Shown: in pieces, positions 1 through 64,000 of the stretch
Numbering within the stretch: the first letter of the stretch is position 1
Layout of the letters: each line of letters opens with the position of its first letter
Source of the DNA: a virus
Length of the DNA stretch: 64,000 nucleotides
Virus record (IMG/VR): IMGVR_UViG_3300035661_000023
Coordinates: 33,346-97,345 of that record
Reading direction: 5' to 3' (one strand)
Notes under the pieces: model-generated
Databases searched by the model: none
What the model saw: the letters and a program-made list of their open reading frames with translations, nothing else
What the model was told of the DNA's origin: nothing
Program-made: the position numbers and the translations under genes

Positions 1-30
1 TACTCAGATCTATATATTCATCTCATTATT

Positions 31-279
31 TCACGCTAAGAATTCAATAATCTTTGCAGCGGGTTGATTACCAGTCATAGTACGGATAACTTGATCATTT
101 TCGTCTACAATCAACATAGTTGGGACTGAGCGTACACCGAATTTCATTGCAACATCAATCTGTGTATCAATATCGACCTTCTCCATAGAACGGACAAGTG
201 GGTGATCAATTTCATTCAGTGTCATTTGCAGGCCTGCGCACGGCTGACACCATGATGCACCTATCTTAACTAATTTCAT
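31..279 (-). CDS. Thioredoxin/glutaredoxin-like redoxin (probable RNR reductant)
   Basis: WCQPC active site and cis-Pro motif VRSVPT; next to nrdAB; TGA stop. Confidence 0.85.
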   Translation of the reverse strand: MKLVKIGASWCQPCAGLQMTLNEIDHPLVRSMEKVDIDTQIDVAMKFGVRSVPTMLIVDENDQVIRTMTGNQPAAKIIEFLA

Positions 280-443
280 ATTTCTTCTCCTTGATCATTG
301 GCAAGCTAATGCCGTTTGTTGAAAATTCATGAACTAATACACAATCTTTAGATGTGTATTTTCTTGCTTGACTACCTGTGAACTAGAATAGATGTCTCAT
401 CTTGGGTGGATTGAACTCTGGGATCAATCCCAGATTCTATTTC

Positions 444-2165
444 TTAGCTACAGGCAACACATTCCGTGATTTTAGATGCGGCAATACCAGACTTGCTGTA
501 AATGTAATACAGCCCGCGAATACCTTCATCAAGGAATGCTGCTTGATGTATTTCTGCGATCTTTTCCTCATCTTCTTCAGCCGAGCAGAATAAGTTCAGT
601 GATTGCCACTGATCGACAAATCTACCTCGAGCCGAAGCTAATCGAAGAACAGCCATCTGATCAATTTCAAACGCAGTCTTGAACACAGACTTCTCAAATG
701 TATCAAGCCATTCTACGTGCTGAACTGAACCAAATGCCTCTGTGACCTGAGCAATATTCTGCTTGGTGTACACACCCTTCTTCTTCATTAACTTCAGTAG
801 TGTGGGGTTGATTCGATCAACTTCACCTGCTGCTGTAGACTGAGTGAATGTCATAGCTGGATCAGGATTGATACCTTCAGAAATTCCACCCATAATCAGT
901 GCAGTTGATTTGGTTGGCGCAATTGCAATCCTATGAGTATTTCTGATACCAAAACCTTCACACCACTCGGGTTCACCAAGTTCAATAGCCATCTCTCGAG
1001 ATGCCCTCAGTGACTCATCATGGATATGTTTCGCAATCTCTTGTGACAACATGTGGGCTTCTAGACCTTCAAATGGCAACATTCTTTCCTGAAGAAGTGT
1101 GTGGAATCCACATTGGCCCAGACCGAGAGCACGACCTCTTACGGTAGCACGAACTGCAGATTCAAGACCTTTGATGTTCTGCGCGCGTTCAATGAACTCA
1201 GAAGCAACACAGTCCAAAAAGACCGTCATCCAGAAAATAGCATCTGAATTTTTGATCAGATCCCATTTCACCACATTGGCAGAAGATAGCACACAAGTGA
1301 AAGTATGTTCTTCTCCTTTGTATAATCCAGCGAATAAAGTAATTTCATCACACAAGTTTGAAGCCTTAACAGTAAGGCCAAATTTCTTATATGTTTCTGG
1401 ATTGTTTCGATTGATCTTATCAATGAAACAGAAGTATCCCTTCCCGGTCACCATCTTCAGTTTCAACACTTTACGGAAGCGGCGGATAGCTTCCTCATCA
1501 CCAGATTTGAGATTTTCGATATACTCATCGGTAATATTCCAGCCAATGTTTGCATCATCAGGCTCAGCTGCTACATAATCTGCAATCTCATCAAAGTCAC
1601 CATGATCGATAGGGAGATAACCAGCCCAGGCACCTCTTCGGGCAGTACCTTGCGCTACATTTCTCATGGTATGAATTCGATCTTTGAACACAGGAAGAAC
1701 ACCTGATGCCTTGCCGCCTACGGATATAGAAGTACCACGTGGGCGGATACTCCCCAAATAAGAACTGGTACCAAACCCATATTTTGTGAGCAGTGCGGTT
1801 TCGGTCAGATCAGAATAAAAACCATAGATGCTGTCTTCAATTGTGCCACCTGAACAACTCACCGGCATACCGCGAGTTGTCCCCATATTTGCCAGAACTG
1901 GGGTAGAAGGGCTCATCAGACCATCCCATAATAGAGAGAAGAACTTGGTTTCAGCCTGTGTTTCGTACTTAGTCCCTTTTAGATGTTTTGCAGCAGTCTT
2001 TGCAATCCTCTCGAACTGACCTCTGACACTTCTACCGCCGGTATCATACTCATACTTTTCCTTGAACAACTGATACCCACCAGATGTATACCATTCTGGT
2101 ACAAGATCTTCTTCTTGAAGGTGTTTTCGTTCTTCTGACAACTTTTCATAAATGCTAACCGACAT
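444..2165 (-). CDS. nrdA: Class I ribonucleotide reductase alpha subunit (short, no ATP-cone)
   Basis: SPSTPVLAN, VSC, ASNLCDE, IAIAPT, DQWQSLN, LYY and C-terminal CVAC motifs; no in-frame TAG; ATG at 2165 just after the nrdB stop. Confidence 0.95.
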   Translation of the reverse strand: MSVSIYEKLSEERKHLQEEDLVPEWYTSGGYQLFKEKYEYDTGGRSVRGQFERIAKTAAKHLKGTKYETQAETKFFSLLWDGLMSPSTPVLANMGTTRGMPVSCSGGTIEDSIYGFYSDLTETALLTKYGFGTSSYLGSIRPRGTSISVGGKASGVLPVFKDRIHTMRNVAQGTARRGAWAGYLPIDHGDFDEIADYVAAEPDDANIGWNITDEYIENLKSGDEEAIRRFRKVLKLKMVTGKGYFCFIDKINRNNPETYKKFGLTVKASNLCDEITLFAGLYKGEEHTFTCVLSSANVVKWDLIKNSDAIFWMTVFLDCVASEFIERAQNIKGLESAVRATVRGRALGLGQCGFHTLLQERMLPFEGLEAHMLSQEIAKHIHDESLRASREMAIELGEPEWCEGFGIRNTHRIAIAPTKSTALIMGGISEGINPDPAMTFTQSTAAGEVDRINPTLLKLMKKKGVYTKQNIAQVTEAFGSVQHVEWLDTFEKSVFKTAFEIDQMAVLRLASARGRFVDQWQSLNLFCSAEEDEEKIAEIHQAAFLDEGIRGLYYIYSKSGIAASKITECVACS

Positions 2166-2167
2166 AT

Positions 2168-3130
2168 TCAAACCTTCCAAACAAATTTAGACTCATCCCA
2201 ATCTCTAGCATATTCCCTCTACATCCCCTAAAAGAAATCATTGAAAGTGTAATCGTTGATTGCTTTATAGAACCACTCAGAGATAGGATCATATGTTACT
2301 TCAAACGGTGGTTGGAAACCGAGCTGTTTGAAGCACTCATTGATTCTTGATTTAACAAAATTCTTCAATTGTTTGGCAGTAATTCCATCCTGTGTGCCCT
2401 TCTCAAACACCATATCAATGATTTCATCTTCATGTTCGAAGATCTTTAGGGCTGCGGTGGTAATTTTACATTTCAATGATTCCCATTGTTCTGCATTCAG
2501 ACCAGCATTTTTTGCCTTGACCTTAAACGCGTAAGCAGAAGCAAGTGCATGCAGATTTTCATCGCGCAGAGAGAAATTGATACCGCGAACTACATTCAAT
2601 AGTTTATTCTTGCCCTGCTACTGGAAGTGTTTCAAGTAAGCAAATGCGGAATAAAGAATAACACCTTCTACCATAGAGAATGTAGCAAGAGCAGCGAGTT
2701 CATCTTCTTCTGAAATGATCTGTGCGATATGCTCCATACGTTCTTTTAGCACTGGGTTATCAAGATACTACATGTAAAAGTTTTCGTCATCCAAATGCAG
2801 AAGTTGATTGATCTTATTATAAAAGGGTCCATGTACTGCAAGTTCGAACATAGCAAATGTGGAAGCCATCCGGTGCCATTCTACACCATCAAACATTCCC
2901 TTGAATCTGCCTCCCCACCATTCGTCCCCTGCATGTGTCTCATACAGAGAGAACAATTTCAGTGTAGTGATTACCCCATGTTTTTCTGCCGGTGTGAAAT
3001 TCACCAACACATCTTGAATATCTTTTTCTACATTTACTTCTTCTGGTAACCAAAATATCTTTAGTTGTTTATCCGTAAACTCTTGTGGTACTGGATCTTT
3101 ATCAATCGGGATTAAGTGTTTTGCTAGCAT
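2168..3130 (-). CDS. nrdB: Class I ribonucleotide reductase beta subunit, 320 aa with 4 in-frame TAG (2768, 2618, 2228, 2219)
   Basis: FWLPEE, ELAVH, VEGVILYS, RDENLH and NDFF motifs all in one frame; only TAG interrupts; ends TGA. Confidence 0.93.
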
Positions 3131-3136
3131 TTTTCC

Positions 3137-3532
3137 TCAGTGTGAGTAAGTTGGTTTTTGTTTGTCATAATAATGTGTGTCAATATCTTCAGTCATCAAT
3201 TTGATAATGTCATTCCAATTAACATCTTCAAGTTCATTCATATCTTCATCATATACAGTCCCATAGGCACAAATATCTGATATAAAGAAACCAGTGTTAG
3301 TTAACTTGCCAATAAATTCTGCGACATCATACAACTCATTACAAACAGCACCTGTTCTGATAGTAAAACCCGCTTCTACTTTCTTTTCTGTGTGATTCCT
3401 AATCATGAACCTGATTATAGGGACATAAAATGTATCAGTATCCTATACTACTTTAATACAATCAATTGCTAGTAGATCGAATTGATCTTCTATAACAGGA
3501 AAACAAGAAAAGAGTTTTACATAATCAATCAT
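3137..3532 (-). CDS. Hypothetical protein (1 TAG at 3443)
   Basis: ATG at 3532 abuts the primase stop; frame continuous through TAG into ORF 3137-3406. Confidence 0.6.
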
Positions 3533-3534
3533 TT

Positions 3535-4554
3535 TTAGAATTTCTTTCTATGATTGATTTCAAGTTTAGCTTTAAGCCCTGTGGTCACATTCTGCATTAT
3601 AATTTCCATCAATTTCTGTTTAGACAAATTACCTTTGACAACACAATCATTTATATCTTTCCACGGAATAGATTCTGGCATCAGAGATACACGGAACCCA
3701 TCATCAACAATCCTCTCCAATGATTTATATACCTGCTTATTTCTTTTCCAATCAGAATCTGGTATTACTATAATCTTTTCTCTATTTTGTTCTAGGAATG
3801 GAAGACTGAAGTCACCTCCATTTACTGCTATGCAATTATCCAGAAACAATGAATCGATCTGACCTTCGACTGCCAGAATATCTTTGTTCATGTCTAATTT
3901 CCATAGCCCGTAAATTTTTGGTCTTGCTTTATCAACCATTACCGTGACATATTTTGGTTGTTCTTTTCCAAATGAACGACCCGAATAGCAAATAACAGAT
4001 CCATCTGAATCATAAAAGGGGAATACTAATCTTGGATGGGGACTATTTAACTTTTCAAAAACCTCATCATACTTCGCTGCAAATTTGTAGAAGTTCTTGG
4101 CGATGCTGATATCCTACCAGAATTCTCTTGGGATTCTTCGGGACGTCACATATTGTATCACAGAACTGGATTCTTGTAGCTTTGTTAGCGGAATCAAATC
4201 TTTATCCAGATCTATGTGCTTTGGTTCAGGTTTTTTGACAATAGAAGTGAACAGTGGCTTCGGTGTAGTAAACCCACCCTTAGAATCTTTGAACTTCTCC
4301 ATCCTATACTCTTGAAATAGATTTGGATCTTCTTGTTTCAAGAAATTGCCGAATGAACTTGAAGCCGAACAGTGGTAGCAATGAAACATCATACCATCAT
4401 CCATCTGGTAGAAGTTTCCTCTAGCTTGAACTCTGCTTTTACTGAAGTCTTCGCATGAATGAGAAAAAGCATAAACATTCCCCCTCTTCTGTTTGAAGTT
4501 TGGGAGTCTGCCGCCTAGTAGTTTGGAGTATTTTAGGTCAATGTAGTAGCTCAT
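3535..4554 (-). CDS. gp61: T4 gp61-like DNA primase, 339 aa (1 TAG at 4114)
   Basis: Zn-binding region (FHCYHC), YVTSRRIP, PRLVFPF, SGRSF, VEGQIDSLF and WKDIND; length close to T4 gp61 only with read-through. Confidence 0.93.
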
Positions 4555-4619
4555 AATGAGTACTATATCATAAAAACAAGGGAAGAACGCGGGAAACTTA
4601 AAAAACTGTGTTTTCTATC

Positions 4620-4860
4620 AAAAAGGTAAGGGATACCCCTTAGTACGCAAAAAACGATCAAAAAAGTGTATATAGATCAATCACTTAGCTGTGTGTTTTT
4701 ACAGTTCTAAACAATTTTCTAGAGATTTCTCTAGTGATTTCCTGGGATTCCCTCTGGTGTGAAAAATATTTTGCTAAGAGGGGTTTACATCGGAATCGTT
4801 CAATATACAATCATATTAAAAGGATAATCTTAGTTGCCCCCACCGCTCGGTTGTAATGTA
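4620..4860. repeat. Non-coding element A, inverted partner of element B at 46215-46489
   Basis: 4800-4860 is the exact reverse complement of 46215-46275; 4620-4637 and 4695-4716 also match B inverted; 39-bp core 4656-4694 matches B in direct orientation. Confidence 0.9.
4783..4811 (+). promoter_or_regulatory. T4 early-like promoter GTTTAC-N17-TACAAT, firing against the gene flow
   Basis: Both boxes are conserved in element B while 9 nt of the spacer diverge. Confidence 0.6.
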
Positions 4861-4866
4861 ACTATA

Positions 4867-5004
4867 TTAGACTAAGGTCTTTAACTTTGGTGGATCTTGC
4901 ATCAGATCAGGTGGTGGCAATGGAAACTTTTGTTTTTCTGCAACTGGTACTGTGCTGCACCCAGCAAATAATAGAACACACAACGATGCTAAAATGAATT
5001 TCAT
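4867..5004 (-). CDS. Outer-membrane spanin (Rz1-like lipoprotein), 45 aa
   Basis: MKFILASLCVLLFAGC lipobox followed by Pro-rich FPLPPPDLMQDPPKL; overlaps the end of the i-spanin; too short for the ORF track. Confidence 0.8.
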   Translation of the reverse strand: MKFILASLCVLLFAGCSTVPVAEKQKFPLPPPDLMQDPPKLKTLV

Positions 5005-5567
5005 TTGTTTTCGTTCCATAATTTTTCTTGTCTGCGGACCCACTCTTGAAGAGACTTAAGTTGCTGAGCAGTTCTTTGGCAAGTTGAGTAATTCTCTTTC
5101 ACGACCGAACTCACATCACTAAGTTTTATATCAGATGGTGTGGTGTCTGTTTCTTCAGGTGAGATGAGAACTTGATTTACAACTGAATCATGTAATCTCA
5201 CAAACCCAGTGTTGATAGTACAAGCAGAATCATCCTTCACAGTAACAAATTTAGTCACAACTTGTTGTTGCACTCTATCTATATATCTAATCTCTGGATA
5301 AAATTCTGTAAGAATCTGGGTGTTGATATAAGCAGATTGCGCTTGAAGAGAAGCAATTTCTAATCTAGCAGCAGACATTTTGATTTCCCAATCAAGTCTT
5401 TCCTATTCTTTTCCCTTAAAGAATAAACCAAGACTAATTAGCAAAACACCAATGAACTGACCAATAATCTTGTATTGACCAATTGGCAGAATATATGAAG
5501 CTAGAAATAATACTGATCCAATAATCAATATTGAAAAACTATACTAGATAATAAAAGATTCAATCAT
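5001..5567 (-). CDS. Inner-membrane spanin (Rz-like), 188 aa (2 TAG)
   Basis: N-terminal TM helices recovered only by TAG read-through; C-terminal ENYSTC...QLKSLQEWVR; adjacent o-spanin. Confidence 0.8.
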
Positions 5568-6319
5568 AGGTCTACAATTTCAATTTCATCATAAATGGTA
5601 TAAAATGATTCTGCTAATTGTTTTGGCTTGCGTTTGATGTTTGCCCAATTACCAGAACCTTTTCTAGAATATCTGATACCTTTCAGTGTTCCCTTTGAAT
5701 CTTTAAGAACGATAATACCCGTTGGATTCTTTTTGGCGAAATCATATATCTCTTTGTGACTGTTATCTTCCAAATTCAGATACTGATTCCATCTACGATA
5801 TTTAGCCTTGCCTTTGCTAAATTTTCCGAATGTGTCATCATCAACTTGGAATTCAGCAAATCTTCTAACGATCTTGGATTTCTTGACTGGAGTATCGGTA
5901 GCGACACCAGCACCTGTTGAGTTAGCAGGCGCGTCTTCTGAGAGTGCTTCAAATGCATCTTCTACCAAGTCGCGTTCTTCAAAAGGAAGATTCCAGACTC
6001 TATCAAAGTTCTCACGGAAGTGAATCAGAGCTTGATCCTCAGAATGTTGTGCTTCAACAGATTCACGTACTAGAAGATATGCTGCAGCTAAAGAACCAAT
6101 TCTAGTCTTGCCACCTGGTACTAGAGCAAACACTTTCTTGATGTTCCATACCAGGCGATGTAGCATGCTGGTAGAATTCTTTTCTTCAGGTGTTTTCGCA
6201 TTCTTTAGTTTATTCCCATTTGCATCAATTAAACCATACTTAAATGCATCAGTCTTTTCAAATGGGACTGTTAGCAAGTAAATTATGCGAAGGGCTATGA
6301 GGTTGTCTACGATGCGCAC
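5564..6319 (-). CDS. Conserved T4-superfamily protein, probably virion/head associated
   Basis: PFEKTDAFKYGLIDANG and EDAPANSTG motifs recalled from T4-like phages. Confidence 0.6.
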   Translation of the reverse strand: MRIVDNLIALRIIYLLTVPFEKTDAFKYGLIDANGNKLKNAKTPEEKNSTSMLHRLVWNIKKVFALVPGGKTRIGSLAAAYLLVRESVEAQHSEDQALIHFRENFDRVWNLPFEERDLVEDAFEALSEDAPANSTGAGVATDTPVKKSKIVRRFAEFQVDDDTFGKFSKGKAKYRRWNQYLNLEDNSHKEIYDFAKKNPTGIIVLKDSKGTLKGIRYSRKGSGNWANIKRKPKQLAESFYTIYDEIEIVDL

Positions 6320-6322
6320 TTA

Positions 6323-6688
6323 TTATTCCCAGAGATTTGTTTTGTTATCACCATTATATCTTTTGGCAAGATTGAGTGAAATTAATTGTTCATTTATCGT
6401 AGTTGCATTGCCATCTAGATTAATATCCGCCAGCCATCTTCCATACTTATCTGTCTTTGTCTACTGTATCACAACACTCTTATTCAAAATTTGATCAATA
6501 AGAAATTGTTTTGCTTGTTTTGCTATTGCTTGAATTGCTTCATTTTTAGAATTAATTTCCGGAGTGTCAATCCCATTTAATCTAAATCTGATTTTTGTTG
6601 ATACATTGAATCCAAGATCTACTACTGCATCAACAGTATCACCATCAACTATATTAGTAATAGTTGCATTATAGACATATCTAATCAT
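6323..6688 (-). CDS. Thermonuclease (SNase-like), 121 aa (1 TAG at 6461)
   Basis: VDGDTVD, RLNGIDTPE and, after the TAG, DKYGRWLA. Confidence 0.88.
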
Positions 6689-7059
6689 AACTTCCTCAAC
6701 TTTTCTATGATTACTTGATCTAGACTTATATCACTGATTGGATATTTCCCCGAAATAAGATAATCTTCTGGGAGTCTGTTCAAGAAAATTAAATATGGAA
6801 TTAAAGTTCCCCATTGATGATCTTCAATTTTATAGAAGAGCATATCTAGTGTAGCATTACCAAAAATGTTTAAACAAATAACTAGATGGTTCAGAACTAA
6901 TCTCTCATTGCTAGCCCCCGAACCATCTAGATACTTATTGAATATCTTTTTAATATGAGAAAATCTATCAATGTCCTATTTGAACTCATCCACAGATATG
7001 CATTGTGGATTATCATATGAGTGCAAAGCAAGTTGTAGAAAGATTTTCTCATTCATCAT
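6685..7059 (-). CDS. Conserved T4-like hypothetical protein (1 TAG at 6976)
   Basis: YDNPQC..DEF, NERLVLNHL and MLFYKI motifs typical of a small core gene near the primase; absent from the ORF track. Confidence 0.7.
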
Positions 7060-7077
7060 ACACAGATTGAATTAGAA

Positions 7078-7650
7078 TCAAGCAACGATTAGTTTAGCAC
7101 CATTAGATGTGACCTGAGCAGTACCGCCGGCATTAGTAACCACACAACGATACTCGACACCATTCAGACCTGTAGAGTTAGAGATATTCAATGTGTTGGT
7201 AGTAGCCGTAGAATACACACCACCATTAGCAATATCAACATATGATGCTGCGCCAGTCTTTTGTTGCCACTGATATGTAGCACCAGCAGGCACAGAAACA
7301 ACCACAGCAAATGTTGCCGCAGCAGGAGCTGTTACACTTGCTGTACTTGGTTGTGAGGTAATAGCAAACTCAACATCAGCAACAACAAAGTCATCAGCAG
7401 CATCGCCGGACTTAGAATTGAGAGCTGTAGAATTAGTCAGAGAAACCAAGCACTCAACATATGTACGCTGATTGCCACCGGCTTCATCTTTAGTCTTGAT
7501 TAGATACCAACCTGGTCCTTTGATGCCTTTTGTCTTGTTAGAAGTCAGTGCTGCTTCTTCAGAAGAGACGAAGAATGCCTTTGCTTTATCAGCAGTGGGC
7601 AACCACTTTGGTTTAGAGATTTCTGCATCTGTTATGCCGAATAGTGCCAT
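7078..7650 (-). CDS. Virion protein with C-terminal Ig-like domain
   Basis: ITSQP...TYQWQ...YRCVVT I-set pattern; TAAATA late promoter upstream (~7678). Confidence 0.75.
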   Translation of the reverse strand: MALFGITDAEISKPKWLPTADKAKAFFVSSEEAALTSNKTKGIKGPGWYLIKTKDEAGGNQRTYVECLVSLTNSTALNSKSGDAADDFVVADVEFAITSQPSTASVTAPAAATFAVVVSVPAGATYQWQQKTGAASYVDIANGGVYSTATTNTLNISNSTGLNGVEYRCVVTNAGGTAQVTSNGAKLIVA

Positions 7651-7694
7651 TTTGTTTCCTTAAGTTAATTGTTTGTTATTTATTAGTGATCTGA

Positions 7695-8855
7695 TTATTC
7701 TTTGATCAGATTTCCAGAGAGTTTAGCTGCATACCTAGCAATCTTTGAATCTACAGATTCATTTGCTTCTTTGGATTCTTTAGTCAGACGATCAGTAGCC
7801 TTAGCGACACCCTTCAGACGCTTAGTAGAAGTTTCTGTAGCATCATATGAAGCCTTGTGCATAGTATCTGCATATCCTTCTCTGCGCTTTGCATTCTCCG
7901 GTTCGCCTGCTTTTCTATAGTATTCAGCATCTGCTCGTGCTTCTTTTTCATGATTGTTATTGTGCATTGCAGCAGTTGCATTTACAGTAGAAGAACCAGC
8001 AGCTTTCTTGATGTATGAACCCAGAGTTTTCTTGCTCAGTTCATCCAGAGATTGATATTCTTCATCCAACATGAATTCAACGATAGAGTTGAGTGACTGA
8101 CCTTCGGTGATATCTGCCCAATCTTCTTCGTCTAGTCCCACTGATTCATTCATAGCCTTGCGAGCTTTATCTACTGAACCACCTGGAATTGATTGACCAT
8201 GATGATCAACATGACGAATTGTATATCGTCCACGGAACATTTCCTCACCTTGAGCATGTGCTGCATCGGATGCCGCTTTATATCCATCATCTGTTGACAG
8301 ATTTACACCATTTTGTCCGTGGGTAAATGTTGGTGCTTTGCCAAGCAGATCTTTGTCAGTCCCGCGAGTAGGTCTTACTTCCAAAGAATTTAGCATTGCT
8401 TTGTAAGTTTTAGCTTCTTCTAGTTCTTCGGACTCATTAGTGCCAGCCAGCTTAGCGGCTTTACGAGCAGCTAACTTAGCCTTCATACTAGCTTTAGCCT
8501 CATCAGACCAACCCTTACCAGTAACACCAGAACCATTCTTGTTCAGAGCACCAGCAGGGCGCCCACGACCACGCTTGACTGCTGGTTCGGCAGCAACTGT
8601 GGACTTGGCTGCTTTGCCAGAATCTTCATCATCTGGTAGCACTTTTGAATATACACGACCTGTTGAGGTTTTCTTTTCCTTGTGTCCGGTCATAGTATAG
8701 TCGGTGTTAACAGCAGAGCGCTTGACCTTCTTAGGTTCATCTGCAGGTACACCTTTACCGTACTTGCTCAGTGTTTTTCCGATAGAACCGAAGTCCATCT
8801 CGTCAACCTGATCTTCTTCTAAGCTAGTACCAAATTTGATTTCTGATTTTGACAT
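7695..8855 (-). CDS. Putative internal head protein with AT-hook
   Basis: KRGRGRP AT-hook; LEE/LDE/NES gp21-type cleavage-like motifs; LDELSKKTLGSY module. Confidence 0.55.
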   Translation of the reverse strand: MSKSEIKFGTSLEEDQVDEMDFGSIGKTLSKYGKGVPADEPKKVKRSAVNTDYTMTGHKEKKTSTGRVYSKVLPDDEDSGKAAKSTVAAEPAVKRGRGRPAGALNKNGSGVTGKGWSDEAKASMKAKLAARKAAKLAGTNESEELEEAKTYKAMLNSLEVRPTRGTDKDLLGKAPTFTHGQNGVNLSTDDGYKAASDAAHAQGEEMFRGRYTIRHVDHHGQSIPGGSVDKARKAMNESVGLDEEDWADITEGQSLNSIVEFMLDEEYQSLDELSKKTLGSYIKKAAGSSTVNATAAMHNNNHEKEARADAEYYRKAGEPENAKRREGYADTMHKASYDATETSTKRLKGVAKATDRLTKESKEANESVDSKIARYAAKLSGNLIKE

Positions 8856-8898
8856 TGTTAAAACTCTCCTATATTCTTTTATTTAATCTTCACCGGAA

Positions 8899-9681
8899 TT
8901 AAGAACCAATGGTCATTCTGTGTGCTGGATATAATCTACCATCAGCCCCTACCTTCTTATCAGCCGAAGCAATCTCACCTTCTTTCATAGCAGAGTATCT
9001 ACCTGTGGAAATAAGTTGCTGTGCTCTCATGGATGAACCAACTGAATCATGAGTATGCCAAGTTCCATCCGATTTCTTGGATTGGATGACGAACTCACGT
9101 CCTGCTTTACGGCTCAGTACTTGATATTCCTTACCGTCTTTTTCTTTAGAGGAATGTACAACAGTTGCTTCATCAACTTCATGTACAATCTCTTCGGATT
9201 CTGTAACACCCCAGCGTTGCCCAGCTTTCTTGTAGGAAGATTTTGCAGTAGCCTTAGTAATACCATCTTGTCTCTTACCGGACTTGTCTAGCAATTCCAT
9301 AGCACGAGTTAGATTCTTAGATCTACCAGCTTTGTTCATCAGTGCTGAACTGGATTTCTTAGCCTTCTCTGCATATGAATCCAGAGTACCTGTAGACAAT
9401 TCATTGACGGTTGCTTCACGCTTGAACTTTACAGTATGAGCATTACCGGTCGACTTGCTAAGTTCTTCTGCCTTTTTCTTAGCTGCAATTTCACTATATG
9501 CAACATGAACCTGCTTGCCTTTGTGGTCAACTACAGTGAACGATTCACCAAGTTCTGATACAATCTCTGCAGATTCATCAAGTTTGCGCTTGCAAAGTTT
9601 CTTTACTGTAGCCAAAGCCTTAGTCTTATATGACTGAATGGTGTCGGTTGATAATTTATTGGTATGCATAACTTCTTTCAT
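8899..9681 (-). CDS. Putative internal head protein
   Basis: NKLSTDTIQSY and NELSTGTLDSY modules shared with the neighbour; charged composition. Confidence 0.55.
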   Translation of the reverse strand: MKEVMHTNKLSTDTIQSYKTKALATVKKLCKRKLDESAEIVSELGESFTVVDHKGKQVHVAYSEIAAKKKAEELSKSTGNAHTVKFKREATVNELSTGTLDSYAEKAKKSSSALMNKAGRSKNLTRAMELLDKSGKRQDGITKATAKSSYKKAGQRWGVTESEEIVHEVDEATVVHSSKEKDGKEYQVLSRKAGREFVIQSKKSDGTWHTHDSVGSSMRAQQLISTGRYSAMKEGEIASADKKVGADGRLYPAHRMTIGS

Positions 9682-9682
9682 A

Positions 9683-10747
9683 TTATCGTGATAGACGTTC
9701 TTTTTCCACTTGTCTGACAAGTGGAACTAATTTCATAGCCATTCTATCAATGACATTCTTTCTGCGTTTGATAATACGCTCAATGCGTTCCTTTTCACCC
9801 GAGGAAAGTTGGTCCAATGGCTTCTTTGCTAATTTCTTTTCCATGGCTTTTACAGCCAGTTTTCTTGCTCTATGATTCAGCGTAGCACCACTTGAATGCT
9901 TCTTCAGGGCAATCTTCAATTTAGCTTGAAGTTTATTCTTGTTTTTTGCCATTCGGATTCTTGCTTTAAGTCTCTCCGAACGGGATAATACTTCATTCAG
10001 TTCTGATTCATCGATAGACTCTTCCAAATGATTCCCTTTTTCATCATAGATTCCAAACTCTTCATCATCATATGTGGAAAGAATATCTTCATGATCTAAA
10101 TCTGCAATCATGGCATCCAACTCTTGATCCGAAAATTCATCATCATCTACTTGTTTCTTTTCCTCTGTGACGATAATCTTTACTTTAGGAGAAGCGACAA
10201 CATCAATGCCGGCAGATTCTGCCAGTTTTAACATCTCATCTACCAGTGCTGCGTTCTCTGCCGACATTTCACCTGCACTAGCAATTGCATTCTCAATAAC
10301 TTGTGTGGGTGTTTCACCGGCAACAGACTTATATCCGAGTGACTGTGCAATAATAGATGCCGCTTGTGTTTTTCGTGTCAGATCTTCATTTACTTGCTTC
10401 TTGACTGTAATCTTGGCAACTTTCACCTATTCCTTAACAGGAAGAACAGGTTTCTGTTTTGTTGCGATCTCAATACAAGGTTCAAATGTGATAGATTCTT
10501 GCAGAGGTGTGTAGATCTTATTATCAATCACTACTTCTAGCCTAACTGGATAATTGCCAGCAGATAGAATATTCTTTAGTACTGGAATTTCTACTTCGGT
10601 AGATTCGTTAACATTTCTACATGGTAGCATAATGCTGAAATCTTTGCCCTCTATAATGAATCTTGCCATGGGCTGAGATTCTGCTCCAGTTACTGAAACA
10701 CCAAATTCTAACTTGGTACTTTCGTCTAATTTTAGTTGTGTGATCAT
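9683..10747 (-). CDS. Putative head/prohead-core-associated protein, 354 aa (1 TAG at 10427)
   Basis: Two abutting in-frame ORFs joined by one TAG; acidic region then LNEVLSRSER and a basic C-terminus. Confidence 0.65.
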
Positions 10748-10773
10748 GTTAAGTCCATCAAGAATGAATTGAA

Positions 10774-11085
10774 TTATTTATTATTTGTGTATGCATTAAT
10801 AGCAGTTTCTGCAATTTTTGCCCCTGACCAAATTCCCAGATAAGACAAGAACATCCAAGTATCAATTGTATTGTTCTTTAGTACAATGTACATGACGACC
10901 CAAGTGCTTACTGCTAATGATACGAATATTGCCATACGAAATGCAGATGGTTTTCCTGAATCATCTCTGAGCATATCTTCGAATTCGAAATTGTTGTCTG
11001 GGTCCTTTTGTACGCGATAGAGTACCCAGCCACCCATCATGAAAATGAGTAACATCACAATTGACGCTATATCAAAGCTATCCAT
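10774..11085 (-). CDS. Small three-TM membrane protein (holin-like candidate)
   Basis: Three hydrophobic segments; DDSGKPSAFR motif. Confidence 0.5.
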   Translation of the reverse strand: MDSFDIASIVMLLIFMMGGWVLYRVQKDPDNNFEFEDMLRDDSGKPSAFRMAIFVSLAVSTWVVMYIVLKNNTIDTWMFLSYLGIWSGAKIAETAINAYTNNK

Positions 11086-11482
11086 TAGTCTATCTAGATG
11101 TTGTTGCAATTCTATTCACCGTTATAGTTATCTGTTCTTGTTCGTAAATCTGAACTCCATTCACAGATACCATAACATTATTAGTCGAAAAGTTCTTGAT
11201 TCCTTTTAACGTGGCAATAACTCTAGCTTGTTTTTCATCAACAATCTGAGTATCCTCGTACCATTTTCCATTGTATTTAATTCTTACGGTTACTCGGAAA
11301 TGTGTTGGCTTCCTATGTAATGGGGCAGGAACGAAACCACCCCAGCCTCCACCACCACTGGAATGAGGGATGACAGGCTCAATGATTACTTCTGTTTCGT
11401 ATGTACCTAGATTTGCTATAGATCTGGTAGTGACCTAACCAGGGAATAAACCTTGTACCGCTAGATTCTTATGCTCGAACAT
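11072..11482 (-). CDS. Hypothetical structural protein (TAG at codon 16; end ambiguous, TAG 11090 or TGA 11072)
   Basis: Fills the gap between flanking genes only with read-through. Confidence 0.55.
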
Positions 11483-11486
11483 AGAA

Positions 11487-12224
11487 TTAGACTCGAGTTA
11501 TGATGGTTTCTGTGGATGTTGTGACGATGTTCTGGCTTATAGATCCAGCGACACGTGCATTCTCTGTGACGATCAGTGGCTTAGTAATGTCCAAACCGAG
11601 AAGTTCATACATTTCCAGAATCATAGTTGCTTGTGTTGGAGTCAGTCCAGCAGTCTGGTTTTCCAGAGTTAGTACATGAGCAAGTTCAGGAGCAAGTTCA
11701 GTGCGAACTGCAGCTGCTATAGTATTAGCCTAAGGTATCTGGTTTGATTTAGCTAGGACTGTAGATGATTCAATTTCTGCTAGAGTAGCTCCGCCACCAG
11801 CTCCAGTCTACGTCAATGTTCTATCTGTATAATTCCAGATATCTGCCGCTGTTGGTCCAGAACTACCTGATGTTGATACCGTGTTCACCAATGCGGAAAC
11901 TGTAGCAGGAAACTGTGCTACCATTCCTGGAGTATAATAGGCTGTTTCATAGTCGTCAGAGTACAACACACCAGTAACTCTGACCTTAGTAAAATCCAAA
12001 GATAGCTTCCAACCATTGATCAAGAAGTACACATCACCTGTATACACACCTGGGCCAATTTGATCCAAACCTGTCACCCTGATGGCAGGAAGATATTTGA
12101 GGTTATCGGCTGTGGCTATCCAGTCTACCCAGGCAGAATATACATCTACTCGAATATCAAGAGATGTTACTGTGCTCAGTACACTGATTACCTTTGTCAC
12201 ACCATCAAATGTTACTTTTGCCAT
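11487..12224 (-). CDS. Tail/baseplate-associated structural protein, 245 aa (2 TAG)
   Basis: Continuous frame to TAA at 11487; PTAADIW and P*ANTIAAAVR repeats. Confidence 0.7.
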
Positions 12225-12289
12225 CGATAAGAATTAGTTCAAAAAATAAGGGGAATGTTCCCTTATTTACAGATGAAAATCTGAGATGA

Positions 12290-13723
12290 TTAGGATGCGT
12301 AGACGCGATCTTGTTCTGCAGTCAATGACAGAGAAATGGCTTTACTTCTAGTCAGAGTACCAGTTGCAACCACATACTTGCCAGAACCTGGGCGGACACC
12401 AATCAAGGTAATCGCTCTGTCTGTAGCCGGAGTTGCTCCACCCTGTACGTTACCATCATAGTCATACGTGAAGGCAATAGATGAAGCGGAAATAGTTCCT
12501 GTGATTGGTGTGCCCTAGGCATCGTTAACTGTGATCGCACCAGATTCACCATAGTCGTTACCAGCACCCGGAGGAGATGTGAACATCATGCGATATGAAG
12601 AACCAGCTCCTATCAATGGCGCGTTGAATGTAATTGTACCAACTGCGGTGTATGGGTTAGTTCTCAGCGTATTTGAATCATCATAGAATTCAATACGGTT
12701 AGAGTCAGCTGACTGGATATTATCGATGTAAACTGATTGTGATGTTACCAGAGTATCACCAACGAATGTCAACAGAGAAGAAGCAGTCTTACCAGTTACA
12801 GAACCTGCGGTACCGGCAGTGTTGATGTTACTGTTCTGACGCAACAAGTATTGAATCTTGGTGTAGATCTGTTCAAGTGTTGCATTGTTACCGTTAATGA
12901 TAATCTTGAAGTTTCTAGAAGTACCACCGATAACTCTTGTCTGGTTTTCCGTGTAGTAGGAAACATTAATACCAGAGTATGGTGCTCCTGACATTGCAGC
13001 ATCAAGAATAGGTGAACCAGAAGAGTAGGTCTTCAAGTCATCTTCGTTTGACAGCAGAACATTAACGATGTTAGCACCAGTAGATGTCTTACCGGTATCA
13101 GCCAGCACTGAGTCTTTGTACTTCTTGTTAGATTCTCTAACGAATGCCTTGAAGTAAGTTCTCTTGTCGAATGTTGTCGTTGTTGCATCAGCTGTAATAT
13201 CACCATAAATCTGGATACCTTCGTCACATTGGTCAGTGAATGTAAAGTTAGTAGGAGCATCAATAGAAGCTCGTTGATAGTACAACTGAGAACCAGCGGA
13301 TACGGAACCCAGACCCACAATACCCACATACTGTCTAGCCAAAGCACCACCAGAGATTAGGTTACCAGAACCATCATACACACCAGCTGTGAATTCAGAC
13401 CAACCACCATCACGCAGCATTTGACGGGTTGCATCATTAGCTGGTTTCCAGCCGTTGTACCGAGCACCATCAGTACCAAATTGGAACTGACCAGAAAGTC
13501 GGTCAATCGCATACATCGGAAATGGAGAATCTTGGTATGCAAGCGTATTCCACAAGTCAACAAACTTAGAATATAAAGCAGCTAGTTCTACTCCATCTTT
13601 GGCAATTAAGCCGTTTGTAGTAGAACCGTCTGCAGACGCAATAAGTGTAAATGTTTTAGCAACTTCGTCAATTGTAAGATTTGTTCCTACTATAAGTTGC
13701 GTTCTGCTATTCAGCTTTGCCAT
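12290..13723 (-). CDS. Tail/baseplate-associated structural protein, 477 aa (1 TAG at 12515)
   Basis: VNDA*GTPITG read-through to TAA; beta-rich; late promoter upstream. Confidence 0.7.
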
Positions 13724-13747
13724 GAATTTTCCTTAATAGTTTTGATA

Positions 13748-13755
13748 TATTTATA
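13748..13755 (-). promoter_or_regulatory. T4 late promoter TATAAATA
   Basis: Exact T4 gp55 consensus about 25 nt upstream of the ATG at 13723. Confidence 0.75.
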
Positions 13756-13822
13756 GTCAAGCGAGAAACACATATGATCTTTAGTTGTGTATTAAGTTCA
13801 TCTTTAGTGTAACTTGTGTAAC

Positions 13823-16800
13823 TTACTCATAAGCCAGATCAACCAGTTGAGCAACAGGAATTGATGCATCGGTGGTACCTAGCGCATAATTACGAATTGT
13901 GTATGGTTTGAATCCAGGTTTGTACACAACAATGTCTACATTCTGTTGAACTGAATACTCATAGTTCCAATATGTCACCGAGTTGTTTTCTATAGAAGCA
14001 ATAATGGTTGTTGTACCTGCCATCAGGACCACGATATCAGATCCAGTCTTAAGACCAGTCAGTGTCAGATTGTTCACAGATGCTGGATAGTAATTTCCCA
14101 CTACATTGTCTAGTTCTGTAAACAGGCGGATTGCCATTAACTTACTGGTCGGTTGTGGTGCAAATACACCAATTGTGTTAGTCGCAGTGATTGTCCCGTG
14201 AATACCAACAAGACTCACCTATCCAGATGCAGTAGACAAACTCGCCGCTGTGTTGCCATAAGATGCTGTGGTTACAGTAAATGTTGTGGCGTTTACAATA
14301 GCATGCACGAAGTAGGTAGTTCCCGTGCTCAGACCACCAATCGCGGTTTCTACTCTGAACCCCATACTTGAGTGTAGGTTAGCAGTGCTGTCACATGTTA
14401 CTGCTGCATACGTACCGGTTATTACTGTAGATGTAACACCTTGAGGAAAGTTAACTACCCATGTGGAGCCGGAGCCGGAGCCGGAGATATTTGCTACAAT
14501 ATATGTACCAGAAGTAACCCCGGTGCCTGTCACCAGCATACCAGGTACTATTGTGCCAGCAGCTAATGTTCCGACTGTTAATGTAGTTCCAGCAATTGTG
14601 GATCCATTCAGTGTCGCTGTTGTATTAGCAGCAGTTGCTGAAATTGTAGCTACTAAAGTACTAGAATAAATTGTGTCACCGGTAGCCCAAGACCCAGTAA
14701 CGCTGGAGCACGCGATGCTACCAGTTGTTGATGTAGTTATAGTTTCGTCGGCTTCAATTACAGCCGTACCAGTTGCAGAGGCGGCTGATAGTGTGTTTCT
14801 AATTGTTTCACCGATGACAAACTGTGCAGTCTGCCCTGTGTATTTCATGACATATCTTGCACTAACCCGAAACTTGATTCTGAAACCAACTGATGGATCA
14901 AAAGCAGTTTCGTATGCTAGATTGCAGATCCCATTATTGCCGTTTAGCAATTTCCAAGAACCAGAATAACCAGCACCTCTGTCTAAATCATACTCAAGTT
15001 TTGCACCCAGAGATGTTACTGGGCTCAGTCCAATATCAACGCCATAGATGTGTGGCATGCGTCTAGAGAATCCAGTTACACCCTTGATAACATGAGGCCA
15101 CTCGAATGTGACAACATCTGAGTTGGTAGTAAAGAACAAACCACCCGAGTTATCAAAATAAGCATTACCAGATACAAACGCATAAGGTTTCAACGACTTA
15201 GTCGATGGAGACATTCTAACATCCAAACATCCCTTGTTTGCAGCTCCCCATGTCATTTCGTGGAACATGTTATCATAAACCGCAGCAAGTGATGCTGGGT
15301 TAACTGGGAAACTATCCTGAGATGGGTTAGTGGTCATATTCCATGATACAGCACTGTTTACTGGGATAGAATCGCAGCCAGGGGACCCTTTGTAGATTGT
15401 ATCTAAAGAAGAAGCACCCCACGGACTAATTCCGCTTAGGGTTGATGTTACGTTCTGAAACTTGATCCCAGATGATGCGTTGTTAATAATAGAATCAAAA
15501 TACACAGTAGACACATAATTTCTTGGATTGACCATCTTGATATTATGTAAGTACACATTATAAGCAGCTGTGGAATATCCCAACAAGTTACCGACGGAAC
15601 CATTGAACGAGATTGTGGAATTCTTTATCGTGATACCACTAGCTCCGTTCTATGGATACAATAGAACGTTTCTATCAGCCAGATAGTTGTTTGCCGGTTG
15701 ATAATTATCGATCGTGTGATTTGAAGATGAAGCATAAGCAAACGCTACATCTGTTCCACCAGATTCTGTACTGTAAACTTGGTTCTGATCGGTGATTGTA
15801 AAATTAGGTCCTGAATTATCGACATGCAAGTGAGCCCAATACTGACCAGTAGGTGCTGCTTGGATGTTAGTAACAATACCTGCTGGAGCATCATATAGGA
15901 AATAACCAGAAACACCATCAGAGAAGTTGAATAATTGTTGCGGCAAGAATGCAGTAATAGCCGTCGCATTAGGTGGTGTCGGCACTGGTATAGATGATCC
16001 AACTGTGACCATAGCTCGTACAGCTTCTACCATACTACCCATCAGTGGCAATCTGATGACTGCGTTAGTTGCGTTTGATGTTGTTGTAAATGTTACAGAA
16101 TATCTCTTCCATTGGTTAGTCAAAACCAAGCTATTAGTTGTAGTTCCAAACAACAGATCACAAGTAATATAGTCACGAAGATCTGGGTGTCTAGCTCTTA
16201 GATAGACCTAGAATGTATACGGGACTCCGATTCCTGTGTTGATAGTTTGTGTCAGAGTTCCGTTTGCAGCAGCAGCATATAAAGATGCCCCTAGTGCAGT
16301 TCCTAGTGCAGCGTTATTGCCAATAAGGTTGTCAAATGGTGTATACACAGCAGCGTTTGTTGCTGTGATGTTCGATGCCACCCATGTTGTTGCTAGAGTA
16401 TCTGATTGCAGTGCCTGGTTTTGGATGACAACAGGAGCAGTAGCAATGCCAGCCATCTCAGGCAGTTCTTGCCCAACAACAAAGCGTAGTGTTTGATTCA
16501 CAAATGTATTTGTGTTTGCAACGGATACTGTCATGGAAGTTGCAGAGTCTACAGTCTACACTACACTATCTAAGCCAACGTTAGAACCGAAGATATACAT
16601 TCCGGGAGCAGGACTGAAGCCGATATAAGATCTGTTATTACCTCTAGATGTCACATTAGCAGTTAGGTTAGCAGACAGCACGATTGTATCAAAATCTGGC
16701 ACATCTATCACAGTAGTTCCTACTGGAATGCCGGGTCCGGTTACAATTACTCCTGGTATGATACCGTTGGCAAAGAAGTTGAATACCGTAGATGATAGTA

Positions 16801-19800
16801 CGTTTGTACCAACTTTTCCATCAATTTCAAATGATGCTTGCCAGTAGTACCAGCTACCTTGTGTGGTGATTGTGTTAGCCGCAGCAGTGCCAGAGCAGTT
16901 TGCGATCGATGCAGCTCCACCACCGGACAATTTGCGCAGTCTGTAGTAGTACGTCGTTCCTTTAGTCACACCATGTGTGTCATTAAAGAACATCTGCCCA
17001 GCAGTTACTGATTGTGTAGCACCAATTAATGTTGTAGCATCTCTAGCAGTAAAACCTGGTGTAGTTGATCTGAACAACTGATATACACCTTTATAGAAAG
17101 ATGCAGTCATACCAGACGCAGTTTTAGTAGCAGGCTTGTTGATAGTAAACGTTGTGCCGTTTGTGATACCTGTTACAATTGCTCCGTTCACTGGGCTGCC
17201 AGCGGCACCACCGAATAAAGCCATAGCACCAGTTGCAACTTGGTTACCGTTACTTAATACCATGACAGTGCCGACTTGCAGACCAGCAGTTGATGTACAA
17301 GTCACTGTTGTGCTACCGTTTGTTGTAGAAACAGAAGACGCTGTGTTTAGTGCAGTACTAAATTCTGTCGATTGGTGATATACGGAAATTCTGTTATATA
17401 CTGGCATAACATCTGTATACAAAGTCCAGGTAGGAGTTGTTACAGAAATGTCAGAAGTATACGCAAACCTACCCGTTATCGCAGACACAACACCAACGGC
17501 ATTACCATTATTCGCAATGCCAATCCAAGATGTAACATCTGGTAGATATTTCAGAGCAGACCAAGTAACACCATCGGTTGAAGTGGCGAAGCACGCAGAT
17601 GCTTGAGCTGCAGTAAATGCTGTGTGTGATGTAGTATTCCACACAGAACCAGCCATGATCACAAACACAGAACCAGTGAATATGATCTTAGAATATGTCA
17701 TACCTGTGGGGAGAGCTGGTGCAGTGCTAGCTGTCCAGGATGTTCCGTCTGTGCTGTATGCGGTAGGCCCTGTTGTACTTGAACCCGAAATTGCAACGAA
17801 TTTTGAAGCACCGAATGCAATCTATTGCCATAGAGATGATGCTAGAGCACCACCAGCAGTCCAAGTTGCTCCATCTACGGAATATGCAGATGCAGTACTT
17901 GCCACAGACCCACCTGCAATTGCTATATATCTTCCTGCACCGTTTGAAGTTACATCAATCCAAGTGGCTGATGCTAATGTGGTTGCAGTAAAAACGAAGG
18001 ACCCGGTTGTTACACTACCTCTAGTGCCAGCCGTTGACACAGCAGATCCACCAGATACTGCTACCCATTTATTTGTTGCTTGGGTGTTATCAAATGCCAG
18101 TTTTTGCCACTGAGCAGCTGCTGGTGCAGTTGTTACTTGTGACCAATCTTTCCCATTAGTGGAAATTGCAATTAATGTAGAAGCCGCCCCACCACCACCG
18201 ATTGCCATAAAGTAGTTCTGTGTTGGGCACCAGATAATATCTCGCCAGTATGTAGAAGCTGTGGTTGATGCTATAGGTAATTGATATGCAGTCCAAGTTA
18301 CTCCATTATCATCAGAAACCATAGCTGTGTTAGCACCAACAGCTATAGCCCCGTCTAAAAATACCCATGATCCATTACCGTATGCCATACAAGGTGCCGT
18401 TGTTTGCTACCAAGCCGGAGTTACACCCACACGCTGTGGCATTTGCAAATACTTCGGGAAATTGCCATGCACACCACAAATTGGCATAGAATCTACATAA
18501 GACGTTACATCTTGCACATTTGTTGTTTTGTATGATCTAGACTTCAACCAGTATTTTGTGTCTTTTGCAATGTACTGTTCGTTCTTAACATCTGCCAGAA
18601 CACGCATACCAGATGCCCAGCTATACCCCTCATTGTTGATACCAGTTCTGTGTGTGATATTAGAAATCTTGGTGTTGTTGACAACATAGCACCCCATCAC
18701 ACCATTGACATTATACAGCTTGATGTTAGAATAGTTATGATTATTACCAGCACTATTTGGTGAAAATGCAGTGTTGTTTGGTCTAGTTTTTGGATATGAA
18801 CCAACCTGGATTCCTTTGAAGTTGTTGATCGTGACATTATTAGAATAACTAAGTCCAAAGAATCCTGCATATGCTGAGCCAATCGATGGGTTTGTCTACA
18901 AACCGTAGTTCATATGACCACCAAACGTCATCGTCACATTTTGTATATTTGCATTAGAAACATATGACCACAAAGCACTAGTCAACGAGTTACCAAAAGA
19001 GGCAGTATTGCCTAATAACATACGATGTTCGCGAACTACCCAGGGTCCATAATATGTGTACGCAGTTGTGCTAGTCGTTGTGTGTGCAGCAGTAGAAATC
19101 ACTAATGATGTCGCAGAAACTACTGAGGTAACAGTTGCCGCATGAATAGCTGCACCACCAGTAGTCAACAACATACCAGGAATAATAGCAGTTGATGACG
19201 GTATTGTGATTGTTGTTGAAGATGCAGTAGAAGCACCAGTAGCACCAAGAGCTACTGGGCTAGTTACCATCATCCCGAATGATGGTAACTAGAATGCTAC
19301 GTTATCCATCGATAGCTGGTAGCACTCTGAAATGAATGGAACACACTGCCCACCTGAGTTAGTGATTGATACAGAACTAGCTTGTGAGAAGTTAGAATAT
19401 GATTCACCAAACAGAGTCTTGTCAAAGCTAAATTTCCCCCCACCAGCAGAAGTTCTTAAGTGGAACGGAGCATTACTAGATGTAAACACCGCATTCATGA
19501 AGTTAGCCGGAGAATAATCCGTTAACATTATGTTTGGGACTCTAATCTTAGCACCGGTCGGCGGGAGAGTCCCATTCGTGCCATCTCCGAATCTCAGTGT
19601 AGTTGTATTCTGTGCATAGATAGGCAGAATTGCTGCCATTGGTATATTAGCAAAACCAGTAGTACCAGAAGATGATGCAAAAGATATTACACCATTAATC
19701 GTGAAACTAGTTGAAGATAGTACTTCTTGTACCACAGCACCACCAGATATACTTCTGCTGTACACCCAAGTACCGGGTACTAACCCAGCGGTCGATGTGC

Positions 19801-21304
19801 AGGTTATGACATTTGTATTTACAATTGCATTTGTGTTGCCCAACATTAAGTATTGGCAAGCAGATTTATTAAAATCTTGAGTGAATACTTTTCCCCCATC
19901 GCCCTTCCCGACGGAACGAAATCCATTACGCATCCAGTTCCATTGTGCATAGTCTGGAGAACCAGAAACATTAACCCATGCTTCATATACACCAGATCCA
20001 GAAGCTGTCTCTACCCATATAGTTGGGATATAGTCACCGGTAGTATATGGAGATATGACGGTCTGCCCAGCGATTCCGGAGCCAGTGCCAATCTCAATCC
20101 AATTGCCGATGGTTTCGAATGTACCAAGTCCGTTTGTGCAGTCGATAGCACTGAGAACTGCTGTTGTGTTAAGTCTGCCAGTACCAAATCGAATTGGTGT
20201 TGTTGTGCTAGAGTTTGTTACAGAGACCTTCCCATTAGTGACGGTCAGTGCTGTAGTTCCTGCTAAGAAGACTTTCTGATCAGTGTTGACAGTCAAAACA
20301 GCACCGTTGTTTACAGTAATGCCATCACCAGATACTAATCTTGGTTTGATCAGTTTAAATTCTCTGTTATATGCAGCAGATGTGATTGTGGTCACAGACC
20401 ACTTGACTCCGTCATATGAGAAAGCACCCACCGTACTTGAAATGGTGAGAGCAGTAAACATCTGCAAACCGTTCGAAGCAGCTTTACCACCAGCAATAAT
20501 CCAGTTACCAGTAGCAGGAAGTGTAGATGCAAGCCACGTGGCACCGCCATCCAAAGAATATGCACCTGTTGTTCCAGTTGATGGAACTGCTACCCATGTC
20601 CCATTAGAATTGCCAATGTTTGCCCAGCTAATCATAGACCATGCTGCAGCCGATGGCAGAACTCCAGATCGCAGAGTCCAGTTCTGCCCATCGGTAGATG
20701 TACACACATCTTGAGACCCATTGGCGATAAGCACAAACACACCATTGGCAAACTTCAGATCAATCCAAGCAGCAGTAGAGGGTAGAGTAACTGAGGACCA
20801 AGTCGATCCAGCATCGATCTAATATGCAGCTGATGTAGAAGAAGGGGCTACTGTTACGAATGTATTGTTGCCAAATGCTAGCAATGACCAAGCTGCAGCA
20901 GATGGAAGTGTAGAAGCAGTCCAGCTAATACCTTCCTTGTGTCGCATGTAAGCAGCAGAAGTTGTGGATGTGTTAACAGAAACAAATGACCCATTACCGT
21001 ATACACATTTCTTCCATGCAGTACCAGTAGGTAATTGTGTAGCAGCATTAGTAGAAGCAGCACCAGAAGTTAGAGGAGCAATAACGGCGGCACTAGTTCT
21101 GTCTGCGGCTACTAAAACACATAATCCATCATCAGAAAAGTCCCAACCTGTCCATGTAGATACAGCAGAGAATATATTACCAGAAGTAGTCCAATTCTGC
21201 CCATTGACAGAATAATAAGAAGTTTGCGCGCCGTTTATGGGTGTGTAAAACTGGTACCCGACTTCTGAAATATTTTGATCTGTTGTTACAACGTATTGAG
21301 TCAT
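13823..21304 (-). CDS. Giant tail fibre/adhesin, 2,493 aa with 9 in-frame TAG
   Basis: Ten ORF-track fragments share one frame and are separated only by TAG (20819, 19289, 18896, 18407, 17822, 16556, 16208, 15650, 14219); Asp-box/BNR-like YSxDGxxW repeats, FN3-like TYYYRL, Thr/Ser-rich. Confidence 0.88.
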
Positions 21305-21843
21305 TAATTAAAACCCTCTGGCCATCCTGTATTGATATCTATTGATTCTGGATTTTCAGAATCATCCACCAATGATTTTAAGTACTCTGCATATCCATAA
21401 ATGCTTTGTTCTTGAATCATCTGGGAATAGTATATCTATTTAATGAGGTCAGAGGTCATTAAAATCTTAGAACTACTCATTGTTTTCCACATTAAATCTT
21501 GTGGGATATTCTCACCAGCAATCAGTAGAGCCAATTGTTGTAATTTAGAATGTGTGTCGGAGTGAAACCAATTTTCTCCTACTTTACAACCACCATTGGT
21601 CATCTTATCATCTCTGATTGCTTGTATATTATTCCAAACATCATCTGCTATCTTTTTATTAGCAATGTCCATTACACCAAAATCACCATTCACTGCTCTA
21701 TTGAATAGTTCAACTCCCATTGGGTCTGTATCTGCTGAACTGGCGATATATGGAGTTTCTACTTCCTGATCTTCAAATACTACATTCATTGAAATAGTAT
21801 GTCTAGTGCGCCATTTTGGTGAATTAGCAGATATGTAGTTCAT
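21304..21843 (-). CDS. Tail fibre assembly-like protein (DUF4376-like), 179 aa (1 TAG)
   Basis: IQAIRD, WFHSD, WKTM and C-terminal IDINTGWP; directly upstream of the fibre gene. Confidence 0.7.
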
Positions 21844-21848
21844 AATAA

Positions 21849-22154
21849 TTATTCTGTCTTATTAAATTTTACTGTGTTCAATAGATTACTAATATTAGAA
21901 CTAATTTTCTCAATATCTTCATCCATTCTAGCACTCTCAGTTGCAATGATATTGATTTCTTTACTTAGATGATCTACTTGTCTTTTAACTAAATGCAATG
22001 CAGTATTGAAGTTTTCGTGCTGCATTTTGTCATTGCTACAAGAATCATATAATATTTGTTTTATTTTATCAGATGTCTTTTTCTGTCTAATCAAAACAAA
22101 TACTATAACTACAAGCAATAATAGAATCAGTAGATCTATATAATGCATAATCAC
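21849..22154 (-). CDS. Membrane-anchored coiled-coil protein
   Basis: N-terminal TM followed by heptad pattern. Confidence 0.6.
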   Translation of the reverse strand: MIMHYIDLLILLLLVVIVFVLIRQKKTSDKIKQILYDSCSNDKMQHENFNTALHLVKRQVDHLSKEINIIATESARMDEDIEKISSNISNLLNTVKFNKTE

Positions 22155-22444
22155 ACCTTGATATCTTTATATTTGGAGATTTCATTCCGAAGTTTATCTA
22201 CTTCAGATCCCAATGTTTGAATTTCCATGTTGAGCATGTGGTTCTCTTTGACCAACTGAATCAAATCATAATTCAGTTTCTGCATCTCTTGTCTTAGTAA
22301 ATCTAATTGTTTGCCTAATTCAACATTACGAAAGATCATCAATTTGATACAATCTGTATTGTGCTTCTTTTCTGTATACAAAAGAAGACACAACGCAACG
22401 CAGACTAGACAAATTAGTAGGGAAATGAATTCCAGATATATCAT
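22151..22444 (-). CDS. Membrane-anchored coiled-coil protein
   Basis: N-terminal TM followed by heptad pattern. Confidence 0.6.
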   Translation of the reverse strand: MIYLEFISLLICLVCVALCLLLYTEKKHNTDCIKLMIFRNVELGKQLDLLRQEMQKLNYDLIQLVKENHMLNMEIQTLGSEVDKLRNEISKYKDIKV

Positions 22445-22770
22445 GGTTGTGGTTTCTTATTGAGCAAATCCTCTAGCTCCTGAATCCTGGAATTCGAGTC
22501 TCGAATTTGGTGCATCAATGACAGATTCTGCTCATGAATCTCTGTCAATTGATCACGCGCCTTTTTTAATTCTGTAGACAGTAAAGTGACTTGGCTCATC
22601 AGCTATTCAATCTGCTGATGCTGCAATGTACCAACCGAAGTTACTTCTTCAATTTTAGTTTTCTTAAAATAAAACCAGATGCCGCTAAGAAGTGCAACGA
22701 AGCTTATACCGATAGAAACCTATCCGCCGCCATTCTAGTTCCCTATCAATGAAGCGATTATTGTGTCCAC
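22441..22770 (-). CDS. Membrane-anchored coiled-coil protein (3 TAG, GTG start)
   Basis: Visible only with read-through; TM then coiled coil; ATGA overlap with the next gene. Confidence 0.6.
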
Positions 22771-23150
22771 TCTCGATCCTTATTCTTATGTTCACTTACA
22801 ATAATGGTGTTTATGACGAATGCAACAAAACAAGAAACTCCTATCACCATCATGATAGTCATTTCAATCGTTGAAGATGATTTATTTAATGCAAAAAACA
22901 CCCATATAGAACCGGCTCCCCATAAGGATGCAATTCTTGCATATAATTGATGTGGATGGAATGCAATTGCAACCAATTGAATAGACTATACCAATATGCA
23001 CAATATCCCCCATAGAGGAACATAGTTTTCTAATTGATCTGTGTCAATTTGAAATAGAAATACAACACCAATGATCAGCATCGCGATACTAGATGCGACC
23101 TCTAGTGCACGTGTGTCTGGTGTAATGAAATTCCTGACAACTGGGCTCAT
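22758..23150 (-). CDS. Four-TM membrane protein (1 TAG)
   Basis: Hydrophobic helices; ATGA coupling at 23147-23150. Confidence 0.6.
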
Positions 23151-23440
23151 CTGTTTTTTCTCACGTTGTGCATGTTGAAAATTAGCATCACAAGAATATT
23201 AAAGATGGACCAAGCATAATTGGACCACTCTGTACCTTGCAGATCACCAAGAATATAGAAAGAATACTACCAACCTGACTGTGCAATAATTAGAACAACA
23301 CATGCCATACTGGCAAGATAGATTTTTACTTTATCCATCTTACGTCTGGAATTCTTGTAAGTAAATCCCATGCCAAACAAGGCTGTAATCGCCATTACTA
23401 TTGGCACAAGATCTACAAAAAACATTATCCCGATTTGCAT
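23147..23440 (-). CDS. Three-TM membrane protein (1 TAG)
   Basis: Hydrophobic helices; visible only with read-through. Confidence 0.55.
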
Positions 23441-23457
23441 TTAGTGCTCCATCTATA

Positions 23458-23793
23458 TTATTCCACCAGGATTTGACCAAACTGAAATCTGATTTTGGTT
23501 ACCCCAGGTGAGCCAGTCACACTGTACACATAACGAGGTCTAGTTAATGTTGTAGTATCTTCTACAATTATTTGATATATGCCTTGCAAAGGTGATGTTT
23601 TGACTATGCTTGCTGCATAAGTTGTACAACCATTCTCATATTCCAAGATCTGACATGTGATGTCAATTTCCTAAATGTCAATTGCAACACCGGTGGAATC
23701 TATTGCTTGGCAAGTGAATGCATTATCCTACCCTTGATAGACATACAAGTCTCTTTTTGAGACTATAATATCCGATTGACTGTTGATGGACAT
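23458..23793 (-). CDS. Small virion adaptor-like beta protein, 111 aa (2 TAG)
   Basis: VYQG*D...AIDI* and RYVY...RFQFGQI resemble the QGSD...IDLTG pattern of T4-like fibre adaptors. Confidence 0.6.
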
Positions 23794-23794
23794 T

Positions 23795-24583
23795 TCAATC
23801 TCCCATCAACTTTCTGACTCTGAGTTTTCTAGCCGTATCATCTGTATTCAGAGAGTATCCGGGCATAGTATAACGTTCTTGATCACGTGCCGGATCGGAT
23901 GTATATTTCTGCACGGAATCTTTTAATGTGTTCTGAGTCTTTAACCCAAGTTTAGAGAGCATACCGATCATGTCGGCATAAATCTTCTTCTGATCTAATG
24001 TCATAGCCTTGGCACCAGCTTTCTTGATCAGTTCATCTACTTGTTTCTGTGGTTCAGTAGCAGATAATTTGATGCTCAGAGCACCAGAGATAATAGAAAT
24101 TGCCTGGAGTTGGTCCTACTTTGTCGCTTCGAACAACTTCTCTGAGTCAATGCCTATCTTTTCAGCAGATTCAAAGATTTTGGAGAAATTCTTATTCTTG
24201 AAATGATCAAACATCTTGATCATACCAACTGGATCTTTAACCGCAGATTCTGAAACTACAGATTCAAATCCCATTGGGATTGAGTGGCCTTTATATGTGC
24301 CAGCTTGAAAATGTAATGATTGTTTAGATGGAATCAGATCAATAGGAAAAACTCTTTTCGTTTGTCCCTATTCATTCACAACGACTACATAATTGCTACG
24401 TTTGTCCAGAATCTCATGCAACTGATCTTCAATCAGTACTGATCTGCCGATGGTGAACACATTCTAAGAGAAGAACTTTTCTCTTTCTGGTGTGGGTTTG
24501 ATCTATTCCTCAACCAGTTTGGCACGTGAACGTTCCTCTGTGTTGCGAAGTTTATTCCCAAAATCTTTGAAATTGATGGCCAT
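23795..24583 (-). CDS. Hypothetical late protein, 262 aa (4 TAG); resembles the C-terminal part of T4-like cytidylyltransferase fusions
   Basis: REKFF..NVFTIG and ILDKRSNYV; own TAAATA upstream (~24615). Confidence 0.6.
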
Positions 24584-24670
24584 CTTTATAGAACTCAATG
24601 TTAGTGATAAGTGTATTTAATCCTTATCAATCTTCGTGGGCACAGTTTGGAACAGATTTGTTACCCCTCG

Positions 24671-25300
24671 TCATGTGTCTCCCTCCCAGCAGGTACCTCT
24701 TGCTTCGAACAGTCTATTCAGAAAAGTTTTAAACTTGACTCCCTCTGATATGCCCATCCCCGCGCGTAGCTCTTTCATAAGGAGAACGGCCTCTGAATCT
24801 TTAAAAGTAGGCGGGAGACCTTTTTTAAAATCCACTATATCATTCCTAAAAGCAGCATCACGCATTTTGGTAGCCGACATACCTGTTGCTCCATCAGCAT
24901 CTGGATCTCTATCTCCAGCAGATACAATTTCAATCTAGCTAAAAGAATAATCTTTCCCATTATATTTGTTCAATAGTTCTTTAAATTCCGGAATCCGGTC
25001 TGAGCCTGCTACTACAACTAATTTGTCATACTTCCCAGACAGAGACTTAGCTAGTTCTACAATGGTTCTAATTTTGTCATTAGCAGCTACAATATTCACA
25101 CCGGGAAACATCTTCTTCGCCCAGAATACTTTTCTGTTCACGGGCAATGGATTCTTCTTCTTGTCCTGAGTCTTTGAAAGCATTATCATCTGATCTGCAC
25201 CTCTGTGGAGGGATTCCTCTACCACTTTCTTAACAAGTAGTAAGTGGCCAATTGTCTAAGGATTCATCCTAGCGAACTATAGAACTATCGTGTTTTTCAT
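24671..25300 (-). CDS. Cytidylyltransferase-family (HIGH) nucleotidyltransferase, 209 aa (3 TAG)
   Basis: FARMNP*TIGH, KKNPL, VAGSDR, SAGDRDPD and MSATKMR. Confidence 0.85.
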
Positions 25301-25302
25301 AG

Positions 25303-25998
25303 TTATCGGTTCTTGTTGGAATTATGAGCATCTGCCAAATGTTGCAGAGCATCTTTCTTGCTACTGAACCCAGTTTCTGAATACTGAGAACCAGCTGGAG
25401 TTTTATTGAACACATTCCCATGTCTGTTATGTTCACCACCATGGATGGTTGCTTGCCACAGTCTCACATTTTTGCGTGATGTGACGATGCGACTACCAGC
25501 AGGTTTCTTATCTTTATATCCAGAGTATGAAGCAACGTGACCAATATGCTTCCCTTCATGGAATACATCATGATGCTCTTTTGGTTGACCGCTTGCGTGT
25601 ACACCAACTGACTTTTCCTTGTTCTTCACTACATCGAACTTTACATCTCGAGATGCACTGGTAGCTGGAGAATCAGAAACAAAGGCTGCTTCTTCTAACT
25701 CAGAAGATTCATTCCTTCTGTATGGATTTGGATTCAATTTCTCAAAATCCTTAGAAACACTAGCATGAGGATATGCTACCTCGGTTCCGTCTTTATGCTG
25801 TAGAGTAGTAAGTGTTCTGCCGATCTTTGTTACTTTTCCAGAAAGAGTTTTGAATTTCATTGTCGGATGTTTAACCCAAACTGAATCACCAACTTTATGC
25901 TCTAGACCTTTGGCACCAGAATCTTTTTCTGCATTATAGGTATTACCGCGTTGTACCGCCTCATTCAGTCGAATACAATAATCTTTAAAGCTAATCAT
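25303..25998 (-). CDS. Putative internal head protein
   Basis: MISFKDY...LNE capsid-targeting-like N-terminus. Confidence 0.55.
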   Translation of the reverse strand: MISFKDYCIRLNEAVQRGNTYNAEKDSGAKGLEHKVGDSVWVKHPTMKFKTLSGKVTKIGRTLTTLQHKDGTEVAYPHASVSKDFEKLNPNPYRRNESSELEEAAFVSDSPATSASRDVKFDVVKNKEKSVGVHASGQPKEHHDVFHEGKHIGHVASYSGYKDKKPAGSRIVTSRKNVRLWQATIHGGEHNRHGNVFNKTPAGSQYSETGFSSKKDALQHLADAHNSNKNR

Positions 25999-26161
25999 TT
26001 TCCATCCTTGAAGTATTTTCAGTTCGCCAATTTAATATCTATTTAATATTTCTTCCCACATAATCAATTTTAAATTTTTCTTACATCCTATTTTCTCACT
26101 TGACTACTATAATCAAACTACTGATGTAAATGGTTTTGACAAATTTTACAATCGAATTCAC

Positions 26162-27412
26162 TTATGATCTTGCTGTCTAATCCCAACCTTTAATTATCTT
26201 AGGATCCCAATTATTTTTGCTGAATGCAAATCTGTCTACCAACTTAACAGCATCACCATCACTATTAATTGCTACAAAACCTTCGGGAGATGTTACTTTG
26301 TACCCATTTTCTGTGCGGAGTAGATGCTTGATATTCTAAGCACGATTGAGTACACCAACAATAACACCTTTTACTTCATCTATAGAATATGAGAGATCGA
26401 AAATTTTCCCAAGTTCGGCAGTATTTATCGACGTCAGGAACTCTAGCACTCTCTGTCTTTTGGCAGTTGCAGAATCCTTTCCCTTAGCAGACTTCTTCTA
26501 TTCGATATCCTTGGCATACCTGTCATGTACAAATTGTAAGAACCCGGCAGCAATCTTGATACCAGGTTCCACCTTGGTACCAGTCTTTACTCTATTATTG
26601 ATATACATCAACATCAAATCAAGTGCTTCCTGGTCTGAATGAATATGATCGATGATTCGACCGTTAATCTAGTTAAAGAGTTTACCAATATCAGACAACT
26701 TCTTCTGCACTAGTGCATCTTCCTCCGGTGTGAAGTTTGCACGGCCGGTCTGATTCTCATACGTAGCATCAATAGCCCATACAGAACTGACCTTCTTTAG
26801 ATCAACAGTAAGACGCTCACCGAATGATGCATTCAGAGAAGCAAAATCAGATCCAGTATACTTGGTGTGAAAAGCAATACCAAGTTTGGATTTCTTGATA
26901 GTAGCACCGAGTTCAGAATCAACAGGAATCGCATACACAATTGTGTTTGGTTGGAAAGTGTAGCACTTCTCACCATCAATTTCATGTGTCCCAAGATCAC
27001 CAGGTGTGTACAATAGATCACCCTGGATGATACCTTTGATACCCAACTTCTTCAGTTCCGGCAGAGCAATAGAGAACTTAGTATGCAGTTCTCCGGACAG
27101 ATCTGCGTCGATATCAGCTTGGGTTTTGTAAACTTTTGGGCTTTTATTAAAAATACCCTTCTTGGCTATGAAGAACTTACCATCTGATGGATCAATACCA
27201 CAGATGATTGCGGGAGCTCCGTCCCACTTCACACTTACATTAGAAGAAGTCTTGGCACCATTATTCCTGAGCATGTCTCTAACATCACGCAGGAAGTTGA
27301 TGGCTTTTCTTGTCCCAGTAACTCCCTCCATGAATACCAAGTCCTGGAGATGTGTCATATGAGAATTTACTTTTGCTTCTTGAATGAGCTTATATTCTTT
27401 AAAACTTATCAT
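26162..27412 (-). CDS. Conserved T4-like protein with ligase-like KWDG motif (DUF6267-like), 416 aa (4 TAG)
   Basis: HMTHLQDL, SVKWDGAPA, QGDLL, FQPNTIVY, PEGFV and AVKLVDR. Confidence 0.8.
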
Positions 27413-28071
27413 TTGTTCCACTCCGCCCACATACCTGTTGCTGGGGCATAATATGCACCGCGATTTTGGTACAGTTTGAACTATCTTTTTACATCGAATT
27501 TCAGTTCCAATTTATCAGGCGCAACTGGCATCTCATAGAAATCATTACCCTTTTTTGAAGCTAATGGGACTCCTCCAGCATTCATGATCTGTTGTGCTAT
27601 CTTTTCATCATATGAATCCTTAAGGATTCGAACAAAACCGTGTATTTTAACACCTGGGATCTTGTACAGCTATTGCCAATTACGTCTGCCACCTGCTGTC
27701 TATAAATTGTCTGCTGCTATATTGAATCCAAGAATACTCATAGCAATCCCGTAGAGACTCTTTGCCATACCTCTGCCTCTTAATTCGGGATTGACATGGA
27801 TTAGAGATGCTACTCTAACAGGCACGGGGTAGTCGGTTGGATACCGATTTGTCAATTCTAAGAATCCAGCCTCTACTAACTCTTCTTTTTTAGTGTCAGC
27901 ATAGATCACAATGACGAGTGTATCACCTCGTTTTTCAGACAACCAAAATAGATCAGAGCCACCAGGAAGTGGCTTTAGCTTTTTGTCTGTCTTTGCAATC
28001 GAGCTCGCCGGTTGTAGTGTGAAAGGATAGACCTTATTGATTTCGTTAAGATATTCTTTAAACGACAACAT
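27409..28071 (-). CDS. GNAT-fold putative acetyltransferase, 220 aa (3 TAG)
   Basis: VNPELRGRGMAKSLY acetyl-CoA motif and TAGGRRNW; MLSFKEYLNE N-terminus. Confidence 0.65.
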
Positions 28072-28072
28072 G

Positions 28073-29128
28073 TCAACAGAATCGGAGAGTAAATTTCTGC
28101 CATTCTTCCTATGAACCACCCATTTTTTCTACACCAGCTCTTGTATTAAGAGCTCGAACAAAAGAACGAATGTTAGCTGTCTTTTCTGGGATTTTTCTCT
28201 TTTTCAGAATTTCGATGATTTCTTTTCGTTCTGCTTCATCCAACTTATAGTCAACATCAAGAGGAATCTTCATACAGATCTTGCCAAGGAAGTCATAGAT
28301 TTCTTCATTTGTAGGATCGATGTTGATAATATATCCACGAGTACGCAGAGCACCATCTGGGTCCAATTTGTTTAGTTGCAGATTGGAAATACCAATGATC
28401 TTGCCGGTAAACTCAAATGAACGGGGTAGTTCATCCTGCTCCCCTTCTGAATCCCAATCATAATCAGCAGCATCAACATAATTCTTGCCACCTTTTTGCC
28501 AAGAAATTTTTCTAACTTTTTTAGTATCGGCTGCGGCTTTGAACAAATTCCTAGAATCAACATCTAAGAAAGCGCCATCACTGTCGTCAAAAAGTATAAT
28601 TTCTTTGCGATGCTGAAATAGAATTCTATAGATACCAGCAGTGGACGCAGTGCCTGTTATTTTTACATACCCATCACCATCTGTTTTACCTGCAGCCTTC
28701 AGCTCATCTTCAACGTTTTGCGTTTTACCGGTATTATGGTGATTGATACCATCTGCGGTTAGATATGTATGCTTCTCCGAATCTACTTCCATGTCGTAGA
28801 ATTCGGATTCTCCATAAGTAGAAATATCTGCTACTTTTACCGTACCATTAATAGTTTCAATCTCATCTCCCACAGAAAGATCACGAGCGAATATTTTACC
28901 ATCTGGAGACATAAAAATATGTTCAGACGAGCATTCTACTGTAGCACCGGAATCAAATACCACAGATGTCGATCTTCCAGTTTTTACAACAAAACTTTTC
29001 ACAGGTTTAAAACCATCTTTTGTTTCGATTTTGATCTTAAGATCAGAGATATTATAAAAAGTTCCGATGTCTAGCTTACCGAACTTCTCTTCTACCATCT
29101 ATTTAATTGCCGACAGAGTTGTTTTCAT
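28073..29128 (-). CDS. Split intein C-fragment (132 aa) fused to the C-extein of a P-loop ATPase (2 TAG)
   Basis: Intein blocks CSSEH, FYDMEV and HHN followed by TGKT; Walker B IILFDD; ATG at 29128. Confidence 0.88.
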
Positions 29129-29263
29129 TTAGTTCTTTCAAATAAGAGATTGAGATTATCTTGATTATTTATCAATTCATTCATTTCATCTAAAATAGAG
29201 TTGAAATTGGAAATTATAAGTTTAACCTATTTGAATATTAATTTCAGTCTTGCCGGCTAAACA
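28733..29263 (-). mobile_element. Naturally split mini-intein (IntN 29225-29263, IntC 28733-29128)
   Basis: CLAGKTEINIQIG-TAA, 93-nt spacer, then new ORF ending HN/T; no endonuclease domain. Confidence 0.85.
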
Positions 29264-30157
29264 GCCCCCTCTTCCAGAAATGAACAGGGCTTGAGTTGCA
29301 TTCTACATCAGAAGTTTCATAGCAGTCTTCAAAGAATCTAGCTGCTCCTCGTATGACAGACGCTCGATATCTGCTTCAGATGTACCTTCGACTTCAACTT
29401 CTTCTTTCTACCCAGGTTGAACAGAGTAAGAAACAACTTCATCATCCCCACTTACTGCTGCCAGGATCTTTGCTGCATCTAACTTAGCAACAACTTGTTG
29501 ATTTACTACATTCTTGGTACCTTCCTTCTGTAGGATGTTTGGGTACATTTTGATAATGAGACCGTTGATCATGTTCCAGCCTGCGCCAAATTTCTTTGAA
29601 CCCCCGGCCTTATATTGATCGTTCATATGAATACCTTGCTTCCATGCTGCAATAACGGCAGTGAGAGTCTTGGAAATTTCACCAGAAGAATATCTAGCTT
29701 CATTGATTTCAGCTACACGAGTGAAGTCTGTTATCATTGGTATGTGCTGAATCTACACAAACTCATTAATGTAGAAACCAGATTTATCTAAACCACCCTG
29801 TATTAGGTCTACCACCATTGGGAGAACTTTAATAATCTACTGCTCATGATCTAGTTTAATATGATGAGATGGGTTTGGCTGTGGAGTCTTAGAACCATCC
29901 CAGAAATCGATGGAAACTAGTCCCTGTGAGCCGATTTTACCAACTGTTTTCCAGTTCATACGTACGGATTTAGCACTCCCTCCATCCATGATAAAGAATC
30001 TGACACCAACATGTTGTACACCACCTGATGGAATAAAAACTTCTGGTGTTGGGTATGGGAACACTTTATTCCCAAGTTTTGAACGCAGATACTTCATGAT
30101 TAGAAGTTGCGAGGATGTAAAATCTTTTGAGCGAATTGCTTCGGTAATTAGGTTCAT
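29222..30157 (-). CDS. N-extein of the P-loop ATPase plus 13-aa split intein N-fragment (4 TAG)
   Basis: ...ALFISGRGG-CLAGKTEINIQIG then TAA; single frame from ATG 30157. Confidence 0.85.
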
Positions 30158-30219
30158 GTTGAAAATATCTCCATCTAATATGTTGATCATGAAGCTATTT
30201 AATCAATATCTACTTGCTA

Positions 30220-30239
30220 AAAAGCCCTCCGAAGAGGGC
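30220..30239 (-). terminator. Rho-independent terminator with UUCG tetraloop
   Basis: GCCCTC-TTCG-GAGGGC-TTTT on the minus strand. Confidence 0.85.
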
Positions 30240-30255
30240 AATTATTATGCAATTA

Positions 30256-31083
30256 TCAGATTTTCACAAATGTGATGTGCTGTTCTTTTTCTCTTGGGAG
30301 AACTTCACCATACGAATTGCGAATATCACAATTTACATTCCATGCATCACGAAGAATACTCAAAGACATATCTGAAAAATGTATCAATGCCGGGACATCT
30401 TTGCTAAAACATGCAGATCCAGTTCCAGCTCTTCCATCATGCCCAGGTACAACACTATGACTTTGTCCTATGCGAGGGTCACATGTGAATGCATCTCTGA
30501 CTGTGTCGTAAGCAGCACCATGTTTTTCCATCAATTCTTTCATCTGGTTCCAGAAAACAACTTTCAATGCAAGATATGAGTTGATGGAATACTTGGTAAA
30601 TGATGCCTCTTTTGCAGACATTTTCTTCACAGGACATTTATTGCAAATGCTATATTTCTCATAGATCATTTGCAACTGTGTACAGTATACTTCATTGCCG
30701 CCAAATACATGCACAAATGGATTCTCAAAATCCCAAGCTGCATTCTTTTCCGTCAGAAACTCAGGATTATAGATAAAATTCTTGTATCGTTTGGATAAAC
30801 GATCAACGATATCAGGGATAACCGTTGATTTCAACACAAGAAGTGTGTCAAGCTCTTTGAGTTCTTCAAGTACTTTTTCTACAATAGAAGAGTCGATCTG
30901 ACCATTCTCTCCCATCGGTGTTGGCACACAAATAAAAACGACATCTGGTTTCTTGTCAAGTAGATCAGATGTGTGTGTTCCTAGTAAAGGATCGATCAGT
31001 ACGATGTTTTGTTTATTGAATCCATGTGCAACTGCCCTCCCGACGAAGCCAGCTCCTACAACAGCTACTGTAATTTTCTTCAT
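30256..31083 (-). CDS. ugd: UDP-glucose 6-dehydrogenase (short phage form)
   Basis: GAGFVG, ICVPTP, KSTV, YNPEFL, KYSINSYLA, DPRIG and catalytic CFSKD. Confidence 0.88.
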   Translation of the reverse strand: MKKITVAVVGAGFVGRAVAHGFNKQNIVLIDPLLGTHTSDLLDKKPDVVFICVPTPMGENGQIDSSIVEKVLEELKELDTLLVLKSTVIPDIVDRLSKRYKNFIYNPEFLTEKNAAWDFENPFVHVFGGNEVYCTQLQMIYEKYSICNKCPVKKMSAKEASFTKYSINSYLALKVVFWNQMKELMEKHGAAYDTVRDAFTCDPRIGQSHSVVPGHDGRAGTGSACFSKDVPALIHFSDMSLSILRDAWNVNCDIRNSYGEVLPREKEQHITFVKI

Positions 31084-31129
31084 AATAACCTTTCAATCAT
31101 ATAATAACTCAGTATGTAATAAGATTATA

Positions 31130-32059
31130 TCATGATTTTAATTTGAAGTATTCGACAGTTCGTGTCAAACCATCATCCAAACTAATCTCTGGTTGCCAAC
31201 CAAGTAGTGTCTTAGCTTTAGTAATATCAGGGCAACGTTGCTTTGGATCGTCACCAGGGAGTGGCTTGAACACGATCTTAGATTTAGACCCAGTCTTTCT
31301 GAGGATGATCTCTGCTAATTCTAGCATAGTCTTTTCTCCAGGTGTACCAAGATTCACCGGCGTCTGAACATCAGAATCGATGAGAGCTCGAAGTCCACGA
31401 ATAAGGTCTGATACATAACAGAAAGATCTTGTCTGTGATCCATCTCCATAGATAGTAATATCTTCCCCAGTGAGTGCTTGGTTGATGAAATTTGTCACAA
31501 CCCTTCCATCGTTTTTATCTAGATTCGGACCGTACGTATTGAAAATTCTGGCAATACGGATCTGTGTGCCGTGCTGTCTAGACCAATCTGTCATTAGTGT
31601 CTCTGCTGCTCTTTTTCCTTCATCATAGCAAGAACGAACACCGATAGAATTAACATTTCCCCAATAAGTTTCTGGCTGAGGAGACACTGTTGGGTCACCA
31701 TAAATTTCGGATGTTGATGCCTGGAATACTACGGTATCTTTCCCCCATGCTTGTACTAATGCATGCTTGACACCCATCACAGATGTGAAGAAAGTACCAG
31801 TGGGGTCTGCTTGATATTTTGGTGGAGATGCAGGACATCCTAAGTTAGCAATAATGTCAAAATGACCAAAGTTATAGGGATGTCTTACATCATGCTCGAC
31901 GAACTCAAACTTTTCATTGTGGATATCTACCAGATTCTTTTTTGATCCAGTCTGTAAGTTGTCAATGCCTACAACTTGATACCCATCTGTTAGAAAAGAT
32001 CTCACCAACCAAGACCCCAAAAAACCAGCGGCACCAGTAACCAGAACTCTCTTACTCAT
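31130..32059 (-). CDS. uxs: UDP-glucuronate decarboxylase (UDP-xylose synthase)
   Basis: GAAGFLG, CPASPPKYQ, ASTSEIYGDP, RSCYDEGKR, RIFNTYGP, DGRVVTNF and DDPKQRCPDI. Confidence 0.9.
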   Translation of the reverse strand: MSKRVLVTGAAGFLGSWLVRSFLTDGYQVVGIDNLQTGSKKNLVDIHNEKFEFVEHDVRHPYNFGHFDIIANLGCPASPPKYQADPTGTFFTSVMGVKHALVQAWGKDTVVFQASTSEIYGDPTVSPQPETYWGNVNSIGVRSCYDEGKRAAETLMTDWSRQHGTQIRIARIFNTYGPNLDKNDGRVVTNFINQALTGEDITIYGDGSQTRSFCYVSDLIRGLRALIDSDVQTPVNLGTPGEKTMLELAEIILRKTGSKSKIVFKPLPGDDPKQRCPDITKAKTLLGWQPEISLDDGLTRTVEYFKLKS

Positions 32060-32298
32060 TCATCTTCTCCAAAAAATTGTGACATAGCATTACGTTTGTC
32101 TTTTGCTGCATGCCATTTGATGTGCATCTGTGTGTCTTTTTTCATGCCCTTCAGCCTTGGCTCATCAATAAGATCGGCAAATTCCTCAAGATCTTTTTTA
32201 TTACGGAAGCGCATTATAGTAAAGACACCTTTGCCTCTTCGCATTCTTGGTATTTCAATTTGAATTGGTTTCTTTTCTTCATCTTCAAACAACATCAT
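32056..32298 (-). CDS. Small acidic protein, glycosyltransferase-associated
   Basis: MRF..KDLEEFADLI pattern, weakly paralogous to the neighbour. Confidence 0.55.
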   Translation of the reverse strand: MMLFEDEEKKPIQIEIPRMRRGKGVFTIMRFRNKKDLEEFADLIDEPRLKGMKKDTQMHIKWHAAKDKRNAMSQFFGEDE

Positions 32299-32596
32299 CT
32301 TCTCCTTCCTCAATCCAGATATAAGAACCACCCCCTCCCCTTTCTCCGCGTTCAAGAGCTGGGTACCAGAATGATTTCACAGAACGTTTTCCTTCATCAA
32401 GAAGGGTATCATAATCATTGCCGGTAAGTTCGATGAATGCTTTTACATCCTCTTCTGTTTCTAGATTGATCTCAACAGTATACGGCGCATCGAAATGTGG
32501 TTGAACATACGGGGGAAGATTTATGTAGCCAGTTTTATCTTCAGTTCCACCGATAATATGATCTAATGTTGATACAGTTTGTTTGCCTCTAGCCAT
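32285..32596 (-). CDS. Small acidic protein, glycosyltransferase-associated
   Basis: LPPYVQ...EEDVKAFIEL...KSFWYP. Confidence 0.6.
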   Translation of the reverse strand: MARGKQTVSTLDHIIGGTEDKTGYINLPPYVQPHFDAPYTVEINLETEEDVKAFIELTGNDYDTLLDEGKRSVKSFWYPALERGERGGGGSYIWIEEGEDDVV

Positions 32597-32597
32597 A

Positions 32598-33542
32598 TTA
32601 ATCTCCCATTTCCATTTTTACCGAATCAACACCGCCTGGAACATCAGTATATGCCGAAGTGATATCACTCGGGTCACTAAGTTTAACCAGTTTCAATTTA
32701 GTGGGATATTCTTTTGGCCAATTTGCACCAGGTTTAAGTTTGAGCTTATTGAATTTCTGGAATCTGGAATAATCAACATGATGGTGCCAGCGTGAGTGCT
32801 TCTGTGTCACAACACACACATCTGGGTGTGCCTTAGCAAGTGATGCAGCAAATGCATAGCGATTATCAAATCCTGCCTACCCAACTTTGTACACTGTATC
32901 CGTATTTCCCCCTTTTAGTATCATAGTAGGGGCCTTTCCAGCCAAAAAACTATTCAAGAGAATAGTACAATATCCTTCTTTCATAATTTGAAGAGAAAGA
33001 TCTGTGTCCTCATTGAATGGTGCTGGCTTGCCATCCCACTCTAGAATCCTCCATCTGGGGGTTATTCTTGTGTCTAAAAGAATACAAGAATAAACTCGAG
33101 TATTATAATATGCGGGTTCTTTAGCTACAAATGAAGGAGCGAAGAAATGATAGTTGAGACCTGACATTCCTACATTTTCAAATCTGTCTGTATAATCTTC
33201 GCAGACTCGAAATGGCATTGCCGACTTGACCCGCAATTTTGTGTTATTATGTAGACGATAGAAATACCGCAAGTTATCATCTAAACACCAGTATCTATTG
33301 TGACCCTCTGATTTGGCGTGTTCCCATGCCCAATTCCTAGCGGGAATTGACCCAAGACCTAGATTACTGAATGGGAGAACAAGAATTTTCTTTGGATCAA
33401 TGACAGCAGCATATTGATCATATTCCTGTGGTTCTACTACCATTCTATAGTTCACACCCATTTCTTCTAGAGAACGGGAAGTCATTCTAGACTCCCATCG
33501 ACCTTTGCTTGGCACATATATCGGGTACTTAGGTTGTTTCAT
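32598..33542 (-). CDS. GT-A fold glycosyltransferase (TAGT/GREB1-like), 314 aa (1 TAG at 32877)
   Basis: PKYPIYVPSKGR, ARNWAWEHA, LDDN, YSCIL, NEDTDLSL, KGGNT and RWHHHVDY. Confidence 0.82.
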
Positions 33543-33610
33543 CCGTATCCTTTCATAATAAGTTCAATTATAACACATCATGAGTATGTAGAAAGGTAGA
33601 TCAATCTCTC

Positions 33611-33967
33611 TCATTCTGTTTGAAAATAACTCCGAGCACCAGACACAGATGGTTCAATAAATTTGGTACCCATCCCAGCCAGATATTTTCTTACAAATGA
33701 TTCTGTGAAGAATTTTTTTCCGGTTGGGTAATACATTGTGATCACATTCAACTCATCTTTTAGAAAGACACAATAAAAAACTGCTTCGATACCTGAGATC
33801 TGAACTAAATTCATGAATGTGTCAAATCTTTTGTCATCCAGTATATTTCCTGATTTGTCGAGTACTAATTTCTCTCTGGCAGACACAGAGAGAACAATAT
33901 TGTATTTTGATTCTATTTTAGGATATTTCATATTTTCTTTCATGAGATTCATTATAACATAGTACAA
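33611..33967 (-). CDS. Hypothetical protein
   Basis: Uninterrupted ORF; start uncertain. Confidence 0.5.
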   Translation of the reverse strand: MYYVIMNLMKENMKYPKIESKYNIVLSVSAREKLVLDKSGNILDDKRFDTFMNLVQISGIEAVFYCVFLKDELNVITMYYPTGKKFFTESFVRKYLAGMGTKFIEPSVSGARSYFQTE

Positions 33968-33987
33968 CCGCTGTAGAATAGAACAAA

Positions 33988-34977
33988 TCAGAAGAAGTCA
34001 AGTTCTTGTTCTTTGTTGTAGTTGTTCATTCTACTAAACTGGTACTTCAGGTGATGCCCCCTCGCCCTTTCCAGCTTCCGATGATAGATATGTCTAGGTT
34101 CTGTATACCAGTGATCTGGGTAGCATAGAACATTTGTATGTTCTGAGAGTCTGTCTATAAATCTCAGAGTAGCTTTAGTTCTATCTTCTGCGGAACCATA
34201 GAAAAATTGACCCTTGTAACTAGTAGTTGGTGTCAATTTTCTATCTTCACCTACAACTGGCACAGGAGAACATAGCCAAACTTTCTTACCGATAGAATTC
34301 AAGTATGAAATCTGCTCAAGATATCTATCTGCCAACATGTCTATAGAGTACCATGGATCAGACTGTCGAAAGATATGAAACTGTATATCTACACTCCCAA
34401 GCATGAAGTACATATTCTTGGCTTTTGTCTTACCCCAGTCTTTGAATTGATCTCTGTTTAGCGAACCATTTAGAGTTTGAGCACGTAGTTTCATAGTTGG
34501 AACTCCTGCTGGGACAGCACTATATGAGTGACTGTCGCCAATCATGATCGAATCTGTGACAAGATCTTCTGCTGTGATACAGCTAATATTAATGGCCTTT
34601 TCTTTCACAGCTTCGCAAACTTCTAATTTCACACCATGAAATGTACTATCCGTCATCGTCTGCGCTCTTTGAATGAAAGAATCCAAAGATGCTTCTGGTA
34701 TTCTCACACCGATAGAACAGAACTTAGCATTTGATGTTAAGAAGTTTTCCAGACACCTATAATTCTTTTCTGCAAGACCACCAAAAAGACTTAACGGTTG
34801 AGCCTTATCTTTATCTCCTGGATCATAGTTGTTACCGAGATAAAGATAAACCATGTCAGCACCAGCATAGTCATAAGAGACACTAGCATCAAGAACAGAT
34901 GCCCACTGCTTGCATTCAAGATAAGAATATGAATCTTCGCCTCCGATCGGAGAATGAAACCCAATTACTTTCCTCAT
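33988..34977 (-). CDS. SGNH/GDSL-like domain protein
   Basis: IGDSHS, LGSVDIQFH and a C-terminal HL motif. Confidence 0.55.
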   Translation of the reverse strand: MRKVIGFHSPIGGEDSYSYLECKQWASVLDASVSYDYAGADMVYLYLGNNYDPGDKDKAQPLSLFGGLAEKNYRCLENFLTSNAKFCSIGVRIPEASLDSFIQRAQTMTDSTFHGVKLEVCEAVKEKAINISCITAEDLVTDSIMIGDSHSYSAVPAGVPTMKLRAQTLNGSLNRDQFKDWGKTKAKNMYFMLGSVDIQFHIFRQSDPWYSIDMLADRYLEQISYLNSIGKKVWLCSPVPVVGEDRKLTPTTSYKGQFFYGSAEDRTKATLRFIDRLSEHTNVLCYPDHWYTEPRHIYHRKLERARGHHLKYQFSRMNNYNKEQELDFF

Positions 34978-35567
34978 TAGAACTCCAGTGCACCAATTCT
35001 ATCAGCGATACCATATTCTACAACCTGTGCTGGATTTAACCAACGATCTGACTTACCGATCAAGTTCTTGATGATCTTCTGTTTTTGCAAACCTGTACAT
35101 TTCATGTACTGATCCAAGATACGATCCTGGGTGTTCTGTAATTCACGCTGAATTTCTTTGATATCCCAGTGATTACCACCAACATCAGTTGAATATGTGT
35201 GAGACATAGAAGCACATGTACGAGTAATCACCCTATAGCCTGGGGTACCAGACATAAGAATAAGCATAGCAGCGGACACACATTGCCCCAAAGCAATTGT
35301 TTCTACTGGAATCTTACTAGCTTCCATCACTTCAATAAGAGCAAACGCTGCTTGAAGTTCACCACCCGGTGAATTGATCAAGATACGGATCTTGTCTTTC
35401 GGTTCTGATCGATATTGTTCACCAATAATTACATTGCACGCCTGGGCGACAATATCATCAGTGATATCGCCGAACAGGAGAATTGTAGTAGGCCCATCAT
35501 CTTCTACTGCATACTCTAGTTCTTGATCTTCGGCTTGAAGATCCTATTCTGCCATCTTTTTTGTCAT
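34977..35567 (-). CDS. clpP: ClpP-like serine protease, 196 aa (TAG at codon 8)
   Basis: ILLFGDI, INSPGG, GQCVSAA (Ser), MSH (His), DRWL and YGIAD. Confidence 0.88.
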
Positions 35568-35568
35568 A

Positions 35569-36084
35569 TCAAATCCTTTTCAAAATGAAAATGCCTGAAC
35601 CATATTTTGCCATCATATCGACATCTAGTTGAAAACCTAGAGAAGCTAATTTAGACATGAACAATTTATTGAGCATTAGAACCTTGTAAAAGTCACCTAT
35701 AGCTTTATAACCACCAGAGAATCTCAATCTTGAGACTCCTTCTACCCTTTTGTTTGACATGTCCATGATAACAAAGAGGACCTTACCAAAAAGATCAAAG
35801 AATTTCTGTGTAGGAATTTGTTCAGTCATCGAATAATTTTCTGGTTCGGGATCTGTCGGTCTTCCTTCTATGTGTTTACCAAACCCGACTTCAAACCATC
35901 CAGGTCTTTGTGTCTTAGTTAAAATACACAGAACTTTTTCACCAGCGATATCAAAAGCCCCATACGAACTAGTTGAGTCTTTAGAGAATATATATTCTAT
36001 CGCTCTTGGTGAGATTCCTTCTGTCAGTTCTAAAAAATCTAAAAAGGTATACCGCTGTTCATTCAATGTTATGAACTGAATCAT
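35569..36084 (-). CDS. Hypothetical protein
   Basis: Uninterrupted ORF; TFLDFLELTE capsid-targeting-like segment. Confidence 0.6.
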   Translation of the reverse strand: MIQFITLNEQRYTFLDFLELTEGISPRAIEYIFSKDSTSSYGAFDIAGEKVLCILTKTQRPGWFEVGFGKHIEGRPTDPEPENYSMTEQIPTQKFFDLFGKVLFVIMDMSNKRVEGVSRLRFSGGYKAIGDFYKVLMLNKLFMSKLASLGFQLDVDMMAKYGSGIFILKRI

Positions 36085-36087
36085 GTG

Positions 36088-36558
36088 TCACCTATAGAAA
36101 ATATGGTTTCCGATTTCTGCTGTCTTTATTCTTTCAAATGCTCCAACATCCTTGTTATGGAAAAACAGTGCGCCTTTGGTTGGATCTTTTGTTTCACCAT
36201 TCAATATCTATACAGTCAGTGTATAGACTTCTTCTGTCATGTGTCTTGTTTTTGTTTTGACACATGCCCAAGAGAACTGGCAACTTCTACCGATTCTCTG
36301 GTTTACTACTTCGCAAATGGTAGAAGGAAACCTGTCACTTTTTGTACGATTAAGAACGACGTGAGCGACTGCCAGTTTACCTTTGTGTGATTCACCACGT
36401 GCTTCATAATGTATCGTCTTAGAAAGGCAAATCAGATCTTCCTGGGTCCAAGAAACCCTGGGGAGATCTGTATATTGATCAGTTGGGAGTGGAAGTGCTA
36501 TTAACTATAGCAATAGAATATTAGCGATGCTAATGAGCAAAATCTTTGACTTGGTCAT
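36088..36558 (-). CDS. SleB-like cell wall hydrolase with N-terminal signal/anchor, 156 aa (2 TAG)
   Basis: CLSKTIHYEARGE, AVAHVVLNR, FPSTICEVV, CQFSW, DPTKGALFFH and IGNHIFY; missed by the ORF track. Confidence 0.88.
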
Positions 36559-36857
36559 TTGAGAAAACTGGATGTAAGCAGCTCTTATGAGCTATTGATA
36601 CTCCGATAATCTTATCTCCGGAGTAAGATGGGATTTCCTTCCACGTGGTGTGGATAGAGAAGGAACCGACCGGAAGATCTGGAGAACTTCTGGTATGTTA
36701 CCTCTTGTTGTTTTGGTGCATACTGAGACAGAGATAACTTCTTGATCTTACCCGTCATTCATCAGAGAATGGTCGAAACACCGCGATGTATATGACTACT
36801 GACATCACAAGTACACCGACTATGAAGAAGATTGCTGGGAATAATAGTTCTTGCATT

Positions 36858-37034
36858 TTACCCCCTGATCATCGCTTGAACAAAATATTGAGTAGTGTCT
36901 TGAACAGTCACTGCAACACCACCCAGAGGTTTCCAACCTTCTGAGAAGGAATAATTAACTAATTCAATCAGGTGACTCAAATTATCGGTTATGATCGCAG
37001 TGTATTCCATTTCATTGACTTGTTTCGTTTCCAT
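36858..37034 (-). CDS. DUF1737-like small protein
   Basis: LVN...EGWKPLGGV...FVQAMIR. Confidence 0.65.
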   Translation of the reverse strand: METKQVNEMEYTAIITDNLSHLIELVNYSFSEGWKPLGGVAVTVQDTTQYFVQAMIRG

Positions 37035-37040
37035 GAATAT

Positions 37041-37069
37041 ATTATATCACAGAACCGAATAAAAGTCAA
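37041..37069 (-). promoter_or_regulatory. Phage early/middle promoter; one of at least 11 copies of CTTTTATT-N11-TATAAT
   Basis: TTGACTTTTATTCGGTTCTGTGATATAAT; other copies near 38390, 44133, 44569, 45375, 50790, 51339, 53170, 57848, 58951 and 63233. Confidence 0.8.
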
Positions 37070-37314
37070 TTAGCCTTCAAAGAATTCCATGCGGTCATAA
37101 CAATATCTGGGCCGCCAGTCTTGATCACATCTGTATCAATATCCATCCCAACATAGATACCACAATGCTGTCCAGTTGTATCTGAGCAGTCTACCGATAT
37201 TGTTTGCATTGATCTACCGTATGGCTCGGCAGCAGCTGAGATATAGATAGAAGGTCTAGAACCACAGACCGGACAATCTTGTAGTTTCGCTTCCTCTTTT
37301 TCAAATTCATTCAT
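37066..37314 (-). CDS. Lar-like zinc-binding protein
   Basis: LQDCPVCG...C...C...AWN pattern. Confidence 0.5.
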   Translation of the reverse strand: MNEFEKEEAKLQDCPVCGSRPSIYISAAAEPYGRSMQTISVDCSDTTGQHCGIYVGMDIDTDVIKTGGPDIVMTAWNSLKAN

Positions 37315-37326
37315 AGTGTGTTCACT

Positions 37327-37980
37327 TTACAGATTCACTTTGTTTCTGAGATCAATGTACTTTGGGAGCCAATCCTTTACATTCTCTTCGAATAATAACA
37401 ATCCATCATCTGGGGTGGTGATCACAATAAACAACTTCCCAACTGCCATCCCAGTTCTTTCGTACAGCATTTGCGAGTAACTAGCTGTTTGCATGAAATA
37501 AGAATGAATCTCATCTCGGCTTTTATAACGAGCAGATGTTTTCCAGTCGATCACCTTAAGCACACCTTTGTGTATTGCCACACAATCTACAGTACCAGCA
37601 GATCTAGTCTTATCCGACCACATCTGAGTCTCCAAACAGAACACCTCAGTGATATCATTCAGCACAGTCTTAACCTGATTGAACATCATCACTTCTTCCT
37701 GCTGGAACATGTTGAAGGTCTGCGGTTTGTCCTGCAACCAGTTCTCAATATTCTCGTGAATCAAAGTACCTCTGTCTGTAGCCTTCTTAGAGATCTTTGC
37801 CGCAACTTCTTCTCCAACTCTAGCCTTCCAGGTATCGATGTAAGAGTGATCACTGCCAGCGCTTAGAATCGTTGAGACCGAGGGATAAATGTTACCATCT
37901 GGTGTTCTATAGGTACGACCATTAGGTGAATCTATACGAGTGATAGGAGGTATGTTAACTAGAGACAGTTTTGGTTTCAT
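37327..37980 (-). CDS. PD-(D/E)XK Cas4-like exonuclease
   Basis: YPSVSTIL, RGTLIH, AGTVDC, IDWKTS and YFMQ..SY. Confidence 0.88.
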   Translation of the reverse strand: MKPKLSLVNIPPITRIDSPNGRTYRTPDGNIYPSVSTILSAGSDHSYIDTWKARVGEEVAAKISKKATDRGTLIHENIENWLQDKPQTFNMFQQEEVMMFNQVKTVLNDITEVFCLETQMWSDKTRSAGTVDCVAIHKGVLKVIDWKTSARYKSRDEIHSYFMQTASYSQMLYERTGMAVGKLFIVITTPDDGLLLFEENVKDWLPKYIDLRNKVNL

Positions 37981-38297
37981 AGCCCGTGCACTTGATTAAA
38001 GTCAGATAGTTCCTGAAGAGCCAATTCACTCTCTAGTAGTCTGATTTGTTCTTCTAATTCTATGATAGTAACATTTCGGCAGTCGATTGTATCGTACTTA
38101 GTCCGCGGATCAATCTCAAGCCTCTTCTCGAGTTTTTCAATTTGGTCCGTAGCTTCTTCTAAAGAGGCGGACCGAATGAGCTCCGCAAATTTTCTCAGTA
38201 ATATCTTATCTACAAAGATACAGCTACCTTCTACTTCTGGGGTTACCGAGTGTAACCCAACAGAAGCTGCTAGTTGATTTAATTCAGTGTTAGTCAT
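37977..38297 (-). CDS. Hypothetical protein
   Basis: Uninterrupted ORF coupled to its neighbours. Confidence 0.55.
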   Translation of the reverse strand: MTNTELNQLAASVGLHSVTPEVEGSCIFVDKILLRKFAELIRSASLEEATDQIEKLEKRLEIDPRTKYDTIDCRNVTIIELEEQIRLLESELALQELSDFNQVHGL

Positions 38298-38415
38298 TCC
38301 ATCATCTTGTAAATTGCTGCATCAAGTTCTTCTTCACAGAAGGTATCAATGACAGTGAGAATTTGCGGTATTAATCCGTATATGAGTGTATTATACCGCA
38401 ACAAGGAGTAAAAGC

Positions 38416-39018
38416 TTAACTCAGTACAGACAAAGCTCTCTCATATCGCATAACTCGATCTTCCATCCCGTTTGTACCGCCATTTACTCTTTTCTAGATA
38501 GTTGCTACATCATTCAGAAGGTGAAGCTTGTTAGTGTTCCAGAACCAGAGAGCTGACATCATTGATGTTTTAGGATCATCAGCTAATAGTTCTGGTCTGT
38601 CTAATAATACATTTTCATCGGAATAGAGAAATCCTGAACAGGCTTTATAAGAATCCTTTCCTGTAATTTGTAGAATTCCTCTTCCGCGGAATTTCCATCC
38701 ATCACCCTATGATGTATCCCCATTGCCCATGCGGTTGGCATACACTACGTTAGCGATGTCTTCTGGCTTACGAGCTAGTGCAGCGGCTGTAAGATTATCG
38801 AAGTACTTCGGGAAGATCTTTACCAGACTATCAGCAGAATAATTAAGATTCTCTTCCAAGAATTTCATATCAGCTGATTCATGACCAATCTGTGCACAGA
38901 ATTGTGCCACTTGGTCTGTAGTAGTAATAGAGAAATCCTGAAGTAGATCCATTTGTGGGACCCAAACTTCAGGATTTTTGCATGCTGGAAATATTTGTGT
39001 AAATTGTTCTAAGTTCAT
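38416..39018 (-). CDS. Glycoside hydrolase family 19 endolysin, 200 aa (2 TAG)
   Basis: [42 protein letters not shown], WFW and *KRVNGG; late promoter upstream. Confidence 0.92.
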
Positions 39019-39139
39019 GATAGCTCCTTTTAGCACATAGTGCAGTAGGAACTATTTATCTTATACGAACAATCAAAGGAATACATTATCGAATATCGGG
39101 GATGGGTTGGTCTATGCATAGTCAAACACCCACAGATAA

Positions 39140-39934
39140 TTAGTTGGAAGGTAAAAATCCTTTATTTTCACATGCCACAATAAAGTCTCGTACCAATGAA
39201 GATCTAACAATATCAGCTGGTGTAAAAATTACTTCTTGGTATGCTTTCATAGTACGAGCAACCTCGAGAAATTTCCCAAGACCAGATACATCATTTTTGC
39301 TTTTGATAAGATCATCTTGAAATTTATCTCCGCAGAAAATGATTTTTGATCGATGACCGACTCGAGTCAGCACAGTAGAAAGTTCATGCCAAGTTTGTGA
39401 TTGACATTCATCAACGATAATAATTGCATCATCGACCTAGATGCCGCGAATCGCTGTAGTAGAAATAAACCTAATATACCCCTGCTCTTTTAGACGCTCG
39501 TATGCATCCTATCTACCAAATAAAGTAGAACAGATCTCACGATAAGGCATTTCAAAGATTTCTTGTTTTGCCTCTAAATCTCCAGGCAAAAAACCCTGAT
39601 CTCTGGTCTGTACAGTCGATCTCACCACAACCACTTCTTTGAACGGATTGTCTTTTTCCAAGACTTCCTCAATAGCTTTGTACATTGCGCAAAAGCTCTT
39701 TCCAGTACCCGGACTGCCAAGCAGGAAATTGAAGTACCCACCGCCCTTATACATCTCAAAGAACTTCTCTTGATTCTCAGTTAGAGCAGAGAAGGTTTGC
39801 AGGTGATCCAACTTGATCTTCAGAGCATTCTATACTCTAGGTTGATGTGTGTGTTGATGTACTTCCTGTTCTAAATATTCATCTCGTTTAGTAGATGAAT
39901 TACTAATGCCTGCGGTTTTTCTGTTGCTAGCCAT
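39140..39934 (-). CDS. phoH: PhoH-like protein, 264 aa (3 TAG)
   Basis: GSPGTGKS, GFLPG, IRGI*VDDAIIIVDECQ, TRVG, IIFCGD and DIVRS. Confidence 0.92.
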
Positions 39935-40001
39935 TTGATTCCTTTTCGTAGAAACATTCAATTGAACACTACTAATTTATTATACCGGAATCTTGGTGAT
40001 C

Positions 40002-40250
40002 TCATCGCTCGTTAATAGGTGCCCTAGGATATGTCTTTTGAATTTTCTTGACTACTTCACCAAAGCCAGATCGAGCATCGGTATTCATAAATCGAGTACC
40101 CTCCATAGACACTGCTGGAGCTGACAACATCCAAACACCATCTGTTGCACCACATTCTGGACACTCGAATGTGTTATCTTTCTCAACAAATTTGCATACT
40201 ACTTCGAACAAGGTATCACATTCGGCGCATTTTCTGTCATATGTTGGCAT
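40002..40250 (-). CDS. FmdB-like zinc ribbon protein
   Basis: MPTYDRKCAEC...CPECG. Confidence 0.8.
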   Translation of the reverse strand: MPTYDRKCAECDTLFEVVCKFVEKDNTFECPECGATDGVWMLSAPAVSMEGTRFMNTDARSGFGEVVKKIQKTYPRAPINER

Positions 40251-40254
40251 TAAT

Positions 40255-40530
40255 TCAATCCTTTGTTAGTTCTAAGACTTCAGTCTTTTTCATATTTAAG
40301 CTTTCCTTCGGAAGTTTCTTAAGCCATGAAACAGCAAAATCTGCAAATTTGCCTTTATTCCCATATTCTGTGATCAGATTTACTCCACTACAGCGCCAGA
40401 TCCTACCGAACTCTGAGTGGTCACCTCGAAGACAGTCTACGATTACTTCCTTGCCGATATTCAGCCCATCATTACCAAAGACACCTGATACAACTAAACA
40501 CCGATCACCTGCTTTAATAGGTTCGCTCAT
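40255..40530 (-). CDS. Hypothetical protein
   Basis: Uninterrupted ORF. Confidence 0.55.
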   Translation of the reverse strand: MSEPIKAGDRCLVVSGVFGNDGLNIGKEVIVDCLRGDHSEFGRIWRCSGVNLITEYGNKGKFADFAVSWLKKLPKESLNMKKTEVLELTKD

Positions 40531-40542
40531 AGTACTTATGTT

Positions 40543-40933
40543 TCAATCTAATAGTCCTTTACAATCGAACTTCGTCACTTTGCTGCAGTGGTAGGAATAT
40601 TCCTTGCACAGAGCAACAAGCATTTCTGCGAGTTATTTGTAATTTTCTGAGCTGGCACGGCAACAGTCTGCCTATGGGTGATTTCTGTGAGTTGCTTTGT
40701 AGAGAGTAGAATCGCGGGAATCATTGAGCCTCCATTTAGTATATTTACGACCAGTAGAAGATTTCCAACAGTCTCAACTCCATCAGTTAGATGATGTGCA
40801 ACTGATGTGCAACTGATGTGCAACTGATGTGCAACTGATGTGCAACTGATGTGCAACTGATGTGCAACTGATGTGCAACTGATGTGCAACTGATGTGCAG
40901 ATTTTTACATTATGACTAATGCAAAATATTCAT
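40543..40933 (-). pseudogene. Decayed pyrimidine-dimer DNA glycosylase (DenV-like) gene
   Basis: MNI start, AH.L.DG and LYKATHRNHP*A..CR.S..NY..L..M..ALCKEY; frameshifts, a TAA at the expected Trp and a tandem repeat insertion. Confidence 0.75.
40792..40899. repeat. Perfect 11-bp tandem repeat (TGATGTGCAAC) x ~9.8
   Basis: Read directly from the sequence. Confidence 0.97.
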
Positions 40934-41116
40934 TTCATCTGAAAGTCTGATTGTGACACAAGCCCTAGTGGGATAAATCTGTCGATGTATTCCTGTAATG
41001 AATCTGGCACAGGAAGATCTGTATCGGCAAAATGTGTGTATGAATGTCTTTTATATTCCTCTGAAGGTATGAATTCAAAACAGTGAACACATTGGTATTT
41101 TACCACATTTCTAGCA

Positions 41117-41659
41117 TCAATTCCCAGATAGTTCATTTAAAATTTTCTCCAATTTTGTCAGTGTATCTGCTGCAGCCACGTGATGGACGATATGACCTCC
41201 ATGCTTAGCAAAATTTTCAACCACTGCTAATGTGTCATCGATAAGAATATCATAACAGTTCTTATCGATGACATCTGCTTTCTTATATCCATTCTGCGTA
41301 ATATGAGCAGTAAGATGATCAAGTTCACGATGCTTCAGCCAAAGCAATTTCTGTGGCTTCACATCATTATAACGTGCCTTACCACCAGCAGAAGTACAGA
41401 TTTCTAGTTTGTCAATCCTACCAGAATTCAGAAGATGAAAAAGATAGTTGATCAACTCTATGGCATCGGGCATTAATGGAGCATCAACGAAAGCTTGAGC
41501 ATCGACAAATTTGTTCCAATTAGCTTCCTTTTCTGGGGTAGCAGTTTGCCCTGGGACATAAACTTGGTGTGGTGTAACACCAATAATCTTTTTATACTGT
41601 GCGACAAAATCTACCAAGACACCATCCATGTCACACAGGACCCTAATTTGTTTTTTCAT
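41117..41659 (-). CDS. HAD-family 5'(3')-deoxyribonucleotidase
   Basis: DMDGVLVDF, K..WL and ILIDD. Confidence 0.85.
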   Translation of the reverse strand: MKKQIRVLCDMDGVLVDFVAQYKKIIGVTPHQVYVPGQTATPEKEANWNKFVDAQAFVDAPLMPDAIELINYLFHLLNSGRIDKLEICTSAGGKARYNDVKPQKLLWLKHRELDHLTAHITQNGYKKADVIDKNCYDILIDDTLAVVENFAKHGGHIVHHVAAADTLTKLEKILNELSGN

Positions 41660-41961
41660 TCAAAGTCTTCAACTGTAATATTTGACCATCTGCGAAGTTT
41701 GTCTTTCTTCCGCTTTGCCGACGCTGCCAGCCCTTCTTCAGTTAGGTATCCAGCGTTCGTCAACATATCAATGATGGCAAGTGCATCACCAATTTCTTCT
41801 TCAAGATGTGCAAGATTTGTAACATCTGGTTTCTCGGGGTGAGCAGAGTACAGACCAAAGCGGTTGATCTTAGAAATGACTTGAATGACTTCGGCTGCTT
41901 CTTCACTCAGAATATTGAACAGTTCTGATACTTGTTTTGGGTCCGGAATTCGTTTACTCAT
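41656..41961 (-). CDS. MazG-like NTP pyrophosphohydrolase
   Basis: ILSEEAAEVIQ...KINRFG...LEEEIGD. Confidence 0.75.
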   Translation of the reverse strand: MSKRIPDPKQVSELFNILSEEAAEVIQVISKINRFGLYSAHPEKPDVTNLAHLEEEIGDALAIIDMLTNAGYLTEEGLAASAKRKKDKLRRWSNITVEDFE

Positions 41962-42049
41962 TATTTCTCTACACAAAATTAATATGTTTAGTTGTCATGT
42001 TGATGTCATAATACACACAATCTTTAGTCATGCATTATTTCATAATATT

Positions 42050-42460
42050 TCATTCCATAACGGATTCCGGGAAGTAACCAACTCGAACTAGCTCTTGCAA
42101 TGTAATATTCTCATAGAGTGTCGGCAGTGTCTGATCTTTCATATGCAGAAAAATTAGTGCTTCCTTCTTTGTCACATTCTCGAGTGCATCGATAAACATA
42201 ACTTCCCGCTTGAGGTCATGAAGATCCGGTCGACGCAGGGTGTCCAACTTCTTAAGAAATTGCCAAACGATGCCCTTGGTCTGGACATCAGACTCAATAT
42301 TGCATGGGGTATAAGGTGCAGGACCTTCTGGGAGAGGGAGACGATGAGTCTTAAGATATGCCGTCTCCATGAATTTCCGGAAATAGTTGTTTCCTGTGTG
42401 TTGATGAATCTTGTTGATATCGGAATTGATCTCGTCGAGAATAAAGTCTAATGTGTCCAT
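42050..42460 (-). CDS. Conserved T4-like hypothetical protein
   Basis: LPEGPAPY...KREVMFIDALE...EA. Confidence 0.65.
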   Translation of the reverse strand: MDTLDFILDEINSDINKIHQHTGNNYFRKFMETAYLKTHRLPLPEGPAPYTPCNIESDVQTKGIVWQFLKKLDTLRRPDLHDLKREVMFIDALENVTKKEALIFLHMKDQTLPTLYENITLQELVRVGYFPESVME

Positions 42461-42554
42461 ATTATGTTACCTTGTGTTTGCTCATAGCATTGATAATAGC
42501 CATGGAGAGTTCTTTGAATGACCAATAGTCATGAACTAATTTAATCTGCTTCGG

Positions 42555-43451
42555 TTATACTTTGAATTCATGCACGCGTTCCAGCAATTGTTTGGCTCGA
42601 ACTGACATCAAGAAGTTCATAATACCATTTAGATCTTTTGCCGGTTTGGAATTTTCATATGCCGAAATAATATCAGACTTTACATCTTCTGGGATACACC
42701 CTAGATCGATCAAAGTCTTGTTGCGGATGTATCTATCAGTCTCTTCTTTCGTAAGTCCTACACCAGCTTTAAATCGCTCTAGTACATTCTTAGTCACAGG
42801 CTTTGCCCGGGCATCATTGAACTCGGTGTTAGTAAACCAATCATCTGAGCATAGGACAGACGGAACACCATCCGATTTATCTCCGCGAATAATCTTATCA
42901 ATCAGGAAGTCTTTTTCTGGTGGAGCAACGAATTTTTTCTGCATAGGAGACCATTGCCGAACATATTTCCCCTGCTTCTGTTTCATGTCACCATCGGAAG
43001 AAATCAACAACACTGGCTCGATATCTTCAAACAGCCCATCCTGTGTAGTGTTATTTTCCAAACAGTAGTCAGTCAGCACTGACATAATATCATCACCCTC
43101 AGCTGCAGGGATCAAAATTACCTTCCATGGGAAATAGTCAATCAACTCTTGACGCATATCCGCCAAGTGAGTAAAGATTGCATTCCAATCAAGTTCAGAT
43201 TCCTCACGACCTTTTTTACGAGAAGCCTTATAGGCAGGGAAGTACTTTTTACGCCAGTACTCGCGGCCGTCACAAGCGATGACAATTTCACCATACTTTT
43301 TGCCATACTCGCGTTTATAAACCAAAAGAGAAGATAGAAGGGTATGGCGCAAGATACCCTTCATCTTCTCCGGATCGGCACCCTTTTTGAAATCATCGGC
43401 AAAAACAAAAACACTTGCCAACAGTACCTGAGAGTAGTCTACAATAATCAA
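42555..43451 (-). CDS. rnh: T4 RNase H (5'-3' exonuclease)
   Basis: IACD...YWRK..FPAYKASR, AEGDDI, ISSDGD, RGDKSDGVP and RNKTLID. Confidence 0.92.
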   Translation of the reverse strand: MIIVDYSQVLLASVFVFADDFKKGADPEKMKGILRHTLLSSLLVYKREYGKKYGEIVIACDGREYWRKKYFPAYKASRKKGREESELDWNAIFTHLADMRQELIDYFPWKVILIPAAEGDDIMSVLTDYCLENNTTQDGLFEDIEPVLLISSDGDMKQKQGKYVRQWSPMQKKFVAPPEKDFLIDKIIRGDKSDGVPSVLCSDDWFTNTEFNDARAKPVTKNVLERFKAGVGLTKEETDRYIRNKTLIDLGCIPEDVKSDIISAYENSKPAKDLNGIMNFLMSVRAKQLLERVHEFKV

Positions 43452-43460
43452 GACAGTTCC

Positions 43461-44144
43461 TTAAAATTTCAAAACGAAGTCAATGGTATCACCGGACAGG
43501 GTGGTTGGTGTACGATCAGTTTTATTACCAGAGTCAATGAATGTCATGACTTCAGACTTTGACATGTCCTTCAATGACAACAGATCATCATTCTTTGACA
43601 TGCGTACTTGATAAATCTCATCTGCGATAACTTTATTTCCGGTAACTTTTACATTACCATCAAACACACGAACAGCTTTATACTTGTCGCAGATGGCAAA
43701 TACTGTAGTAAAAGATTCTGTCACTTTTACTACAACATCTTTAACACGAATCACACCGTCCCTAGAACCAAGAGCTTTACGAGTCTTGGTTGGAACTTTC
43801 TCCATAATTGTGTGATACATCGTCAGCATTTCGCGCTGTTGTGCTTTTGTCAGATTTGAATAACCTTCAATCAGCTGTTCATCTGCATCGATGACAACCA
43901 ATTCCAACTCATCCACTTTACGTTGGATTTTTGTTTGGATAGAAATCATGTCAGCACCCCGAAGATGTGACTGAGAAATCATTTGTTCCATGTTGACCTT
44001 AGCACCTTTGGTGCAGAAGTCATCAATAGCACCATCAAAGGCTGATAGGAATTTTGCAGCAGCTGGGGAGAGTGTAGTCACATCAGTAGTCATGATAAAG
44101 TTCATTGAATGAGAAGTATTGCCGATGAATGTATTATACAACAA
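43461..44144 (-). CDS. Hypothetical protein (start probably near 44093-44105)
   Basis: DEQLIEGYSNL motif; a promoter lies inside the first codons of the ORF-track call. Confidence 0.55.
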   Translation of the reverse strand: MLYNTFIGNTSHSMNFIMTTDVTTLSPAAAKFLSAFDGAIDDFCTKGAKVNMEQMISQSHLRGADMISIQTKIQRKVDELELVVIDADEQLIEGYSNLTKAQQREMLTMYHTIMEKVPTKTRKALGSRDGVIRVKDVVVKVTESFTTVFAICDKYKAVRVFDGNVKVTGNKVIADEIYQVRMSKNDDLLSLKDMSKSEVMTFIDSGNKTDRTPTTLSGDTIDFVLKF

Positions 44145-44328
44145 GTTTCAATTAAAGTCGAACTCTTTTTCATTAGCCATTGAAATAAGTTCTGTGTACA
44201 TGCTCATCAAGAAAGAACGATCAACCCATTCTTCTTGGGAGAGGTGCCTAGGTCTGGCACCATGAACATCTTTGTACAATTCCCACACTGCAACTTGCAG
44301 ATCATCAGTAGTCATAGAACCACACATG

Positions 44329-44550
44329 TCAGATTGACTTCAAAATGCCAAGCACATAAACTATGAGTAAGCCGGAATTTACTACAATGAGTGAATTCTC
44401 TTTGATCCGAACTGCAAAAATTAGCCAGAGTATAGAACCGAGATTGAATGCAATCACATTCCATGGGTAGTAATTCAAACTAGTAAGGACTGCACCGAGA
44501 ATTGTCACTACCGTGGCAGACCACTTGAGAAAATCATTCATTTTGTTCAT
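44329..44550 (-). CDS. Small three-TM membrane protein
   Basis: LKWSAT...YPWN...W...SLIVVN. Confidence 0.65.
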   Translation of the reverse strand: MNKMNDFLKWSATVVTILGAVLTSLNYYPWNVIAFNLGSILWLIFAVRIKENSLIVVNSGLLIVYVLGILKSI

Positions 44551-45494
44551 TGTGTAGCCTTTAGATGTATTATACATCAAGAACAAATAAAAGCTCATAT
44601 CATATGCCGAAATTTGTTGAGAAGAAAACATTTGACATCGTACATGCTCTTGAACCTATCCCTCCCGATTCTAATAAAGCTAGGGCTGTAGATATCAATA
44701 TTGAGATCGGCATCAGTTAGGTGAAATGTGCGCACCAAACCTTTGACTGTCTTCTCTGAATTATAAACAAAAGGTACCCCGATACAGAACAATGTATCTT
44801 GCATCTCGTGCTTAAGTTCTGGTGGATTGTAACTCATGATATCGCTTGAAGAAAGTCAGCTGAATTGTGTAACGACCGCTTGAGTGACCGAAGAATGAAT
44901 AGCCCTCTGCTTCTGGGAATTCAACCCACGTGTCAAGATCTGGATCAACACTATCATCAAGATGAAGACTGTACTCGTTTGCATTAATGAGTACAGAATT
45001 ACCACTTGATATATTGACAGAACAATACTTTGATTGCAAGTCAACTTCGATTAGAATTACTTGATCGGTCTTATATACAACCCAAGCAGAGTTGATAACA
45101 GGTGCACCTGGTTGTATGATCTTAATTTCGGTTTCATGATAATCGGTGATATCACTCATTTTACTTCTTTCAAAAATTCCATACCTATGATGACATCATC
45201 AATAGCTTCTTCCAGAACAGAAGAAATAGATCGTTTCAGTATGTTAGTCATGCCAAAGCCATAAACAACCTCAGCTATGTACAAACATCTATTATTTTGC
45301 TTGATGAGTTTAGTAAAAAGCTTGATGTACTTGTAGTCATCAGAGGTAATATTTTCAATTTTGATCATGATGGTATTATACCACAAGTCTGAATTTAAGC
45401 TCTTCCTTTCATGAGGGTATTTTCAACTATTTTCTATCACTTTCAAAAAAGTTTTTCATATGATTAAAAATTGTGTATTTTTCTCGCTCAAATG

Positions 45495-45502
45495 TATAAA
45501 TA
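45495..45502 (+). promoter_or_regulatory. T4 late promoter TATAAATA on the plus strand, facing a non-coding region
   Basis: Exact consensus; opposite to all neighbouring genes. Confidence 0.55.
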
Positions 45503-45509
45503 AGAAAGT

Positions 45510-46140
45510 GATATGATAGTAACACTTCTCTGTCACTTTAGACCAAGTCCTAGTCTCGTGTTAAAGTAGGGATACAGTTTAACTTTCTTAGTTTCGACGT
45601 TCTGGTTGTAGAAATACATTAAAAACATAGAGTGACACTCTTTCGATGAATAGAAACTAAGCCCACCTGGGTATGAAGCACAAGCAGCAGGTTTCTTTAG
45701 TCTCCTACTAGAGAATATAAACGGCTCCCTATAAGGGTCAAAACAATAACAGTTAAAGCTACACGTCGATAGTAGTTGTGGATCTGTTCCCTCTGATGAG
45801 GGATGAAAATCAGCCGATAATTGGGTCACTATAGGGATGCGCGATTAGTACACAAAGTATGGAAAACCGCAAAAAGTTCTTCTAGAACTGAAGTAAGGTC
45901 AAAGAGTAGTTCATTTTAATTACTCCATATTTGACCTTACTGCTTGTGCTATGGTTAAATCACTTTAGGAATTGTTCGAGCTCTGGGGTTTGTAGCCAGG
46001 GTGGTTTTCTCACTTTTCCTGATGGCAGTATGAATTTCATCAACAAGATGGGACTTTATGTCATACTCCACTAATATCTAATCCTACTGAAATACCTTGG
46101 CCAAGGTGAAACCGCAATGTCTACTGGTGGTCTAGTTCTC
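45510..46140. ncRNA. Candidate structured non-coding RNA
   Basis: No credible CDS even with TAG read-through; several stems, e.g. 45892-45941; lies between convergent promoters. Confidence 0.35.
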
Positions 46141-46214
46141 TTTTAGATTCCAACCATCATAATCTTCTGGAGCACAGACCAGAATTGATAGTTTGCATCA
46201 GAACCGTTTCATCA

Positions 46215-46489
46215 TACATTACAACCGAGCGGTGGGGGCAACTAAGATTATCCTTTTAATATGATTGTATATTGACTTGGAAGTATGTAAACACCGTGAA
46301 GAGAAATCCGGTGTACAAATTTTTTAATCGGTACTGTGTTACTGATAAATTTTGTTAATCATACATCTTTTTGATATGGTAGAAAACCAGAAGAATTGTT
46401 TAGAACTGTAAAAACGATGAAAAAAGTGTATATAGATCAATCACTTAGCTGTGTGTTTTTACGGGGATGATGGTATCCCTTACCTTTTT
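46215..46489. repeat. Non-coding element B, inverted partner of element A
   Basis: See element A; contains minus-strand GTTTAC-N17-TACAAT at 46264-46292. Confidence 0.9.
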
Positions 46490-46541
46490 TGCTGAAAAAC
46501 GATAGATCTTGTGTTTTCGTTGGAATATACAAGATCTAACT

Positions 46542-46564
46542 AAAAACCCCTCCGAAGAGGGGTT
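46542..46564 (-). terminator. Rho-independent terminator with UUCG tetraloop
   Basis: CCCCTC-TTCG-GAGGGG-TTTTT on the minus strand. Confidence 0.85.
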
Positions 46565-46568
46565 ATCA

Positions 46569-47069
46569 TCAAAGTTGGTTTCTGATGTATGGAGAAAGTA
46601 TTACCGCTTTAAAGCCAGGTGGTTTAGCAATTTTACCGTTCTCATCTTTCAAAACGATTCGCTGCTTATGTCGGAATGGGAATTTCCAAGACCAAGTAAC
46701 CTGCTCTGGAAATTTCGACAAGTTATTCTCTGCTACAGCATCACAAGCACCAATAATATCACCACCAACTGCGATGCCTTGACCAAGACCGACCACAGCA
46801 ATATCAACAGCTGCATCAAGCGCTTCTACTCGATCCATGCCTGCTACCAAGTGATCCATCTGACCCTTCTTGAAATCATTAGCATACGATTCAAGCGTGT
46901 TCTTTAGGTCATCAAGTTCACGAGCATTGTATGACTCAATAAGTTCAGCAACTTCTTCCAGAATCAAACCTGTGTACATTGCTGCTTTACGCGTATCCAA
47001 AACTTCACATGTTCCTGCTATAGCATTGAACTCTTTTACTTTTTCTACAAAATCCATAATATACCTCAA
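46569..47069 (-). CDS. MazG-like/phosphoribosyl-ATP pyrophosphohydrolase-like protein
   Basis: LILEEVAEL, EALDAAVD, NNLSK and DENGKIAKP. Confidence 0.75.
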   Translation of the reverse strand: MRYIMDFVEKVKEFNAIAGTCEVLDTRKAAMYTGLILEEVAELIESYNARELDDLKNTLESYANDFKKGQMDHLVAGMDRVEALDAAVDIAVVGLGQGIAVGGDIIGACDAVAENNLSKFPEQVTWSWKFPFRHKQRIVLKDENGKIAKPPGFKAVILSPYIRNQL

Positions 47070-47085
47070 ATTTTAAATTGATAAC

Positions 47086-47868
47086 TCAACGTAGTGACCA
47101 ACCCACAGATGCTACCATAGACTTAGACCATTCTGGAATCGTCAGTGGTATCTTAGCACCAAAATACATTCTGCGGTATTTCCCAAAGAATGAAGTTTCA
47201 TATGCAAAAATAGAAACAACAGGCTTCCCATCCAATCCGTTGACAGATCTAATCACCCATGTAGTACGTGCCGGGTTCATTTTCAGATTCCAGCCATCAA
47301 AATCTTCTGGAGCACTGACCCAGAATTGATAGTTTGCATCAGGACCGGTGCCTCTTACAACATCAATTCCCATTCTTTCTGTCAGAGCAGATGCTCTATT
47401 TCTCAGGCCTAACCAAACCCATCTAGCATAGAATGAACGTGGGTGATGCCCCTTCGCCCAATAGCACAGAGAAATTGCATGCTCATCATTCTTGTCTAGA
47501 GAGATTGGAATCAAATCATTATTGTCCCCTCTTTGATCTCCATTGATGGAAGCATCATTGCCCCAAATAGAATCGAAGAATGCCAACTTTTCTGCTTCCC
47601 ACTTTGTGAAGATCAGAATGAAAGGTACCACAATCGGTGACATCAGATCAATAGGGATTGTGATAATAGCATTGAAGGAAGCCGCCCAGAATTGTTTTCG
47701 GGCGGCTTCCTTGATGTAATCCGGTACTGGAGTCTAATTTAGAATTTCCAACACACGGAACGGAAGATGTGCATATACCAACAAACACAGGAATGCAACA
47801 ATAAGAACTACCACTGCAGCACCTGCAACTTGTAGTTCTAGAGGCAGAGAAGATAGAAAATAGAACAT
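47086..47868 (-). CDS. Membrane-anchored phage protein, 260 aa (1 TAG at 47734)
   Basis: WGND.SINGD and RWVWLGLRNRAS; ATG 47868 with AAGGAG SD and TAAATA upstream. Confidence 0.7.
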
Positions 47869-48189
47869 CGGGATTACTCCTTAAAGATCTATTTAACTAT
47901 CACATGTGTTCTATGTACATCTTATGAAGTTTCCACCCCAGCACAACAAGCACAACACCAAGAATGAACAACTAGAAACAAATCAACAATTCAGACATTG
48001 ATTCGATTCAGCTTTTTGGTGATGTGTTCCTAGATCATAGAATCAAACTCACCGGACTCGAATCTTTTTGCATACCACTGAAGTGCTACAAGAAGATTAC
48101 CAAGTTCTTGACATTCATACTTCTAGATATGTTCTGCCAGACTTTCCAGTTTGATTTTAGAAAATAAGGCAGTCTGCTGGATCATCTCT

Positions 48190-48468
48190 TCAGTCGGCAC
48201 TCTCATCGTCATATTCATCCTTGATATCGAATACCTCCGCATATGTATTCTCGAATTGCTCATTGTCTTGTTTCTCTGTATGAAAACGTTGAGCATGATA
48301 AGTCTTACACATCTTGCGCAGAATCTTTTTATCCAATTCGTTGTCCTCTGCAACCTTAGCGATTGCTTCCTTGATGTAGTCTCGCTCTCCTTCCATTCGA
48401 GTCATTGCGCCGGAAACTTCACCAACTAGATCTTTGATTGCTTTCTTTGCGGGTTCAGATAGACTCAT
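48190..48468 (-). CDS. dsbA: T4 DsbA-like dsDNA-binding protein
   Basis: EVSGAMTRMEGERDYIKE...KKILRKMCKTYH. Confidence 0.7.
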   Translation of the reverse strand: MSLSEPAKKAIKDLVGEVSGAMTRMEGERDYIKEAIAKVAEDNELDKKILRKMCKTYHAQRFHTEKQDNEQFENTYAEVFDIKDEYDDESAD

Positions 48469-48732
48469 TATTCTGCTCCCTCGTTCACTTCAATAGTAGT
48501 AAAAATTTCGCCCATTTTGATTTTATTACCGTTTCGATCTTCGAAACTAAAACTTACTTCCGGAAGTTCAGACTCACAGAAAATAGATTCCAATGAGACT
48601 GCCAGATCTGCAGCAATCTCATACCAACCACTATTCCCCAGTCGGACATGTCGCAAGAGTGCAACCACCAACTTTGTCTCATCTTCGTTAAGAACTACAT
48701 TAACTGTAGAAACTTCATGTACTTGTGCCATA

Positions 48733-49008
48733 TTAACCTCCAAAAATTTCCATAGATTTCACACTTTCTGGACGAATAGATCGCCAGCCACATACCTGCA
48801 TATCAAACACTTTTACTGCCGGTGTTTCGTCAGTAATCTCATTATACACCTCATTTGAACCCTTCGGATGATTCTCATTGGGGATTACTTCCAGATTACG
48901 AGTTGCAACCATCTGACGGATAGAACCATCAAGTTTTTCAAATTCAATTTTCATAATATTTTTACTCAGTGTAGTTGCAAGTTCGGTTGCAGTGATGTTG
49001 ATAGTCAT
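48733..49008 (-). CDS. SH3/Sm-like beta-barrel (WYL_2-like) protein
   Basis: FEKLDGSIRQMVAT...VFD...GWRS. Confidence 0.75.
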   Translation of the reverse strand: MTINITATELATTLSKNIMKIEFEKLDGSIRQMVATRNLEVIPNENHPKGSNEVYNEITDETPAVKVFDMQVCGWRSIRPESVKSMEIFGG

Positions 49009-49442
49009 TCTTCTTGATACCTTCCTACTAAAATTCCGTGTTGTGACATATATTCTATGCCAGATGGGTCTTTATACTCTTCCATGTAAACAACTCTTTT
49101 GATACCAGATTGAATCATCAATGCAGCACAGTGTTTACATGGACTAAGTGTAACGTAAACAGTAGATCCAAAGATTGAAACACCTTCCTTAGCTGCTTTG
49201 AGTATGCAATTCAATTCTGCATGTATTGTTTCAATCTTCGTGATGAGGTCAAAATCCTGAGTTTGCTAATTCCAGACTTTGTTTTCACATTCGTTCTAAG
49301 TTCCTGACTAAGTCCCATTATAGCCGGGCAGGATCACACCACTGTTTGTGACAATTACTGCCCCAACCTTCTTGCGAATTGCTTTGGACTTTTCTGCATA
49401 CAATATTGCTGTGTGCATGTGGACTGAATCTAGATTTGCCAT
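49005..49442 (-). CDS. cd: dCMP deaminase, 145 aa (3 TAG)
   Basis: RKKVGAVIV, GYNGT, HAELN, YVTLSPCKHC and IQSGIKRV. Confidence 0.9.
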
Positions 49443-49443
49443 T

Positions 49444-50769
49444 TTACTTCAACTTTGCAAGAGTATCAGCAGTGGTGACATCGCATCGTATATTCTTGAA
49501 GATCGGCAGGAACATAGACCATGTATCACGATGCTTCGACTTAATCAGCGCATTAAACTTGATATCAACCAGCTGACCAACAAATTCTGAAGGATCTTTC
49601 TTTCGGTCATCATCTGTAAGACCGGAACCGCATGATACAGTCAGAAGACCGCATTCAGTAGCAAGTTCCAAAGAACCAATCTGCCCTGGCTTCTTTGCAT
49701 GAGGGATTGTACCAACACACTTCAATGTAGCTTCTTTCTCATCTTTTAGCTTCAGCACTGTCTTTACTCGGTCGCTAGACCACGTGGCTTCAGCCAGTTT
49801 CAACATAGCGCCTTCTTCACCTTCAGTCAGCATACGTTCATAGAATGAAGTTGCTTGTGCCACAGTATGAATGAATTCAGTTTCAACAACAGAAATCCGA
49901 TCATGATCAATATTAGAAACAATCTCTGCCAACTTAGCAAATCGAGTCATGTATGGTGTATCACTCTTACCGGTGAAGAAGTCATCATGTGGAATCAGAT
50001 CCCAGACGACAAAATGCATGGTCTTTGCTTCATCTACTGCAATGGTATTACGCACCATCTTGGTGTACAATCCGTTCCCAGTTTTCCGATCACGGATTTT
50101 ACCAGTAGCTGGATCAACAGACACCAATTCGCCATCAACTACATATCCTGCAAATGCGGACAAGAAGTTGAACACCCCGTGATCCAGCAGAGTACTACCA
50201 TTCCGTGAGTGTAGCGAAATTACTCCATCTTTGGTCACAACAGCTTCACATCGTCCACCATCCATTTTGACTTGTACAATCAACTTTGGTTTTTCACTGA
50301 TAGAAGTTTCTGCTGCGTAGAATGACTTTGCATTCTTTTCATTGAACTTGTCAGCCAACATCACAGGAAATTCTTGAACAGAATTTGGCCATAGATCATT
50401 CACCAGTGATGTAGAAACCTTGCAATCCATATCACGGTTGATCATGCGAATGATGACTCCTGCCTCAGAAGGGTGCAGAGAAGAGATTACTTTCTGTAGA
50501 TAAGTGCGTGCAGCATTGCCTGTGACAATGCGACCGTTCAGCTGTGCCAGAATATCTTCCAACAAATCAACTGTGATCGTGCCGTCACCCAATGGATTAA
50601 TTTCCATATCACTCGCACGAATCCAGTAGTTGAATCGCGGGTGATACGTCATTTTAAACAAGAGCTGAAGAGTTTTGTCTGACTCGTGCTGTTTCAGAAT
50701 TCGCTTCTTGTCATTTGTGAGGTTATGCTCTTTGAGGGTAGCAATAATTTGAGAAATCATCCGAATCAC
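49444..50769 (-). CDS. gp30: ATP-dependent DNA ligase (T4 gp30-like)
   Basis: QVKMDGGR, SRNG, DGEL, WD, EGAMLK, KLK and LPIF. Confidence 0.93.
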   Translation of the reverse strand: MIRMISQIIATLKEHNLTNDKKRILKQHESDKTLQLLFKMTYHPRFNYWIRASDMEINPLGDGTITVDLLEDILAQLNGRIVTGNAARTYLQKVISSLHPSEAGVIIRMINRDMDCKVSTSLVNDLWPNSVQEFPVMLADKFNEKNAKSFYAAETSISEKPKLIVQVKMDGGRCEAVVTKDGVISLHSRNGSTLLDHGVFNFLSAFAGYVVDGELVSVDPATGKIRDRKTGNGLYTKMVRNTIAVDEAKTMHFVVWDLIPHDDFFTGKSDTPYMTRFAKLAEIVSNIDHDRISVVETEFIHTVAQATSFYERMLTEGEEGAMLKLAEATWSSDRVKTVLKLKDEKEATLKCVGTIPHAKKPGQIGSLELATECGLLTVSCGSGLTDDDRKKDPSEFVGQLVDIKFNALIKSKHRDTWSMFLPIFKNIRCDVTTADTLAKLK

Positions 50770-51003
50770 CGTATTGTTTGTATGTGTTTATTATATCACA
50801 GATGTGAATAAAAGCAGAGAAACAATACACATTAAGTACAGTTCAACTGTAGTGCCTTCGATTGCTTGAGAGTTCGTTTAAACTTGCGCTTTGTTACTTG
50901 ATTGCTAGGGTGCAGTAGATACTTGTCACCCATCTTTTCCTTGGCGACAATCAATCGTTGTGCATTGCGTTCACGAAGTTCGAGAATTTCTTGGTCGGTC
51001 ATT

Positions 51004-51296
51004 TTAAATTTTGATTAGTTGGTTAGCTAGGGTTTTAGTTGAAATATCAGAATTCCAGTATTGGAGAATAGTATCTTGATTTGCTGCAATCCAATTCAAT
51101 ACCATATCAAGATCTTTGATCTTCGATTTCATATTTCCGTATACTTTAAAAGACGGAATTGCTATGGAAAAGTATCATCTGCTGTCATCCTTCCGAATTG
51201 ATTAGATACTTTCACTCTACAGCCATGGCTACTCAATTTCGGAGAAAGAAAAACTACTGGATTAAGCCCGGTATCTTCTTTCGTGAAATTAGCCAT
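51004..51296 (-). pseudogene. Conserved small phage protein with a 1-nt frameshift near 51168
   Basis: MANFTKEDTGL...HGCRVKV in one frame and SIAIP...WIAANQDTILQYWN in the -1 frame. Confidence 0.55.
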
Positions 51297-51374
51297 CTCA
51301 TATAGATGAGAATCATTCACGATTGAGTCCAATGATGTATTATAACAAAGAATTGAATAAAAGCTGCGCAGCTT

Positions 51375-51683
51375 TCAGGTATATTCAACTATTTTGATGC
51401 CGGCTAGTTTGATAGCTCTTTCACATACTGGGCATGGCTTGGCGAGTCCGTACTCGCCATTCTGCATGACTCTAGAAACAAAAATCTTATGCGCCTTCTT
51501 AAGATTTTTGCATCGAATGATAGCACTTACTTCCGCATGAAGAAAAGTTTTTTCAGGTCTACCGACCGCGGTACCAAGTTCTTTCATGCGAGTGTGGGTT
51601 TTCACATACGAATTCTTACCAATAGAAAGAATGCGGCCTCTCTTGTCAGAGATAATTGCAGTGATGTTTTGTTGTGAACTCAT
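51375..51683 (-). CDS. Second zinc-dependent cytidine/dCMP deaminase-like protein
   Basis: KTH, LHAEV and AKPCPVC. Confidence 0.8.
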   Translation of the reverse strand: MSSQQNITAIISDKRGRILSIGKNSYVKTHTRMKELGTAVGRPEKTFLHAEVSAIIRCKNLKKAHKIFVSRVMQNGEYGLAKPCPVCERAIKLAGIKIVEYT

Positions 51684-52049
51684 GTTTTCGGTACAAATTC
51701 TTTTTTAAATTCTTCCAGTGTGATCACCTGTATATACTCTTCTTTAAGATCTTTGATATAAGAATAAATTACAGATTCTAGATACCAGTCAGCACCTTCA
51801 TACTCTAGAACACATGAGTAGATACTACCAGAAGTGCCTAAGAAATCCACAGTCTTCTTAGGACAGTTTCCAGTTGTATTGCTAAAGCTATAAGAGATGA
51901 TACTGCTGTTAAGTTTCCACGAGCGACCATAGAGATAACTTCCTGCCCATGCACCTCCTACACGGTAGTGAATATCACCCGTGACTTTGTCCGTGATTCT
52001 CACAAGGCACCACGAGTCAGGTGTATACAATGATGGCATTTTCTTTTCC

Positions 52050-52988
52050 TCAACAAGAAATTGTTTTCACAATTTTCTCAATTATTGACTTGGGTTCTTT
52101 TTGTACCATGTCCATGAACCATTCCTTGGAACGAAGATCTGCCATGAAAGCACCAAGTTCTTTTCCTTCAAGTCCAGTCCAAGTTCGAACTAAATTACCG
52201 TTGAACATTTCCTTCAGTGCCTTATCATCTGTGTACTTTGTTATGAGTTTTTCATACTCATCCTTAACATGAGGGAATTCTCTGAAAATTTGTTCAGTGT
52301 ACATCTTCTTATCTGATGTAAATTTATAGTAATTCTTTGGTGGCAAAGATTCACAATACTTCAAGAACCCAGTGTATGTCGGTCGCTTAGAATCACGCGC
52401 CCTAGCTTTTGCATTCCGATTATCCAGAAGATATATCTCGGGATTGAAGAACTCACTGGAAGCGATAAAGTCATAGATTTCTTCAAGTGTATCGAATCCC
52501 TCTACGTGAGTTTCTGCTTCAAACCCCAGGAAGTTTAGGCATTTGTGAAATTCGGTTGATACAAAAATCTCGCCGATTTTATGATCTCCGTCCCTAACAG
52601 GAAGTGTCATCCCATGCTGCCCGAACTTTAGTCCGAACTTATGGCCAACTCTACCAACGAGATTGCTACAATCGTTGTAGTCCATCCAGTCACAAGTCCA
52701 ATTCGGCACGGCCGAGAAAACAAAATCAACTTGAAATTCCTTGTATTCAAATGACCACACATCAGAATTCTTCACAAGCTGTTTAGACTTGAGAAAATTC
52801 AGAATGAACTTCTCAACCTTCACTCGATCTACACACGAATTCAGAACTATGTCCAAATCACCGTATGAATCTTTGCAGCTGTATGCTTTAACAATATATG
52901 CATAATCATTCATATACGCAGCGAATGCTTCTCTCACTTCATTTTGAATTTTGAAGTATTCGTCGCGCTGATACCTGCGAGTATTCAC
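52050..52988 (-). CDS. Putative Pol-beta-like nucleotidyltransferase
   Basis: KDSYGDLD and FQVDF acidic motifs; R..KRPTY. Confidence 0.6.
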   Translation of the reverse strand: MNTRRYQRDEYFKIQNEVREAFAAYMNDYAYIVKAYSCKDSYGDLDIVLNSCVDRVKVEKFILNFLKSKQLVKNSDVWSFEYKEFQVDFVFSAVPNWTCDWMDYNDCSNLVGRVGHKFGLKFGQHGMTLPVRDGDHKIGEIFVSTEFHKCLNFLGFEAETHVEGFDTLEEIYDFIASSEFFNPEIYLLDNRNAKARARDSKRPTYTGFLKYCESLPPKNYYKFTSDKKMYTEQIFREFPHVKDEYEKLITKYTDDKALKEMFNGNLVRTWTGLEGKELGAFMADLRSKEWFMDMVQKEPKSIIEKIVKTISC

Positions 52989-53346
52989 TGACAGTGCTTT
53001 TCCACCAATTTTGGGTTCCTCTTTTCTGCTTGGAATACTTCCCTAGTCACCACAATGCCACCGTAGATCGACTGGTACAATTCTGCAGTTGCTTTAATGA
53101 AGAATGTTTGAACTTTGCCAGTAGAAGTGATCAGAGTGTAGTTCATATTCATGTTTTGATGATAGAACAATTATAACACAAGAACGAATAAAAGTCAGAG
53201 TGGGAAATTATATATACAGTTGTTCACTAGTGACTAGGTATGTGATTCACAAAACGATAGCGGATCTAATTATTGCAACTAGATCCGCTTCTCTATCATC
53301 ATGCTATGCTTTTTCTCCTAGTGCTATAACGCAGATGTGCCCAGAC

Positions 53347-53628
53347 TTAAAAGAAAGTTGGTTGAGCTATGGATCTGGTCAAGAACATAAGACCTTGTTG
53401 CATGGATACTCTGCCTTCATTTAACCAAGTAAACGGATCAGCCTGATGAAGCCTGGTCATTTCTGAGTCACTAGCTAATGACTCCCTGTCCTGATTTACT
53501 AGGTGAGCTGACAACTCACCAATCAACTTCTCCAGCTCTGGTCCGAATGCCTTAATTCGGTTCATCAGATCAATTTCTTCTTGACTCAGATTACGATAGC
53601 CAGAAATTTTTGTGTGTTGATGATCCAT
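53347..53628 (-). CDS. acb2: Anti-CBASS cyclic-oligonucleotide sponge Acb2 (T4 Vs.4 family)
   Basis: MDHQHTKISGYRNLSQEEIDLMNRIK...MQQGLMFLTRSIAQP closely follows the Acb2 sequence as recalled. Confidence 0.85.
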   Translation of the reverse strand: MDHQHTKISGYRNLSQEEIDLMNRIKAFGPELEKLIGELSAHLVNQDRESLASDSEMTRLHQADPFTWLNEGRVSMQQGLMFLTRSIAQPTFF

Positions 53629-54110
53629 GATTAATACCCCAGACTTGCTAGAGAAACATCTCTGATGAAAATATTCTGCTCTGGAATCTTGGTAACGGTA
53701 GCAGTCCTGGCTTCAATGCGTCCTTCCTGTGGTACATGACATCCCATGTTAACATCCGGAATTTCCCCATGATCGGCTCGGGTATTCTCCCGTGGGTTTG
53801 CAGAACGAACACCAGGTGGATACACAACAAATGGTTTCTGTGATGCCGGTGAATATTCAATCACTTCTTGCAACTGTTTGATCAACTTAACTACTTCAAA
53901 CTTAGATAAGATCAGAGTATCCTCGCCTACTCTGATTTCAATTTTGTTCACAACTTCTATGTTCATAATTCACAGTACTCCATTAACATTTCACTATAAA
54001 GATCCAGCAGTGCAAGATTTGACATCTGCTAGAGTTTCTCTAGGACATAGTCGTAACCAAACAACTTTGTCTCTAGTTCTTGTATTCTAGCTATCACCAG
54101 ATTTCTCACA

Positions 54111-55067
54111 TCACCACTTAGCCTCATTTTCGAACAGTTGACGGAACTGAATCCAACCTTGCAACTTACCAGACCAGAGAGAACAATCCCTTCGCATGTG
54201 AGTAATACCTTGTTCCCATGTGTCAACTGTAGTAGGGATGTTGATGTAATCTTCTGTGGATGTTGCTTGCATTGGGGTTGCTTGATGACAAATAGGAGAA
54301 GCATGCGCAGGCTTGTTCTCCGATTCCAAATTCAACATGTCAAACACCTTCTCTGCTTGTTCAATAGAGTCATTCAACTTACGATATGACACCTGCGCGC
54401 AGCAAGAAGCAGAAATCTTCTTTGCAATGTCCAGTGGCACTTCTATATCGCCTGAGAAGTAGCTTCCGTCGATAAAATCAACGTATGGTAAATGCCACTC
54501 TCCTGGCATCAATTTATCAGGGACAGATTGTTCTCGTGCTTCAAACATGCAACGTGCCAATTCTTGGAACTCAGGTTGTGCATCTGGGTGATTGCGAAGC
54601 CAGAAGAAATTTTCCCACTCTGTACCAGACATGACGGTTTTCATGAACTGAAATGGCTCTGTCATGCGATTTGCGATTTGCTTATGAGCATTGATACCTT
54701 CTTTTGATCCCATAACGCGAGCAAATGACACTGCCTCCTTACTAGCAGCAACCCAGATACTTTTTGCCATCGATTCTTTAAAGTTGTCAAGTAACTTTTT
54801 TGACACCATGCCGGGATTATTTTCACCCCATTCAATCGGCATTGCCGGTGATTCTTCGATCATCTTAAGCATTGATTCGACTGGAATTGCCCGACTCGAT
54901 GCTGCATTCTTTTCTAGCATGCAGTGTGTCATTACCTCAGAATGGAAAAATCTTGGATATTCTAGTTCGTATGTGATGAATCGATTACCTCGATTGTTAA
55001 CACTGTCCTTGATAATAGTGGCTTTAATACCACCCCTTCCTTGAACTTTAATCATCATTTTCCTCAT
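54111..55067 (-). CDS. thyX: Flavin-dependent thymidylate synthase (ThyX/Thy1)
   Basis: YPRFFHSEVMTH, NAASSRAIP, HKQIANR, W.NFF.LR.H.DAQPE and HASP. Confidence 0.88.
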   Translation of the reverse strand: MRKMMIKVQGRGGIKATIIKDSVNNRGNRFITYELEYPRFFHSEVMTHCMLEKNAASSRAIPVESMLKMIEESPAMPIEWGENNPGMVSKKLLDNFKESMAKSIWVAASKEAVSFARVMGSKEGINAHKQIANRMTEPFQFMKTVMSGTEWENFFWLRNHPDAQPEFQELARCMFEAREQSVPDKLMPGEWHLPYVDFIDGSYFSGDIEVPLDIAKKISASCCAQVSYRKLNDSIEQAEKVFDMLNLESENKPAHASPICHQATPMQATSTEDYINIPTTVDTWEQGITHMRRDCSLWSGKLQGWIQFRQLFENEAKW

Positions 55068-55798
55068 GTGTAATTAATTCTGTTGGCTTCAAAAGTAGAG
55101 TAGTCTATTCTATAGAAGAATCCGATATTCGCTTTGATAATCCTATCTTCGGTCACTACTGTTCTCACTGCACCACCACAATAAACTAGTAGAATAGTAG
55201 ACATGGGATCTGTGGGCTAGTATATCTTGTCAAATTCTGAAAATACAATAAGACTCTCTTGTTGAGAAATATACCCAAGAGAATTTGCATATTTTCTACC
55301 AAGTTCCTATGATAGATATCTTTTCATACTCACAGGAACTACACTCTCATTAACAAACAATCTCCTGTCAGTGTTTATCTTATAAGAACCACCAGTACTA
55401 TTATACACATCGAAGTTTCTATTTGTTAGATAAGAACTATTTGTCACAACAAGATCGGAAACATAGAATGTATTTTTAAATTCCGTCTCCTACATCAAGT
55501 TCGGTTCTGGGAGTTGGTACACAAATTTATTATCTGCGAACTCCTACCAGACATCTACAATATTACTATCACCGGTGCTATATTTTAGCCGTAATTGCCA
55601 TGGCACAGAATTAGCACTAGAAAAAGGTGATGTGTACATGTCACAAGTCAAGTACTCTATTGATTTCGTACCGTTGCTGTAATAGGAAGAAATCTAGTAA
55701 CTACCTTTTTTCTACTCTAGAACCTGATTGATGTACTGTAGTTTTTTCTACTCATATCCATCTTCTGATGAATTTACTGAAATTGAAATTAAGCTCAT
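55064..55798 (-). CDS. Hypothetical protein, 244 aa (7 TAG)
   Basis: 735-nt frame with no TAA/TGA; ATGA-coupled at both ends; invisible to the ORF track. Confidence 0.7.
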
Positions 55799-55976
55799 GA
55801 TACGAATGTGTATTTGAATGAAGTTCTTTGGGAACACATAGTCATATCGTGTTCATGGATTTCTGTGATCTAGCATTGTTCTCCAGATTCTACTTTCTGC
55901 CGAAAGATATTGTCCAGATAATCTTTGCTTTCTGTGAAATCTACATCATGTGAATTTATTTCATATGTAATCATTC

Positions 55977-56246
55977 TTACGCTCCATTAGCAAAAACATT
56001 TTGACTTCCCTCAATCTTTGTATCTGGGGGAAAGTCATTGTCTTTATCACCGATTCTCGTTATAGTTTTTTTGTTAACAAAGACATTAGGAGATCCTTGT
56101 ACTGTAGAATCTGGCGGAGAATCCGAGTCTTTATCTCCCAATCTGCACGCACCTCTTTTGTTCACAAATACATTCTGACTCTATTCTTTCATATAATCTG
56201 GTGGAGAATCCGAGTCTTTATCTCCCAATCTTACTACACCTGGCAT
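55977..56246 (-). CDS. PAAR-repeat baseplate spike tip (T4 gp5.4-like), 89 aa (1 TAG)
   Basis: Three repeats of R(L/I)GDKD.D.PPD...S.NVF; the first repeat is recovered only by read-through. Confidence 0.85.
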
Positions 56247-56264
56247 ATCATCCTCTACTGAAGT

Positions 56265-56714
56265 TCATGCCATATTTAAGTAAAGTTCACTGATATCATA
56301 TTCGAACCTATCCCGCATGCGCTTCATAGATTCATCCGGGACATTATGTACCGATTTGAAATTTCCATTCATAGTCATTACCACCAAAGCAGAGTCTGTG
56401 ATCTTGGCGATTTCAAAGTATGGGCGCAGTTCTTTCTTTGTGGTGAAGGTATTAGAAACCCATGTGTCAAATCCACCTTGGAGACTCTTGTGTGTCTGCT
56501 CTTGACACCATATATGTGCTAAATGTAGTCGACCAGAATCAAACTTATACTCTCCAGTCAATGGGTCGACAAAGTACATATCGGCTTCATAATGATTCAC
56601 CAGAGCATGCAACTGATACTTGACGAAAGAAGTTTTGCCAGATCCCGGCAACCCGCGAACCAAATACAAAATAGACTGACGATTATTCATTTTTCTTTGC
56701 CTCATGTGCTGCAA
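56265..56714 (-). CDS. P-loop kinase (AAA_33/polynucleotide kinase-like)
   Basis: RGLPGSGKT, EADMYF, VSNTFT and HNVP. Confidence 0.8.
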   Translation of the reverse strand: MQHMRQRKMNNRQSILYLVRGLPGSGKTSFVKYQLHALVNHYEADMYFVDPLTGEYKFDSGRLHLAHIWCQEQTHKSLQGGFDTWVSNTFTTKKELRPYFEIAKITDSALVVMTMNGNFKSVHNVPDESMKRMRDRFEYDISELYLNMA

Positions 56715-56797
56715 TCACAGCTCTAGCGAACTTCACATAATCCCAGAATTTGAATGGTGGATTCATCAAAGAGTTTTTGATCTCCTTGATTTCTTGA

Positions 56798-57841
56798 TCA
56801 GTTAGCATTTACGACATTGATCCAAAATTTCTTAGCTGTGGTAGAAATGATACCATTCACATCTTTAGGCTCAATCTTAGATACTACCATTGTATCAGCT
56901 TCTTCACGGAAAATATCAGACATGACCCACTTGATGAAATGACCGGTTGAAGTCATTTCCAGAGGGTACCCAAGTTCTTTCATCTTTTCAACCCCTTGCT
57001 TCAACCTATTCTCGGTAAGTACTTTATCAACGAACTCTTGATTAGAAGCAATCTTTTCTGGGTCAAGAGTAGCAGTAGTCTTGACCTTAGAGACGGAGTG
57101 CTTCTCACCTTTCACCTTGGCAATATTGCTACGAATGTCAAAACCAATTTCTTGGGTTTGAATAGGTGTGATCACAACACCCTCACCAACAAGACTTCCC
57201 ACTGGCGCATCTGGTTTGAAGAATCTAGCAACAGGGCAGTCATCTTCTACAGCAGCACACAATTCAACAAAAGCATTTTGACTGAGTTCTGGTCGCTCAA
57301 AATCTACAGTCACATAATGAGTAGGGAAGTCATACTTTGTGTAAATGTTGTGCTCTGCATACTTCTTGTCACCAAATACACGTGTAAATGTCTCACATGG
57401 CTGCCAATCAATCGACTCTGCATCAGACGATACACGAATGCCAAATACCATAAAAGATTTAGGCAAGCCATTTACACCAACACCAGATTGGATATTACCA
57501 CCAAACCACTCACCATAGATCTGCACGTTACCTTCTTTATGTCCGGTGATGGCTACGATATCATTCATGATCGAGTTGATCAGGTCACGGTTGGAATAAC
57601 TCCAGGAAGCAAAACCTGCATTATCAGATTCGATTGTGCAAATGCGTTCGCGAGATTGAAAGATGATGTCTTCGGCGGTGCCAGATACTGGGCGGACCCA
57701 CCCACCATTCGATCCGTGTACCTTAGTCGTCACTTCAAAGACAACTTTAGGGTATGGCAGGTTGTGGTAATCTGCAGAAGAACGAACATTCTTGACGATC
57801 TGGCGATACTGATCAATAGATGGAAATTTGATATGTGTCAT
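56798..57841 (-). CDS. RNA ligase 2 family protein
   Basis: KVHGSN, FQSR, YGEWFG, GEGVV and KVKG. Confidence 0.85.
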   Translation of the reverse strand: MTHIKFPSIDQYRQIVKNVRSSADYHNLPYPKVVFEVTTKVHGSNGGWVRPVSGTAEDIIFQSRERICTIESDNAGFASWSYSNRDLINSIMNDIVAITGHKEGNVQIYGEWFGGNIQSGVGVNGLPKSFMVFGIRVSSDAESIDWQPCETFTRVFGDKKYAEHNIYTKYDFPTHYVTVDFERPELSQNAFVELCAAVEDDCPVARFFKPDAPVGSLVGEGVVITPIQTQEIGFDIRSNIAKVKGEKHSVSKVKTTATLDPEKIASNQEFVDKVLTENRLKQGVEKMKELGYPLEMTSTGHFIKWVMSDIFREEADTMVVSKIEPKDVNGIISTTAKKFWINVVNAN

Positions 57842-57922
57842 GATTGTATTATATCACTGTATTCAATAAAAGATAATTTTGTTGAAAATTTTAAGTTGCG
57901 CACATCTACCCAACTCGTGATG

Positions 57923-58528
57923 TTAGTCTTTTGTTCCGTCATGATGACCATGTCTTCGAACAGGTCGGCGACTCATTTCAGAGCAGATGTCATCCATATC
58001 ATGTGGCATCATGAAATTTCCATCCAAGCCAATATCGCACTGCCGAACATCAGGTCCTTGAGGATATCGATGATCATGATGACTATGACTATGTCCGGAC
58101 AACGCGATTGCGCCGTGATGTGCTCTGTTCCAAGTCAAAAAAGGATAATGACTGACGACAATCTTGTGTTTCTTTTCCTGAAACAGATGGTCAAACTCCA
58201 TATAGTCTCCATCCCACACAACTCCGATCAGACCACGAGATTGCTGATATACAGAACTGTTTCGCAGATTAGTGTCATGATTCCCCCAGACGAGTTTCTT
58301 TATACCATTCAGCCGCTTCAGAAATTCTACACCGACTTCTGGTTGTGCGAAACATATGTCACCAGCGATGATAAGAGTATCTTTTTCTTTGACTACAGAA
58401 TTGATGTTCGTCACAACAGCTTCATTCATCTCATCCACATCTTTGAAGTGACCACGAGACCATGGACTGTACTTCAGGATGTTAGAGTGTGAAAAATGTA
58501 TATCCGATGTGATGTATACTTTACTCAT
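57923..58528 (-). CDS. Calcineurin-like metallophosphoesterase
   Basis: SDIHFSH, GD, GNHD, SHYP and GHSH. Confidence 0.88.
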   Translation of the reverse strand: MSKVYITSDIHFSHSNILKYSPWSRGHFKDVDEMNEAVVTNINSVVKEKDTLIIAGDICFAQPEVGVEFLKRLNGIKKLVWGNHDTNLRNSSVYQQSRGLIGVVWDGDYMEFDHLFQEKKHKIVVSHYPFLTWNRAHHGAIALSGHSHSHHDHRYPQGPDVRQCDIGLDGNFMMPHDMDDICSEMSRRPVRRHGHHDGTKD

Positions 58529-58661
58529 TTTCTTGTTCTGCCTATTCCATCATATACAAGAACATGCGTACTTGGTACTAGAATGTCTCTGGGAATATTT
58601 CAGGGTTTACCAAGCGAGAGCCGTAGTGTTCCACCAATTTGTTGTAAATTTCTTCAGTCAT
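58521..58661 (-). CDS. Small hypothetical protein (2 TAG)
   Basis: Fills the gap; YG..LVNPE.FP..F*YQV pattern. Confidence 0.5.
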
Positions 58662-59843
58662 TTTAAACAGTCAAAAATTGTTCTTCGGTGATCGAGTCAA
58701 AGCGATAGGGGTTACCATAAGCTTCGTCGACACGCCATGCTACTTTGCCGTCAACTTTCTTACCGACATACCGGCAATATCCAGCATCTGTCATTCCAGC
58801 GAACCAATCGCCATCTTTGTAGATATCCACAGACCAGTTGTCCATCCGTGCATATTTTGGCTCGACATAGTTCTCGCTAGTAGCAATTCTGCTATACAAC
58901 TCTTGAAATTTAGATTGAACTGTCATGATATATTCCTTGTTGATGGAATTATTATATCACAACCACGAATAAAAGTCAAGAAACAGCCACCCAATCTGAG
59001 TTCAGTTCGTGCATGCCTGATACGAAGTATGGTTCTGTGCCGTATTTCTTGGCATTTTCGGCAATATCTTCGGAGTCTTTTCCAAGGATAGCAAAAATTG
59101 TAGCAGGATTGAGTTTCTTGTCCTTCAAGGACTCAAAACGCGTGTACGCCAAGTACATTTTCATGGGAGTATTCACAGAGTTTCCTTCTTCAGTTCGCCA
59201 CAGTGTTTGCATTGCATGATGTACGTTGTCACAAGTTTGGAGTAAGTGTTCATGTCTCTGGAAGGCAAAGTAAAGTACCCCACTTGTTCTGGTGGCAACT
59301 GATAGAATATCTTATCTCTGGTTGTCTCTAGAACTTCCCACTTGTGCTGGCAAGGAGAAACAGACACAGTATACGGAACAATCTCGAGCCATTTCTGCAA
59401 CCACTTCTTCATTCTTTGATCCTCACATAAGTCCCTGGTTTTGGCATCTGGTCATATATCATCAAGATAGTCTCACCAAATTCAACACAAATTTTGAGCA
59501 AAGTCTGTTCATCTCTGGAGAGATGTTCACAGTACATAGAATTGAAAGCATCAATCATATCTTGAATTACTTCTCTCTGTGTTTTAAAGTCATCAACGAT
59601 GACACGTTCTTCCACTTCTTCAATGCATGTGAACATCATTTCCCGAGACCCACCTTAACGATCCAACCAAGTAACATCACAGAAATCACGAACAACAATA
59701 TAGGAAATTCGATGATAATTATCACGATGGTCACCAGAAGAGATAGTGCAATCATATATGCCATGCCATGCAAAACAAAACCGAATACAACACTCTCCCC
59801 TACCCTTTTATCAAGATTTCCCATAAACTCAGAAAATTTCACA

Positions 59844-60737
59844 TCACACTCCCAGGAATTTTTCAATAAACTCGCGGCGAGCCATTTCATCCAACGCAGA
59901 GAAGTCATCGCGGTTAGCTTCGATCCAATCCACCAGTGGGTAATATTCTTCCGCAATTTTAGACTTCACATCACTATTCAACAGACGATCCAGGTTTCCA
60001 CGCATGAACAGCTTCTTCGTCAGATAATGAGGGGACTTCATCTTGGTAGATATCTGCGCACCATTCTCATCTTCATGGTAAACCACAAACCCCTCGTGCT
60101 TACACACTTTCAGATCTGCCATCACTTCACCAATAGTCTTGGTCTCAACTGGCAAAGTCTTCACCCCCAGATTATTCCAAAAACCGTGTTCTGGATTGTA
60201 TGACACTTTAGATCCATGTACATTCTCACGCATGCCAAGGAAATACAAACCAGGTTCTTCATGAACAATATGTGGATCAGAAGGATCACAGCACTCGAAC
60301 ATAGCAGTCATTCCATCCATCTCATGAATCACAAATGATTCCAACTCAGATGTCACGTGAGACCGAGCCAGCTTAGCAAAAGGAGAATCGATCGAGCCAG
60401 TAGTCGACACAATCAACTGCCCTTTGTACACAGACAGAGCGCACATGAATCCATTCACCTTGCGAACCGCATCGACTACAACATCATCTTCCCATTGAGG
60501 AGCATCTGCTTCAACCCGGAAATTATGGATCTTAGTAAAACTGTATGAAACTAAATTGTAATCGGAATCTAATACCATACCTCTACAATCTCTTAGAAAG
60601 TCGTTCCACAGCCCTTCATAGAATACTTTATTCTTGTATTTCAGCAACACTAATCCAGTGTCTGGATACCGCTTAATAGTCAGTAGATCTTTATTTTGTT
60701 CGATCGATTCACTTATAGTCATGATATACACTTTCAA
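59844..60737 (-). CDS. rnlA: RNA ligase 1 (T4 RnlA-like)
   Basis: CRGMV, KIHN, RKVNG, STTGS, FE, HEGFV and KMKSPHY. Confidence 0.85.
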   Translation of the reverse strand: MKVYIMTISESIEQNKDLLTIKRYPDTGLVLLKYKNKVFYEGLWNDFLRDCRGMVLDSDYNLVSYSFTKIHNFRVEADAPQWEDDVVVDAVRKVNGFMCALSVYKGQLIVSTTGSIDSPFAKLARSHVTSELESFVIHEMDGMTAMFECCDPSDPHIVHEEPGLYFLGMRENVHGSKVSYNPEHGFWNNLGVKTLPVETKTIGEVMADLKVCKHEGFVVYHEDENGAQISTKMKSPHYLTKKLFMRGNLDRLLNSDVKSKIAEEYYPLVDWIEANRDDFSALDEMARREFIEKFLGV

Positions 60738-63262
60738 TGTGTCAGTGGGTCAATTCGCCTTATTTTTACATAATCCGTTTTAAGAACCCAGGAGAAATTT
60801 ATGTGAGATAGAAATATTGGAAGGATACAAATCCAGATCTATTCTTAAAAGAACATGGATTTGCACATATTCATCCATGTGGAGGTGTTTGTGCTGAATT
60901 CAATGCAGACAGTACACAGATTGCTTCATCGATTGCTTTGTAATCGTCTGACGGTAGACGGCTGTAAGCAAGCATCCGTGTGTTGCACAGTTTGCTGATG
61001 AGTACATCGTATACACCTTGTACTGGCAACGGCGTCTGTGCTGGCAATGATGTTGAAGTTCTCATCCAAGATCAACCTGCGACAATCACCACAGACACTT
61101 ATACTTGAACACGATGGATGTTTCTTTGCGCACAACATCATCACGGTGACAGTTGAATTCTTCTTCGTAGTTCATATCAATACTCAATTTCTTTGAAGAG
61201 ACGGATCTGAGAGGTTATAGATTTGTGCAGCTCAGAGATTTCTGTATGAAACCCTTCATCATATTCTTCATTGTCCCAATAGAAGGACATCTGACAATTA
61301 CCTATCTGGACATAAAATCTATCTTCTGTGATTACCAACTGCTCTGGTGTAATAACAACACCATCATACATTATGACAGCATTATACTTCACAGCCATAT
61401 CTTTGATAGACTGTACAATACCACACACAAAATCAAACTTTTGAGACATCATAATTTGGTTATGAAATGATAGCAAACATAGAAAAAGTGGAGAAAATAC
61501 AAGAAACCAAGAATAATCACATGTGGTGTCATAATACTGAAGCATGGATCTTCTGCTTTGATCAGCTTAGCGTTCAGCTTCGCGTAAAAGATTGGAACCA
61601 ACATGATCAGAAATTGCATACTTGAAGTAGACAAATTGTCCATCAGTGGATTCACATAGATGAACGACAGCCAAAGTATAGCAACACTTGCAATCATTAG
61701 CAAATTTAACGTTGTCTTAGTATACTTTGGCTTGTAACTTAATTCTTTTGTGGGAGTATTTTGATGCATGTCGAATGCCTGAATCATGGGTGAGTTAGTT
61801 TCTTCCTGAAGAATTCATACTGCACAATCAGCAGAATTATCCGGTTCACACAGAGTTTCGTTCTTCACATAACCAAATCCACTACATTAGTAGAAGTTCT
61901 TAATGTCACATGATCATGATGAATGCCCACTGATATTACCTAGTTTTAAAAGCTCCATCTAAATCTCCATGATATTCGCGGATAACAACTTTTTCTGTAT
62001 TTTGCGGTGGCTTGAACTCTGGGTACAGAACACTAAACGACACATTTTTCTTGACTTGTACTGTCTTGGTCTTTACTGGGAACCATTTCAAGTACCAAGC
62101 TGGAGCATTGTCACGGATCAGGTGCTGCCACCAATTAGACGGAACACACACATCAACAACAACATCAGTAGATTTCTTTTCTGTGTAGATAAATGTTCGC
62201 AGACGGACACATACAGCATCAATCATATCAGCCATCACGTCAGCCGTGATGTTATATGGCAGTTCGATATTAGCACCGATGTGTTCTCGCTGTAGAATTC
62301 GATCTACAGCCTTGACAGTAATTTTAAAGTCTTTCATCATTCGAGTCCGTTAGTTGCACAAAAATCAATAAACTCACCCATCATGTGATGGGCTTCCATT
62401 GCTTCAAGTAAAGAATCACCATTACTCATTACTAGAGACTACTTTCAGTGTATCCATCAGTAGATTCAATAATCCACCTTCTGCACACATCAGATACTGA
62501 AACGCTTGTTTAATATCTTCTGCTGAGTACATCGCGATGTCAGTAGATACGTTGGGATCACAAACCTTCTTTACAGAATCCAATTCAATGTAAACTTGAT
62601 AGTAACCATTGATCGCTTCCTTTTGATCTATCACTTCAAAATAAGGGATATAGCTACCGTCGTCAAGAATTAGCTGATATTTAACTCCCTTAGCATAGTA
62701 ATAACCATCATGGTCAGTTGTAACAAATACATCACCTACTTTATACCCAAGTTGCATACATGGTGTCTGATGAGTTGTTTCTGTAGTTTCTCTCGTATCG
62801 CTTGTCATGATTGAATCCTTAATCAGTTCATTTCTTTGAAGCCACAATACTCCAATAGTCTTTATTCTGCTTGATTGCTTTACCATCGGCTTTAAGCAAC
62901 TGCACAATTACATCAGGAATGAACCAGATTTTATACTTCCAATGAGTAGGGATTCTTGTTACATTCGTTTTCTTGCTTGGAATGCCTGCTTTAGTATACA
63001 AATGTTCTACTTTACAAGTTGCCCGGTGTTTTTCTTTCCAGAATACGAAGATACCATTTTGTTTATTCTCACGAACCGAGCGGCAGTGAATATTCTGTAG
63101 CTCTGCTACTTTAGATTTAACAGCAGAATGAGTAGTTGCACGACCTACAATATCAAAGCCATTATTAGATGATACAAGTTCCGGCTTAATTCTTATTTGC
63201 ACAAGGTTCCCTTGATAAGTTGGTATGGATGTATTATACAACAAGAATGAATAAAAGCTTAG

Positions 63263-63859
63263 TTAGCTGTACTTGCCATTGAGAACCAGGATAAGTTCTT
63301 GTTTTTGTTTTTCTTTAACATCATCATACTCAGCAGTATTAGCAGCAGCGTTAGAAGCAGCAAAAGCAGCAGCGTTAGAAGCATAAAAAGCAGCTTTAGT
63401 AGTGTTAGCAGCTTTAGCAGCGTTAGAAGCATAAGCAGCAGCTTTAGCAGCGTTAGAAGCATAAGCAGCAGCTAGAGAAGCATCTTCTAGTTCTCGTTCT
63501 GTAGCTTCACCCTTAGCAAACTTTTCAGCCATGTCTAGAGCATCAAGACAATACCGACCTTCCATCAAGTGTTGAACTTGCCGGGCGCACCAGACAGCGT
63601 ACAACCGAATAGCTTTATCCTGCCCTTTGATAGAACTCAGGCACCATAAAGTGTCGGTCAATCCATTTGATTCCAGAACTGTCAACAAGTTAAGTTCTTC
63701 ATCATCAGCTTTAGTCTTGTTCAAGTGTTTGAGAAGTTTGGTCCAGCCTTCATCAGAAGGCAAATACTTACGGATTGCATTCAAACTGGTAACAAAAGGT
63801 TGGGTAACTGTGTTGTGTTGCATAAGGGTTTCCTCGATAAGTTGATGTGAATGTATCAT
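63263..63859 (-). CDS. Protein with Ala-rich C-terminal repeats
   Basis: GWTKLL, LESNGL.D.LW and AVWCARQV; tandem AAYASNAAKA repeats. Confidence 0.7.
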   Translation of the reverse strand: MIHSHQLIEETLMQHNTVTQPFVTSLNAIRKYLPSDEGWTKLLKHLNKTKADDEELNLLTVLESNGLTDTLWCLSSIKGQDKAIRLYAVWCARQVQHLMEGRYCLDALDMAEKFAKGEATERELEDASLAAAYASNAAKAAAYASNAAKAANTTKAAFYASNAAAFAASNAAANTAEYDDVKEKQKQELILVLNGKYS

Positions 63860-63883
63860 GATACAAATAAATTGTAGTAGAAA

Positions 63884-64000
63884 TTAGCTGTACTTGCCGT
63901 TGAGAACCAGGATAAGTTCTTGTTTTTGTTTTGCTTTGGCTGAAGCGCGAGCAGCAGCGGAATTAGCACTGTAAGCAGCACTGTAAGCAGCACCGCGAGC
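63884..64000 (-). CDS. 3' end of a paralog of the 63263-63859 gene (truncated by the window edge)
   Basis: Same KQKQELILVLNGKYS terminus; 49-bp near-identical DNA. Confidence 0.65.
   Translation of the reverse strand, partial: ARGAAYSAAYSANSAAARASAKAKQKQELILVLNGKYS

Follow-up and report, generated by a model that had tools for sequence, protein, structure and literature searches.

The window analysed here is the right 64 kb (64,000 nucleotides) of a 97-kb phage contig (97,345 bp), for which CheckV gives a completeness of 59%. The features below are given in window coordinates, with ORFs delimited by reading TAG as a sense codon.

2168..3130, minus strand: NrdB, ribonucleotide reductase small chain, 320 aa, 4 TAG (PF00268, E=1e-38)
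3137..3532, minus strand: ORF, 131 aa, 1 TAG
3535..4554, minus strand: DnaG-type primase, 339 aa, 1 TAG (PF08275)
5001..5567, minus strand: ORF, 188 aa, 2 TAG
6323..7059, minus strand: two ORFs, 121 and 124 aa, 1 TAG each
9683..10747, minus strand: ORF, 354 aa, 1 TAG
11072..12224, minus strand: two ORFs, 136 and 245 aa, 3 and 2 TAG
12290..13723, minus strand: ORF, 477 aa, 1 TAG
13823..21304, minus strand: giant fibre-like protein, 2,493 aa, 9 TAG
21304..21843, minus strand: ORF, 179 aa, 1 TAG
22758..23793, minus strand: three small ORFs, 130, 97 and 111 aa, 1, 1 and 2 TAG
23795..25300, minus strand: two ORFs, 262 and 209 aa, 4 and 3 TAG (TAG columns tallied)
26162..27412, minus strand: DUF6267 protein, 416 aa, 4 TAG (PF19782, E=1e-95; TAG columns tallied)
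27409..30190, minus strand: three ORFs, 220, 351 and 322 aa, 3, 2 and 4 TAG
32598..33542, minus strand: TET-associated glycosyltransferase (TAGT), 314 aa, 1 TAG (PF20691, E=5e-34)
34977..35567, minus strand: ClpP-like protease, 196 aa, 1 TAG (PF00574)
36088..36558, minus strand: cell-wall hydrolase (Hydrolase_2), 156 aa, 2 TAG (PF07486)
38416..39018, minus strand: GH19-like lysozyme/chitinase, 200 aa, 2 TAG (PF00182)
39140..39934, minus strand: PhoH, 264 aa, 3 TAG, at residues 35, 142 and 166 (PF02562)
47086..48296, minus strand: two ORFs, 260 and 101 aa, 1 and 2 TAG
49005..49442, minus strand: dCMP/cytidine deaminase, 145 aa, 3 TAG (PF00383)
51129..51296, minus strand: small ORF, 55 aa, 1 TAG
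55064..56246, minus strand: three ORFs, 244, 59 and 89 aa, 7, 1 and 1 TAG, the last TAG-bearing genes ahead of the TAG-free block
56265..64000, minus strand: TAG-free block, presumably of early genes, among them two RNA ligases and a Pnk-like kinase

PHROG matches include a gp6-like wedge (E=6e-143), a gp5-like hub-lysozyme and wedge subunits, and the contig is syntenic with G003 (T4-type genes). Sister contigs supply the portal, sheath, TerL and major capsid protein. The closest isolates, C48C1 and Melnitz, share 25-45% amino-acid identity. This content points to a T4-like myovirus that may be placed, loosely, in the family Kyanoviridae.

TAG as a sense codon

With TAG read as sense, 33 of the 83 minus-strand ORFs in the window contain a combined 76 in-frame TAGs, close to the initial annotation's estimate of about 80 in about 35 genes; the full 97,345-bp contig contains 193. 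All 83 ORFs terminate at TGA (48) or TAA (35), which extends to the whole set what had been stated for the convincing minus-strand genes checked at 37-64 kb. Frames are interrupted by TAG only, never by TAA or TGA, and the 2,493-codon ORF contains nine TAGs. The coding-density comparison that had been suggested came out clearly: ORFs chosen greedily cover 0.794 of the contig under code 11 and 0.928 once TAG is taken as sense, compared with 0.866 and 0.854 when TGA or TAA, respectively, is treated as sense; reading TAG as sense lowers the number of genes from 178 to 127. Homologues of NrdB, PhoH, DUF6267, gp5 and gp6 are full length when TAG is read through, and the lengths first reported for the rebuilt NrdB, primase, PhoH and GH19 proteins were reproduced on re-derivation. 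It was found that TAGs are spread evenly along ORFs, with decile counts of 16-24, and a search for C-terminal enrichment revealed none. This even placement indicates that no TAG acts as a terminator. Ordinary TCG codons are still in use (n=157), as previously noted. Across the middle and late genes, TAG functions as sense.

TAG usage nevertheless differs between gene classes. Genes for baseplate and fibre are the richest in TAG; its share of serine codons is 11% in the baseplate module, where individual genes contain as many as 12 TAGs. It drops to 1.4% at 56-64 kb of the window (p=7e-4 against the rest of the contig, Fisher test), and both TAGs counted there lie in doubtful plus-strand ORFs. 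A similarly low share of 2.3% is seen in the tRNA/early region of G008 (IMGVR_UViG_3300035661_000043), a sister contig described below. On the basis of content and position, the low-TAG genes at 56-64 kb are presumed to be early genes.

TAG occupies serine positions of conserved proteins

We tallied the residues aligned to TAG in homologues of several proteins; serine ranks first in every tally, with glutamine far behind. In 120 standard-code homologues of PhoH, the columns at residues 35, 142 and 166 contain Ser in 98, 37 (the top residue) and 117 sequences, respectively, and Gln occurs once in the column of residue 166. The latter is the RGI-X-VDD site (X denoting TAG) already put forward as serine. 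For NrdB, three of the four TAG columns contain Ser in 40, 38 and 29 of 62 homologues. The last two counts correspond to KHFQ-X-Q and NDFF-X-G, both rightly proposed as serine sites, and all close relatives have Ser at each. Within the giant fibre-like protein, the TAG at residue 162 falls in a repeat (AAY-X-IDAGSTW) for which the proposed alignment with AYSLDGGATW, AYSVDGATW and AYSTDGTSW holds, Ser being present in 3/3 paralogous copies.

Some strongly conserved columns at TAG are non-serine, with Gly in 61/62 sequences at the fourth NrdB position and Asn, Glu or Lys elsewhere. The GH19 motif NGDTS-X-GDGW, previously cited as a serine site, found no confirmation, as the single relative aligned has Lys at this position. 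Across conserved contexts, compared with five standard-code relatives, Ser was found at 28/64 TAG positions and Gln at 0/64, with log-likelihoods of -137 for Ser and -171 for Thr; the initial annotation's choice of serine over glutamine is borne out by this tally. As a control, the same method was applied to phage G002, which has a CUA tRNA paralogous to its tRNA-Leu, and there it returns Leu. TAG occupies Ser positions of conserved proteins.

TAG sites in a sister contig

The sister contig G001 (IMGVR_UViG_3300048672_000522) shares approximately 84% nucleotide identity with the contig under study. Both have TAG at 58 sites, and a further 87 TAG sites differ between the two, the partner of TAG being a Ser codon at 47 and a Gln codon at 15. 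The serine partners are for the most part TCT or TCA rather than TCG, and therefore represent two-base changes. Empirical log-likelihoods are -180 for Ser and -248 for Gln. TAG is conserved to a similar degree as ordinary Ser codons (0.56 versus 0.54), with a lower Ser share among changed sites (54% versus 68%, p=0.006). Glutamine, mostly CAG and the second commonest partner, accounts for 17% of changed TAG sites versus 2% expected. This excess is plausibly due to the one-step CAG/TAG transition, an account that leaves room for some insertion of Gln. Overall, TAG evolves as a Ser codon does.

A serine-type CUA tRNA in sister contig G008

No tRNA was detected on the contig using ARAGORN, Rfam and a CUA-hairpin scan, nor was any found on G001. 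The third sister contig, G008, overlaps the left extension of G001 as well as the right end of the contig, and spans the segment missing from the latter. It is likewise TAG-recoded, with Ser again the best-fitting amino acid. A tRNA(CUA) of 90 nt is present at positions 57520-57609 of G008 (54 bits versus the Rfam tRNA model), in a tRNA cluster approximately 21 kb past the right end of the contig. The initial annotation had proposed looking for a CUA tRNA with a long variable arm, and such a tRNA is thus present in G008, but not on the contig itself; the link between contig and suppressor runs via a sister that is about 81-84% identical.

In addition to the long variable arm, the G008 tRNA(CUA) has a D arm with one mismatch to that of a phage tRNA-Ser(UGA), and acceptor pairs G1-C72, G2-C71 and A3-U70. 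Position 73 is U, as in another phage tRNA-Ser, in contrast to the aligned Leu and Tyr tRNAs (all A73) and to E. coli tRNA-Ser (G73). Its sequence features are those of a class II tRNA of serine type, which makes it a concrete candidate for a natural tRNA-Ser(CUA). Release factor 2 and a seryl-tRNA synthetase had also been suggested as possible companions of the code; neither was found in the clade contigs G000, G001, G007 and G008, in which searches for the release factor domain PF00472 and the class-II synthetase core PF00587 were negative.

Decoding of UAG

We conclude that UAG is very probably a seventh serine codon in this phage, with UAA and UGA still serving as stops. The decoder would be a phage-encoded class II tRNA that combines a CUA anticodon with a serine-type body, as found in G008 and predicted for the present contig. 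Judging from its shape, this tRNA could be charged by the host seryl-tRNA synthetase, blind to the anticodon. As the clade contigs contain no synthetase or release factor gene, the suppressor would have to compete with host RF1. Such competition would account for the base that follows TAG, which is A in 48% of cases versus 32% following Ser codons (p=1e-4). The near absence of TAG from early genes would allow these to be translated ahead of suppressor accumulation.

It is improbable, although the best of the alternatives, that decoding is ambiguous, with UAG read mostly as Ser alongside RF1 termination or near-cognate Gln, and TAG-rich genes deliberately under-translated. The A excess suggests real RF1 competition, neither an RF2 gene nor an RF1 antagonist was recognised, Gln is over-represented among TAG partners and TAG density varies by gene class. 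However, the giant fibre-like gene and the baseplate genes require efficient read-through if any full-length protein is to be made, and the mutational account of the Gln excess is simpler. An origin of the suppressor outside the phage, in a host that reads TAG as Ser or in a co-infecting element that supplies the tRNA, is less likely again. The lack of a tRNA on the 97-kb contig and G001 would fit, but the contig is far from complete, the tRNA sits on G008 in precisely the segment that the contig lacks, and avoidance of TAG in early genes would be needless in a host that reads TAG as sense.

The usual TAG assignment in phages is glutamine (genetic code 15; bioRxiv 10.1101/2021.08.26.457843), with crAss-like and Lak phages among the recoded gut phages that use it, and Gln is the runner-up among TAG partners between the sister contigs. 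This reading can be set aside almost entirely: the probability of at least 47/87 Ser codons given TAG = Gln is 1.5e-38, Gln is missing from the conserved contexts and nearly so from the PhoH column where Ser dominates, and the CUA tRNA of the clade has a long-arm serine body rather than a Gln body. Equally negligible is the idea that TAGs are untranslated, as sequencing or assembly artefacts (e.g. miscalled modified TCG in hypermodified DNA, for which the encoded TET-associated glycosyltransferase allows) or in decaying pseudogenes, given that the same code occurs in four contigs that were assembled separately and come from three or more IMG/VR sample numbers, that G001 shares many of the TAGs, that TAG swaps mainly with TCT and TCA while TCG remains in use, that neither TAA nor TGA interrupts frames, and that the affected genes include essential, conserved ones with full-length ORFs.

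Relation to known recoded phages

We know of no NCBI translation table with TAG as serine. Serine amber suppressors are familiar from the laboratory, in the form of E. coli supD and phage T4 psu1+, a mutant T4 tRNA-Ser. What SerRS recognises is not the anticodon but the acceptor stem and the long variable arm, so that a tRNA-Ser with CUA is still charged. With supD and psu1+, one mutation rescues nonsense mutants; in the present clade the suppressor appears fixed, with around 190 TAGs spread through the contig.

The initial annotation was right to be cautious about novelty. In a 2015 review (PMC4695839), Ivanova et al. 2014 (Science 344:909) are credited with phages that read UAG as Ser or as Gln and carry Ser-tRNA(CUA) or Gln-tRNA(CUA). 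The serine-reading phages of that work resemble the present clade in being uncultured and in having a Ser-tRNA(CUA), here in G008. According to the review, they encode RF2, in contrast to the four clade contigs, in which none was found; a phage-encoded RF2 is probably an accessory rather than a defining feature of the code. TAG as Ser is not new as an amino acid assignment, and the phage is a new member from a T4-like lineage, as evident from the baseplate module, the gp5/gp6 homologues and the Kyanoviridae isolates that are nearest to it. Amber recoding in phages is thereby documented for a second amino acid, in a lineage rich in genetics and structural models.

Code-15 phages (crAss-like, Lak, Agate, Garnet, Topaz; Borges et al., bioRxiv 10.1101/2021.08.26.457843) likewise recode the stop in middle and late genes, keep early genes compatible with the standard code, and combine a phage-encoded suppressor tRNA with a host synthetase, both of which are only predicted for the present contig. 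They read TAG as Gln, whereas the present clade reads it as Ser. In the survey of human and animal gut phages by Borges et al., TAG-to-Gln and TGA-to-Trp are stated to be the only changes seen in phages with a code unlike that of the host (bioRxiv 10.1101/2021.08.26.457843).

A probable second amber code in phage G002

The environmental phage G002 (IMGVR_UViG_3300047547_000041; 144.8 kb, complete) contains 88 in-frame TAGs and has NrdB, other genes and the use of TAG as sense in common with the present clade. It belongs to a separate clade (NrdB 49% identical) and encodes a class II CUA tRNA that is paralogous to its tRNA-Leu(CAA); its TAG columns are Leu. G002 thus appears to read TAG as leucine; no report of this as a phage code was found in the literature searched. 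Taken together, the two clades suggest that synthetases ignoring the anticodon steer the choice of amino acid in stop-codon capture. We lean slightly towards several separate origins of amber reassignment among environmental phages of the T4-like and neighbouring groups, the amino acid being different each time and set by whichever anticodon-blind synthetase could be borrowed (SerRS here, by way of tRNA-Ser(CUA); LeuRS in G002, by way of a duplicated tRNA-Leu(CUA)).

If there were indeed several origins, the TAG = Gln default of annotation tools mistranslates whole lineages. To our knowledge, this assignment (code 15) is the only one on offer in tools that call and annotate the genes of recoded phages. 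Applied to the present clade, code 15 places the wrong residue at approximately 8% of serine positions, among them conserved sites such as that of the PhoH RGIS motif.

TAG is a sense codon in a T4-like phage clade

The source virus record is linear, spans 97,345 bp at a completeness of 59% (CheckV) and carries nearly all of its genes on the minus strand; the window takes up its positions 33,346-97,345. According to PHROG and Pfam hits, the contig has a baseplate and tail-fibre module of T4 type, with a gp6-like wedge (E=6e-143), a gp5-like hub-lysozyme, wedge subunits and a tail tube. The same searches recovered NrdB, primase, PhoH, GH19, ClpP and dCMP deaminase, as well as a TET-associated glycosyltransferase and a DUF6267 protein. 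Among isolates, the contig lies nearest to C48C1 and the Methylophilales Melnitz phages, both classed as Kyanoviridae, and to Pelagibacter phage HTVC008M; C48C1 shares only 25-45% amino-acid identity with it. Metagenome contigs scanned with the clade portal protein yielded standard-code relatives only, at ≤69% identity.

ORFs were called with a simple greedy caller that takes TAG as sense, giving 127 ORFs and 193 in-frame TAGs across the contig. Within the window, 76 TAGs were counted in 33 of the 83 minus-strand ORFs, in good agreement with the hand count of the initial annotation (about 80 in about 35 genes). Reading TAG as sense increased ORF coverage from 0.794 (code 11) to 0.928, compared with 0.866 and 0.854 when TGA or TAA respectively was freed instead. 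A single ORF of 2,493 codons contains 9 TAGs and no TAA or TGA. All 83 minus-strand window ORFs close with TGA (48) or TAA (35), as had been noted for the convincing genes checked at 37-64 kb, and TAG positions are spread evenly along ORFs (decile counts 16-24), hence there is no hidden set of TAG terminators. The ordinary serine codon TCG is indeed still in use, although TAG outnumbers it on the contig (193 versus 157) and makes up 7.7% of Ser-plus-TAG codons.

TAG probably encodes serine

The sister contig G001 (IMGVR_UViG_3300048672_000522; 60.5 kb) is approximately 84% identical to the contig at the DNA level and shows the same TAG usage. In a comparison of 11,526 aligned codons, 58 TAGs are common to both phages, while 87 sites have TAG in one phage only. 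The partner is a Ser codon at 47 of these, including TCT (28) and TCA (11), each two base changes away from TAG. Glutamine, the code 15 assignment, is the partner at 15 of the 87 sites, chiefly as CAG. Under an empirical substitution model derived from the same alignment, serine has a log-likelihood of -180 compared with -248 for glutamine, with all other residues worse. Only 4.8% of the Gln codons that changed became Ser, and the observed 47/87 would therefore have P=1.5e-38 if TAG encoded glutamine. TAG is also conserved to the same degree as ordinary Ser codons (0.56 and 0.54, respectively). The match is not perfect, as serine is somewhat less frequent among changed TAG sites than among changed ordinary Ser codons (54% versus 68%, p=0.006) and glutamine exceeds expectation (17% versus 2%). 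The simplest explanation of the glutamine excess is that CAG is the sole benign one-step transition neighbour of TAG; minor glutamine insertion at TAG may occur.

Conserved proteins lead to the same serine assignment. When the ten neighbouring residues were required to be ≥50% identical to five standard-code relatives, 64 TAG columns remained, occupied by Ser (28), Gly (8) or Thr (7) most often and never by Gln. The serine count agrees with the 46% self-conservation of true serines in such contexts, and the log-likelihood is -137 for Ser versus -171 for Thr. Among 120 standard-code PhoH homologues (63-77% identity), 117 have Ser at residue 166, the TAG of the RGI-TAG-VDD motif, as predicted from family motifs; the other two PhoH TAG columns contain Ser in 98 and in 37 of the 120, the latter still being the commonest residue. 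In 62 IMG/VR homologues of NrdB, Ser dominates at three TAG columns (40, 38 and 29), and the sequence corresponding to NDFF-TAG-G is NDFFSG in all close relatives. A database-free alignment also holds, with the fibre repeat AAY-TAG-IDAGSTW, whose TAG is residue 162, matching AYSLDGGATW, AYSVDGATW and AYSTDGTSW of the same giant protein. Taken alone, distant relatives (C48C1, 25-45% identity) give a weak lead towards Ser.

Some TAGs fall on columns conserved as Gly, Asn, Glu, Lys or Trp. This is to be expected for Glu, Lys and Trp, whose codons lie one step from TAG, if mutations to TAG are tolerated in the presence of a suppressor; the codons of Asn and Gly lie further away. The TAG at NrdB residue 304 (window 2168-3130, following NDFFSGMG) aligns with Gly in 61 of 62 homologues, and would represent a Gly-to-Ser swap at a near-invariant site if read as serine. 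The TAG columns of the G001 large terminase (TerL) are mixed, with one invariant Ser as well as Trp, Glu and Asn. This terminase (L065:5938-8248, minus strand) is present as two overlapping ORFs of 474 and 330 aa with 15 TAGs together, a split that could reflect an insertion, intein or frameshift.

The same tally was applied to a phage of a different clade, G002 (IMGVR_UViG_3300047547_000041; loci L536-L543), found via NrdB searches. This phage is complete at 144.8 kb, has terminal repeats and carries 88 in-frame TAGs, which are distributed over 58 genes. It also has its own CUA tRNA:

L221:1280-1364, minus strand, G002 tRNA(CUA), 85 nt

This tRNA is a near copy of the phage's own tRNA-Leu(CAA), with which it shares the acceptor stem, both the D and the variable arm, and A73. 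The tally placed Leu first (log-likelihood -64, versus -73 for Met), with TAG columns mostly Leu (e.g. 55/66, 37/45 and 23/26) and a few on invariant Glu or Tyr columns. TAG thus probably encodes Leu in G002, for which no report in a phage was found in the literature searched. Agreement between the tally and the type of tRNA in this case strengthens the serine call for the contig.

A serine-type suppressor tRNA in a sister contig

The long-variable-arm CUA tRNA anticipated in the initial annotation is missing from both the contig and G001; one was located in a further sister contig, G008. ARAGORN detected zero tRNAs in the window or the whole contig (two doubtful candidates only under relaxed settings), an Rfam search of the contig at the gathering cut-off and at E≤5 returned nothing resembling a tRNA, and the four CUA anticodon hairpins in the contig are each located within an ORF, none being intergenic; the intergenic DNA of G001 is likewise free of CUA hairpins. 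G001 reaches 16.8 kb beyond the left end of the contig (TerL, sheath, tube, portal and prohead protease). Querying IMG/VR with the major capsid protein of the closest relative that uses the standard code led to G008 (IMGVR_UViG_3300035661_000043; 79,755 bp) and to G007, an 11.5-kb contig that shares its sample with G001. G008 overlaps the G001 left extension over 19 kb (74-89% identity) and the right end of the contig (81% identity), and therefore covers the segment missing from the contig; joining the sequences would imply a genome of about 174 kb. G008 contains 134 in-frame TAGs, TAG being the only in-frame stop codon in aligned frames, and ORF coverage rises from 0.69 to 0.855 with TAG as sense. 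Serine is again the best fit (-130 versus -148 for Thr), and a Ser codon is the counterpart of TAG at 23 of 43 exchanged sites.

G008:57520-57609, tRNA(CUA), 90 nt, in a cluster of 13 tRNAs, 54 bits against Rfam tRNA

The position corresponds to about 21 kb past the right end of the contig. In an alignment with class-II tRNAs from related phages, the G008 tRNA(CUA) clusters with tRNA-Ser. The D arm differs by one mismatch from that of a phage tRNA-Ser(UGA), the variable arm is similarly long, and the acceptor stem has the pairs G1-C72, G2-C71 and A3-U70. The discriminator is U73, as found in another phage tRNA-Ser, while all aligned Leu and Tyr tRNAs have A73. Pyrrolysine, the label ARAGORN gives any CUA tRNA, is ruled out by the tRNA shape. 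SerRS is blind to the anticodon (E. coli supD, T4 psu1+), and the host SerRS would therefore be the enzyme that charges the phage tRNA(CUA). The other components sought, RF2 and a seryl-tRNA synthetase, did not materialise, with zero release-factor domains or class-II synthetase cores in the contig, G001, G007 and G008.

In IMG/VR, a search by pattern for CUA tRNAs with a long arm found 30, the majority with a Gln-like body that has an insert; the clade of the contig contributed none. Loci L418-L535 contain many gut-type phage CUA tRNAs of 89-94 nt, with a tRNA-Gln-like body and an insert at the variable-arm site, and a few long-arm CUA tRNAs with A73 (Tyr- or Leu-like), one on a 412-kb contig (L457). 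G008 also encodes a 76-nt tRNA with a UUA (ochre-type) anticodon according to ARAGORN (50036-50111; L633:2004-2079), adjoining tRNA-Lys(CUU); its anticodon stem is poorly paired by eye. TAA as a second sense codon, raised by this tRNA, was rejected, as aligned frames are interrupted by TAG alone and TAA remains a stop in the clade. ARAGORN further called a tmRNA-like gene in the tRNA cluster (approximately G008:53224-53613; L632:2103-2492; tag peptide ANADTFLMAA, then stop). Several tRNA-Leu genes in the clusters of G008 and of G003, a record syntenic with the contig, are just 77-78 nt, without the long variable arm that would be expected for a tRNA-Leu of bacteria.

Borges et al. describe only TAG-to-Gln and TGA-to-Trp in phages coding unlike their host (bioRxiv 10.1101/2021.08.26.457843). 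A 2015 review (PMC4695839) credits Ivanova et al. 2014 with phage UAG reassigned 'to Ser and Gln'; the phages concerned are said to encode 'Gln-tRNA(CUA) or Ser-tRNA(CUA) and RF2'. A TAG=Ser phage code is therefore known already, though obscure. According to that review the Ivanova phages encode RF2, in contrast to the present clade, where it was not found in four contigs. A full-text literature search found no account of this code in T4-like phages or in phages of marine or freshwater origin. The new element is the T4-like background, with at least four contigs of one clade using TAG=Ser and no RF2 found in them.

Distribution of TAG along the genome

The TAG share of Ser codons falls from 11% in the baseplate module to 5-7% mid-window and 1.4% at window 56,265-64,000 (p=7e-4), where the sole two TAGs lie in doubtful plus-strand ORFs. 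This TAG-free block contains:

56265-56705, minus strand, Pnk-like AAA_33 kinase
56798-57853, minus strand, Rnl2-type RNA ligase
59844-60722, minus strand, T4 Rnl1-type RNA ligase

The kinase and two ligases constitute a T4-style tRNA repair set; the greedy caller had wrongly favoured an antisense ORF (57317-58492) in this block. In G008, the share is 2.3% in the tRNA-cluster region versus 9.8% in structural genes. The distribution in both contigs fits a published model in which early genes are kept readable in the host code (bioRxiv 10.1101/2021.08.26.457843). However, replication-type genes of the contig (NrdB, PhoH, deaminase) already depend on the suppressor.

An A follows 48% of TAGs, compared with 32% of Ser codons (p=1e-4). 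Amber codons followed by a purine are generally suppressed best, and the excess of A suggests ongoing competition of the suppressor with host RF1.

A further feature concerns possible DNA modification:

30256-33542 (window), two TAG-free ORFs and, downstream of them, a TET-associated glycosyltransferase (PF20691; 32598-33542, minus strand)

C48C1 has annotated nucleotide-sugar epimerase and UDP-glucose dehydrogenase genes, at another place in its genome. The PF20691 gene, its setting and these sugar-nucleotide genes suggest that the phage of the contig has glycosylated, hypermodified DNA.

Follow-up and report, generated by a model that had tools for sequence, protein, structure and literature searches.

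A fractured NrdC.10-like AAA+ ATPase gene of a TAG-recoding phage, predicted to be rejoined by a split intein with a 13-residue N-fragment

How a phage might obtain an intact P-loop ATPase from a gene that is cut within its Walker A motif is the question raised by a pair of genes from an uncultured T4-like phage, on the minus strand of the window, which is the whole 64,000-nt stretch of viral DNA analysed here. The standard code breaks the region into fragments, while reading TAG as a sense codon gives two adjoining genes (Table 1). A preliminary description of the locus had an upstream gene ending in FISGRGG and CLAGKTEINIQIG at a true TAA, followed by a 93-nt spacer and a second gene, and we recovered this arrangement in full. 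Judged from sequence comparison and structure modelling, the locus is best explained as a fractured gene for a NrdC.10-like AAA+ ATPase whose product would be rejoined by a split intein with an N-fragment of 13 aa, an account that as a whole we hold at a probability of about 0.85.

The gene pair, its recoded TAG codons and the host ATPase

Although the longest reading frame of the N gene begins at 30190, we place its start at the ATG at 30157, since homologues start with MNL(L/F)xEAIR, the database copy of the N protein has 311 aa and a GGAG lies upstream. The two gene halves keep their original order and orientation at one locus, as is characteristic of fractured genes, and the ATPase gene occurs only once on the contig. 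A terminator-like hairpin closely precedes the N gene; between the two halves none was found. The Shine-Dalgarno sequence ahead of the C-intein gene is weak; the +1 frame of the spacer is open, and its TGA overlaps the ATG of the C-intein. The motif TAAATA that had been pointed out in the spacer at 29167-29172 is indeed present, with coordinates shifted by one base (29171-29166). Reading it as a late promoter was rejected: the site offers only GATAAATA, and the perfect TATAAATA occurs twice in the window against a chance expectation of 3.5, so that a motif rarer than chance makes TAAATA no promoter evidence. Sigma70-like matches were likewise no commoner than in shuffled sequence.

Table 1. 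Positions of the features of the fractured ATPase gene in the window
Feature	Position	Strand	Remarks
Terminator-like hairpin	30224..30239	-	Just upstream of N gene
N gene	30157-29222	-	311 aa: extein ending FISGRGG, then CLAGKTEINIQIG and TAA
N-extein	29264..30157	-	298 aa; N-terminal domain and first half of Walker A
In-frame TAGs of N gene (4)	29839-37, 29755-53, 29410-08, 29305-03	-	
Walker A, first half (GRGG)	29275-29264	-	
N-intein, CLAGKTEINIQIG	29225..29263	-	13 aa; block A, Cys1 nucleophile
TAA stop, end of N precursor	29222..29224	-	After core residue 13, as in several diverged lineages
Spacer	29129..29221	-	93 nt
C gene	29128-28073	-	351 aa with TAG read through
C-intein	28733..29128	-	132 aa; helix alpha1, ECSSEH, FYDMEVD, HHN; block B His70, block F Asp112, His131-Asn132
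In-frame TAG of C gene, codon 10	29101-29099	-	
C-extein	28076..28732	-	219 aa; Thr+1, second half of Walker A, remaining AAA+ core, lid
Walker A, second half (TGKT)	28732-28721	-	
Walker B (IILFDD)	28600-28583	-	Inside C-extein
In-frame TAG of C gene, codon 340	28111-28109	-	
TGA stop of C gene	28075-28073	-	

On the sequence evidence TAG is a sense codon here, and both genes require its decoding, at six sites in all. When TAG is read as sense, the residues in ORFs of at least 200 aa rise from 13,317 to 24,001 on the 97-kb contig, and solved NrdB proteins can be aligned over the full length of a NrdB homologue that has four in-frame TAGs. Within the C gene, the stretch MKTTLSAIK before the TAG at codon 10, a codon that had already caught attention, is conserved in relatives without a TAG there. 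The tail EEWQKFTLRFC after the TAG at codon 340 is conserved in TAG-less relatives as well and matches only with read-through. A single base separates the TGA of the C gene from the ATG of the next gene (TGAcATG at 28069-28075; MLSFKEYLNE...), a tight packing that supports read-through of this second TAG. No tRNA, suppressor tRNA included, was found on the 97-kb contig.

As for the amino acid inserted, homologues mostly have Ser at the TAG sites of the ATPase (87/89, 63/90 and 33/about 90 at three sites), and the nearest relatives of the C-intein have Ser at codon 10. One ATPase site corresponds to Gln in the closest relatives, and the TAG sites of NrdB align with R, E/A, A/K and V/P, with no Ser pattern. 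TAG may be read as Ser in this phage and not as the usual Gln. The recoding reaches further genes of the window: the NrdB homologue (Ribonuc_red_sm, E 1e-38; 2168-3130, minus strand) holds its four TAGs and a PhoH homologue (E 1e-36; 39140-39961, minus strand) three, showing that conserved replication-type enzymes, beyond structural genes, depend on it.

The site of the break is readily seen by comparison with homologues that lack the intein, a comparison that had been proposed for this locus. These proteins have 515-517 aa and read ...GRGGTGKTQNVEDE... without interruption, and joining the two exteins of the window (298 + 219 = 517 aa) would restore GRGGTGKT exactly as in the intein-free P0027, P0030, P0036 and P0037, together with the Walker B motif, in line with the ATPase of about 517 aa that had been envisaged. 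The N-extein is 68% identical to P0030 over residues 1-302 and the C-extein 83% identical to its residues 298-516. Most of the ~160 related loci in viral and metagenome contigs are intein-free, and all that were inspected read GxGG(T/V/I)GKT.

Homology (E 2e-17) links the host protein to the hypothetical protein NrdC.10 of T4, and the only PHROGs family matched by the host is phrog_1250, which is of unknown function. Searches with the host protein against Pfam, NCBIfam (P0030 included) and PDB sequences returned no match, nor did a profile of the intein-free homologues find a real one among PDB sequences; the AAA+ fold is visible by structure only. In the model of P0030 (pLDDT 82) the C-terminal half takes up an AAA+ fold, matching RuvB, NorQ, Vps4 and FtsH-like chains with E about 2e-5, and the protein atlas places the host protein near viral AAA clusters. 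With GRGGTGKT, LFDD, an alpha/beta core and a helical lid, the host is, as far as sequence and model go, a T4 NrdC.10-like AAA+ ATPase.

A VidaL-like intein cut after residue 13

The C gene opens with the 132-aa C-intein that had been reported, its CSSEH, FYDMEV and HHN motifs followed by TGKT. Its best match among PDB sequences is the split intein VidaL (6vgv, E 5e-7), with other inteins next. The AlphaFold2 model of the C-intein (mean pLDDT 89.6) begins with a helix at residues 5-16 and continues with the strands of the HINT fold, and the top Foldseek matches to this model are all inteins, again with VidaL 6vgv in first place (E 2.8e-7, rmsd 1.8 A over 105 columns). VidaL is only about 28% identical to the C-intein, yet it is the best solved match by both sequence and fold. 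Because of this sequence match and because the junction restores the motif of all intein-free homologues, the C-intein likeness and the junction motif are, at sequence level, beyond chance. Pfam searches with both precursors and an NCBIfam search with the C precursor gave no meaningful match, nor did the last 26 residues of the N half, too short a query, find any in the PDB.

Conservation follows the catalytic residues. In alignments of 36-40 relatives His70 of block B, Asp112 of block F, His131, Asn132 and Thr133 are invariant, the last in agreement with the earlier proposal of Thr as the +1 nucleophile, and Cys1 is found in every N-intein of the family but one Ser1 lineage. Within the TxxH motif of block B, the Thr position is Ser in the window and variable in relatives. 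The intein has features of class 1, namely Cys1 directly after the N-extein (GRGG|C), the block F Asp, the block G His-Asn before Thr+1 and the HINT fold, and those of a natural S1-type split, with two genes arranged as TAA, 93-nt spacer and ATG and a break after strand beta2 and before helix alpha1. Sequence and model together support a naturally split intein of the VidaL kind that is cut after residue 13 and would rebuild a Walker A motif with Thr at +1.

VidaL (PDB 6vgv/6vgw) is, according to the account of it in PMC13014065, which cites Neugebauer 2017 and Burton 2020, likewise a natural, cysteine-dependent split intein with the S1 cut right after strand beta2 and a long C-fragment. It differs in its N-fragment of 16 aa and its Ser at +1, and it is proven active with a t1/2 of about 1 min, whereas splicing by the intein of the window is predicted. 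Since its crystal construct ends in ...HASGK, VidaL probably also sits in a P-loop.

In the course of events that we propose, a contiguous mini-intein of roughly 145 aa stood ancestrally in GRGG|TGKT, with the fourth Gly before it and the Thr after it. The gene would then have been broken into two, and later loss of an endonuclease in this phage would have left the 93-nt spacer. One transcript probably yields both the 311-aa N precursor and the 351-aa C precursor, each of them requiring TAG to be decoded as an amino acid. The 13-residue beta-hairpin would dock into the nearly complete C-intein, and Cys1, the block B His, the block F Asp, the penultimate His, the terminal Asn and Thr+1 would carry out standard class 1 splicing, releasing the intein and leaving a 517-aa ATPase with an intact P-loop.

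Not every part of this picture speaks for a working intein. The endonuclease is absent, which places the locus late in the homing cycle, the Thr of block B is replaced and the ribosome binding site is weak, as might be expected of a decayed relic whose halves no longer splice and whose products are inactive or heading for loss. We consider this unlikely, as the catalytic residues are all invariant in more than 35 diverged sequences and the exteins keep their high identity to intact homologues without frameshifts. The split form of the C-intein is moreover present in over 30 diverged proteins at 46-84% identity, and the compact split persists in several lineages over this range.

AAA+ ATPases in general need an intact P-loop, and this one would presumably need it too. 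In a further alternative, the halves associate without splicing, and the ATPase would work as two chains that the reassembled intein keeps in a non-covalent complex. Split-intein fragments do bind tightly, and a sequence alone cannot separate binding from splicing. An intein retained inside the P-loop would, however, block nucleotide binding, and Cys1, His131, Asn132 and Thr+1 serve chemistry only, yet are strictly conserved, which makes such a complex even less likely than a relic. By sequence and fold, the split intein of the window is most likely active in splicing.

Five states of one insertion site

In relatives, the same insertion site is found empty, occupied by a contiguous mini-intein, invaded by an endonuclease, split with a decayed endonuclease stump, or split in compact form. 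Contiguous mini-inteins of about 145-151 aa occur in P0127, P0026, P0032, P0144 (664 aa) and L027-L029. In P0127, the closest contiguous allele (69% identical to the N half), CLAGKTEVNTTAG is directly followed by VTTLDSIKTTVAEKYGKLEIG (VTTLDSIK...). As no extra residues stand at the break, the two fragments of the window sum to the whole intein and nothing is missing.

The same alleles argue against the idea of an intein that is in truth contiguous, its apparent split being due to faulty assembly or sequencing or being overcome by read-through or frameshifting. In favour of this idea, both genes lie in one frame, and one stop codon is already recoded in this phage. That common frame, which runs through the spacer, nevertheless contains seven TAA/TGA stops within 93 nt, and each half is recorded elsewhere, in identical form, as a protein of its own, in clusters of 5 and 2 member sequences, with the C half on 5 contigs. 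Diverged relatives, finally, stop at the same residue with spacers of 13, 144 and 1281 nt, and we regard an artefact or bypass as highly improbable, the least probable of the alternatives to a naturally split intein.

Phage fractured genes had been described as often holding a homing endonuclease between the halves, with none at this locus, and both statements hold: four relatives (L006, L090, L012 and L086) carry endonuclease genes there, while the window has 93 nt only and no free-standing endonuclease. Between the halves of L006 and L090 lie ORFs of 417-435 aa that share 39% identity, and a related C-terminal endonuclease piece is present in L086. In L012 the ORF is 351 aa long and contains a DUF559/Vsr-like domain (PF04480, E 6.5e-7). 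Decay is seen in the 144-nt spacer of L008, which keeps the 3' end of a gene of the L006 type (61% over 28 aa; E 1e-7), and in the 305-nt spacer of L102, which keeps pieces of the Vsr-like gene (E 1e-12). Compact splits are those of the window and of L085, with its 13-nt spacer. The similarity between the spacer of the window and endonuclease C-termini is marginal (shuffle p 0.05-0.1), and the spacer may be the final remnant of a homing endonuclease gene that has been lost.

The ORFs of the L006 type (L006:1746-2999, L090:1188-2492, L086:1-357) share repeated EHWLxKGYSxxEAKxKVSE modules and a C-terminal KIGIT...VFGWTEV domain. That of L006 is without a Pfam or NCBIfam match, and these endonuclease-like ORFs may represent a group of homing endonucleases not described before.

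Dassa et al. 2009 (PMC2677866) described phage enzyme genes that are likewise broken in place by a split intein, with free-standing GIY-YIG or Vsr-like endonuclease genes between the halves in relatives. At their gp41-7 locus the endonuclease is lost and the halves adjoin, and the window fits the same "endonuclease lost" stage. All but one of their inteins break at the canonical site, with N parts of 88-105 aa, whereas the intein of the window breaks after residue 13, and a NrdC.10-like ATPase is not among their eight host types. As read from these sequences, the five-state series supports the gene-breaking model of that study (PMC2677866), at the S1 and not the canonical position.

Length of the N-fragment and implications

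Throughout the family the N-intein consists of the same 13-residue core with a tail of 0-20 residues, the exception being a single case of 11 residues. The window shares the length of 13 aa with P0125, P0128, P0129, P0130, P0137, P0143, L006, L008 and L085; longer N-inteins have 15 aa (P0140, L090), 18 aa (P0135, P0139), 26 aa (L102) or 32-33 aa (P0134, P0136, L012). The tail of a longer N-intein runs into the endonuclease gene at least in L012, while the window has the bare core. The 11-aa case, P0138 (CLDPMTEIELA), is known here from its protein record alone. It is listed from the same 5,996-nt JGI contig as P0022, a C half and its putative partner, and a scan of viral contigs for P0022 gave no match.

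A lineage with Ser1 is represented by L012 (1865-1978 and 2992-3396; also L013 and L014), where SFSGSTLVNVMVN with a 20-aa tail is combined with Thr+1, so that both splice-junction nucleophiles are non-cysteine. Its Vsr-like endonuclease gene overlaps the tail of the N-intein, and its C-intein retains one Cys near block B.

The passages on N-fragment length in PMC13014065 and PMC10189870 give 15-37 aa for natural atypical N-fragments in papers up to 2026, which agrees with the background on which the preliminary description relied. In them PolB16 OarG holds the record with 15 aa, the S1 split is otherwise represented by VidaL, and the 11-aa M86 fragment is described as engineered. Going by its sequence and measured against the natural fragments in these passages, the 13-aa N-fragment is shorter than any characterised one. 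With the shortest published natural fragments at 15 and 16 aa, this is a modest record and the mechanism is not new; as the S1 split and the Cys1 design are already known from VidaL, what is gained is a new host protein and a fragment shorter by two to three residues.

PolB16 OarG, as portrayed in PMC10189870, is also a natural, metagenome-derived S1-type split intein with a very short N-fragment; it was called the shortest characterised in that 2023 paper and "record-short" in 2026. It is cysteine-less (Ser1) and resides in a PolB polymerase, whereas the intein of the window has Cys1 and is 2 aa shorter. AceL-TerL, GOS-TerL and Cat are further natural short-N split inteins from phage metagenomes that are used for semisynthesis, but they have the S2 split after helix alpha1, N-fragments of 25-37 aa and the large terminase as host. 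Ssp DnaB M86 has an S1 split and an N-fragment of similar size (11 aa), but is laboratory-engineered and evolved, not natural.

On the sequences at hand, we lean slightly towards the view that the 13-residue hairpin is fully active as a natural N-intein even without a tail, as the 11-residue form of a relative may be too; the hairpin would then be the shortest natural one known. Among the 146 cluster representatives related to the C-intein (P0144-P0290), 81 carry the intein at the protein N-terminus, in many extein contexts (HN|TT..A.Y, HN|SGKS, HHN|TY...). In this clade, inteins with an atypical split seem far commoner than one would gather from the literature, the varied exteins pointing to a design that is frequent in uncultured phages, though few have been characterised.

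Short N-inteins are accessible by peptide synthesis and add little to the target protein, for which reason the field values each residue saved. The family supplies the 13-aa core in many natural variants, with Gly at -1 and Thr at +1. If the 13-residue hairpin is active, the family would be a ready-made panel of ultra-short split inteins with dozens of natural variants, including the Ser1/Thr+1 branch of L012.

For genome annotation, the locus is a case in which the standard procedure overlooks a 517-aa ATPase for two separate reasons, the recoding of TAG and the split. With one insertion site seen empty, contiguous, invaded by either of two endonuclease families, decaying and compactly split, this family of loci would record the whole life cycle of an intein and its endonuclease at a non-canonical break point.
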